58,836 bases of DNA, filler included, from Dirinaria sp. TL-2023a (GCA_051941275.1; 3 parts of 3 records of this genome joined end to end with filler, not necessarily neighbours in it), one strand, 5' to 3'. Positions 1-58,836 are shown, numbered from the whole stretch's first letter. The notes: generated by a model from the letters alone, not told the origin. Program-made: numbers and translations.

Positions 1-581
1 AAGCTAGCCGGGCTGGCAGTCGCAGCAGGTAAATTGATCCCCCCCCCCCAAAAATCCTTCACCTACTACATCCTTTGCTCGAAGAACCATCTATCCAAAT
101 TCGCTCACAAAAAACCTGGGCGGTACCAATTGGGCTAATTCTATTTTCTTTTCGATAAAAAAAAATATGCAGGCGCCGTCTACTTCTTCAACCCATTCCG
201 CACGCCAGGCGTTGAAAACATCGAGAAACGCTATAGCATCGGGGGAGCCACGCCGACTCACACGCCCGCGACTTCTACAAGAAGGGGGGATGCGAATCAT
301 GTAGTGGCAAATCAGGAGGCGCATAAGGGTGTTGGGACACCGCATTTCGAGGAGCAACATGCGGGTCAGAAACCGGATGTGAGTCGTGCGTATTTTTTTA
401 TCTTCGTCTGACCTTGCTGGTCATTTCGTGAGCGATGATGTGATTCGCAACGAGCTGGGAAGAGAAGGGGTTTTACGGCCAAAGCATTAGGAGCAGATGC
501 TAATACGTGGTTTGGGTGCAGCCATCACCGTTTGATAAGAAGTGGAATGAGGCGAACTACGGCGCAAGCAAGGGCAAATAG
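1..581 (+). CDS. Small spliced hypothetical protein, 5' end outside window (exons 1-28, 173-378, 522-581)
   Basis: Donors GTAAAT (29) and GTGAGT (379), GCTAAT branch points and CAG acceptors (172, 521) join into one open frame KLAGLAVAAGAVYFFNPFRTPGVENIEKRYSIGGATPTHTP...PSPFDKKWNEANYGASKGK*. Absent from the ORF track. Confidence 0.75.
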
Positions 582-1234
582 GAATATTAATGGGGAAAAT
601 GTATCAAAGGGTGATTTGTTCAGATTCTGTTGGCATTTCTAAGCGGCATATGCTGGCGTTTTCACGGCGAGTCGATTCCACTGCGTTCAAGGCTGGTGAC
701 GTGTCGCCACTCCAAACCAATTGGTGCTTTTTGGAACCTTGATGGATATAAGGTATATTGAACCACATTTGCTTTTTGTGCTCGGCAGTCTTAGGAGACA
801 ATGCATAGAATATAGACGCAAAGGTACCGGTCGGGAGATGAATACTTCGTATAGGTCTGTTAGCTTATAAAGATGAATTCCCTTGAAGAATGCTGAGAGA
901 GCGGATCCCTTAAAATTGTTTTAACAATTTGACTTCCAAAACATCCGTCCTTGCAACCTGTGGGTAGGCTCCCTCGAATGTTGCAAGCAGTCCTGTCGGA
1001 CTTGGCAGGTATACGATTCACCATATGCATCAGCTGCCGCCGCGGCAACGTAGGAGAGGCCTTGAGGACGGTCCACGGCATCACATCATAATGGTTAAGC
1101 GGCAGATCACCCAAGTGAAGCCTCCATTGTCAAGATGCTTGCATGGAAACCGTTTTGTGAATATGCATTGCATGCTAGCTAGGCCGCGCCTCGTACGAAT
1201 TGTAATCAGTATCGAGCTCACTAACACATGATCC

Positions 1235-1984
1235 TCAACGATCTCCTCGCACAATACCTTCGAATCGATTCTTAAACCACTTTACAGTCTCGGCCTGGTT
1301 TATGCGATGGCTTGCGCCGACCTTACTCTTGCACCGTCTTCGCTTCGCAACTCGTGCGCCGGGTCTCGACCTGTACACATTATTAGGATGTCTAGGCCTG
1401 TAAAAGCCGCGAAAAAGTCCCTCGACTTCGCAACGACTCACATGCAGCAGTAGAAGTCCATTCCATAGATACCAATCGCCGGGTCATACTTGATCCCCAA
1501 ATCAATATGTTCACTGATCCCAAATCCGAAATTGCCCGTCTCCGAGAAGTTCTTCTTCCTCAATTCGTACTCCTTTACTTTAAGACCGCGCTCGAGGATC
1601 TCTTCGGCCTTGGGACCGCGGACTGTGACGTGGACGGCGATTTTTTCGTTGCGGCGGATACCAAAGGTACGGACGGTGTAGCGGGCTTTGCCTACGAAGA
1701 GCAATATTGGTCAGAAACCAATCTGGCACATGACCCAGGACCCGGGGGGGGGGGCGAGTGGAAGCGTACTATAGACTGGCGTTTGACCACTTAATTGTTC
1801 GAGCACCTTCGCTGCACGAGTGAGCCTGTCGCCGGATTCGCCGACGGAGATGTTCAGGACGAGTTTCTCGATGCGGAGCTCCCGCATGGGGTTCGCGTTC
1901 TTGTCTTTCTTAGAATCCGCCTGTTGACAGGGAGCATTAGCAGTCTGTAATTGCGAAGCGCCAGATTACAAGGTAGTTTACCAT
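1235..1984 (-). CDS. RPL11: 60S ribosomal protein L11 (uL5), 4 exons
   Basis: ATG-only first exon (1982-1984), then [41 protein letters not shown] / [26 protein letters not shown]...[11 protein letters not shown] / [12 protein letters not shown]. Canonical GT-AG introns. Confidence 0.97.
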
Positions 1985-2248
1985 GGCTGTAGAGGAGGTA
2001 GTGAAAGCTCGATATCGAGTCTGATATATCGTCGATATGCTTTTGGATGCTGGTCAGGTTGTGGGCAGATTTACTTTAGGCGAGGACGCTTAGCGCGGTT
2101 AAATTCCTTGGCGCAGCGAAATTGCGGATCTGTAAAACAGCTTGTGATAGTAGAAGACAAGCTCTCCCTTTTACAGGTCCCAGGCATTTTGATTCATATA
2201 TCTACGAAGAAACCAACTGGTCGCGTCTGCGACTTGAGACTGCCCAGA
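1985..2248. promoter_or_regulatory. Short bidirectional promoter between RPL11 and SmB
   Basis: The two start codons (1984 minus, 2249 plus) diverge with only 264 bp between them. Confidence 0.6.
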
Positions 2249-3233
2249 ATGGCAAACAAACAGGGGAAGATGGTGAGTCTCTATCTCTCAGAACTCAAAG
2301 GTCTAGCTCTTGTTGACTGAATCAAAACAGCTAATGTGGGACACAGCAAAATCTCGTGAGCCCAAGCCTAGCATCCGGAAAAGCATCATTCAGCTTATAA
2401 CATTTTCAGATTAACTACCGTATGCGCATAACTCTCAACGATGGCCGCCAAATGACCGGACAAATGCTCGCCTTTGACAAAGTATATCCACCCAAACGCT
2501 CCAACACCGACCCACGTTTAGAGGAGCTTCTCGACTAATAACATGTTTTACAGCACATGAATCTCGTTCTAGCAGACACCGAAGAATTCCGGCGCGTCAA
2601 GCGCAAGCCCACCAAAGGCGCATCCTCAGCACCGGGCGCCAGCACACCTGCGCTCGTCGAATCCGAAGAAAAGCGGACTCTCGGCCTCACCATCGTGCGC
2701 GGTACACATATCGTTTCCTGCTCCGTCGACGGTCCACCGCCTGCCGACGCTTCCGCCAGGTTAGGCACGAGCGCGCCTGGAGGTGCAGGGGGTGCACCTT
2801 CTACATTGACCGCTGGACCGGGGATCAGTCGGCCTGCAGGCCGAGGTTTGCCTGTTGGATTGAGTGGGCCGGCGGTGGGTGTGGGAGGACCAGCGCCGCC
2901 AGGAGGGTTTCCAGGGTTTCCACCAGGCGGTTTCCCCGGAGGTGCACCACCGGGCTTTGCAGGCAGGGGAGGACCACCAGGCGGAGGGCCTCGTAAGTCA
3001 TCTTTGGGAGGGAATACTATCCCGATTTGATTACTGATTGTCGTGCTTCTAGCTGGTTTTGCACCACCACCTGGATTCCAAGGTGGACCACGTGAGTGAC
3101 CCATATCTGCCGCTACTGTCGGAGTGCATGTGCTGACCGTACTATAGCACAAGGATTCCAGCCACCACCGGGTTTCCAGCCTCCTCCTGGTGGCCGGGGT
3201 TTCCCTCCACCTGGGTTTGGCGGGAACCGATAG
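2249..3233 (+). CDS. SMB1: Small nuclear ribonucleoprotein SmB/B', 6 exons including a 9-nt microexon
   Basis: MANKQGKM / QNL / INYRMRITLNDGRQMTGQMLAFDK / HMNLVLADTEEFRRVKRK...EKRTLGLTIVRGTHIVS (Sm1 and Sm2 motifs) followed by a Pro/Gly-rich tail; stop TAG at 3231-3233. Confidence 0.95.
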
Positions 3234-3791
3234 CCAATTTATCGCGTTAAAGCAGGGTTTACGATTGCGCTCCCAAAGTTGGCTCGCAATGAATCCAGTG
3301 CTGGAGCAAATTCAAAAGGCTAGAGAAAATGCCGGGCAAGCATTGCAGCGGTCGGCGTTTGGGTGGACTCATTCGAGTATACACCGCGAAAAGCAATAAT
3401 TTTGTCGGTGCCAGGCGAACGAACCTTGGTGGAAGAGATCGCTAGGGTCGTGGCTATGGCCAACGTATTCAAACAGCCGAGCGCAGACGGGACAATAGCG
3501 CAGTGGGACATAGCCATGATCAGTTCTGAAAAATCAAAAAGGGAAAAACTTCGAGAGGAGAGATAATCCTTTCTCTTAAGATCTTCCTGATCAATAATCC
3601 CAGCAATAGTTATACAGCCATCATACCAGCCAGTGTGTCCCTTTCTCCCTTTCCCTTTCCCTTTCCCCCAAGGCACCCAAACAAGCAAGTAAGCAAGCAA
3701 GCAAGCAATCGACCGTCTCAATTAAGAATCAAAAAACTCCAATGAGCACCCCCGCTGCTGGAACCCTTGTCCTTCAGGTAAGGTATTCGTC

Positions 3792-4246
3792 TCACTTCCC
3801 AGCCCCCTTAGTCCAACTACAAACACCCCACCATATCATCAGCACAAGAATTTGCCAACCAAGCTCACAAATACACAACACCAAAAAGAAAGAAAGAAAA
3901 AAGAAAAAAAAAAAAGGAAAAAGAAAGAAAGAGCCACACACCTCTGCCACATTCCCCCCAGAATCCCGGGTTTATTGCTCTGCTCCGCGAAACTCTGTTT
4001 GCGCGCCTCGGCGGCGATGTCGGTCGAATTGCGCTTCTGGTTCATCAAGCCGGCGAATTTGCCCGCTGAGGAGGAGGCCGAGGACTGTGTTGGCACGGAA
4101 CCCACCAGGTTTTAGTGAGTGATGATGGAAGGGAAAGGGGAAGGGGAGAAAAAGAGAGGAGGGAGGGGAGAAATTACACGACGTCGTCCATTACCACCAG
4201 CGGTATTCAGGTCATTGGAGGAGGTGGATTTGGTGGGGGAGGACAT
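3792..4246 (-). CDS. About 79-aa fungal microprotein, conidiation-specific protein (con-8-like) family, 3 exons
   Basis: MSSPTKSTSSNDLNTAGGNGRRR / SSASSSAGKFAGLMNQKRNSTDIAAEARKQSFAEQSNKPGILGGMWQ / SWTKGAGK*, with GTAATT and GTGTGT donors and pyrimidine-rich introns. Family label is from recall of the RRRSS...F..L..QKR...RR.S pattern. Confidence 0.7.
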
Positions 4247-4988
4247 GTTTTCTTCTTTTTTTTCTTTGGTTGTTTATGTTTGTGTTGCTTTTCCTTTGTT
4301 TTAGGAAGAGTATGTGGAGCGTAGAAACGGTTTTGCTAGTAGGAAGTTGTGAAGTGTGAGGAGGTAAGGGGGGAATGGAATTGGAATGGGGATTGGAGCT
4401 GGAACTGGGAAGGAAACATGAATAAAGTATGATCTCATGATATGCTGCCCCTTTGAGGCATAGTACTGTACTGTAATAATAGGGGGGGGAACTGATAAGA
4501 AGCACTACTTTCCAGGGCAATCGATTGCCCCCGCCATTTAATGCATGCGGGGCAATTGAGAGATCGAGACATAAGGTAAGGTAAGTACTTTAGAGACTTG
4601 AAAGCCCCCGCTGTCACGTGCAAATCAGAACTGCATACCTTAAGGTAGCTAGTAGAGCCAATCAGGTGGGTATCTTACCAACTTACTTTACTTACTGTAT
4701 ATTCACAATTTCAATGCATCTGGTATTATTGGTGTGATGAGTGAATTTGGTCTCTCGTTATTCCGTTCACCAGTTCTTCTTGGGCGGCGATACCTCAGGG
4801 ACCTTATGCCTGTCCGCCAATTACTTTATGGCGCTTTCCCATGATATGGTGACGTTGATGGATAATACTATTCAATCAAGACGGGACTTTAAGAATGTCT
4901 ATTGGACCAAAGCCTCCCAACCAAAGCAATAGCGCCTCCTCCGCAACAGTAACCCGACACTGACCCTTCTCGTCTACAAGTACCTAGT

Positions 4989-7900
4989 TTATTTGACAAT
5001 CTTACAGATCAAGTCTTGCCCATCGACTGAGTCGCCCTCTTTGACCTGCAGACTCCCAACCTTGCCCGAATGCGGCGCGCTGATGACCATCTCCATCTTC
5101 ATCGCACTCAGCACAGCGACAGGGTCGCCCTTCTTGACTTCACCGCCATCGTGCACCCGCACCTCAACCACGACCCCCGACATCGGTGCGCCCACCTGGC
5201 TGCTGTCGCTGCTGTCCGCTTTGGCCCGGCTGACGTTCTCAACCGCCGCCTTCTTGTCCTCCACTGTCACCTGCCGCACCTCTCCGTTCATCTCGTAGAA
5301 CACCTCGCGCTGGCCCGTCTGCTCCGACAGAGGCCCTATCGCCAGAAGTTTCAGGATGAGTACCTTGCCCTTCTCCAGCTCCACGTGGAATTCCTCCCCG
5401 ACTTCGGGCTTCGAGAGGAAATAACGAGTCGGCAAGACGCTGAGGTCCCCGTACTTGGCAACGAATTTGCGGTAATCTTCAAACACCTTCGGGTACATGG
5501 CGTAGCTGGCCACGTCGCACTCCGAAGCGCTGCCGAACCTTTCGTTGATATCAGTTTTGATTTTCTTGAGATCCAGGGGCTCCAGGGTCAAGCCGGGCCG
5601 CTTATCAAGCTTGCGACGTCCACGAAGAGCGTCTGATCGCAGTGGCTCAGGGAAGCCGCCATATGGTTGGCCCATTAGCCCCTCGAAGAACTCCAGCACG
5701 GACCCGGGGAAATCGAGCTCCTTTGCTTTCTTCTGGACGTCGTCGTAGCTGAGCTTGTTCGAGACCATGAACTGTGCCAAGTCACCGACAACTTTGGAGG
5801 TTGGCGTCACCTTGACAATATCACCAAGAAGATCGTTCGCCTGTTCGTAAGCTTTCTTCGTCGCTGCCCACTGTGTGCCTAGGCCCAGTTGTGAGGCTTG
5901 GAAGATCAGGTTCGTTAATTGACCCCCGGGAATCTCGTGCTCGTATACTTCAGGATCGGGGCCTGTAAGGTTGGCTTCAAATGGTGAGTACAGTAGACGG
6001 AGTTGCGCCCAGTAATGATCCAGTGCCCGTACGTGATGGACGTTGAGGCCGGGCTCCAGACCACTGCCTTCCAAAGAGGCCAGAAGGGCGCCAACGCTGG
6101 GTTGAGATGTCATACCAGACATGCTGTCCGTCGCGGTGTCAACAGCGTCGGCACCAGCCTCAGCACAAGCGACGTATGTCGCAACCCCAGTCCCTGCCGA
6201 GTCATGTGTGTGGACATGGATCGGGATGTCAGGATACTTTTTGCGGATAGAACCGATTAGCCTTGTAGCCGCCTTCGGTTTCAGGACACCAGCCATATCT
6301 TTGATACCGATGATGTGGGTGCCGATCTTAACAATCTTCTCAACGAGGTCCATGTAGTACTCCAGATTGTACTTCTTTCGAGGGTTCAAAGAATCCCCGC
6401 TGTAGCAGACCGTGCCTTCCACAACACCACCAGCCTTCTGCACAGCTTTCATACCTACCTCGAGCTGATCAATGTCGTTGAGAGCATCAAAGATACGGAA
6501 TATGTCGACACCGTACCTCTTTGCTTGCTCACAGAAATGATAGATTGCATTGTCAGGTAGCCTGTAACCGTCAGCAGAAGGGATGGTAAGACTGTCCGGG
6601 TTACTCACGAGGAGTAAGCGACGCCGTTGGCGCCACGGAGCAACATTTGGAAAGGGATGTTTGGGACAGCTCGCCTCATCTTCCTGAGTCGATCCCAAGG
6701 GTCTTCGTAGAGGAATCGCATCGCAACATCAAACGTGGCACCACCCCAGCACTCGAGACTGAATGCATTGCTGTATGTGTAGCTTGTCTCGCTGGCAATG
6801 TTCAGTAAATCTACGGTGCGCACTCTTGTCGCAAGTAGGGATTGATGAGCATCACGCCATGTGGTGTCCATAAGTAGACAACCTTTGTTGGCACGGACTG
6901 CTTTGGCAAAGCCTTCTGGACCTTCTTTGTCAAGGACCTGTTTCCATCCCTTTTGGCAGGGCACTGAGGTATCAATGACTTGCCCTTTCTCATCCAGCAA
7001 TTCCGGGATGACGATATCACCCTTGAACTTGGGCTCGCCAATTTGACCCTTGATACTGCTACCGTTTACTGCAAGGTCTCCAAGATACCCTAGAAGCTTC
7101 TGCGCACGATTTTGGCTTCCAACAAGAGCGAAAAGCTCCGGTGTGTCATCAATGAACGTTGTCCAACAGTTGCCCGCAATGAAAGTTGGATGTGTTAAGA
7201 GGGAGCCGAGGAACGGTATGTTGGTCTTCACGCCACGGATACGGAATTCAACTAAAGCGCGAAGCATTTTCCTCCGCACAATCTCGTATGTCGACGCCAG
7301 ACAAGTGCACTTCACCAGCATAGAATCGTAGAAAGGTGTAATGATGGCGCCAGCAAATCCATTGCCGCCGTCCAGCCGTACACCGTTACCGCCAGCAGAA
7401 CGATATACCTCGATTTTGCCTGTGTCAGGTGAAAATCCTTTGGCAGGATCCTCGGTAGTAATCCTGCATTGAATGGCGAAGCCTCTTGTAGAGATCCGGT
7501 CTTGGGTCAGACCGAGCTGCTCCAGACTCGCACCTGCAGCAATTTGGATCTGAGCAGCCACAATGTCGATACCCGTGATCTCTTCCGTGATCGTATGCTC
7601 GACCTGGATGCGAGGGTTGATCTCAATAAAGTAGTGCCTGTTTTGCTGATCCACCAGAAACTCGGCCGTTCCAGCGTTGCGGTAATTAGCCGTTCTCGCT
7701 AGCTTGACTGCATCTTCTAAGATCTGATCACGTACTTCCTCTTTAAGGTCTTTGGCTGGGGCTAATTCAACGACTTTCTGATGCCGTCTTTGAACACTGC
7801 AGTCACGTTCGTACAAGTGAACTATATTTCCATGATTATCTCCGAGCAGCTGAACCTCAATATGTTTCGGCCTATCAAGGAATCTTTCAACGAAGACTGT

Positions 7901-8593
7901 GCCGTTACCAAAAGCCGACTTCGCTTCTGAGGTGGCTCTCTCAAACGAGTCTTTCAAATCTGACTGCTCCCTGACGACCCGCATCCCGCGTCCACCGCCT
8001 CCAAAGGCGGCCTTGATGATGATCGGGAACCCGTACTTATCAGTAAAGGCCTTGACGTCTTCATACTTTTCCACTGGACCGTCGGTTCCCGGCACCACGG
8101 GCACATTGGACTTTATTGCGAGTGTCCGGGCGGAGACCTTGTCACCCAGCGCGTCAATGGTATCTCCTGACGGGCCAACAAAAATCAAACCAGCTGCTTC
8201 CACCTTCCGCGCGAACTCGGCGTTTTCGGACAGAAAGCCGTAGCCAGGGTGGATCAGGTTGACGTCGTGCTGCTTGGCGATCTCGATTATCTCGTCTTGA
8301 GCGAGGTATGCCCCAACGGGTGTGTATTGACCTCGTTTGCCGATCACATACGCTTCATCCGCCTTTTGCCTGTGCATACTCAACCGGTCCTCGTAGCTGA
8401 AGACAGCCACGGTCTGCAAGGACAGCTCATGTGCAGTTCGGAAGATCCGAATGGGTATTTCTCCTCTGTTGGCAACTAAAATCTTCTTCAGTTGCATAAT
8501 GGTGGAGTTGGCTCGCAGCCGCTGGTGTACCGAGTGCTCCGTGCCCGAATGGCCGGCATCGAAGAACTCGGCATACTTGTCATCCTCCGCCAT
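4989..8593 (-). CDS. PYC: Pyruvate carboxylase, one intron (6562-6608)
   Basis: Biotin carboxylase domain (ANRGEIP, GGGGRGMR, RDCSVQRRHQKV), carboxyltransferase domain (RDAHQSL, HVHTHD) and biotin attachment motif AMKM. The two ORF-track pieces join through GTGAGT...CAG. Confidence 0.98.
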
Positions 8594-9534
8594 GGCGAAG
8601 CGTAAGGATGCGATCGAAGGGAGGCCAATTGAAGTTGCGATAAGCTGAGAGGGTAAGAGGAGCTGTAGAACAACTAGAACTGTGCTTTTGAAGGGCCAAC
8701 TGGAGATAGAGTAGATATGTAGGTATACAAGTGCAGGATGCTTGGGGGAAAGAAAGGAACAGAGGACAATAAATCAGGAAGCTTGATGGGGGATAGTGGG
8801 GGAATTTCTGATAGGTGTCAATTGGACCCCTCGGACCGTCGGACGTCCCACACTTTCAATTCACTCTGCCCTCAACCGACAGCACTCCTCAGCTAAATTC
8901 CTGACCGTCTCCCACACCAAGACACCCCCGGAGCGACGGAAGCAACCGCGCCGGAGATTCGCCGCACTTTCCTTTAGTCAGCGAACTTACTGTACCTTAA
9001 AAGTACCTTCTATGTAAATTGATAACGGAGATACTTTTGCGTACAGATTAGATGAAAAGTAAAGTAAGTACACCTCACTCCGTCTGCGATTACCTACTTT
9101 GGGCAAAGGTCGGTAGGTAGTTGCTCGAGAGACTTGCATACGAGCATATCTTGAGGTACGTACCTTAGATCCATCTACATGCCACCACCGGAATAGGGAA
9201 CCCCCGAGTGAAACATTGATTCTCACGGTGATGCGTGCATAGTTCGAAAAAAGCTTTAGATGCTGCTCGTCTAAAATAATACAAAGTGTCGAAAGCTCGC
9301 TCAACCGCATTATTCCGATGCTTTCCACATAGTACACACGGCTGCTCCTCGTGACGCCCGGCCGATCATTGCAAACGCGTCCTCCCATTTTATGCCCAGA
9401 TACTATCGGCGTATCTTCCACGTCATCGCTCCTATGGGGCCAAGTCTAAGGTAAAGAACAATTTCTCTTTCCTCCTAGCCGCTTCCTGCACCACAATCCA
9501 TCCACGTGGTATCGACATTTTACCGCTCTCTGCA

Positions 9535-12500
9535 TCAGAAACCCCGGTATCCCGTCGGTTGCGGTGCAATCCCATTCGTCTGTGAGTAAGGCATGGGGCT
9601 CGGTGCTCCTCCCTGAGTCAGCAGGAGCCGCGATCCGCCCAGGATCGGCGTGTTATCTTCTTCCTTCTGGTCCTTGGCTTCGCGCGCCTTACGCTCCTCG
9701 TTGTCCTTCTTAAGCGTGTCGATCGTCGCTGCCTGTTGACTCATGTAGTTGATCATGAAAGGCATGGTGAAGTCCGTGAGGCCATGACGCCACGACAGCT
9801 CCATAACCACATGAAGCCGAACCAGGTCGTAACAGGCATACAGCATGCCAACGTAGCATTCGCGGCTGCCGATGTCGACAAACTAGGGCTGGGTCAGTTC
9901 GTTCAAGCTAAAAATGGGATGAGAGAACATACATAGCGAAGCAGATCTTCCACCACATCAGTCTTGCCTGAGATGGCTGCGGTCTCGATGGCATCCTTGA
10001 ACAGCTTGTCCTGCTTTGATAGAGCGATAGATTTCTCCCACCGCTTGTTCTTGCGGTAGATGCTGGCTGCGATCTGTCGGAAGAAGACAAGCTCATGGCG
10101 CTCCAAACGAGAGGCCAAATCTACCGCGTCATAATTATCGTAATTCTCGACCGAATCCCGCAGAGTCTTGTAATCTTCTTCCTCAATAAGCAGATCGTTG
10201 ATCGCATTGTTGACTGTTTTCTTATTCTGTGTCTGCACATTGAGCAGGAAAGGCTTGATGAGAGGGATGTTGTCCGATTTTTCAAACATCCTAACTACCC
10301 GGTTGACATCAACACGCGCAGTTAGAGCTTGTAGTAAGTCTGTCAGCAGCAAAGGCTGCTCCTGCAAGTAGAAATTCAAAGCCCGGTAGTAGATCTCCAG
10401 GTTGGCTACTTTGACGATGATGTCTTTGAATGAGTGATGTTCCCAAGCATCCGATGCACGTTCCATCATGGCAAGGGCCGCATTGTCCCACTCGTCGTAG
10501 TGGCAATACAGGAATATTAGCTCAGGCCATAGTTGTGCATCTTCACATGCACGAATCATTTTTGGGATATTAATCCGAGACCAAAAAATCTTCAGATGCT
10601 CCATCACCCGATCTGGATGATACTTCGATAGAGCAATTCCTAGCTCGGTGAACATCCCCATGTGTGCTCGCTCTAGGCCCAGGCCAGCTTCGAGGAGAGA
10701 GATCAATTCGTCGAAGTAGCCGCTCCTCTCGTATTGCTTGACCAGGTCTTGGAGTTCCTCGGCGTGGACAATGAGGTTAAGGCCGCAAATTTGGGCTAAG
10801 CGGAATTCTTTCTTCCCCACACAAGCCTCATTGACTTGCTTCCACACCTTTACACTATTAGCTTTGCGAGCACATTCGACAGCCGCTTGGTAATCTTCTA
10901 AATGCACAAGTGTGGTAGCAAGCTTAGCCCAATTGGAGATGCTGGTGAAGAAGATCTTAGCCGCCTGGTGAAACCCTTCCTCGTAGGCTTTGTCGCCAGA
11001 GACTTCAACATCTGCAACATTTGTTCCGTGAAGGAAGTCTTCGAGCTCACTCAGCTGATCAGTCCGTGCATAGCAGAATGCAAGGGCGGTATCAATCGCG
11101 GGTTCTCTTTGCGTTTTCCGAGCCATTCGCAGATACTTGATGAGATCCTCGTCCTTGCCAGCACGTGTAGCTATGTCGATGACCTCATTATGATTACTGG
11201 GATCGCCTGCACGGATATATGACTCGATCCCATCACTGACACGCAGCCCATCCAGCTGTGCCTTGGCAACCTTGCTCCAGACTTCGGGAAGCTCAACGCG
11301 CTCGGCGTATTCCTGTGCACGATCAATGCTGATCACATGCTCCACAAGAACATTCGTTGCGGCAAGATGATTGTCTTCCTTGTCATAGATTTCGAAAGCT
11401 TCCTCGTACAAACCGACGGAAATACACATATTTGCAATCTCCTCGGTGTTGTAGGCAGACAGCCGGTGAATATAATCCTTGACTCGGCCCTTGTCAGCTT
11501 TGGTAGCGGTAAGCATGAGCAGGTTTTGAAGGCTGCCGTTGTCACTAAAAGGAGATGGTTCCAGAATAATCTTCTCGAGGAGGTCAATAAGTTCTGCTGG
11601 CATGTCGGCATCGAGGAAAGCCTTAACGGCTACAGAAACCTTGTCCGGCTCAGTAGACTCAGGGACCGCGGTGGAAGTGACCTGATCCACAAGCGATTGA
11701 CGATGCATGTTATTTCCGTTGAGAACAAATGCCCAAATCTCCAGATCAGCTCGTTCTAGTAAGTACCTAGACTGCGCCTTGTACATTGAGTTCTCATTCG
11801 TGATGTTGATAAGCTCAAGATCATTTTGACCCTTGCGATAGGCAATGTATGCCAAGTTGGGATCGCGCTTCTCGCAATATTTCCCTACAATCAGAGTATC
11901 GTACATGTCGTTCTCCTTCAAGAACTTCTCTGGATTGTTATTGCTATCGATGTAAATCTTGGCCAAGGCGTTATACACAGCCTGCTGTTGGTTGCCGCTT
12001 GCAAGAGTAGCCTCGAGGAACGGAAGAAGCAATTTGAGACGATTCCGGGACTCGACTTCGGGTACGAGGTCATCTATTGGGATACGACCTGGATCGGCTG
12101 TCTGTAAGAGATTCTTAATGACGGATTCATCACAATCCACATCAAGCAGTGCGCCGATCACGAATGGTGTTTTCGCCGGGTTGACTTGCTGCACATATAC
12201 CTCGATGGACTTGAATTGCTGGTTCTGGTACAAGTAGAGAACCAGATCGTGGACGAAATTGAATCGGTCGCAGACAATGATGAGTGGTAATTGGTCTGGT
12301 AGTCTAGCTTCCTTCAAGAAATTCTTGACCTTTTCAGGGTTGTAGTGATCATTCTCACGGCATATGCGTTGCACCTCCGAGAACTGTTGCATCTTGGTTG
12401 CAGCTTCGATATATTTGAAGACAACCTCTGGGTCCTGGCTGAGGTTGACTACACTGCCAAGATAATAATACAAGCCTTCCGCTGTGCGATATCTCTCAAA

Positions 12501-14871
12501 GAGGTCGACTAGCCTGTTTGGTCCCAGGAGGTCGGAATACTTGGTAGCAACCTGAACGACTGCTTGCAGGTTCTGGCGAATGTTAACTTTTAGCATTTCA
12601 TTGAGACAATCGAGTGACTGTTCCAGGGACATGCGTCCGAAGTAGCCGATCAACCATTCCGGGTTTAGTTTGTCTGTCCTGACAATGTTGCGCTTGATAG
12701 CACCCGGATCCTCGGAATTCTCCAAAGCTCGTTGATACAACTGAGCATTTTCACACAACTGAGCAATGCGTGCCTTATCGTAATAGGAGAACATGTTGTT
12801 GCCCAGAATAGCGTCAGCAACTTGAGGAGCATTGACCAGATTCATTTCGAGCAGACGTGTCTGTAAATGGCTGTGCTCAGGTTTGTTTTCTTTCAATGCA
12901 TCCAGAAGGAATGCAGTAGCCTCTTGTACCATATTCTGTGACTGGAAGACATCGACCACTCGCTCGATGTCAACCAACGGGCCACCTTCTTCATTAGCAA
13001 GAGCTGTAGCAAACTCAGCACCCTTTCCAGGATTGACCCGGACAATGTGCTGCAATAGCTGCGCAAAATCTGGCTGATACCCACTCTGCTTCGCATAGGG
13101 TAAGATCTTTTCGAATTGACCTGTTTCAGCAAAACCAGCAACAACTTTGTGGGGAATGTTCGCGCGCAAGTATATCGTCAACGCCAGCTGCACATCGGTC
13201 ACCCTGACGAGGTCGCCCAATTCTTCGGAGCACTCAAGCTTGTTCTCGCTCAGCCACTTCTCTAGTAGATGCTTCCGGTTTTGTGCTATAACAGGCCTCA
13301 CAAGCTCGATACTTTCGACCCGATTGAGCGGACCTTTGTCTAACAATATGCCGAAATACTGCAGGATTGTCGACAATTGGCCTTGCTGTTGAGGTACTTG
13401 TCTGAAGCGCTCGATCGTCTGTGGTGTACGGAGGAAGCCTCGCGGAGAGTTGGCAGCGATTGTTGCAGCCTGTTCATAGTTGCCTTGAGCACACAGCTGC
13501 TCGAACTGCTGTTGATACAAGCTGTCTGCACCAGCAAGGCCTGCTCTGGATGCAAGCTTAAGCGCAAGGGGGCCATTCGCCGGGTTCTGTAAGAGGTACG
13601 GAATGATCTTGTAATCATCCACGCTGACCGAAAGTACCTGTCCCTTGCGATTAACGCCCACGATACCAGCTGAGTCTGAGTCGGCAGCAGTTGTGAATAT
13701 AGTCTCACTCGAGATACGATTCATGAAGATGCAGGTAGCGGTCTCCAGATCGTAAAGATGGATGAACCCGTACTTGGTTACGAGATAGATGATGCTGTAT
13801 CGTTGGGACACCTGCATTGCCACAGGGAAGTCGTTGGTAGCTTCTGGCGGGAAATAGACATCAACAGCTTTCTTAGAAAAAACCGGATTTGATGCCTGAT
13901 GGTCAATCTCAACAACGTGTAGCTTTGCTCCGGCTGCTGTGCGAACGGCAAAAGTGAAAAGGCGAGTATCCTGAGGGGCTTTATCAAGGCGGATTGTCCC
14001 AAATGCAGCTGCGTGGGCTTCGATAGCTTGACTGATACCACGTTCACGGGAGTAGAGTTGCATCGCACCGACTACGCGCCCCTGCTGTTGGGAGATGCCA
14101 ACGGCTACCATCCATCGGTCATCCTCATTTACGCGATAATTGATGATCTGGCATCCCTAAATTACGCTGATGTCAGTAGAACATCCCTCTAAATGGCATG
14201 ATTTCATACTGAGAGATTGGTATTGCGGTCAAAGACTTTGGCAGGCGATGTTGCATTGCCAAAAGCACTCCAATGGTAGACGGAGGTCTCTGTAATCAGG
14301 CCTAATGTTTCCGGACTGATCCATTTCCAAAACACCACGTCTTCATTCATCGTAGCTGATTGTAATTTGACCTTCTGTCCCAGGTCGAAGATTTGTAGTG
14401 TCCGTTGATTGGCTTTGAGTGCGATAACTTGTTTTGTCCAGTGCATGAGTGCACTATCCGCCTTGATTGGTCTCCGTACGACCTCATTGTTATTCTTGAG
14501 GTTGATGATAATGACTTCGGGATTGGCATCTTCGCTGAGCTTTTGGCGGACACAGATGTAGTAGTCTGATTCCAAGGTCTGGCGGCGCGTTAGTAAAGAC
14601 GACCTTTTTAGTGATGATAGATGAACTCACACAAGAGTTGAACCCTATAGAAGATTGCTTGAGTGTTGTTAGCAGATGTGACGGAGGCGTTGAAGCAGCA
14701 GCCAAACTGTGGGGGCCAGGTCAAGAACAGACGTACTTCAATTCCGGCTTGGGTCAACTAAAGGAAGCAGGTCAGCTCGAGGGCGCCACACGAGTATCAA
14801 ATGCATCATTAGAGTCGACTTACCTGTAGAAGCTCTGTAAAGCGTATGGGCAACGATGCGTCTTGTGCCAT
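9535..14871 (-). CDS. CHC1: Clathrin heavy chain, multi-exon
   Basis: MAQDASLPIRFTELLQ start, short exons LTQAGIE (14737-14757) and QSSIGFNSC (14631-14657), TLESDYYICVRQK...RRPIKADSA, 1400-aa CHCR-repeat exon, final exon ...ELSWRHGLTDFTMPF...QPTGYRGF*. Confidence 0.97.
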
Positions 14872-15143
14872 TATCGTGGCGCTGAGTTGATGACGCTCAT
14901 CCACCAAACTCCACGCTCCTGCGAATTACAAAAAGGAGTAAGGAATGCAATCGCCGATGTAGACAGCGAAGCCTCTAAGTGGGGTGAGTTTCGAAGTGTA
15001 GAAGCAGAGAGTAAAAGGTGAATCAATTGATGATCTGTTGATTGGTGTCAAAAGCTCCTGAAATTCCAAGGGCCCGGCTTGTCGGTCCGAAAGGTCTGTC
15101 GCTTCAGTAATAATAGTACCGTAAAATTTAAATTGAGCCCAAC

Positions 15144-15194
15144 GGGCTTGGCGGGCTTGGCAGGGCTCGGCGGGTTTGGCAGGGAGGCTCGGGG
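15144..15194 (+). repeat. G-rich 9-10 bp tandem repeat, potential G-quadruplex
   Basis: GGGCTTGGC GGGCTTGGCA GGGCTCGGC GGGTTTGGCA GGGAGGCTC GGGG: six G3+ runs with loops of 6-7 nt. Confidence 0.6.
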
Positions 15195-15716
15195 ACGAGG
15201 TTCGAATATTTTTCACCAGTCCTACCGCCCAATACTTCCATGGAATAAATGCCACACACGCGAATATTCAACACTGCAACACTTTCCGGCGGTAGTAGAT
15301 ACTTGGTACCTTATTCGATGTCAGACACCGAGGTAACTTGAACCTAATCGGGCATTTGCCTTCGTTTGACTGCGTTTGATTGGGAGTCAGAGAGCGGTGG
15401 AGGTCTTTGAGACTTGTGAGATTTTCAATCAAGGCAGCAGAATCAAACATACTCTATACCTATGTAAAGCCCTATCAACGTAGCCCCTTCTTGCAGGCAA
15501 AGACGCAACAGTTTTATGATCATTCATCGCTGACCGTAGACCACATCTTACGTTCTTCCATTCATGTCAAGAGTGACAGCTTGGGCAGAAGTCCAGACGC
15601 CGAGCGCTAATGCTAAGTGATCTGCCTAGGATGGATCGTTTCGTACTGCTGCGAAGGGAACACCGTTGCTCAGCAAGCCACCAAACCCTTCAACAGATCT
15701 GCAGAAATTGGAACAA

Positions 15717-17377
15717 TCAGTCGAGACTTGGCTCGAGTGTGTTTCCGCTATCAAAACCGTTAGCACTCGAAGACGTCCGTCTAAATTCGGGTACTTACGC
15801 TACTATATTCGCCCATCCGATCAACCGCCAATGCTTGTCAATTTTCCTACTCAGTGCGATTTTTTCTCCGATTTGGGTGCACGCTGGGCTAGTCAAGCTC
15901 AATTTGGCTGCGTCCGCTTTTACCCCCATCACTTTAGCGCCTGTAGCTGTGGAACCGATATTGACCATAAGGACCTCATTCTTCGCTAATTTAGCCACTT
16001 TGGCTTGCTTTCCGTCCGCAGTCTTGACACCCAGCAGACGACGGAGGAGGAAAAAATTGACTTCGAGCTCGGTGTAGATATCCGGAAGCCGTCCCTTCAA
16101 CCCGAGGACAAAACCAAGAAGACGGTCCGCGCGACAGAGCGTTGGATCAACTCTGGTCCCGACACCAATGAGGCCTCCCGGAACCGCAAACTTGAGGTCG
16201 TTGTGCTCTGCGAAGAGTGAAACAACCCTGCTAAAGATTGGCCTGCACTTAATCTTGCCTTGCTCATCTTTGGTAACCAGGCCGGGTCGGATTTCGATTT
16301 CGTCGCCAAGTTTGAGAACACCGGTCAGAATGCTGCCTCCTGCAACACCACCCTTCAGGTCCTCGATTTCCGCTCCCGGTTTGTTCACGTCAAACGAGCG
16401 AATGATGATCATGTGAGGTGCAGCACCAAAATCTCGGACGGGTACGGGGATTTTGGTGACTAGGTACTCATTGATCGCGTCAATGTTATACCTCAGCTGC
16501 GCCGATATCGGTATTATGGGTGACCCGTCTGCTACACTTCCTCGAATAAAATTCAGGATTGACTGGTAATGCTGCTCTGCTCCGTCCTCACGCATTAGAT
16601 CCACTTTGTTCTGTAATATTATAATATGCTTGAGCTTCATTATCTCAATTGCTGCCAGATGCTCGGATGTTTGCGGCTGCGGGCAAGTTTCATTTCCAGC
16701 TATGAGTAGTAATGCAGCATCCATGACGGCGGCACCCGACAGCATGGTACTCATGAGGATGTCGTGTCCAGGGCAGTCCACAAAGCTTTCATAAATCGAG
16801 TCAACGTACAGCTCCTGAGGGGACAGACGAAGACTTACGAAACATGCCTCAGAAGTTGGTAACGGCCCTCACAACCCTCTCGCTCGCATGGCGGATCCAC
16901 CTCCTTCTCGCTCTTGAAACTTCGATAGCATGTGGGCCTTGGGCATTCTTCATTATTGCATTTGTAGACTTTTGCATTCGCATAGCCAAGTTTTATGGTA
17001 ATGTTCCTCTCCAATTCGTTTTTAAACCGTACAGTCTGAACTCCCGATATGGCTTTGACTACAGTAGACTTGCCATGCGCCACATGGCCAATTGTGCCAA
17101 TATTTATCGTCGCTTGCCTCGCAATGATCTCGGGTGTTAAGGGCGTCAACGAGGATGTGTCTAAATCTTTGGGATCTGGTTGCTCTGGAAGATCAGGCCG
17201 CTTGACCTCCGGTACAGGATCTGGCATCGGTGCTTTCTTTAAAGCGGATTTGAGAGGCTTTTCGAGAGGCTCCTCGTCCTCTTCGATGTCTTCAGCTTCG
17301 GGTCCATTGGCCGCATCGAAAGTGGGAGAGCCCGGGATGGACTCCTCGTCCGACGGCATGTCGCCGTTTGTAGCCAT
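15717..17377 (-). CDS. GCD11: Translation initiation factor eIF2 gamma subunit, 3 exons
   Basis: [23 protein letters not shown] and QNKVD GTPase motifs. Intron 16786-16838 and a last intron after WANIVA giving the terminal exon GNTLEPSLD*. Confidence 0.96.
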
Positions 17378-17796
17378 TTTTGGACACCCTTTGCACCTTT
17401 CCTACGCCGATCGAATCTTTGGTAAACGATTTTGCTCTCCTGCAGCCTTGGACACAACGATGGGCTTTCCGCGAATCGGGCGTGATGTGTGCTTCTCTTG
17501 GAGAAATCTACTGGAATTGCGCAGCTGAAATATGAGAATGTTTCGTTGTATGGCGTATTCCGCAAGCCTCAATTACTCGTCCAAGGGAGCGTGTGCCAAA
17601 TGAGAAGCCAGACCTCCTATCACGATGAGTCAGGAAGTTTGTTGGTAAGTACTTAGTAGTAGTGCGGGCAGCAAAAAGTTCCATTATTGCAATCCAGATG
17701 CGCTGCGCCCAAAATTACCGCTAGCGCTGCCGAATACGCCCAAATTTACCAGCACTTTCACTTCTGTGGAGGGCAGGCAATATTTAAACGCAAAGC

Positions 17797-19331
17797 ATGC
17801 CCACACTACAGATCATCGTGGGTACATACGAAAAAATCCTGCATGGTGTAACAGCGACTCTCTCCCGCGAGCATGAGCGCGACGACCATCATCGTCAATC
17901 CGGGAGGCAACCTCCGAGTGTTGAATTCGCAGATACTTTCTTGCTCAATGCCCATAACTCAGCTATCCGCTGTCTCGCGATCTCTCCCCTCCCCGCGTCT
18001 GTGAATCCTTCAGAGCATCAAAAAGTAATACTAGCTAGCGGGAGCTCTGATGAGCGTGTCAACTTGTTTCTGATTTCAGCTTCGCCGCCTGAGCTACAAA
18101 GGCAACCAGCCTCTACGATTCCTTCCACCGTGAGCAAAAATGCCAATGAGAATCACAGGAATCGCGAGTTGGGTTCCCTACTCCATCACAGCTCAAGTAT
18201 CAATGCATTATACTTTCCTAATCGTTCGAAGCTCTTGTCTGCCGCGGATGACAATACCTTAGCCGTAATCCGAACCCGAGACTGGACTGTCTTATCGAGT
18301 ATCAAGGCCCCCATTCCCAAAGCTCACGGACGCCCGAGTGGGGATACTGCACCGCCTGGCGGATATCCTGCTGGAGTCAATGATTTCGCCGTGCATCCCA
18401 GCATGAAACTCATGGTCAGTGTGGGAAAGGGGGAGAAATGTATGCGATTGTGGAACCTGGTCACTGGTAAGAAAGCAGGCGTCTTGAACTTTGAGAAAAC
18501 CCTACTTGAAAGTGTAGGTGAAAGAGGCTGGAGAAGCGGAGAAGGGAGGAAAGTCGAGTGGAATCGACGGGGCGAAGAATTTGTGGTAGCTTTTGAAAGA
18601 GGCGCTGTGGTGTTTGGTTTGGTGCGCCGGCTTGAAGCTGTGATTTCAGTTCTATATAGGAAGCTGATGGACATATCCAGGACTCTAAGCCAAAGGCGCT
18701 CATAGTGCCCGATCCTCAAACGAAAATCCACCAAGTTCGTTATGCGGCATTTCCAAAAACTCAGGCGGCGGCCATCGAGCTGTTGGCGATGTCCACCGAG
18801 GATGGACGTGTTCTATTCTACTCAACCGCCGAGGTCGTCGAAGGAGTGGAAGACCAGGGACTGACGGCTTTTGCTGGAGTGCCAGTGCCCACCCTCCAAG
18901 CAATCGGTCAATTGGGAGGCGCGGGGCAAGGTCAGGGAAGCAGGATGAAAGATTTCGAAATATTGATCCTGCCTTATGTGCAAGCGTCTGTGAGGAGTGC
19001 TCTGCTTGTGTCGGGCAGCAGCGATGGCTGGATCCGAATCTGGAGGCTCAACACAGCAATTCTCTGCGAGCCCCAGGTCAGGAAGGGTTCATCCACTATC
19101 AACAAAAGCGAGCGATCATTGCCGTCAAAAGGCGCCGCAAGGGGGAATGGGGAAGTAACACCCATTATTGGGGATCTTGTGGGTAGCTATGATACTGGCA
19201 GCAGGATCACCTGTCTCAAAGCTTTCGTCATGCTAGATCGTGTCGAAAGTCCGAAGGGAGATGAGGACACCGGCGATTCATTCGGAGAGCAGTTCGTAGA
19301 TGATACGCAACACGGTCACATGAGCATCTGA
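17797..19331 (+). CDS. MAK11: WD40 60S biogenesis protein Mak11-like, one intron (about 18622-18680)
   Basis: LQIIVGTYEKILHG N-terminus, AHNSAIRCLA, LASGSSDE, VNDFAVHPSMKLMVSVG, RLWNLVTGKKA, RMKDF, RITCL. Confidence 0.88.
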
Positions 19332-19564
19332 ACCATGGAATCTCCCCAAGAAAGGTTTGATTGAATTACCTGGGGAACTGGGTGTGCATTGATATTCTTA
19401 TGCTACCTCTATGCAAGGATACAACTCCGAAACTTTTTATGAAAACGAAATGTATACTTTAACGCGCAAATAGGTGGGTACCTTCCATAGTACCCAGGCT
19501 CGCTAGGTAGGTAGGTAGAGTACTGTAAGGTATAGTATGTAAGTAGGTAAAGTAAGGTATGGAC

Positions 19565-19664
19565 NNNNNNNNNNNNNNNNNNNNNNNNNNNNNNNNNNNN
19601 NNNNNNNNTTAATTAATTAANNNNNNNNNNNNNNNNNNNNNNNNNNNNNNNNNNNNNNNNNNNN
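19565..19664. other. Assembly gap with artificial linker
   Basis: N44-TTAATTAATTAA-N44, a palindromic linker giving stops in all frames. Confidence 0.97.
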
Positions 19665-21013
19665 CAAAACGAGTCTTGAATATGATGAAAGAGACAGTGA
19701 TCCCTCATATGAAGCCGAAAATGCGTACAAAGGCAAAGATGCCGGTTGCAGCGACTGTGTCAGATTCCGGGAGGGCAGCTTGAATGAAAGAGAGTATCGT
19801 GGTCATTACGAAATCTAGTTTCGAGACTGCGACAAGCTGAAAGCACGCCCATGCCGCCTTGCTGAAGCTCGAATCAAGCAGCGAGAAAAGATCACAATCT
19901 ATAGCGATGGCAGCGAAATCAGTTCATTGAAGTGATCTTGTTCGTTCGAACTTGAAGAGAAGTATATCAGCGATAATAGCGAAGGGAGCTAGCATTACAC
20001 TAAAAGAGAGGATGTTGACGTCAGACGTCAGTGAGAAGACTTCAAGCACGATTTGAAAATAGATCGATAGAAAGTAGATCACTCATTCCAGTAGCATCGA
20101 AGAGATAAATGCTAGTATGAAATCGATCATCGAAGTTCGATTGACGAAGAACCGGGGAGACATACTAGATTTTTGACAAAACCTGAACGCTTGATGCCCA
20201 TGAAACAGCCCCCAGCTCAGAAACCCAAGCACAAGTGATAATATAATCCGCCCGAAGAACCAGAGATACGTAGTTCCTTCTAAAACCAAGTCGAGTATAA
20301 CAGCACAAAGAGAGGGGATGAAGGTCAAGTTTCCCAGGTAGTCGACGCGCGCAAGTGCTTTCGTGCAGGATGATTCTCTATCGTATTTGACTCGCAGGAA
20401 GAGAATAATCATCATTACCAACGCTGCACCTGAGATTGATAAATTGATGTAGAAGACCCAGCGCCAGGCTGCTTCGGCAAGACCGCCGCCGACTAAAAAT
20501 TCCAAAGTGGTTCCAATAGCTGCCGTTGACAGCATGAGGTCAAGGTATTTGCCGCGCTCTCGTAAAGACATCAGATCACAAGTGATTAGTTCGACCAAGC
20601 CAAAGATACCACCAGAGCCTAGACCTTGAACGATCCGACCAGCGATCATCATGGCAACGTTCTTTGATCTGCCCGCTATCCCGCTCCCAGCAGCAAACAG
20701 GGCGACGGAGATTATCATCGGCATACGACGGCCGAAAATGTTGGATACTTGACCAACTAACGGCTGCACCGCAGTCGACGAAAGAGTTGGCAATTCACAC
20801 ATACTGCCGCTGTCCTCCTACAACCCTCGTGATGGAGGGGAGAGCTGTCGTGACTATAGTTGAATCCAGAGCCGATGCGAATGAGACCAAATACAAGATG
20901 AGATAAACGAGCCAGAATCGCCAACTGTGTTTGTCCTTTTGGTGCTGACCTGAATGAGTATCGACTGCTTCACCACTAGAGGATTTATCGTTTGATGGAC
21001 TTGTGTCAGCCAT
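19665..21013 (-). pseudogene. MFS drug:H+ antiporter (14-TMS type) pseudogene with RIP-like damage, truncated at the gap
   Basis: SALDSTIVTTALPSI, GQVSNIFGRR, GRIVQGLGSGG, LRERGKY, WRWVFYINL motifs. Trp->TGA stops at 20795-20797 and 20083-20085, a frameshift just after YV*IANSF, and many P->S and G->E/D changes. Confidence 0.9.
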
Positions 21014-21477
21014 TTTCAGTATAATGACAGCAAAAGATCAGAGTAGAAGAAGCACTCAAATGCTGAGCTGACGAAACACCAATGATGGTCAAAAGCTCTC
21101 TATTATTTGAACAGAGTCGAATGGGGGAGTGAGGCTCCATCTACGCCAAGACGAAGACCCGAACTCCCAAGGTTGAAAATCATTTTGACTTAATCAGCTA
21201 TGCAACATTCACATCAAGAGAAAATACAAAGATAGAAGATCGGTCCATGCACTTGGAAAGTGACATGTTCATGCCTTTATGCGAGAGTGCACAGACATTA
21301 TTGGAAGCATGAGGTGGCTTTTGATTCTACTTGATAGGGTTAGTTTGGGTTAATCGGATTCCTACCCATCCTTCAACATGAAGACTCGCCCAGCATATCT
21401 CCGCCATGATTTGACAGCTGCCTTATTTTGCAAATTTTGGATCTCATCGCCCTGTCCAAAACGCTTCGCGTGAAGTC

Positions 21478-22544
21478 TCAGAACATTGGTTTGTGCCCCA
21501 GTGCCTCCGCCTGTAGCTGAGCCGCAACGCCGGCACCAGCTGCAGCCCCGGTGAACAACGCGTTCGATGCGATCTTGAGCGGGGAGCTCGTGTCGCCGGC
21601 GGTGAAAACGCCGAGGAGACTAGTCTGGTAAAAGGGCGGAGTCACTTTCAGGTCTCCCTGCGGCGTCAGCTCCAGACCAAGCTGCTGTGCGAACGTCCCG
21701 CTAAGCTGGCACTTGGGTTTGTGCGCGAGGAAACTTTCGACGGCGTGGGTGCCATCGGAGAAGTGCAGGATGACTTGGGCTCGGTGAGACCCCTTTTCCA
21801 GGCGGGCGATGGGGCGAGAATCGACCTTGATCTTCGATTCCGGACCGAGAGCGGTGACGAGGGAATCGCGCAGGGCCTCGTAGCCGTCCGTGTAAATGGT
21901 GACCCAGTTCGGGGTGAGCTGGAGCGCGTTGCGGGCAAAGTGCATCGCGGGTGCGTCGTTGGCCAGATCACCCACGGCTAGAACGCCGGAGGAAGGGCTG
22001 TCTCTCTCTTCGTACCCGTGACAGAAGAGACAATGGAATCTAGTCGTATGGGGGAAAAAAAAAACCAAGCAGTCAGCCACGGTCGTGAAACGGAGTATGC
22101 CCCCCCGGGTACGATGGACGAGATGTCTTCTCCTACTCACATCCCACTACCCCAGCAGTCGTCATAGCCTTCGATATCGGGATAGATGTCCAGCACTCCA
22201 GTCGCCAGGATGAGCTTCTTGGCTACCCATTGCTGACCATCTTCGTCCGTAGCATGGAAGACACCGTCATCCGTCTTCTGGACCTTGTCCACCGCGCGGT
22301 CGTGGAACTGGATGGTTTGATACCCGGACTTAATATTCTCTTTGGCAGCGGCTCGGAAATCGTTCGGATTCTTATGATCCCAGGTGAGCACAGTGTGGAC
22401 GTGGCTAGCGGCACTGTTGCGGTAGTGGCCGGAGTCGAAGACGACTGCGGTATGACGCTGACGCGCTAAGGTGAGCGCGGCCGTTAAGCCCGCTGGCCCG
22501 CCGCCAATGATGAGAGCGTCGAAGGGGGGTTGAGCGTATTCCAT
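21478..22544 (-). CDS. FAD-dependent thioredoxin-reductase-like dithiol oxidase, GliT-like, one intron
   Basis: DALIIGGGPAGL, LILATGV, spliced G-IFHCLFCHGYE (CXXC) and GVFTAGD. Frame intact. Confidence 0.88.
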
Positions 22545-23401
22545 GATTCTGACGATGGATAGCCAAGTAAACTCAGTCGTGTCAATGACTCGAAATCCTC
22601 CAACGCTGTTGCAGCTGTGCGATAGCAGTGACCGGTTGGGGAGGTAAGTAGTCCTCCGAGGCCGATGAGGCTACCGTGTTGCATTCATAGGCTGTTGCAG
22701 CAAGTGTGCTTGAGTCTCTCCGCTCCCTCCTTCTACCTTAGATTAGCGCTCGATCGCACATCTGCTCTGTCTCCTCTAGTTTGCCTTGAATTGCATAAAA
22801 GAGGCTGAGGTTGTTTGACCATGTGAATAGTCGAAGTGTACTTAGGTCCCTGTGCTTCCCCACGCCCGGCCAGTACTCGCAAAAGTATCTGTAGTGTGAT
22901 ATCCACCACGTTGACAACCAAAGTTAGCCATTTGAAGTAAGAATGCAAAAGTTATGGAACTTTATGCATCCAAATTTATGTTTATAGCAAGCCTCACCCA
23001 AAGTGTCCGGGTTTTTTTGCAACCCACGAGCTACCTAAGGTAAGATTACATAATCAACCCTTGGATGGAGTGCCAAGCCATCTCCGCCGCCAGACGTGGC
23101 CAACACCAATGCGGTTTTTGTCAGTCGGATCGGCCCATCGTTCTGGCTTTGCCAGTTGCCCTGCATCAATATTACCCATTACCAAGTATTGCCCCTTTCC
23201 CTTCTCGTTCTTGCGCTTACCTAACTTAATGGAACAACGCGTACTCGTACCTTTACTTTTTCTTACGCCAGCTCGAGAGGCCACCCTTTTCATGGATTGG
23301 CCATGACCTGATGCTACTTCGCCCATAGCTATGCTATACCCACCTTCACCTTAGAACTCATCAACTCTTTCCTCTCGTCCAATCTTCTATTACCTCCTAC
23401 C

Positions 23402-25252
23402 ATGTTTCTTCCCCGGTTCCAGACCAAGCTTCTTGCCCTAGCCATCATCGTTGGTCTCCTTTATCTACTCACAACGCAGGGGGTAACACCTCGAACGCCA
23501 GCTACTTTTTCCTATCCATTCTCACACCACAATGCCACTTCGGATCCCTCGCCGCCCCTCGTTCCTGCTACCCCCAGCGGTGACGAGAAAGAAGCGACGG
23601 AACCCGAATCCAAACCTCAGCCTCTTAGCCCACCAAAGGCACCCAATACTCCTGTACAGCAGGATAGCCGGCCTAAAGAATCGAATGAAGCCAAAGGTTC
23701 ACAGACGGCCGTCCCAAGTACCAAAATCCAAGCACCTCAGTACACTCCCCTGCCGATCGAACCAGGAATCCCCAAAGCAACCTCAAGGCCCGACACCACT
23801 AAAGCCGCTCATGTCATGAATCAGACTTCCAAAGCCAACACTACAGAGGGACAAATCGATTTTTGGAAAGAGTTCGCGCCTCTGCTGGCGTCTGCTGTTC
23901 CGGATTGCCCTCCGCCAGAGCGATTGGGGAAGGCCGAAGCCCAACCATTCAATTATAAGCCTACCGAGCGATACGATGTCCTCTCCATGCCGGATGATGA
24001 CATAGCAAAGATGAAGGCGGCTCATGAGAAGTTCCTAGCAGGTCTTCATGGCAAGCCTGCTGAGCTGATTTATACACCTGGAACCAGAGGTCTCGTCACA
24101 ACCGCAGGCGGCTCGTACCTTCCCGTCTTTGCCGTGTCATTACGGATGCTCCGGCGAACGGGAACGACACTTCCCATGGAGGTTTTTCTTGCCGATCAGA
24201 AGGAGTACGAGAGCTATATCTGTGACCATGTTTTCCCGAAGCTAAATGCCAGATGTGTTGTTCTGTCCGATATTCTGGACGCTGCCCCGCACGCAGTCTC
24301 TATTTCGCATTACCAGTATAAAGTTTTTGCGATGATATTTTCCTCTTTCGAAGAGGTGTTATTCCTTGACTCCGATGCATTCGCACTACACGATTCGGAC
24401 CAACTTTTCACTTCCGAGCCCTTCACTAATCATGGATTAGTAACCTGGCCTGACTACTGGGCTTCTTCAGCTTCTCCAATGTACTACAAGATCGCTGGGC
24501 AGCCGGTTCCACCATTGTCGATTCGTCAATCTACTGAGTCGGGTGAGTTGCTTCTCAACAAGAACACCCACACCAAATCATTACTGCTGGCAACCTACTA
24601 CAATTATTATGGCAGCCACTATTATACCCTGTTTTCGCAAGGCGCGGCCGGAGAAGGCGACAAGGAGACATTCATCGCGGCAGCATACGCGTTGAATGAG
24701 ACATTCTACCAGGTAGCAGAACCGGTCAAGGCGATCGGTCATGCAACAAGCAAGGGTTGGCACGGTTCGGCCATGGTTCAGTATGATCCCATGGAAGACT
24801 ACAATCTAACCCAGCATGACATCTGGCACAATAGGGACAAAGATGCCGGAGGAGCATCCCCACCACGACCGTTCTTCCTCCATGTGAACGTCCCGAGACT
24901 GAACCCTGCCAAGGTTTTTGATCATGAAGAGCACACTACGAACATTAAGGGCGAGCCACAGCACCTATGGCAGGGCGATACTATCCATGCACTGTTTGGT
25001 GGCGACGTCGAAAAACAGGTGTGGGAGGAGGTGAAGTGGGTCAGCTGCGAGCTCGAAAATAAATTCGAAACCTGGAAGGACGTAAAAGGATTGTGCGATA
25101 AAGCTACCAAGTATTTGCAAGGCGCGTTTGGAAGCTCAGGAGAACAATCTAAGGAGCCGGAGAAGCCCCTTGCCAAGCCTGCGCAAGAGGCCAGCAAAAC
25201 GAAAGAGGAAGCACCGCATCCCTTCGGAGCCTCAAGCGAGAAGTCCACGTAG
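23402..25252 (+). CDS. Alpha-1,2-mannosyltransferase, MNN2-like (GT71), type II membrane protein
   Basis: N-terminal TM and Pro/Thr stem, RGLVTTAGG, LRMLRRTGTTLPMEVF, FEEVLFLDSD (DXD), WPDYW, ESGELL, QGAAGEGDKETF. Confidence 0.9.
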   Translation: MFLPRFQTKLLALAIIVGLLYLLTTQGVTPRTPATFSYPFSHHNATSDPSPPLVPATPSGDEKEATEPESKPQPLSPPKAPNTPVQQDSRPKESNEAKGSQTAVPSTKIQAPQYTPLPIEPGIPKATSRPDTTKAAHVMNQTSKANTTEGQIDFWKEFAPLLASAVPDCPPPERLGKAEAQPFNYKPTERYDVLSMPDDDIAKMKAAHEKFLAGLHGKPAELIYTPGTRGLVTTAGGSYLPVFAVSLRMLRRTGTTLPMEVFLADQKEYESYICDHVFPKLNARCVVLSDILDAAPHAVSISHYQYKVFAMIFSSFEEVLFLDSDAFALHDSDQLFTSEPFTNHGLVTWPDYWASSASPMYYKIAGQPVPPLSIRQSTESGELLLNKNTHTKSLLLATYYNYYGSHYYTLFSQGAAGEGDKETFIAAAYALNETFYQVAEPVKAIGHATSKGWHGSAMVQYDPMEDYNLTQHDIWHNRDKDAGGASPPRPFFLHVNVPRLNPAKVFDHEEHTTNIKGEPQHLWQGDTIHALFGGDVEKQVWEEVKWVSCELENKFETWKDVKGLCDKATKYLQGAFGSSGEQSKEPEKPLAKPAQEASKTKEEAPHPFGASSEKST

Positions 25253-26099
25253 GAGCAACGAGCGTACGCGGTGATAGCTTAGCTGAACCAGCCGATGCCG
25301 AGTCCCGGCAAAACTCACAAAGCAGCAGCACCCCACCCCCTTTCGACGACTTTAGACGAGTACTGAAAGGGGGTTGGCTTATGAACAAGCGGTACAAAAG
25401 CACCGGCGTCGTTCCGGCCAGTCCAAAGCATTATGTAAATACAGGCATTACAGCGTCCTGGAGGTCCCAAGAATTTTCCATCTATGGAAGGATTCCAGGC
25501 GGTCAGTATTCCCCTATGGTTAAGTCCGTATCCTATACTATACCTCCAGGTACTTTGTTACATTAGGGTCGAAGGCACTGTGGCGACTTGGGGATCTGGA
25601 CGAGACGATGAGCTGACGATGTGCGGATGACGGCCAAAATCTCTCCATAGTCTGGGGCTTTTGCCCTGGAGGGGATAGGACCATGTTTGCAGGACAGTCT
25701 GCGGCTGTATCCAACTGATTAAGGACTGCCGAGAGTCTCGGTCTGAAATGCGAAAAACTGTGAATATTATCATTAGTGTTCATCGCCTTTCTGGAAATGG
25801 CAAGGCCCCATTCTGTCGATTGTACAGCGATATCATCTCAGCTTCTGTACCCAGCCAACCGCAGCTTCAGCGATTACTGATTTCCTTTCTAATAAATTGT
25901 ACTGTACTGCTCACCAGCCATATCTTTATCATATTGAGGATTTTCACCGCTAATCCCGTCTCCGTCCCGTCACTTTCCACCTTCCTACTCCGGTAAGACT
26001 GGACATTGTGCCCACTCTCGGCAGGTACCGCTTCAGAAGTACAAAACTTCACCGTGCACCTGTTGTCCTTCCTGGTTTTACCAGCAAACCTTGTGCAAG

Positions 26100-28389
26100 A
26101 TGCGCTCTCATATGGTGATAGCTTACACCATCTGGTTAGGTACACTACTTCGTACTAGGCTTAGCAGCGCTACTGTGCAGTTGGACGCGCGCGGCCATGG
26201 AAAGGACAAGGGTTGTGACAAGCTTGGGGCTGTCGCATCTGAAAGCGCTGTTTGCAGTAAAATTGGGGTTGAATTGATCGAACAGGGGGGTAATGCGGCT
26301 GATGCTGTGCGTTGACTTGGATTCTTCACGTTATGTCTACCATTACTGATGATCGGTTTCCAGCTTGTGGGAACTCTCTTCTGTGTCGGCGTCATTGGTA
26401 GGTAGTTCTTGGTTCTCCAGCTTAGCTCCTATACAATAAGTCAGAAGCTCGATCACTCAATTCGTCAAGGGGAGTGCTTGTGCAGAACTCGATCATCAAA
26501 TGGCCGCTCGGTTGAATGACCGCTGAGTGTCCAAGACGTACAGATTCTTACAATCCATAGTTCTCTATAGATTTTTGCAAAACTAATCTGGTCAGGAAAA
26601 ATCAAAGTTGTTGAACTATGAAATGCATGACATCTGATGGGCAAAGTGAATGATTGCTGACACGCGCTATAGGGATGTACCACAGCGGCATTGGTGGAGG
26701 AGGCTTTATGCTTGTCAGAAGCTCTAACGGCTCTTACGAGTTCATTGACTTTCGCGAGACTGCGCCTGCCGCGGCTTTCCAAGACATGTATGAAAACAAT
26801 GTTAATGCATCGCTATATGGCGGTCTCGCAAGGTATTAGGTAGCCTCCAAATGAGCTTGCTTTGAGCTGAGTCAAGAGTCCAGTGGAGTCCCTGGTGAGC
26901 TCCGCGGAACAGAGCACCTCCACAGGAATTATGGCAAACTGCCTTGGGCTACCGTTATTCATCCGGCCATCAACCTCGCCCGGTACGGTTTTACTGTAAC
27001 CAAAGACCTCGTCAACCAAATGAAGGCCGCTACCGAAGGGGAAACGGATTTCCTCGTGGAAGACCCCAATTGGGCCATCGATTTCGCTCCCAACGGCACG
27101 CGTGTGCAGCTTGGCGAAACCATGACGCGAAAGCGTTACGCTGACACTTTGGAGACGATTTCCCAATACGGTGCTAATGCATTTTACACAGGCGCCATTG
27201 CTAACGCGACTATCGCCGCTTTGCAAGCTTCTAACGGCACGATGACGTTAGCAGACCTGAAGAATTATTCGGTGGCAATCAGGAAGCCGGCTCAGATCAC
27301 GTATCGAGACTTCAGGCTTACGGCGTGTAGTGCGCCTAGTAGCGGCGAGGTTGCCTTGAGTGTTATGAAGACTGTGGAGGGATATCAGGGTTTTGGCGAG
27401 GCGAGCTTATTGAACTTGAGCACCCATCGTTTGGACGAGGCTATCAGGTTTGGTTACGGCGAGGTAAGCGATCTATCTGTGAGGGGTCGATCATGTATTG
27501 CATTACTGACAATGCTATACCAGCGCGCCAATCTCGGTGATCCTCTTTTCGTTCCAGGATTGGATGAGTATCAGGCAGAAATGCTCAATGAGACTACCGC
27601 TGTGAGGATCCGCAGCCAGATCTCGGATACTCGCACGCAGAACGTCTCCGCATATCAGCCTACTGGTTTGATAGGAATCGCAGAGTGAATTCCCCCCCCC
27701 CCCACCACCCTTACCCTTTGGTTTCTCTTTTGGCATCCTTTTTATTCATTCTGACACAATTTGCTCGAAAGTCTACGTCTTTGGCTCGCTAACGCTTCGC
27801 CAGCCACGGCACATCCTATATCGCCACTGCTGACGCATCGGGCATGGCCATCTCCATTACCTCCACCATCAATCTTCTATTCGGTTCGCAGCTTATCGTG
27901 CCGGCCACAGGTGTGATTATGAACAACGAAATGAACGACTTCTCTATCCCAGGTTCCTCAAATGCCTTCGGTTACGTGCCGTCTCCGGCAAACTATGTTC
28001 GACCTGGAAAACGCCCACTTTCTTCAATCTCCCCAACAATTGTGGAGCACTTATCAAATGGTAGCCTTTATTTCATTGTCGGTTCTGCGGGCGGTAGTCG
28101 TATCATCACCGCCACCATCCAAAATCTGTGGCACGTATTAGACCAAGGCTTGACAGCCGAGCAGGCTCTAGCGCAACCACGGTTCCATGACCAGCTAGAG
28201 CCGAATCAGATCAGCTTCGAGTATGCGTATAATAACGAGACCGTGGCCTATCTTCAAAGCTTAGGGCACAATGTGACGTGGATTGCGCCGGGCCAATCGA
28301 CGGCCCAAGCTGTGCGGCTATTGCCAAACGGAACTTTTGAGGCAGCGAGAGAGCCCAGACAGAATGCAAGTGGGGGATTTGTCATTTGA
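26100..28389 (+). CDS. Gamma-glutamyltranspeptidase (secreted or membrane type), multi-exon
   Basis: GAVASESAVCS, GGNAADA, MYHSGIGGGGFM, IDFRETAP, GVPGEL, nucleophile segment HGTSYIA, NNEMNDFS, PGKRPLSS, GSAGGSRI. Start codon approximate. Confidence 0.92.
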
Positions 28390-29304
28390 CCTGTTTGCGT
28401 CTCAATGTAGATGTTCAGTAGTGTGAAAGGGAATGTGTAGTCTGGCTGGAGTAGTTATTGCAGACGTAGCCAGCGACCACGAACGAAGTAGTAGTTATAA
28501 AATATCTAGATAAATCACCCGATTTTCGGGAACGAACAATCAGAAAAAACACTTCATGGAAATCTGGCTCGGCGGTCTTATAGCGTCAGCTACTGTCAAC
28601 TCCAATCAAACATCGCATTCCTTCTCCTGATTTTCTCAAAGTAGGAGCGTTGTCACTCACTTCACTTTAGGGTTTCACCTTAGGGTAATTGGCCAGGACC
28701 TCGGACGGAAGGTTTACCGAATGTTGACAAACAATCCTCGTCGCTCAGGCCAACATGTCGAGATCATCAGGCAACCAAAGCAACGGCTTACCGCTGGTCC
28801 CTCGATGGTCGAATCAACGCACCCCGTCATGCATCAAAGCGCAGTTGTCACTGTATCTGATAGGCTTGCACTATCACCACCAATCATCTGCGTCGAGATA
28901 GAAGGGATTGAGTCACATGACTGCATACGTCGCTCGCGCCAGCCTACTATGTCTGCTCCTTCGAACCGCTTCCTCTTTTCTCTTCTTCACGCTTCTTCAG
29001 AAGAGCCGGCCGAACACACCACCGCGACTAATCTCCTTGCAGATTGTCGTGCGCAGAGTCGCTTCAGGAACCCTCTCAGTCTTCTTTCGAGTCCTTTCTC
29101 GATCGAAGCACAGAGAGGAACCCGTCCTGAAAGGCTTCCGGAGGTCTCCCACCCATGCAACGTGCGTGCGAAGCGTCACTTTGATTTCCGATTCCCCACT
29201 TGTTACGCTCTTTTACACGAACTCGGGTGCCTTTCAGTCAATACCGTCGCTATATCTTCGCCGAGTGATACCCATCTTCGACCACAGACGCCGGTACGAT
29301 CAAG

Positions 29305-30334
29305 ATGTTCAAGCGCTCTTTTGCATCAAGAGATCGCGCGGGCAAGGCAGTCAAGCCGGTAAAGAAGACCTATCGCGAGCATACGAAGATCAAGATGCAG
29401 CAGAAACTGGATAGTCCGCCGGTCGGGAGGTGAGTCTGATCCTAGCCTCGTAGATGGCGACGTTGAGAGGGCTGATAAAGTACGGCGATCGCAGTACTCT
29501 CACAAGCGCCATAGTCACTTTGGTCGTGGGTCGCGATCAGCGCCTGTTCGCTGCTCACGAGGATATCCTGTCTCTGTCCCCCTTCTTCGCGGCTGCTCTC
29601 AAAGGCCAGTTCTACGAGGCTGCTACGAAGAAGGTGGAGTTGCCCGATGAGTATGTGCAATGTCCAAAGGTGCTAGGCAGGCACTAATACATCTCTCCAC
29701 AGAGAACCCGAAGTTTTCTCCTCCGTCCTCGAATATCTCTACAAGGGTGACTACTACCCACGCTTGTTGCATAACAAGCGTCGCAACTCTTGGGAGCTCG
29801 AAGACGCACAGGACCCCCTAAACCTTGGTGGCCGTGGGTCAGTCGAGTCTACAATTTACCATTCTGGTGTGGGCGGAGTCCTGCTCAAAGACACGGTCAT
29901 CTACTGCACTGCGGAGAAATTTGGCCTGGAAGGTCTTAAGCGCATTGCTCTTCGGAAGCAAGGCCTTCAGTCCGGTCTGGCAGTCGACGTCATCCTACGC
30001 TCCGCCCGCTTTACGTATGCCAATACGCCGGATACTGACTCGCGCCTTCGCGCTCATTACCTGGCCTTGATTATCCGGAGTCGCAAGACTTTCAAGAGGA
30101 GCGGAACCATGCAGATGGAGATGGAGATAGGTGGAAGCAAATTGTGAGTTGCTTGCAAGTCGCTCGAGAAAGAGCGTCTGACAATTGAATCTAGGTTTTT
30201 CGATCTGTTTGTTGCCCAGTGCAATTTTTTGGAGGACATCGTGGACATCTCGTAGGTTTCCCCATCCTCTTAAGTTTTGTCAAACCATTCTCACACGGTG
30301 GGCCAGTAACAAGAGTTCTCCGCGCACCATCTAA
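29305..30334 (+). CDS. BTB/POZ domain protein, multi-exon
   Basis: IVTLVVGRDQRLFAAHEDILSLSPFF...VELPDE/EPEVFSSVLEYLYKGDYYP...IYCTAEKFGLEGLK. GT-AG introns join the ORF fragments. Last exon SNKSSPRTI* is inferred. Confidence 0.85.
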
Positions 30335-31848
30335 AATTGTCGCACACACGGCACAGATCCTTGAGACCGAAATGGAGGCAAATTGAATACAGCCAGGGAA
30401 CTCTCCACACCAGGATGTCAGCCAGGCCCCCACCCCTCTCGCATCTTTCGTTCTGAAGCCGGCGAGCTTTTGTTTTTCGCTCTTTACGCGTCCACGAAAC
30501 TCCACTTCTCTACAACCATATGCCATGAGGTCGGCCAACCCCCTGTTTCCGGTGCTGAAAAGGACGGTCTAATCTACTTATCAACCACCGTCAAACGAAG
30601 CCCGCTTGTCAATTTTGTTTAGGAATTCAAGACGCAGCCCTCTTTCCCTCTTGCGCTTGCCCAACGATTATCTCCACCCCGGTGGAGATCGATCCAAGCG
30701 GCAGCAGAGAAATAATTCGCACTTTTCCCGAACCTGAACCCCATCCCCATTTCTTTTTCCCCAACCCCATCACCACGAAATCATTCCCTTTCTGGGAGGA
30801 TCTGACAAGAGCGCTGCGACTCCCTTCGCAGAGTTTTCCTTTGTTAAGGTTTCCCCTATTGCAGGAAATGGGACAGAATGTGGTGCAAAGGAGAAAGAGA
30901 GAGAGATTAGTCTGACATGGTGAAGCTAGCTTCTATGAGCTACTGTGGACGAAAAACTTGGCACAGAACAGGCCGGGTTTGCTGCGGCGAACATTAACGA
31001 TCTGTTTCGAATGCTTTTTTTTTTCTGAAGCAGGCCTTGGATGTGATAATCAGATATCAGGAAATTGAACACACTTATTCGGCCACCTCATAAATTTGTG
31101 CCAAAAAAATTCCATCCTTGATTGAGTGACTTGATGACTCTGTGACGGTGTAAGGAATATATTGTATTCCTGGAGCATACATACATGTAATCAACTAAAC
31201 CCCTCGCCACCTCGCCCACATCTCACCAAACATGTATACCACCCTAGTAAATCCTTTTCATCTGCAAAGAGCGATGCCTGCTGGCAAATCCGTACTCTCA
31301 AATAACGAAAGCAAACAATATCTGGGAAGATTACCCTCGTAAAAGCGTGTATTAAATTGCAAAGTGCGTACGCCAGCTTCTGTTCGCTGGTAATGGTCTC
31401 GTTTGGTTTGGCATGGGGGGATGGATCTTGGAGGGGAACAATGGAGGTGTATCACTTTACCATCTGCCGTTCTAGCTCGAAAACTTTCATATGCACGCAA
31501 CTAATCAAATGGTTGTGAAATTGTATTTTATCCTAGATCACAAAAAAAAGTCTGTCTCGAAATACTTCTTCGAATTATCCATCTCTCTGCTAGGGAGATT
31601 TTGAAGTAAGCTTTGCTTCTGCTGCATACCTATGATTCCCCCTGTCTTCGCTAACCCGCTTTTTCAAACTCCAGAACTGTTCAAAATGGAAAGAGGTATC
31701 ATCGCTCTTGAGCTCGGCTCGGACGAGAAGATTCATTAAATAAGCATACTGTCGTAAAGGGAATGGCCGTCGTTAAGTTGGGTACCTTAGGTTTCTCGTT
31801 GCGTCCATCATTGGTGCGCTGTAGAGCGGTTTCGGTAGGTTAGCAGCA

Positions 31849-33553
31849 TCAGTGTCTGTGATCCGAAGTCGAAGTCTCGTCATTCGCGGTATCGATCTCA
31901 AGATTACTTGCTTCATCCTTCGACTGTTTTCTAGTGACCTGCAATAACTCCTTCAAGACCTTTTCGCGGAGACTGGGACTGCTGGCCATGAGCTCGCTCA
32001 ACATCGCTCCATCGATTTCCATCAGCTCCCAGAAATGTTCCACAAGGCAGCTTCGAGCCTTGGCCGCCACAGTAGTGTCCTCCATTGCTCCGTTCTGGAG
32101 CAAATACCGGACTGTGTCCATGAACTCCTTGGTTGGGGAGACTGTCAGGGATTCAAGCATTCGCTTCACGGCATGTGTGAAATTGCCGAATCCAAGCTTC
32201 TTGGCAATGTGGTAGGTCATGGCGCAGCGCTTCAACTCCATCAGCATTGTGGCCTCCGTCCTCTGCTCGAGATCTAGAACTACTCGTCTTCCCGAATCGT
32301 CAGGAAAGATCTCGCTGCGTAAGTAGGCCGCTATAGGCTCAAAGTCGTTGGGACTGATACTTAGAAGTAGCGGCGACATGACGTATAATGTGGAATCGGC
32401 CGCTACGGAAACGTTTTCTTCAAAGTGGTCGCTGAACAGCACAACGCCAGTGTCAGACACCGTAAAAACCTTGTGGGGGCTTCCGACGTAGATTTTGAGC
32501 GAAGAGCTGTAATTGTACGCCGTTAGCCAGGATCAATGCGTAGCCATACGATGGTATTATATGCTTACCTGGAGTACGTAGGATCTGTAACGAGCACGTC
32601 ATAAGTGGACCTGCTGGGAAGCGGCCCCTCGAGCAATGTCCGGCTAGACGAAGAGCTGGCGGATGTCGATAGTTCCCCCGTCTGCACCGCTCTGTCGCGC
32701 TGCTGTGCACGGTCTGAAGCAGGCATCTCTTTAGTGAGGGTTGAATCTTCCCCTCGAAGCTCCGGGCTTTCATGCTTAATCTTGATACTCTTCGCTCCGT
32801 GTGCTCTCTTATCGTCGTCAAAACCATCAAAACTATCGTCATCCGCCAGGGTGTTCAGGTCACCCTGAAGAGAGTTTAGACGAAAAGTGAAACCGTCCTG
32901 GCCAACCCTTCGTTTCTTCGACAATACAGTCTCTTCGTGCTGAATGTGAAGGTTCTCGCGGCTATTACTGACTGACAGCTGTCGTGTGAGGAGTCTCTCT
33001 TTCCAGTATCGGACATCATTCCGACCGTAATGCTCAATGGCTTCAGTACAAGCATTTGCAAGCCGTAGGTCGTCGGTCCTATCTCGGATATTGCGAGCTT
33101 GCTGGATGTCGAGGGGGGCTAGGCGCTTCCATGGGGTCCAGCAGCTGGAATGCAGTTAGCATAGAATTGATAAGCTACCGATGACTGGTCTTCGACCCGA
33201 AAAGTCACTCACAGTTGCATAGTCCCCAGTCGCATGGTAGGAAAGCATCTCTGGTCTGCGAGGTCACCACCAGGGCAGAACTCGTTGCGCCAGTCTCCAT
33301 TCTTCTGACGTGCATTCGCTGGTCGTTTGCCTCTAGCCAGAATCTGTAGCATGTCCTCGTCACAAATCACCACAGGCCACGGATCTTGATCCTTCTTAGC
33401 TGATAGCCATAACTCACCCGCCTCAACGTCAATTTGGGCACGACGCTGAAACATGGCCAATTCTGAGGGTCGAGAGCTAGCATATCCAATTCGAGCAGAA
33501 TAAGTCTCCATTTCGGAGACAGTTCCTGCTTTGGAAACCCGATTCTTTGGCAT
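31849..33553 (-). CDS. About 524-aa protein with N-terminal PWWP-like domain and C-terminal BTB-like domain (exons 33553-33213, 33144-32569, 32506-31849)
   Basis: Two canonical introns (GTGAGT..CTAAC..CAG; GTAAGC..CTAAC..CAG) put three ORFs in one frame without stops. DPWPVVICDEDML...RP...GG...RCFP...LAPLD is PWWP-like; LKIYVGSPHKVFTV...PNDFEPIAAYL...YHIAKKLG is BTB-like. Confidence 0.75.
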
Positions 33554-34985
33554 CGTTCCTTGTAAGGTAGCTATTGCTTGTCTAGTGATGTCCAGACAGT
33601 CGTGATAGGTGAAACGCTTGCCGAGAACGTGAGTTCGGTGTTTTCTAAGGGATTTATCACTACACTTCGTTCACTTCACTCGTTGTGAATGAGTAGTAAC
33701 TTTGAGGCTTCGGTCTTTCATCCATGCCAGGCGGACTCGGCTCCTTCATCTATCCCTACACGGGTTCGTCGAAAGATATTTTCCTTCACATGCCTTCTCA
33801 TAAGCTCCTCCCTCAGGAGCTAATGTTAGTGCTCGTTTCTCCATCATCTTGCCTATGCCTTCTTTTGAGGGTTCTCCCTCATATCTGCAAATTCGAGAGC
33901 TCGTTTCGATCATCTGAACCTTGGTAACGTTTCATGAAAAGGGTGATTAGGTTCCATTCCAAGACCCTAAAATCTTACGTAATGACTTGTTTTTTGTTAC
34001 TTGATAGTAGTGAAATTCCAGGTATCCTGAGGTTGAATTTTGGTAATAAGAGTTTAGCACAAAAAGAACTACTAATAAGGCAGTTAGGTACCTCGGTTGT
34101 AGCCTTACCTGGAAGGTGTTGTGTCGATTGAAGCCGAAGTCTGACTCAGTGAGGTATCCAGTAGTCTCAGCTGAAGTTCTATCCAAACGGGAGTAAAGAG
34201 ATCATAGCTGTAATGACTTCTGGAGAAGAGTCCAGAGATCACAGCTATAGGGTTTTACTGAGAGAGCTTGGATAGCCTCAGCTGAGACCCCACTCGGATG
34301 GGACTTGATAGACAACAGCGGGGTTCCTTTGAGAGAGAGGCCCAGAGACCTTGCGAGCCCAATTATCATCGGAACGACTCGACCTTGCGTTACGCTAGTG
34401 GGGAAAAGAGAGTAGGGAATTCAACTGCCCATGAGCCTTGACCATCAAGGTATGCCATCATCTGCAATTGTAGGTTGACTTTGCCAGCTAGGTAAGTCTT
34501 ATCATCTCTTCTACGAGATAGCAGTGCTGATCAGAAGACGTACCCGCGAACAAATACAGGAGCGAAACTCTTGCCCATTTCCACGGAAGTAGACTGTTTG
34601 TTGACTTTGGAGAACAAATATAGGCGCTCGCCTAGGTGGCTTGGGTGGTTAACCTACCCAAGCTTACCGCTCACACTATCATATCGGCCCCCAAAGACTC
34701 AACCGCGGCGCCCGAAGCCAAGCTGAGTCTTGGCTGGCGACAACCAAGCGGATGATTACCTTAACAATCCTTATCAACGATGGCGCCCATAGCGAGCAAC
34801 GCGGCCTCGCGGCCAACAGCTGAAAGCCTTAAAGCCACCCCAAACTTTTAATGAAACATGGTCCTGCCAAGGAGTCTCGACTTTCATGCTCGATTAGCTT
34901 CGAGTCTGCTTAGTCTCGACAACATGAGAAACCTCAAGTACGAGGTTTTCCTCACCCGGCCGGAGACCTCTTTGCCCTTCGAAAA

Positions 34986-37002
34986 ATGGCCGATGCGAGC
35001 ACCCCCAGCAACCCTAACTTACATAGCAGTCACCACACAGGTAAGAGGCTGAGACAGCTCTTGCACCCCAATGGCAGAAGGATTCAGTGAGTTGAATCCA
35101 TTCCTTACCCATCGTTATTCACGTTCTGCTAACGCTTCGCATAGTATTGCTGGATCCCCGGACGAACACGAAAGGCTCAAGCTGCAGCTTGTCACATCCG
35201 AGCCGGATCAAGACTTCGACGTCTGTGTCCATGGTTCACCCGAGCATCTTGCTGCTGTGCGAGAAATCCACTCGCATCAGGAGCAAAAACGGGAAGAGCT
35301 TCGGCAGCAGTTCCCAGATCAATACAATACTTTCGAAGATGTCCATCGTCAGCTCGACCTGCTCTCGAACGAGCTGCAGAGCCTGACGTCTCATGGGGTG
35401 TTCCTCAATGCAAGCTTCTCCAGATTCGGTTATGATGCTCATCTTCGGACTCGGGAACCGGACTCCTCGGCCAGTTCTACCACTGTGGGGAATCCGGCGG
35501 ACCTTGAAGAACGTGATTGGGATGCCGAGCGACAGAAAGGGACCGCTCTACGGTTTTGGAGGCCGCCGATCGTCCGACAATACTTCCATCGTGGTCTTCT
35601 GTGGCGTGCTGAAGCGACCGAAGAAGTAGCTTCGTTTGAGCTCTTTGTGGACTTGCTCTATGTTGGGATAATTGCCATCATTGGTGACACAGCAGCGGAG
35701 AACGCTACAAGCTTTGGGTTCCTTCAATTCCTGGTCACGTTCGTCTTGTCGTGGAAGATGTGGAACGACTTAACACTCACTATCAGCTGGTTTGAGACGG
35801 ATGACATTACCCAACGCATCGCGGTACTGTTTGTGATGATATGCTTATTCGGCTACACCCTGAATATCGTTGCGGCCTTTGATTCGACCTGGACTCAACT
35901 CGTCGCATTCTACCTTACTCAGCGGCTTTTCAATTGCGTCTACTATCTGCAAATAGCGTATCTACTACCCATGGTCCGAGGTAGCATGGTTTACTATGCT
36001 ACTGCCATCCTTGTGCCCAGCGCTCTATGGATTGGCAGCGTGCAGCTTGGGTATCCTGAAAGATTGGCTCTCGTCTGGGTGGCGATTCCGTTGGACCTTT
36101 TTGGACCGCTTTTCATGATCATCTTCACCCGACTTTCGTGGCGCAGATTCCCAAATTTTAAGGATAAGTTGAATCAATGGTTTGACTTCTTCCCTGCCAT
36201 CAACATAGAACACAAAACTGAACGGACTAATGCGTTTGTCACGCTGGTTTTCGGCTACTCCGTTGTGGCTCTCCTTTACCAAAATAAAGCGGCCTTTGGG
36301 ATCAATGCCTTCTTTGGCAAAGCTATATTAGGTCTGATCCAAGCCTTCAGCTTCAACTGGATCTACTTTGAGATCGATGCCTGCAATATTCACACTCATG
36401 CCATTCGGCGACACGTTGTTTCCTCTTTGGTGTGGATTACCGTACATTTGCCATTCATAATGAGTTTTGTTCTGGCCGGATCGTCCTTGTCACGGCTTGT
36501 GCTCGTCCATGATTGTGTCAACGCTGATCCGGAAACTCTTGGAGAGGACTATATTACTCGTTCGGAGCCAGAGGTATCGGTCGGGTCGCGTTGGTTCTAT
36601 TGCGGCGGCCTTGGAACGGCTTTGATTTGTATGGCTGCAATCTCACTGAGCCATGTGCACAAGAAGATCGAGAATCAACGGATCAATAAGAGACCTCGAC
36701 TTGCCCTTCGAGTGGCTGTAGGTATTGTTCTTATCTGCCTGCCTCTTGCTGAGAGCCTCACCTCATTGCAACTGATTTTCACGACTACTGGGCTGGTAGT
36801 ACTCACACTGATGTTCGAGGTGGGTGGCTCGACTTCCAAGAATAACAGCTTTTGGAGAGATAAGCAAAGATGTAAATACTCGGCCGAGTGTCGGATCCGG
36901 AAGAAGGCTGTAGAAGCCGCCTTGAAAGCCGGGGTCACGATTGATGTGACAGAGATAGTCAAAGATGGAGGTGACGAAAAGCGACTGTACGAACAAATTT
37001 GA
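34986..37002 (+). CDS. Low-temperature-requirement A (LtrA)-like polytopic membrane protein
   Basis: SFELFVDLLYVG, FETDDITQR, EHKTERTNAFVTLVFG, WIYF motifs and many hydrophobic segments. Probable true start at 34986 (MADAST...HHTGKRLRQLLHPNGRRIH) with an intron at about 35087-35145. Confidence 0.85.
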
Positions 37003-38104
37003 TTCGCTAATTGCAATCCGAGACCTTTCTCCACATTGAACCGCAGTTCAACAAGCTCGAACAGGAAACAGGCCTGCTTGTATTTCGATGCTCAAAAGCC
37101 TGGAAGCCGCTTGTACAATCTAATTCCGGGAAGTTTCTCGACGTTTGTCCACAGCTTCGATAGTTCCAATCCTGAAGAGTCATGCCGCAAGGTAATAGGG
37201 CTTGGTGTAGACTCCAACGGGCGACGAGCAGCATACTGTTTGAGAGTCGAGATTACTACTTTCATGTCAACAGCAATCGACATATCTACTCTTCTTAGTG
37301 CCTTCGAGGTGGACTGGCATGACAACGCGTGGCTCCGGAGGCCGACATCGAACGTATTTAGTACTTCTCGATTGGGTTGTTTGAGGACCCTCTGGTCCCA
37401 CGAGAATGTGGCCTCATGTGCTGGCGCACGGAGGAGGTTGCACTCGGGCTTCAACTGCCCCTTGCAAATCTCCACTGCCAATGCGTTGTGTAGACATGTT
37501 CCGGAAAGCAGAACTCGCTACGACTAAGGAAGATTAGGTTGTAGTAAGATCTTGAATTGAGTTACTTTTAAGTAGCACGAGTGGAAATGGATGAGATGAG
37601 TTAACTAGGTGACGCCTTGCTTCAGTGATGGAGGGTTTGAGATAGAACCACCTTGCATAGTGGGAATAGCGAGGATTCAACTTGTATCTCGCTGACCACT
37701 GACTGAAAACACTTTGTTGGATAAGGTACCTATTCGTGACATGTGATTTTCACTCTTTGTGGAAACATGGACGGCTGACCCAGATGGAAAGGTTACAGAA
37801 TCACTCAAAATGTTTTGAGTCGTTACGATGAATAAGAGCCCATTGCCTTTCTATCATGATCAAACTTAAGGAAGGTATATAGAATGAGTAAGAGTTGCTA
37901 AGAGACTAATGTACACATGCAAAGCTGGAGCTTGGATCGCCCGGCCAACTCATAATCTTAGGGAATGCCAATGCTCACATAGAAGGACTGTGTGTCAGTC
38001 TCCCACATAGCAATTGCAAATCAAGGACTCCTGTCCGTCCGATCATCGCGTCAACATGCCATAGGTGCGAGTCCATCAGCTGGTCGGTTGGGGATCATTA
38101 AGGT

Positions 38105-38599
38105 CTACTCCTCGTCTTCGTCCTCATCACCGGCCTTGGCCAAGTCAGCTAATGTCGTCGCGGCTTGGGTGCCAAAACACTTACCGCGTAGCTTGCCTTC
38201 TCACTCTCGTAACGCTCCTTGTCCGTCTTAGCCTTCTGCTCATACGGTTCGCGCTGTTTGGCGTTGAGTGCCTTCCAACGTTCACCGAGAACCTTTCCGA
38301 CTTGGCCTAGATTGGGACGCGTGTAAGCAACAGCTGACTGTCTGAGCTACACGGACTAGAAACATACCGAAAGTAATGCCCGGGTTCTCCTCTCGCACAT
38401 TCTCACGCTGCTCGTTCGCGAAGAACATGTACGCGGAGAGGCCGCGCTTGGGCGCATTGGGGTCTGAAAGGAGTTGCAGTCAGTGCACTGACATTACCAG
38501 ATTGGGGTGATGGAGCAAGAGAGGCTTACCCTTCTTCTTCTTGCCTCCCTCCGAAACGGCCTTAGCCTTGGTCTTACGGGTAGCCTTTTCCTTAGGCAT
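38105..38599 (-). CDS. NHP6: Non-histone chromosomal HMG-box protein Nhp6, 4 exons
   Basis: MPKEKATRK...KKKK / [32 protein letters not shown] / [15 protein letters not shown]...[14 protein letters not shown] / AGDEDEDEE*. Missed by the ORF track. Confidence 0.95.
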
Positions 38600-39208
38600 T
38601 GTCGATGCTGTGCATTCAACGGTCAGCAGACGCGCAAATCGCTATTCAGCGACACGTCAAAGTAATGTGCTTGACAACGGACTCGGTATGTGCCGTAAGG
38701 TGGGGGGGCCTGCTGAGCTCGTACGCGTTGGCGCGCATCATCAACAATGCGACCGAACAGCAAGTGGGAATAATCCGGAGCAGCATCGCTTTGATGGGCT
38801 CTGCTGCCCCAGAATGACAAGAGTTGGCAATGGGGGGGCAGCAATGCTTGCTGGTGTTGTTCTCAGGCCATGCTGTAGCCCAGCAGGCACGAGGAGCAGC
38901 GAGCCAGGCTGGAAGGAAAACAAAGCCAGCAACAGTGTAACGAGAGCAGAAGACGCGGGAAACGCGTGTGCAGCGAATCTGGGTGCGATGTTGTTTGGTG
39001 GTGGTGATTGTTAATGCTGAAACTTACTCGGTGATCGGGTGGTTCTGAGTATTAGGAGTACGCAGCAGTACGGTGTATAGAGGGAGTCTTTTGCGGGCGA
39101 CTGGATTTGGGCGGGAGATTTTGGGTGAGAGGAGGGAACTGAGCAAAAGGGAAGGCTGGGTCTCCCCATACATTATGTACCGCAACGCGGGGCAGCCCGT
39201 GCTAAGGC

Positions 39209-39308
39209 NNNNNNNNNNNNNNNNNNNNNNNNNNNNNNNNNNNNNNNNNNNNTTAATTAATTAANNNNNNNNNNNNNNNNNNNNNNNNNNNNNNNNNNNN
39301 NNNNNNNN
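39209..39308. other. Assembly gap with artificial linker
   Basis: Same N44-TTAATTAATTAA-N44 spacer as at 19565. Confidence 0.97.
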
Positions 39309-41454
39309 GTATGAGCACTAAATGTCAGATCTCGAGGACGAGCGAACAGAGGCGATCATAAAGAAAACTGCGCGAGGGGAAGCAAATCTCTGTTCCAGGT
39401 CCATTTATTCAATCATGTCTTCCAATTTCTTGTCCTTTTTTCAATTATAATAGATATCTTTCCTCTTGCATCGAGAACATATTATCACAGATTACTTTTA
39501 CTTACAGCATCTCTAAAAGGGAAAAAAAAGAGTTATTGACTTTGTTCATGACTCATCAAGTCATTACTGTAAAGAGTCGAGTGATACCGGCTACTGCTAG
39601 AAAATGGGATAGAATGACGAAAACGAAACCCTTTCCGGAGATGGTTCTTGAGTGTGCTGTTAGCTCTGGTGTTTTTTAGTCGAAGACGGCTCGTTGATTG
39701 GGAATTCCACCAACATCTTGGAGGTGAGGCGGGTATGGAGAGTAAATTATCAAAGAAAAGGGCAGCGCTGCACCGAGAAGCTGCAGAGAAGGGAAATTTA
39801 GGCAAGCGAGATTGGAGTTTCTCTTACTGGTTACACAGTACCTTCTGTTAGGCTGGCATGCGGTGCTGGTCACGGCTTCTAACAGGAACGGTCGGCAGAA
39901 GATCTTCGAACGAATTTTTTGTGCATTGGTTACTTTTCTGCCGTACCCTTCCTTCTTAGGCTTTTACCAATGTTTCTATCATCACGGAGACATGATATTG
40001 GATTTTTGCAGATTCCAGAATCTCTTCAGGCTCGAAACGTTGGAACTTTGGAACCAAATGCCCATGAAGACTAGGCATACAATCACGTATCCCTATAGTT
40101 AAGTCTCCATTGCTAGTTCACTGACAACGGAACATGGAAAGAGTGCCGGGTCATATGCAGAAAACTTGGCTGTAAAGGATGGGTACGCCATTCGAGCTTA
40201 TGACTACAATAATGTGACAATGACTGATTTAGTAGTACACTGGACCCTCGGTAGTCTAGAGCATAAGAACTTCCGTATCAGAGACTATCGCTGTTAATTT
40301 CCGAATCAATTGAAGCGGTAGCACTATTGGCAGACTTTACCTGATATAACTACTCATCCGACTAAGTACCTATGCTGAAAAAGCTTCCGAGTCTTCTGAA
40401 AAACAAAAAAGCCATGCCAATATCCCGCAACCCTAAGGTAAAGAAAACGCAGTCCATTAGCCTAGCCCTAATCAAAATCACGTGATCATATCAAGATCCA
40501 CCACCAAAACCCAGATTGGGAAGACGCGGGTTCGAATCAGCTTGATGTCAACATGTAATCCATTTTTCCCATACGCATATTGTCTAGATGTTAGGTATTA
40601 AAATAGAAAATGGCAAAAGCTCAGGGCCGCCTTTATTTCAGGCAGCGCTCCTTACCAAATCCCTCCTGGTTTTCCCCTGTACTATAAGGGCATAGACCAG
40701 ATTTCGGCTTCATTGGGATTTTTGGGTGGGCGCAATGTTTACCACTGCGCCATTAACCCGCTGAGATTTTGGTGGCGCAATTAATAATATATTTTTTCCA
40801 CAACCACATCTTATTTTCAATTAAATCTCAATTAAATCGTACATGACATTTGTAAGTGATAAAACTAGATTCTATTACTATGTTTCTGCAAGACATTTCG
40901 GGCTCGTTGCGCTTTCAGTGTTCAGCTGCAACAGATGTTATGCATCTTGTGCCCTAAAATGCCAGCCGTTGGAAGGCACATCGAACCATACTCAGAGTTA
41001 AGTGAGTAAGCCAACAATTCCATATTCTAAATCACTTAAGAGGGATAAACTTGGGCTAACATAGGTATTTGACATTTTCCCTACATGTGTGGGATTGTTC
41101 TTCAGGAAGTACTTTAGACTTCTATCACTGTCCAGTGTACAGAGTGACATTGAATTCATCAAAGAATTGAGTTCTTTGAGCGTCATGCCGACTTGCAGAT
41201 ACTTGAAAAGATCACCGCCATCCTCAGGAGACTTTGCTACTGGCTTTGATCGATGTTCACGATGCAATACAGGATCTCTACGCATATTCATTGTAGTAGC
41301 ATGGCTAGGTCATTCGTGGTTTAACATGCACCAAGAAAGAGGGCGCTTCATCAGCGTCCAAACAACTACCGCGAAAATCTCAGAGGCCAAGGATGTGGTT
41401 CTCACCAATTCTACAGGCTAGTACACCACCTCTGCCGGATCTAAGATTTTTCTG

Positions 41455-41770
41455 AGTGCTACTGCCGCCACACTACATTACTCCGCTGCCACACTATCTT
41501 CACTTTGCTGCTGTACCCTGTTGCCATTACTCTTTGTCATCTGTTCATGTCTCTCCTCTGTTATTTCTTCTTATGTATTCGAATTTAAGGAATCACCTAC
41601 TCGACGGTGACACTTTCGAGGAGAATACCTCGATCATCGCTCCATGAAACCGTCTTTGCTTGAGACTCGTACTCTATCAGAGGCAAAAAGTGATATACTC
41701 AAATTTGAGGCATCAACCAGGTGAGTACGAGGGGTGGCGAGGGTCGTGTGCCGACAGTGGGGTCCGGTAC
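41455..41770. mobile_element. Degenerate MITE-like element related to the 49464-49808 copy
   Basis: Left end CTACTGCCGCCACAC, right end GTGTGCCGACAGTGG (imperfect inverted repeat). Internal GACGGTGACACTTTCGAGGAGA resembles the reverse complement of TCTCCCTGAAAATGTCACTGTC in the other copy. Confidence 0.55.
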
Positions 41771-42495
41771 CTCTGTACAGGTTTAAGTCTTCCCTGATGG
41801 CCGTTATTTATCAATGGCTCTATGTAGACTGGCGAGTGCCCTTCTACGAGTGTTTAAGGCTTCCCTCATTTGTTGTCAAGCACCACATGATTACGATCCA
41901 TCTCAAAAATTGCGAGTTTACCCAAATACTGATTTCCATGACTCCGACATATACCTCATACAAAGCCTACTCATCCAAAGATTACCTCGGACTTTCTCTC
42001 AAGCACGCGTTTGCTATTTACACATGATCCTAGCATAAGTGGATTACACGGTTTGACACTAATACGAATACCCTGGAATTTGACGCGTTCGAAATTCAAG
42101 TCTCTATCTTGCTATCAATCAAGTTTTCTCCCCCCTGAGGCACATGTTACGCTGCTTTCCTCAAACTCTGAGAGCGTTCCCAAAACCTTCATAATTAGCT
42201 TCAGATACTGCTGACAATCTTAGTGTGACTGAGTCCTCACTATGAAGTCTCGGTAGACTGCCGTAGGATTCTGTATCTCTTTTCAATAATGACTCATTAT
42301 GCCAAACATTCATGCTCTCAAAACTACATTTTGAATGGAAACATATATTTATAAGATCAAAGACTCACCTCATCATCCATCCAAAGTAGGAAAATTGAAT
42401 CAATGCCAACAGTTCCGTCTTCGAACCACCTTTCAACTTTTGAGACTGTTTCATAGCGAATGCCAATAATCTGCTCACAAGGACTTACTTTGAAA

Positions 42496-44343
42496 TCACG
42501 TTCTGCGGCTCATACTATGTCCATACTTCCAAGATTCAACGACTGATTTTCTTTGAGGTTTGATTATAGTATAATATTCATTCCCAGACTTATAAAACCA
42601 ATTTCGCTCAGAGTTACTAGAACATAAGTACCTTCCAATCATCACAATGTAGGGCGAAAGACTAAACTGAACATTTAGAGCAGTAAGCTGAAGAACAGCC
42701 ACGCTTAGTGTGTTTTGATCTCGAAAATTCGTTTCGGTTCTTTCAAAAGAAAGCACATACACTATCTGTTCCCATAAACTCTTTTAGTGGTGGTCCTGTT
42801 TGGCTCTACGGATTTAGACCAAGTTCAGGAATAATCTCGATTTTGCTTAAGTAGTGACTAGTTTTCTGAAACGAGCGTTCACCATCTACCAAAAGATGGA
42901 CAACTGGGGAGATGTCAAATGCCACATACGAATTCCAATTCTTTACAAAAATACCGAGACTTTTCGGCTCTGAGCTAAATAAGCCCAGCGAATCTGGAAA
43001 ATGCTTTAGGGAATTGCAACTATGACCACAATAGTTAAGAATCACTCTTTAATCGACGTCTCGCTGGATTTCAAATTAATCATAATTCAACCCGATCGTC
43101 CGACAGTACCGCGTTGTCTGGTCATAGCTGGACTAGCTTTCGTTTTGCTGTAGATTCAGCGCTAGGTCTAGTCTATCTAAACCACAAAGCGGTGAAACTT
43201 GGCTTGATTTAGGCGTAATGCAAATAGCGTTCTTGAAATCGCGAACGTATATCTATCGTCGCTAGAAAATTCCAGATACAAGTATCTCAGGCGATAGCAC
43301 TCAATGTTACAAAGGCCTTCGTAGCCTCTCCAATAGGGATACTTTTCAGTGCCGACTCATTTTCCCATGCAAGAATGATCCGTGCGAAGAAGCGCGCAGC
43401 CTGATCTCCAAACTATGAGAAGAAACTGAGCATCGACCATACCGACCGCACCCATCATTGTCTTTGCCCACAAAGGCAGACAATACTCAGTAGCGGTTGC
43501 TAAAACGAGTAGGTAATGCCAACCGTCTTACAAGAATGAAAAGTCCAATTTCGCTGCTCGAATGAAAGAGGGCGGAGAGAATCAACTGTCCATATGGAGG
43601 AAGCAGAAAGAGCTCAAATCTGGATGTGGCAAGTTCTCAGGAACCTGTAACGAGTTCCATCTGAAGAGAAGAACTTCAATCTCAGAAATATGAGTGACCA
43701 TACACGCTTGTTGTACGTCGTCATCAACCTCGAACTTGACGCATTTTACATTAAGCTTGAAAGTCGCACAGTGGGAACTTCGCATTACGTTTTAAGCTGA
43801 CATGGAAAATATTCTGATCTTGATACGAGTCCCTCCTTTGCGATCACTTGAATGCAGTCCCATGATCTTCATTTTTGCGAACGCGTCGATATGACTCATT
43901 ACATTTATCACGCGATCGTGAGCCTTCATTTCTTAATTGACTTGATACATTAAATCTTTATCGTCAATCGACGCAAAATTTTGATTTCCGACGATTGGTC
44001 GCTCACCCAATGACTCGTAAAGCTTTCTTGACAAATTTCGATCATAAGGTCATGAATCTTCGATATGCTCAAAAGCGCTCTCTAACAATTAATTTTTGAC
44101 TGATGGAACGTTCACAGCTTCACGGCACATGCCCCATAGCACGGTATCAGGACCGGCGAAGCACAATGGGATCGAAAGACTCGAGAAAAATCTACGAGTT
44201 GCCACATGCACATCCACAGTACCACTCTTGTGAGCGCAGGCTTCGACAGCTTCAGTCATCAAAATGGCTATCTCAATGGCACAAGCCTCCTCAAAGCGAG
44301 CTGATGTATCTTGACAGGTCGATTTGACTTCGTCTGTCATCAC
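42496..44343 (-). pseudogene. Long decayed reading frame of unknown family
   Basis: ORF pieces 44089-44343, 43582-43785 and 42496-42762 share one frame, and 44343-43582 has only 4 internal stops in about 254 codons of AT-rich DNA. Confidence 0.5.
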
Positions 44344-44896
44344 GAAACGCTCTCAGAAGCAGAATCGCTTGGCTTTTTCCATCACGCGATTCATGTCGCA
44401 TTTTTGACTAGAACTTTATGATTTCATATAGGTATTTGCTATTTCCTCGCTAATCTATGCAAGTCTGAAACAGAGTTAGCTACATCAAAACAATTTCCTT
44501 TACTCTCGTCACTGTTCGGCGAAAATTGATGCATTTACGAGTTGTGACTAGCAAGAAACTTGCCGACAAGTTTGCTACAACGTAATGTGAGGATTGGAAC
44601 ATCTCAAAACATGGGTATTTGGAACAGGTAGAGAACTCGTATACGACGAGCATAGTCTTTCGATATATAGTACTAGGCTCGCTGAAAACATGCTTAAGTT
44701 GGCTATGATGCTAGTCAAGCGCGATGTCGTGGTACTCGTACAAAAAGACTACCGTAGTGAGGCAGTGATTTCTGAATCCTCACAAGCAGTTCTACACAGT
44801 CGTCTCGAGAATCCTTTATTATCGACAGCATAACATCTTTTGCGAACATTGCTTCAATGTTCATATCATCGTTCATGTCTCCTTCTGGCGTTTACC

Positions 44897-45864
44897 ATGA
44901 CTCTTTTAATCGAACTGCTACGTGAAAGCTCTTCTGAAGAAAAGGAAGAGAGAATGTCATGAGAAGAGATAATCGAGCATCTCCATCGAGACATTAAAGC
45001 TTGTATAAGCAAATATCAAATCCACATTTCCAAAGACGAGCGAGCCAACAATAACAAGCCTTGATCGGACCTTGAGATGCAACTTCTCTCGAAGACAAAA
45101 GAAGATGAGCAGACATGCCAAACGATCGAGAAGCAACTCGATCAATCGCAAACCAAAGCGTACGAGTGACCGACTGTAGCAAATCAACATTAATCCATCG
45201 TGAATCTGATCCACTCCCGACAACCAGACCTTCAAGTATATAAAAGCATCTGAGCCGTCGTGAAAACATACTGCTAAGCGGTTGAATCGAAATATTTTTA
45301 CGACTCGCAAATGACTCAGAAAGGTCATAACGGAGTCTCGAATCCTTTGTCGTCAAAAGACAAGCGACAGTCGCATTTTTTTGACAAACCCGGTAGATGG
45401 GCTTCAGGAATCGAGATTCTACGCGATTGGAAGTCAAGGAAGAATCTTTGGAGACGATGAAAGAGTGACTCGATCGGAATGAATTGTTCATATGAAGGAG
45501 ATTCCAACGCTCATACACAATACACTTCGAGGAGCATTCGCTTCTAGAGTTCAATAGCGAAGAAATTTCGTGGGAGCATATCGTTCCGAAATTCGATCGG
45601 AAAAGAAAATCATGTACTGGGAGGAGGTTAGAAGCTAGACAACGCTCTCAAGAGAGATGCAATGGGTAAGACTGTTTCTATTATCAACGAAAGAAATCAT
45701 CTCTCTTGATTCACGGTGAAAGATCAAACACTGTACGAGATGAAACAGAAAGAGGAGTGTTGGGCATATTGAATCTCTCAGCATTCGTGATTGATTTGAA
45801 TTGAACCTACATCATTGATGATCGAATGTTCATCGATTTCTAGAAAAAAAAAAAAAAAAAAAAA
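44897..45864 (+). pseudogene. Myb/SANT-repeat pseudogene followed by an A21 tract
   Basis: MS*EEIIEHLHRDIKACISKY...NKP*SDLEMQLLSKTKEDEQTCQTIEKQL, with TGA stops (44960, 45062) at the conserved Myb Trp positions. Poly(A) at 45844-45864. Confidence 0.55.
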
Positions 45865-46299
45865 CTCTGTTTTAGATTAACACATTCAAGGTTTACTATT
45901 AATTTCTGGCTGCCTTTTCATGACGCCAGCAAGTAACGGCGTCCGAAACGCCGTTGGCGTGGTTAGTTCCCTTGGAACAAGCAACTCTCTCCCGCAGGGT
46001 CCAAAAAGACTACAACAGAACACGAAAGGCTCAACAAGTGCAAAATCCACTTCGTTGGCATCCGAATATGCCGTCAAAATTACTCGAGAATGAAAAAAAC
46101 TTTGCCTGAGGGTCTATCGATGAGATTCAAACTAATAATGGCCAATCTAGTTATTGATCTTGCGAAGCACAGCATTCAAATCTGGAATAGCTACACGTCC
46201 TCCAATTACCCGTACACTGAGATGCTATCACAGAGAGCACACCGGTTGCGTTCCAACCAAAGCGGTACCCTACTTGCCTCCTGCTTTGTAGCTTTTCTA

Positions 46300-47062
46300 C
46301 GGACCACGGCGCAGCTATTAAAGAAAATCGCGGACGAACGGTTTTGCCAAGTGCTTGGATATCAGACCGAGACAACTTCCACCTCGGTAAAATACAATTA
46401 TCTTCGTCTCGACACAGCCAGTGACCAAAGAAAGATTAACGACAGGGCCATTGTCTGCTAGACAAGTTAGACGTCGCTGACTGTATGGGGACCTTCCTAG
46501 AGTCATACTCCCATATCGCGACCATCCCGAACATGGATAGCCACGTTCAAATGCTGCGATGCTATAGTACTGTATTCGGCCCGCAAGACCGATGGACAAA
46601 GATTCTAATTATCAAAGGAGAAAAAGACTCCACATATTGTTTTGCTTCTGGATCGCGCGGTATATACAGTAAAGCTTACGCGGAGGAGCAGGTATTACAA
46701 GCCAGTCGCTGTTCCCATTTATACAAGGTATGGAGAAGGAGTGTAATACAGTCTTCACGAAAGAGACGGCGCAAAGATAAAAAGGTCACTTCATTGCTGT
46801 TTAGAAAAAAGCAAGACTTCGTTTATTTGAAGATTGTGCCGCCGTCTCACCTGAGCTAAATTCTATAGAGAATATTTTGAGGTGGATGAAGGGGATTATT
46901 GCACAGCCAGAGTCGTTTCCAACGAAGCTTGACGATTTGAAACGCATTGTGCAGCGTTTATGAGACGAAACGGACCCCTGTATGTTCATAAAAGACATTG
47001 AAAACATGGCAGAGAAGCTTCAGAGCGTTATAAATGCTCGTGGTGTGCAGACCAAGTGTTAG
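46300..47062 (+). mobile_element. Tc1/mariner (DDE) transposase relic
   Basis: From about 46810: AVSPELNSIENILRWMK...DLKRIVQRL*DE...IENMAEKLQSVINARGVQTKC*, matching the SPDLNPIENxW...W...M..R...VI...G..T.Y C-terminus of Tc1 transposases. 5' boundary uncertain. Confidence 0.8.
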
Positions 47063-47510
47063 ATAGAAAGCAACAGCAAAAATTGTATGATCAATGCTAA
47101 GCAAAGTGGCTGTTGGTGTTTTTCAAGTTTTGTTTTGTTTTTGTTTGATATTGCCCCATTATGCATGATTTCTGCTCTATGCTCTTACTATGAAGCACAT
47201 GATGAATAATCAGCCCGGGTATTCGATCCTTTGTAACATAGCAAGAGCTTCTTCCATTAGGGCAGGCGCACGCGCTTCCGAGTCGTTATGATCTTTTCTT
47301 CTGCATCGAAGTCGATTTCTTTTGAGGAGGTTCGAAACGCACCGCTAAGGGAGGCTTCTCGCGAGTCGGTATCAAGCCGCGCTACTAGCACTGCTGCCTG
47401 CGTTAATTTCCAGATCGCTGTTCCACAACTACACAGGATCCCAATGTTCATGAATCTAATCAACGTCTGCCGCATCTGTGCCCAGCCGCGTTGGATGATC
47501 TTAGAGAACC

Positions 47511-49243
47511 CTACTCCAGCTTTCGAAACCAGATTTTCTCCTCCCCCATTGACGGCTCTAGCAAAACGCCAAGCTCGCTGACCTTGCCATTCTCACCGAT
47601 GCGGAACTCGGCTTTGTAAGTGTTGATAGAAAATGGATCGCTGTAATCGATATGTTTGAGGCCAACATCCCAGTATCCGCGAATGATGAAGAATTCGCCG
47701 CTGACATGCTCGAACTCCAGAATTGTGGACCACGTATGGCTCAGGGAGCTTTTGAGGTATTTGCTGGCTCGATTGTTGGAGACTCCCAGTATAGATTGTG
47801 TGAAGGATCCTAGTGGACTGTCAGATGATCTACTCGCAATGCCAATGGTGATGTTATGGTAGCCCGGATTCGAGTAGAGGCCTGTGTAAGCTTCCAGAGG
47901 TAGTGATAGCGGTATAATATCCGATCCATTAGGTGCAGTGGGAAAAAGATCTTTGCGCGGATGTCGTCTCTTGTCTGCTTCCTTCTGTAAGAAGTTTTCA
48001 AATACACCCGCCCTCGGAAATCTCTCCTTTTCAGGTATATCGAGGCGATCAGCAAGGAGACGGGATGCCAGAATCTGTGTGGCGAAAACACTGCCATCAG
48101 AATTGCCCATCATAGCTATACCATAACGCTTGTCAGGTAAATATCCGATGAAAGTCCCAAAGCCCGGCAGGTTGCCAAAATGAGAGATGAGAGGCTCGCC
48201 ATGAAAGTTAGCCAGGTGCCAACCCAGCCCATAGTTTTGTGTACCTGTGTAGGAAGGGTCGTCCATCATCCGGGCAAAAATTCGGGGGGTACGCAAGGCT
48301 TCGTGACCTAATTCAGATAATGGAGGAGCTTTGTCCATGTTAAATCTTAGCCATTTAGCGTAGTCTACAACAGTAGAAATAATAGCTCCAGCGCCGGAGA
48401 CTTGAGGTGAGTCCAGCCATGGCAGTTCAATGAACTCTTGGGTCACGTTGTTCCACTTGTACGGTGTCGCTAATTTGACGGCTCCGCTCCTCGCCGCTTC
48501 TTTTGCGTGCTGTAGCAAGAAGAAAGTGTGCGTCATATTCAATGGTTTCCAGATTCGCTCGGCGAAAACATTGCCAAGCCAAGAGCCAGTCAAAGTCTCT
48601 ATAACATGTGATATGGTTACATACATCATATTGCAGTACTGAAACTTAGTCCTTATCTCTTCGGTGAGAGGGAGGTGCCTTAGGTTTCTCACGACCTCTC
48701 GTACGGTAAAATTGTTGCCAAACCAATTGTCATTATGACGGGGCATGCCAGTGCGGTGAGACAGAGCATCTTCGATGGTTAGATGCGCTGTCGCATAGAC
48801 ATCTGGGATAACAAAATCGTCACGAATCAGGGACGAGATAGGTGTTTGCCAGGACAAAGGATTGCTATTGTTCCTGGTGTCATCAACCAAGAACGCGAAG
48901 GCAGCAGCAGTGAAGGCTTTAGTGGTAGACGCTGTAGCAAAGAGAGTGTCTGGTGTCACATTTTGAGCAGGAAATGAAGAGACGCCATAACCCTGAAGCT
49001 ATTAGTGAGCTTGTTACGGTAGGCGGGCGGTGAGCAGCTTACTTTACTGAAAGTGGCGTTTCCGTCTACAATTGCTATCGAGAAGCCCGGAACGTGCCAA
49101 TGCTTAAGGTTTTGGTTCACCAAGGTATCGAAGTCGGAATCGAAGGGGGATGGCGCTTCACTTTGAACGGTCTTCCGCTCTGAGGCTGAAGATAAACGTA
49201 AAACTGAGAAAAGCAGGCTTGTGACGAAAAACCCCTTAGGCAT
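47511..49243 (-). CDS. Secreted beta-lactamase/penicillin-binding-family serine hydrolase, one intron (48993-49042)
   Basis: Signal peptide, WHVPGFSIAIV, catalytic SxxK (ASTTKAF), LSHRTGMP, FQYCN (YxN), HFGNLPGF, C-terminal YTGLYSNPGY domain. Confidence 0.9.
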
Positions 49244-49463
49244 AGCTGCGAGAGCCAGACAGCAGCAATGGTTACATTAATCGATCATAAATATCAGCAT
49301 TAATAACGGAAGGAATAGACCAAAAATTCGTGTGATTGACACGGAACTGGGTCAAATCCCTCTTTTTGTGCTTCCAGCCCTGGAGAAGTCCCAATCGATG
49401 TCGTTCGGAGAAACTTTAGCCCGAATTTTCTCTTCCGGACTAGTGTGTTTCACTCGATTGATA

Positions 49464-49808
49464 CAGTATTGTAATGTCCTACTGCCGCCACACCACTCTC
49501 ATCACTCCTCACTACTTCATTTTCATGTAGCAATACTCTCCAACTCTTGCTGTTTCAGGAATAAATAGATTCGTTTCTCTCTAACGAAAAGATGAGATTT
49601 CAGCAGAAAATAAAATCCTCACCACGTATTGGTGAACTGATTCTCCCTGAAAATGTCACTGTCAAATCGATATCACATCAAGTTTCAAAAGACGCTAAAA
49701 GAGGTAGATGACTCTGCAATTTTAATTATGAAGCATTTGAGTGTGGAAGAAGGCATTATTGGAAGACGACAGTAGGTAGTGAATGAGACGGCAGTGGGAC
49801 CCGTACTG
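49464..49808. mobile_element. Non-autonomous Tc1/mariner-type MITE with TA target-site duplication
   Basis: TA|CAGTATTGTAATGTCCTACTGCCGCC ... GACGGCAGTGGGACCCGTACTG|TA: CAGTA termini and a GTCCYACTGCCGYC inverted repeat, no ORF. Confidence 0.7.
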
Positions 49809-50194
49809 TAAGGTCGATATCTCATGTACTCGTACACCAGCAGGGATCCCAACTACCCCGGCTTTACTGACAAACAGACAAGAGTCGCTGTACGAAACAT
49901 CTTGATTATTGGGTGTTATCACTGGGTCATCTACATGACTCGGCTAGTGCCTACGAATCACATCATAATACGAATGCAGGATCTGAGATCGAGTCTTATA
50001 GCCTGGCTTTTGGATTTTAATATCAGCATTAAGAGGTCTTAAGAGTTCGTGTTAATCATTCGCGCTACCCGAGAAACAAATAGACAATAAAGTCCTGCTC
50101 TTCGCCGCTTCTCATACCTATTCACAGTGACCTACGCAACCTCGACAAGTTCCAGTGTTCCACAAAGTAATTTACACTAACAAAAGAGTTCTCA

Positions 50195-51787
50195 TTACTC
50201 ATCATATCCAGTACGTTGATAATATGAGCTCCCACGTTCAGGCGTGGGATTGTTTGGTCGCTGTAAAAACGCTAGTCGGGATCGGGATGGTCCAGCTCTC
50301 GCATTGGACGGCCTTGGTGCGTCAGAATCAGGGATCGTTTCCCAGCTATTCCGTGCTCGACCCTCAAGTTTCGCTAGGGCTGCGTAAGAAGCGGCAGCTT
50401 GAGAATGTGGTGAATGGACAACCCCGGCACGAGAGTCAGGCGTCGCCATGGATTGAAGTGGTGGTGGCGGGCCTCGGACGACGCTTAGTGGGTGAAGATG
50501 AGCATCATGAGAAGGCTTTGGAAGATCCCTGAAGAAGCTGTTTTGCTTCAAATAACCCGGCTGGCGTAGATTTGTGACATCCTTGAGCGCCTGCGCTGTT
50601 GACCTCGTGGCATCGGCGGAGCTCATCACCAGCTCATCGATACTCGAATGGTCCCAAATCTTGGCAACATCCTCCGGCTCGAAAATGACTCCGCGGCCTT
50701 TGATCGCACGTGCCAATCGCTTCTCCTGATCAGGTCCGAAGATAATCCCACGTCCTTTGATCGCACGTGCCAATTGCTTCTCTTCGTCGGGTTTGAATAT
50801 GATCCCACGTCCTTTCAACTTTCGGTCTGATCTTCCCTCGTCAGTCCAAATGTTGAAGGCCCTCCGACCCAGCCCGGAGTGCAAATCCTGCCCATCGCGT
50901 ACATCTGGTGCATCTCGCCCAGATACGACATGCTGCAACCATTTCTTGACTCGGTTATCAATTGGGAGATTCTCAATCTCAAGCTTCTTCAATGAAGCTG
51001 CGTCCAACTTCTGTCGACGTAAGTTATGGTGAGCCTTTTCGACTGCAGCCTTAACCGATTTACCGAACAACGGCGAGTTACAGTCGAGTTCACTTCTGCC
51101 ACTGTGTATGGATGGAGTACGAAGGCTGCGCTGTCGAAAGAAGTTCATTGGTATGGGCGGAACGTCCGAGCAAGCATCCTCGCCAGTCAGCCGAGTCATG
51201 GATGATGTATTAGCTGCTGAGCTCTCTGAGAAAACCTGTGCCTTAACAATTCTCCGTCGGCGAATTGGGGTTTCAGCTACTTCAAAGTTATCGCCCCAAA
51301 CTTCGAATAGCCGATTGGCTTCTGCCACGGCATCTTCCCAGGTTGTTGGCGCCGTATTTTTCGGTTTCTCTACCGGCGTCCCCTTTAACGCGAGACTGGG
51401 CTTTGGCAATTGATTTCCTATTTGGGGATGACGGCCATGTACTTCAATTATCCGTGCGTACACTGTAGGTACTGATGGCGATACTTCAAATTCGTTGCTG
51501 TCATCGGAAAGGTCGCAATAATGCCCATTGCCGGTTCTCTTGATGAATTTGACACGTCGAAATGTCTGCACAGATGCCTCCGAGAGCTCGTTCTTGCATT
51601 GAAGCTTCAAGCGCGCCAGGTTGTCATTGCCATCGTGGGAACAGATAGAGCTCAATCGTGATGAGCTCGTTGGCGCTACTTTGACCTGTCGGTCAGACAT
51701 CGCGAGGCTTTGAAAGCGCTGCTCGAAGCTGGTTTCAGAATGAACACGTCGCTCAGGGTTCTGCGAATCTCTCTTTGGCTGAGACAT
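50195..51787 (-). CDS. Hypothetical 530-aa largely disordered protein with an internal 19-aa repeat
   Basis: Long open frame in an otherwise decayed region. Repeat KGRGIIFKPDEEKQLARAI / KGRGIIFGPDQEKRLARAI / KGRGVIFEPE (57-nt unit). No recognisable domain; 3' end may be spliced. Confidence 0.65.
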   Translation of the reverse strand: MSQPKRDSQNPERRVHSETSFEQRFQSLAMSDRQVKVAPTSSSRLSSICSHDGNDNLARLKLQCKNELSEASVQTFRRVKFIKRTGNGHYCDLSDDSNEFEVSPSVPTVYARIIEVHGRHPQIGNQLPKPSLALKGTPVEKPKNTAPTTWEDAVAEANRLFEVWGDNFEVAETPIRRRRIVKAQVFSESSAANTSSMTRLTGEDACSDVPPIPMNFFRQRSLRTPSIHSGRSELDCNSPLFGKSVKAAVEKAHHNLRRQKLDAASLKKLEIENLPIDNRVKKWLQHVVSGRDAPDVRDGQDLHSGLGRRAFNIWTDEGRSDRKLKGRGIIFKPDEEKQLARAIKGRGIIFGPDQEKRLARAIKGRGVIFEPEDVAKIWDHSSIDELVMSSADATRSTAQALKDVTNLRQPGYLKQNSFFRDLPKPSHDAHLHPLSVVRGPPPPLQSMATPDSRAGVVHSPHSQAAASYAALAKLEGRARNSWETIPDSDAPRPSNARAGPSRSRLAFLQRPNNPTPERGSSYYQRTGYDE

Positions 51788-52299
51788 CGAGTTCGCGATT
51801 AGAGCTAACGATGCGGACTAGTTGCTGAATGACAATTCCTGACCGAAGCAGAGAATGCTTTGATACCAAATAAAGGATCTTTTTATAGTCCGGCTGCGAG
51901 GTACCTCAGCCAAGCTGTGATGAGCTCTGGATCCAACACAATAGCTGAGTGATAATACTAACAGACACATCTTAGACGCAACCACACGTTCGGCCAGACC
52001 TAACACAGGACATCGAAGAGTGACAAGAAACATCCAACACAGCTTGTCCACTAGAGGTGTTCGAACAAAAGCTGCTGTGGCCTCGTGTTACAATGGCATT
52101 GTCACCTAATACTGAAAGAACGACTGTGAACATGTGCAGCAGTGATGTGATCATCCAACTTGAAGAGCTGGCCCAAACCATTCTTTTGGTGTTTCGTCTT
52201 TGTTGACAGTATCAGCAGGCCAGCCAGGTGTAGAGAAGTATAAGTTGTGTGTGTTCAACCGCGCAAAAAGTGTTTCAGCCGCAATCGAGACTAGCATAT

Positions 52300-53780
52300 C
52301 CCAAATTTGTTTTGCGAGACAATGATATTGTTCTGGCATCGTAAGTACCACAGCGGAGAGAAGAGGTTCCGAAGCAAAGAGACAAAGGATATATAGTATA
52401 TAGTACGCCTATCAGTATGAAAAGCGATCCAGCGAGCTTGATAACGGGCCGGGATAGCTTAGGTTCTATTAAGGCCCCCACCTGTATATATATCAAATCG
52501 TTTGAGCTGCCTGAAGCTGGACGGAAAAGTCTGACTCGTCGAAACCTCCGCGGTCCAGCGGCCCTTTCAGAGTTGCGATCTTTCGCTTTAAGCGCGGCTG
52601 TATCTTTGCATGATTTTGACACAAGTAAATCGCAAAATTGTAAGCAGCTGCCTAGCAGAAACACCATCTTCTAGACAACGCCGCCGGTCGAATGTCCTTT
52701 GTCTCTGAAGTTTCGCTTGGCCTGCATGCAATTGGTCGTAGAACATCCTCAGGTATCAGAATTGTCGTATATGATATAGAGAACTTTGCGTGGATCGTTT
52801 CAATACCCTTTTTGATACTCGTTCTTGGCTGATCTTTGCGAGTATTGCGAACCAAACTTCGAGTTCCTAGGGTATAACCGAATCGAGAATCGCCGATGGT
52901 ATTGTTTGCGTACAAGCACTGACAAGTATGATGTATGAAATGACTGGTAAGAAATGCTCGGTACATAGTTTCTCGAGGGTAACTTGCATATCCCTCCCCA
53001 ACAGAGTTCCAATCAGGCTGTGAGAAGCTCTAGCAGTGGAGTAACATTTCGCTTTTAGGCAATTGCGGCTGCTTCCTTTCACCGAATAGTCCAAAGTGTC
53101 GTTCACTCTTACCATAGTTAGTGGGAACGCTCCGCAGGGGAGGTACCAAACACTCTAGCAAGGTCTGGTACTAATCTTCCTTGACTCGCCTATCTGCATG
53201 TTTTCCAGATTTGAGATCGCTCTTTCGATGCTCTGTCTCACTTTGATAAGCATAGCACTAAGGCATTTGTCGAACTGGCCGACTAGGTTTCTTCGCTGAC
53301 CAAGGGATCCATCAGCCTTTTGTCGATCGGCTTTTTTCATGAATTGCTGCTGATATGCTGGAAATTAGTATCCTGCTAGAGCGTGCGATCATGTTGAGAC
53401 CGGAGCCCCGCTCTTTTGCAATATATGTAGATTCCATTCTCGATCATCCAACCTTCAATGAAATTCGCGTGAGATCGCTTACTGAATGGGAATCTTTACT
53501 TTGCCAGCCATTCCTTTCAAACAGCCGGCTCATTGATCAAAGCCTGCAATGTAAATTGATTGTAAGGGATATTCGAAGTCCAGGCCAAAGAAGCTAGCTT
53601 TTCTTGACATACCTCCAAGCCGCTTTACTTTTTGCATCAGGCAAAGAGTGGTTTCTCATTATCGCGAACTCCGGTCTCACAAATTTGAGTAAGCTGTAAG
53701 CGCCGTGAGGGAAAGCTATTAAGAATACCATTTAGGCCACAGATCAACTTCCGGCGATCCAGTCGGTTTTGCATCATCAC
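52300..53780 (-). pseudogene. Decayed gene of unknown family
   Basis: Protein-like segments (HGAYSLLKFVRPEFAIM...AAWRYVKK, FMKKADRQK...LVGQFDKCL, HIRQF*YLRMFYDQLH) interrupted by stops and frameshifts. Confidence 0.35.
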
Positions 53781-55282
53781 ACTTGCTCGTCGTTAAATGA
53801 GTTTAAACCAATATATCGGCCGTACGATTGATGAGAATGCAAATAAGTAAAGTTCAAAACTGGCAGACGGCGACTGTGAGAGGGTTTAAGAGGGTTTTTA
53901 GTCAAAACGAGTAAAACCATGACCCTCTCACAGTATTCTACCTCCTCATTAATAAACGTACGTTTCTGCAAGCTCTCGAAAATTTCTAAGATATTATTGA
54001 TTCCGTTATGAGAGACGAGAGGTTGGCGTAGAGCCTATTGCCTATTGTAAATGATCGTCTTGGATGCCTTTCCAACCGTAGATAGCGTTGACAGAGGTCG
54101 ACACAGGTCCCTTGATTGGCTTGCTGGATAGCAGGAAGGCTTACAGCACTTCCACGAAGCTCTCTTCCACCCGCTTTGTACCCAGTACCACTCAAGCACT
54201 GTGCTATGGAGGGAACCATCATTTATGACGAAGATGTAGTAAAATAGTGGTGGAGGAGTTGATACAGATACACATGCCAAGAAATCCAAAAATGCCAGTA
54301 CGAGCAAACAGAGACTAGACCAGACTGGGAGCTGCCCTGGCGCTTGGCTAAGGTACCTACACTACTCTAGACCAGATCTGGGAAAGCTCGACTCCGTCCC
54401 GAAATCATGCGGAGTACGAGTACGAGGCGCTGAGACGTGTGTTCAGATAACCTGAGGTAGAGTTCCGGGAAGATCGTGCTCCGATACATAAGTACTCTGG
54501 CATGATCTGACGAGCTGACTGGCTCGACTGGATGTTCCTGATGCATTTCCGCGGCATTGAATGGCTACAAGAGCTCTGTGTACAATTCTCAACGGGTGAA
54601 AAGCGTCCGCCAAGGGAAACTCAACCCGCCGAAAGATATCGAATGATTTGAATTAAATCATAGCTAAATCTCGTTATGCATCACCTCCACCTGCTTTGTG
54701 AATAGCTATTTTATGCAAAGTAATGAAGCGAATTGAAAGGAAAGGACCATACGTATGCATCGCTAAGTCACAAGCTATTTTCCCAGAAAATAATGGAAGC
54801 ATAGTCCTTCCATGATGATTAATAATTTTCTTGTATCCTCTTTTCAAGAACTCAAGCAATTCATGACGGGAACAAATCAATGGAACGACGATGAGCCTGG
54901 CCGGTATTGAAACGCCTCTGTCCAAAGAGCAAATGCCCAATCTGTTACAACAGAAATTGCGCAAAAGAATAGGAATAAACGAATACGATGAGAGAAAGAG
55001 CACCTACTTAGTATATGGGGTAGTGATTGGGTCACAGAAATGTAAAGCAACCGAGGGATCTCAGTGCTCGATGCAGCAACGGAATCTCACCAATTTCTGC
55101 CAAGAATTGTTTATCGATAAAATTGCCAAGCACTTATGACGAACTACCTTTGGACGGTCCGGTCGGACCTCCGGCTTCGACGCGCTCTTGAAGGGAAAGC
55201 TCGGAAAGGTAATTGACTGAAGGTACGAGTACGAGTACAGAGCAAACTAAGGTACTTAACTTAGCACACACCAAGCTCGAGC

Positions 55283-55852
55283 ATGACCAGCTCCACATCA
55301 AGGCTTTACTTCGGCTATGGTTCCAATCTCTGGTTACATCAAATGTCACTCCGTTGCCCTTCATCGCCCTATGTCGGTGTAGCTCGCCTCCCAGCCTATC
55401 GCTGGATTATTAATAGTCGCGGTTACGCAAATATCGTCTCATCCAAGGACTCTGCGGACGTGGTATACGGCCTCGTTTATGATCTCACGGCTGCTGACGA
55501 GGTGCAACTCGACATCAACGAAGGTGTACCGGAGGCATACACAAAGGAGACTATGAAAGCGACATTATGGACAGCAAAGGACGAAGAGCATGACTACACT
55601 CAAGGTAGGGATGCAGCAGGCCAAGAGAAAGACTTACTGGTATATATTGATCGCGAGAAGACGAAAGGGGATAAGCCTAAGCAAGAGTACGTGCATAGGA
55701 TGAACATGGGGATCAAGGATGCGTTGGAGAAGGGAATGCCTCAAGATTATATTGATCAGGCTATCAGGAGTTTCATCCCACAAGAGGATTCAGACAGCGC
55801 CCATCGTGATCTGGCGCATAGACAAGCCATGAGATTCGAGGATGAGAGATAG
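55283..55852 (+). CDS. Gamma-glutamylcyclotransferase (AIG2/GGCT fold, GliK-like)
   Basis: LYFGYGSNL...QMSLRCP, GYANIV, VYGLVYDL, LDINEGV (catalytic Glu region), P..EYV.RM..G. Confidence 0.85.
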   Translation: MTSSTSRLYFGYGSNLWLHQMSLRCPSSPYVGVARLPAYRWIINSRGYANIVSSKDSADVVYGLVYDLTAADEVQLDINEGVPEAYTKETMKATLWTAKDEEHDYTQGRDAAGQEKDLLVYIDREKTKGDKPKQEYVHRMNMGIKDALEKGMPQDYIDQAIRSFIPQEDSDSAHRDLAHRQAMRFEDER

Positions 55853-58836
55853 GCCACGCTTGTCCTGACAGAATGCACAGAACCTATGTACAACAGGCTC
55901 CAAGAATTTTTGATGTCCAAGTAACACAAGCTGGCAAGAAATCGGAAGACAACTCTGACCCTTCGCCGGGTCTGGCGGCTGTGCTAGAAAGTGAGAGCGC
56001 AGCGCATGAAAATGTTCGACTACCTCGAGATGGCAGTCTCGGTGTGATGGAGTACAAGCTCTCTAAGGAGGGATCTGACTAAATAGGCATCCCTCAAACC
56101 CATTGTCCCCTGCCCAATGCGAGGAAAACAAAGGCTCAACTCGAAAATATTATTGCAATTGGCAGATCTTCCACAAATTTTCTAGTCGTTCTTAATAGTC
56201 AAACCCAACCTTGGCTCGTCACAAGCAGGCTGTCTGTCGGACATGTTTTTGAAGTAGAAGCTGACCTTTTGTCGAGCCCAAAGCTGGACAGCATACACCA
56301 GAGATAATCAAATGATAAAGGAGCCTGGTTGCAGGGTCTTGACAGCTGCTCACGACGTGACAAGATGAAGTCTGGCGAATCTATATGCCATGAGGTGTGG
56401 ACAGTCTCTCGGTCCATCTCGGTACATATTTCAGCTTTTGCATATCGTGCAGCATTATGGGTCACCCCAAGATCCAATCTCGCACTCCAACCTTGGCGGG
56501 GGCATTCTTTATCTTCGAGCATTTCCGCCCCTTTGGTGTGGCAATCAAGGGGGTTTGAGCTTAAATGAGCGAGCGATGTTACAAATGCTTGCAACATTCA
56601 GCTCCAGTGGCGTCAGAAGGTTTTTAACGAGTTTTAAGCATCACGCATGACCAGTCTAAGCTGGACATGCGCTAACAAGACGTCTACCTGTATTGCCATC
56701 TTTGGGCTCCCTGCAAAGAATGATTTACGAAAACGACCATGTGCATATACATCATGACGGCTAGCTTCTTCGATGCTGCTAAAGCGATAAGTGTTCTAAT
56801 TCGTAAAAATCACTCGAAAGGCATTTGCTGGCTACACTCCTGGAAGGTGATTCTACAAGGATCTGGTTTACTGAAGTACTGCCGCAATTACTCCCCCATC
56901 TAGCTGTGCGTCGTCGCAATACAACAATCCCAGTCCTTCACAATAGTGCCTACAGGCAGCTCCTCCTTGTCACTACCACCAGATGGCTTGATTGGGACTG
57001 GACACGGAGAATGCATATCGCTAAGCTAAGAGTGAAGGCAATGGGTCGTACGACGCGCGCTGTTGTGTATCGCCGTCCAGCATGCAGGTACAATCGTTGC
57101 GCTTACGCAGGAACATCAGTCATGTCAAGCTCCAAGAGGCTATAGGCGTCATCAGAATGGCGATCGTTGATCATTGCGCAAGGCTTTCAGCGCTAAATTC
57201 GCGTCATTGCTCAGGGACCTTGGGGGAGAAGACGCAGGTCGAAAGGGGCGCAGGTCTGTTCATGGGTGCTCAAAGAGGAAATTAAGGTAGGCCCCTAAGC
57301 GGTTAGCAATCAAGACGAAATGGTTTTTTGATGAGCGTTATTGGTCACCGCGAGCGAGATCCAGGGTAATGAAACGCATATGGGCTGACTGGGTGATAGA
57401 GGGCCAAGCGCCACGATACTACTTCTATGTTAAGGTATCCTCTACAGTCCAGGTACATACATATATTTAGGGCTATCGGAATGCACTAAGCCGCGACTTC
57501 GGGTATATCCCGGCCGAATTTCTCCGCAAGCGACTGCCGCTTTCTGACGAGCCACGGGAATTCGTCTTCTCCGTAATTACAGTATTATCATTACTTTATG
57601 ATTATGATTATGATTATTACTATCTCAGTCGGGGTTACGATATCGCTCAAAATCACTTCCTGTACTTCTACATAGCGCCGCACTAAACAGCACCGCCGGA
57701 ATTTCAACTCGCCGAATCACAACAATGTCAAAAGGCTCGAGCGACCGGTGCTATTGGGTAATCTTGGACTCATCAATGCCCCCATTCAGCCAACGCTAGC
57801 AAAGATACACCACCATCCATTCGCCTACGCCGCAAAAGATGTCTTATCAACTACTGGCGGCAGAGTCCGCCAACGCATATCTACAAAGCCATGCGAAAGC
57901 TCATTTGTTAGCCTGCGGCCGTTTCTGCACGAAACCACTGTTGGCAGACTTAGGTGCATGCTCGTTGGGGCGGGAAAAGCAGGCGTACAGCTTGCCACAC
58001 GAGCTCGTCAAATATGCAAACTCGGACTAGCGATTACAGCACGATGCATTTTCAGAGCACGCAGCACACGACAGGATCGCCAAGGATCGGTATATTTCTG
58101 CATCTGTTGAAACTAATGACGGTCGGTCAGCAAGGGAAATGTCATCAATGTACCCAGTACAAAGCAGCGGTGAATGGAAAGGGACTGGCACGGCAACCTC
58201 ACCAGGGTCCCATGTTACCATGCTGCAAGTAACTGGAAATAACCAGTGGTGGGGTGGGAAAAGATTTTCGCCAAAGATATCTATTCGTAGAAGAAACGGC
58301 TCGCCTCGGCAGGACCCGCTAGCGCCGCCCCCTCTCCCCCTCCTTCGCCAGCTGAAGTGGATTTGCAGGTTGGAAAGGAAGGAGAAGGGCTTGACTACGG
58401 TGCGCCACCCCCTCGGTCTGGACTGCAAATCACAGGCCAATTGTCCTTACCTTACCTTATGTGCCCGGCTGCCCGTCAGCACCGCAAAGCCCAACAATGC
58501 CATAACAATCCTCCTGACCAGTCAGCATCGAATACTGCGGCATTTTTTTTTCCCCCTCGCCGACGAAGCACCCCAGGGTTCCCAGGCCACCAGCTTTGAT
58601 GCTGACGTGAGCAAAAGGAGAAAAAATTCCAACGCTCCCTCTTGCATCGGATCGGATCTTGCCAAAGTTTAATGCCCTAGCCCTGCGATGTTCCGATCCG
58701 AGCATTTCGTAATGGCACGTGCTCTGCAGACCAAGTTGTGGGCTGTAGAGAAGAAGCAGAGAACTTGAGAAGTCAACAAAAACAACCTTCAACTGCTCCG
58801 AGGCGTTCTCATGCGTGCCTTACCCCACAATCACAT

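Follow-up and report, generated by a model that had tools for sequence, protein, structure and literature searches.

Two tracts of 1–4 kb in DNA of the lichen-forming fungus Dirinaria sp. TL-2023a (GCA_051941275.1) carry dense C>T changes at cytosines that are followed by another cytosine. We think it somewhat better than an even bet (a probability of about 0.55) that both were struck by a burst of RIP-like, CpC-directed mutation, with a genome-defence system as the presumed agent. The changes are biased toward transitions in a specific context, act on both strands, have the character of a burst and are spatially confined. The window, i.e., the whole 58,836-nucleotide stretch that was analysed, comprises three pieces of ~19.5 kb with linkers (N/TTAATTAATTAA) between them. 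The portion to which a first-pass annotation had drawn attention (19665–47062) contains mostly ordinary intact genes. That annotation ascribed the signature to three independent relics, i.e., of an MFS transporter, a Myb protein and a Tc1 element; we find it in two tracts only.

The first tract is a pseudogene of an MFS (DHA2/TRI12-like) transporter that occupies 19666–20974 on the minus strand. Its main reading frame (19666–20817) is truncated by the start of the segment, and Pfam recognizes MFS_1 on 20086–20817 (E = 7e-20). The N-terminal part lies in another frame at 20759–20974, as located by tblastn of P0002 and P0005; one frameshift is present near 20790, and non-transition changes also occur. 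The relic is 55–66% identical to its homologs. All four of its in-frame stops are TGA (minus strand, 20795–20797, 20083–20085, 19924–19926 and 19705–19707), and each stands at a conserved Trp position. The peptide quoted in the first-pass annotation lies at 20002–20082 on the minus strand, and the codon changes proposed there (TGG>TGA, CCG>TCG, GGA>GAA, GGC>GAC and CCT>TCT) were all recovered when the relic was aligned to 12 intact homologs.

Codon-by-codon comparison with these 12 homologs supplied the ancestral states for a mutation spectrum. C>T (30) and G>A (27) account for 57 of the 78 inferred base changes; thus, the two strands are about equally affected. When normalised by detectable sites, the C>T changes are neither evenly spread over contexts nor led by CpA or CpG: mutated sites number 48/108 at CpC, 7/74 at CpT, 1/68 at CpA and 1/64 at CpG, i.e., rates of 44%, 9.5% and, for the last two, about 1.5%. 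The excess at CpC over all other contexts (9/206) is highly significant (Fisher p = 9e-18). These per-site counts bear out the earlier proposal of a localised, both-strand C-to-T hypermutation that prefers a 3' C and is unlike the CpA type. The bias is present in each codon-position class, and it persists where the neighbouring base is not fixed by the genetic code (19/42 vs 5/128, p = 1e-9). At synonymous third positions, C before C is retained in 11/37 cases in the relic vs 345/719 in intact genes (p = 0.04); before other neighbours, the relic and the intact genes are the same. The preference extends to the outer bases, with 24/40 sites mutated in WC*CW vs 3/22 in SC*CS. The effect of the 5' neighbour is weak (A 19/67, T 16/68, C 11/87, G 11/92).

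In the UV signature, C>T falls on a C whose 5' neighbour is a pyrimidine (YpC). This candidate was rejected: TCA (0/15), TCG (0/12) and TCT (2/14) are nearly or wholly spared in the relic, TCC stands at 14/27, and a YpC model fits poorly (cosines for dinucleotides/trinucleotides of 0.73/0.62 in the second tract and 0.23/0.12 in the MFS tract).

The mutations are unevenly distributed along the MFS gene. Conversion of CpC sites climbs from 0/10 to 11/14 (p = 8e-6), with the densest hypermutation at 19666–20400; in the hot zone, 73–79% of CpC sites are converted, and the N-terminal part (20759–20974) is barely mutated (1/11 CpC sites). C>T or G>A alone explains 53 of the 79 conserved codons that differ from the homologs. 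The remaining 26/292 differences (8.9%) fall within the range found among the intact homologs themselves (2.2–16.4%). Because the non-transition divergence is thus at the level of intact homologs, the changes are best understood as a burst, not as slow decay. A metagenome scan with the relic retained 80 loci, the best at 44% identity, none of which was usable as a DNA reference.

The second tract (42000–45865) is repeat-like and 3.9 kb long. Its left edge is approximate (about 41900–42200); its right edge (45900) is sharp and coincides with an A21 run (45844–45864, plus strand), beyond which lies a Tc1/mariner-like relic (45866–47062, plus strand). The tract is probably a retroposed or repeat element in plus-strand orientation. 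CC/GG is depleted (rho 0.70) and TC/GA is enriched (rho 1.31), with TA, CA and CG unshifted; all CC-containing trinucleotides are depleted. CC and GG are each low, which indicates that both strands were affected. The ratio of TGA to TGG is 2.26. The adjoining non-coding DNA (39309–41999) has a CC/GG rho of 1.01.

The fit of simulated mutation to this tract was scored by cosine for dinucleotides/trinucleotides and by L1; this evidence is compositional and presumes that the ancestral composition was that of the rest of the window. Rates derived from the MFS relic fit best (0.99/0.95, L1 0.097), ahead of a uniform C>T model (0.89/0.81, L1 0.167) and a Neurospora-order model (0.60/0.48, L1 0.287). 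Models that read the 5' neighbour fit poorly (0.54/0.43 for 5' T, 0.78/0.68 for 5' C). As to the nature of the element, no RT motif, target-site duplication or terminal repeats were found in or around 42000–45865, and long frames interrupted solely by TGA did not exceed the TAG or TAA controls. Pfam searches returned no families for a six-frame read-through of 39309–47300 (6 translations); in 900-nt chunks (72 translations), DDE_3 (E = 0.029) was the sole relevant match, the other weak matches being chance-like. An ORF at 44997–45647 (minus strand) had no meaningful neighbour in the protein atlas (best score 0.78). Comparison of the window with itself by blastn disclosed no diverged repeats.

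The description of these regions as TC/GA-rich and CC/GG-poor without being TA-rich holds for 19666–~20800 and for 42000–45865. So does the prediction that TpA-based indices would be blind to them. The thresholds given for RIP in the RIPCAL paper are TpA/ApT of at least 0.89 and (CpA+TpG)/(ApC+GpT) of at most 1.03 (PMC2621366, in excerpt); the tracts score 0.61–0.64 and 1.26–1.30, and the classic indices are thus negative in both, with TpA not raised. A further RIPCAL index, (CpC+GpG)/(TpC+GpA), is 0.37–0.38 in the tracts vs 0.74–0.88 in the rest of the window. CpG is not depleted (rho 1.01–1.11, background 0.90–0.92). Together with the CpG sites of the MFS relic (1/64), this means that the features of CpG methylation-deamination decay are absent.

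The resemblance to the RIP of Neurospora crassa, which depends on RID and DIM-2, precedes meiosis and mutates both copies of a duplicated sequence, is considerable. Both systems produce C:G>T:A transitions that affect both strands, in dense kilobase tracts with edges and spread into the flanks; in both, the base 3' of the C selects the target, and many missense and nonsense changes kill genes. Dependence on the 3' neighbour is described as a hallmark of RIP and of Dim2-linked mutation, with CpA as the target (PMC5496416 and PMC8016269, both in excerpt). The tracts thus display the transitions and the confinement with flank spread that are expected of RIP, but not its CpA/TpA component. The order of contexts is inverted. 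Crosses gave CpA>CpT>CpG>CpC for N. crassa and, for Trichoderma reesei, CpA and CpG about equal, followed by CpT and CpC (PMC5496416, in excerpt), whereas the order here is CpC>>CpT>>CpA, CpG. The excerpted RIPCAL paper notes that fungal lineages differ in the flanking bases that repeat-directed C>T mutation prefers, and it reports CpG and then CpA for the MATE element of Aspergillus nidulans and TpCpG for Ty1 of Microbotryum violaceum (PMC2621366). The present tracts differ from both in their preference for CpC and in their sparing of CpG (1/64 in the MFS relic). No report of CpC-dominant RIP was found in the literature searched; Clutterbuck's 2011 survey of ascomycete RIP contexts lay outside that search and may bear on novelty.

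The mutation falls on a C with a 3' C and, less so, on one with a 3' T, and the wider context that it favours is roughly W-C*-C-W. We propose that the agent is most likely a RIP-like defence activity, in which an enzyme of the DNA-methyltransferase type, akin to RID or DIM-2, would read the 3' base with a flanking-base preference moved from CpA to CpC. Its likely targets would be duplicated or heterochromatic DNA. The MFS gene may have been partly duplicated, or else mutation may have spread into it from a repeat that lies past the cut at 19665. Several observations weigh against this explanation. Neither tract has a second copy in the window (blastn); CpC is the least-used context in both RIP systems measured by crosses (PMC5496416, in excerpt); a kingdom-wide survey, again in excerpt, describes a CpA preference as common to RIP-like defences (PMC12543289); and the adjoining Tc1 relic is unaffected.

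Another possibility, which we consider unlikely, is that Dim2-type methylation covered a silenced tract and its flank, and that methylated CpC decayed to T during vegetative growth rather than in premeiotic RIP. In Zymoseptoria tritici, Dim2 is a methyltransferase whose context-specific C>T mutation befalls silenced repeats and is promoted at CpA during mitosis, and in the CHH methylation of that fungus CC ranks second after CA (PMC8016269, in excerpt). The gradient into the MFS gene would be compatible with the spread of heterochromatin into a neighbouring gene. However, the Z. tritici process was slow in the evolution experiment that revealed it and directed at CpA, whereas the present changes are burst-like and at CpC. 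In the present case, conversion reaches as many as 11 of 14 CpC sites, while other sites show transitions at about 1.5%; since the residual divergence equals that of intact homologs, slow decay would need a rate ratio of ~40–70 fold. Further, neither the adjoining non-coding DNA nor the Tc1 relic is affected.

Chemical damage to guanine deserves attention because of its context. O6-alkylguanine yields G>A at 5'-GG and 5'-AG and would accumulate where repair is poor. The signature SBS11 (temozolomide, O6-methylguanine), which has been reconstituted in vitro, comprises C>T at NpCpC and then NpCpT (PMC12556801, in excerpt), and the CpC > CpT >> CpA, CpG order of the tracts matches these contexts. 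As O6-methylguanine gives the same order, the signature by itself does not identify a deaminase. We nonetheless give alkylation little weight. SBS11 is described genome-wide in treated human cells (PMC12556801, in excerpt), but the changes here lie in two tracts with defined edges. Chemical damage should not halt at the edge of an element, as it does at the sharp boundary of the second tract, and a 1-kb gradient within one gene would be unexpected; moreover, adjoining gene-free DNA is spared (CC/GG rho 1.01), and the Tc1 relic lacks the signature.

An equally improbable agent is a deaminase that is not a methyltransferase, either AID/APOBEC-like or active on double-stranded DNA, perhaps at work during the retroposition of an A-tailed element. 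Both the second tract and its mutations end at the A21 run, as editing before or during insertion would have it. AID/APOBEC-type deaminases read mainly the 5' base (TpC, or CpC in which the 3' C is altered), and their clusters are strand-coordinated. The editing of cDNA should affect one strand, but both are about equally affected here; the weak effect of the 5' neighbour and the poor fit of the 5' T and 5' C models also speak against such an enzyme.

We think marginally less again of an artefact of assembly or base-calling, in which a long-read assembly would report T for densely methylated C in certain k-mers. Such an error would be local, context-dependent, present on both strands and restricted to C>T. 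Against it stand the long intact ORFs elsewhere in the window (e.g., one of 1417 aa), the hot-zone conversion of 73–79% at CpC with about 0 at CpA and CpG, and the frameshift and non-transition changes of the relic. Fungal 5mC, moreover, is rarely near-complete at a site. Finally, ordinary neutral decay or chance composition is very improbable: pseudogenes and dead elements do drift to AT, and the Tc1 relic and 39309–41900 look so, but the context bias (p = 9e-18), the spatial gradient, the lack of an excess of other changes and the clearly worse performance of the uniform C>T model in the tracts all speak against it.

If a RIP-like mutator is indeed responsible, its wider meaning is tentative. 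The notion that a RIP-type defence in a lichen-forming ascomycete lineage switched its mutator target from CpA to W-C*-C-W falls, in our estimation, a little short of an even chance. RIP is detected across fungi almost wholly via AT-richness and TpA/CpA indices, and the relics stay at about 42–45% GC without an excess of TpA. If the notion is true, surveys based on GC and TpA would score such genomes as RIP-free and would undercount RIP-like defences. It would then follow that the RIP machinery can evolve its flanking-base specificity to the opposite extreme, and this fungus would offer a natural variant for studying target choice by enzymes of the RID or DIM-2 type. The index (CpC+GpG)/(TpC+GpA) could be used at once in a survey for tracts of the CpC type.

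The other two relics named in the first-pass annotation fared differently from the MFS gene. The stretch probably taken for a Myb relic (44900–45289, plus strand) lies inside the second tract, and five of the nine stops in its frame are TGA. Its Myb identity was not upheld: no Myb family was matched at E <= 10 (profile search) or at E <= 0.1, nor was any other family; a regex search for a Myb repeat gave nothing convincing, and a homolog search with the frame produced 367 candidates, none of them scored.

The Tc1/mariner-like relic is frameshifted, and its family assignment is tentative: the DDE_3 catalytic domain was matched at E = 0.0078 with 16.5 bits over 27 residues, below the curated cutoff of 28.6 bits. 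HMMER found 0 matches for the frame at 45967–47061 among 1.84 billion representatives. The homolog search with the C-terminal frame covered the "longer" proteins alone (112–357 aa being left out), and its 399 candidates were unscored. The reported LNS with TCT (at 46862) and a TGA (at 46961) are indeed present, but the stops are mixed (5 TAG, 4 TAA and 3 TGA, in two frames that overlap at 46640–46899). The TGA/TGG ratio of 0.87 is below background, and context-free (uniform) AT drift fits the composition better than the CpC model does. This relic shows generic decay and no CpC signature. On the far side of the second tract, 39309–41900 likewise resembles AT-drifted dead DNA.

The window contains an MFS/TRI12-type transporter pseudogene on the minus strand. 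Its main frame (19666-20817) can be read through three stops; a single frameshift separates it from the N-terminal part, which occupies a different frame at 20759-20974. The best named relatives of this MFS relic come from lichen-forming fungi, e.g. Alectoria, Kuettlingeria, Physcia and Xylographa, which makes a Lecanoromycetes-like ascomycete the probable source of the DNA. As references, we took the best 12 of 681 proteins with E <= 1e-10 (55-66% identity to the relic). The 292 of 384 codons at which at least 75% of these homologs agree were treated as conserved, and the 92 non-conserved columns were excluded. Among the conserved codons, 213 are unchanged, 72 differ and can be traced to a single closest ancestral codon, and the other 7 are ambiguous. 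The 72 codons yield 78 inferred base changes: 30 C>T, 27 G>A and 21 of all other kinds. C>T or G>A alone explains 53 of the 79 differing or ambiguous codons; the remaining 26 (8.9% of 292) fall inside the 2.2-16.4% range found when intact homologs are compared with the consensus of the others. The dense mutation process consists of transitions only, and the gene has barely decayed beyond this one class of change. The relic is colinear with homologous proteins over residues 33-470, with no intron-sized gap; if its orthologs have introns, it may have arisen by retroposition and would then be a duplicate.

Which cytosines are hit depends on the base that follows on the 3' side. The first-pass annotation had claimed a RIP-like preference for CpC->TpC (GG->GA), and tabulation by 3' neighbor against the intact homologs bears this out for the MFS relic: at non-synonymous, detectable sites, 48/108 CpC are mutated, vs. 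7/74 CpT, 1/68 CpA and 1/64 CpG (CpC vs. all other contexts, p = 9e-18). The bias is seen in every codon-position class. It is also present where the code leaves the neighbor unfixed, i.e. C at position 2 and G at position 1 (19/42 vs. 5/128, p = 1e-9). Where the third position may be either pyrimidine without changing the amino acid, the base before a C is itself C in 11/37 cases in the relic vs. 345/719 across ten of the window's intact ORFs (p = 0.04); with other 3' neighbors, the relic does not differ from these ORFs. Each of the four in-frame stops is a TGA where the homologs have a conserved Trp, and none is TAG. The base 5' of the target has a smaller effect (A, 19/67; T, 16/68; C, 11/87; G, 11/92), and the +2 base also matters: WCCW sites, in which the first C is the target, are mutated in 24/40 cases vs. 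3/22 for SCCS. Further, the CpC rate climbs along the gene. In successive bins from 20817 to 19666 it is 0/10, 4/14, 3/16, 5/12, 7/12, 11/14, 11/15 and 7/15 (first three vs. last three, p = 8e-6), and in the N-terminal piece it is 1/11. Such a gradient is not what a dead gene would accumulate under a uniform background spectrum.

The process is confined to two tracts, ~19666-20800 and ~42000-45865, which are the compositional outliers of the window. GC is ~0.50 across most of the window, and its long ORFs encode ordinary eukaryotic housekeeping proteins, among them pyruvate carboxylase, clathrin heavy chain, eIF2-gamma, a mannosyltransferase, a gamma-glutamyltranspeptidase, an LtrA-like protein and a beta-lactamase-family protein. 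In both tracts, (TC+GA)/(CC+GG) rises to 4.1-4.5 per 400-500 bp, vs. a window median of 1.3. The dinucleotide value rho for CC/GG is 0.74 in the first and 0.70 in the second, vs. 0.91-0.96 elsewhere, and that for GA/TC is 1.32 and 1.31, vs. 1.11-1.13. TA (0.62-0.63), CA/TG and CG (1.01-1.11) display no shift of the RIP or CpG-decay type. The composition described in the annotation, rich in TC/GA and poor in CC/GG but not TA-rich, is present in both tracts, and TpA-based indices are indeed blind to it. Both tracts are negative by the classic RIP indices (TpA/ApT, 0.61-0.64; (CpA+TpG)/(ApC+GpT), 1.26-1.30), whereas the RIPCAL index (CpC+GpG)/(TpC+GpA) is 0.37-0.38 in the tracts vs. 0.74-0.88 outside them. 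The start at 19665 proposed by the annotation is not a real edge. The pieces (1-19564, 19665-39208 and 39309-58836; 19564, 19544 and 19528 bases) are joined by linkers, N44-TTAATTAATTAA-N44, at 19565-19664 and 39209-39308, so whatever begins at 19665 or 39309 has been cut by the joining of the pieces and has no biological edge there.

The second tract, 42000-45865, carries the same signature. CC and GG are both depleted on its plus strand, and mutation acts on both strands. All CC-containing trinucleotides are among the most depleted, and TCA/TGA, TTC/GAA and TCT/AGA are enriched. TGA/TGG is 2.26, compared with 2.27 in the MFS relic and 0.96-1.16 in the background. Its right edge is sharp: CC+GG per 100 bp stays at 2-7 until 45900 and is 15 directly beyond, and an A21 run (45844-45864) lies right at this edge. 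On the premise that the ancestral tract resembled the rest of the window, we mutated background pieces (12 starts) stepwise to the tract's GC. The rates derived from the MFS relic reproduced the tract with dinucleotide and trinucleotide cosines of 0.99 and 0.95 (L1 0.097), followed by uniform C>T (0.89 and 0.81; L1 0.167), a 5'-C model (0.78 and 0.68), a YpC model (0.73 and 0.62), the Neurospora order (0.60 and 0.48; L1 0.287), a 5'-T model (0.54 and 0.43) and a CpG-only model (0.25 and 0.20). Searches of the tract brought up no protein family or homolog, and neither an RT motif nor terminal repeats nor a target-site duplication.

Our best reading, made from sequence, is that a RIP-like mutator of the methyltransferase type may have acted here with an inverted flanking preference; such an enzyme would read the 3' base, favoring CpC in place of CpA. 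Dependence on the 3' base is common to RIP, to Dim2-linked mutation and to these tracts, but both known systems use CpA. The orders described are CpA>CpT>CpG>CpC in N. crassa and CpA ~ CpG, then CpT, then CpC in T. reesei (PMC5496416), and Dim2 of Z. tritici is described as acting at CpA (PMC8016269). Among lichen fungi, transposable-element DNA of Cladonia rangiformis is reported to peak near 16% GC, as in classic AT-rich RIP (PMC12542154), and TpA indices are given as positive in Endocarpon pusillum (PMC3897900). In a survey of 1,239 fungal genomes published in 2025, a CpA preference is presented as common to RIP-like defenses (PMC12543289), and the RIPCAL description includes CpC>TpC only as a formal possibility (PMC2621366). 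Our literature search, which covered open-access papers, turned up no account of repeat-directed mutation dominated by CpC. The CpC-dominant form, based on this one window, would appear new against published CpA-type RIP.

Other explanations remain. O6-alkylguanine damage has a published context, NpCpC and NpCpT (PMC12556801), that matches the order found here, but it leaves the locality of the changes unexplained. Slow methylation-linked mutation, which would require a 40-70 fold rate ratio, is another candidate, and so is a base-calling artefact at methylated sites. A deaminase outside the methyltransferase type is disfavored because both strands are hit about equally and the 5' neighbor has little influence.

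The signature had been ascribed to three relics; it holds for two tracts instead, because the Myb label is unsupported and the shift in the Tc1-like relic agrees best with context-free drift. The “Myb relic”, most likely the plus-strand frame at ~44900-45289, is backed by neither a Myb profile nor a homolog. For the Tc1-like relic (45866-47062), the sole family match, to DDE_3, is below threshold, and two protein searches gave no homologs. Its stops are mixed (5 TAG, 4 TAA and 3 TGA, in two overlapping frame ranges), its TGA/TGG is 0.87, and context-free drift fits best (0.88/0.68 vs. 0.62/0.43 for the CpC model). With TpA/ApT of 0.90 and (CpA+TpG)/(ApC+GpT) of 1.11, it comes nearest in the window to the classic RIP thresholds, so sequences with different mutational histories may stand side by side in the genome. 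The gene-free stretch at 39309-41999 is AT-richer (GC 0.43) and CpG-depleted (rho 0.76), with CC/GG undepleted (rho 1.01). Context-free C>T drift is its best fit, and it has had a different history from the second tract next to it.

Two short stretches, 49200-50000 and 51400-52000, have moderately raised (TC+GA)/(CC+GG) of 2.1-2.6, and the latter correlates positively with the CpC model only (0.76/0.59). They lie near a 540-aa minus-strand ORF (50198-51817) that belongs to no Pfam family, and may reflect weak or partial action of the same process. Within this ORF, 50673-50786 is a tandem pair of 57-nt copies with 77% identity.
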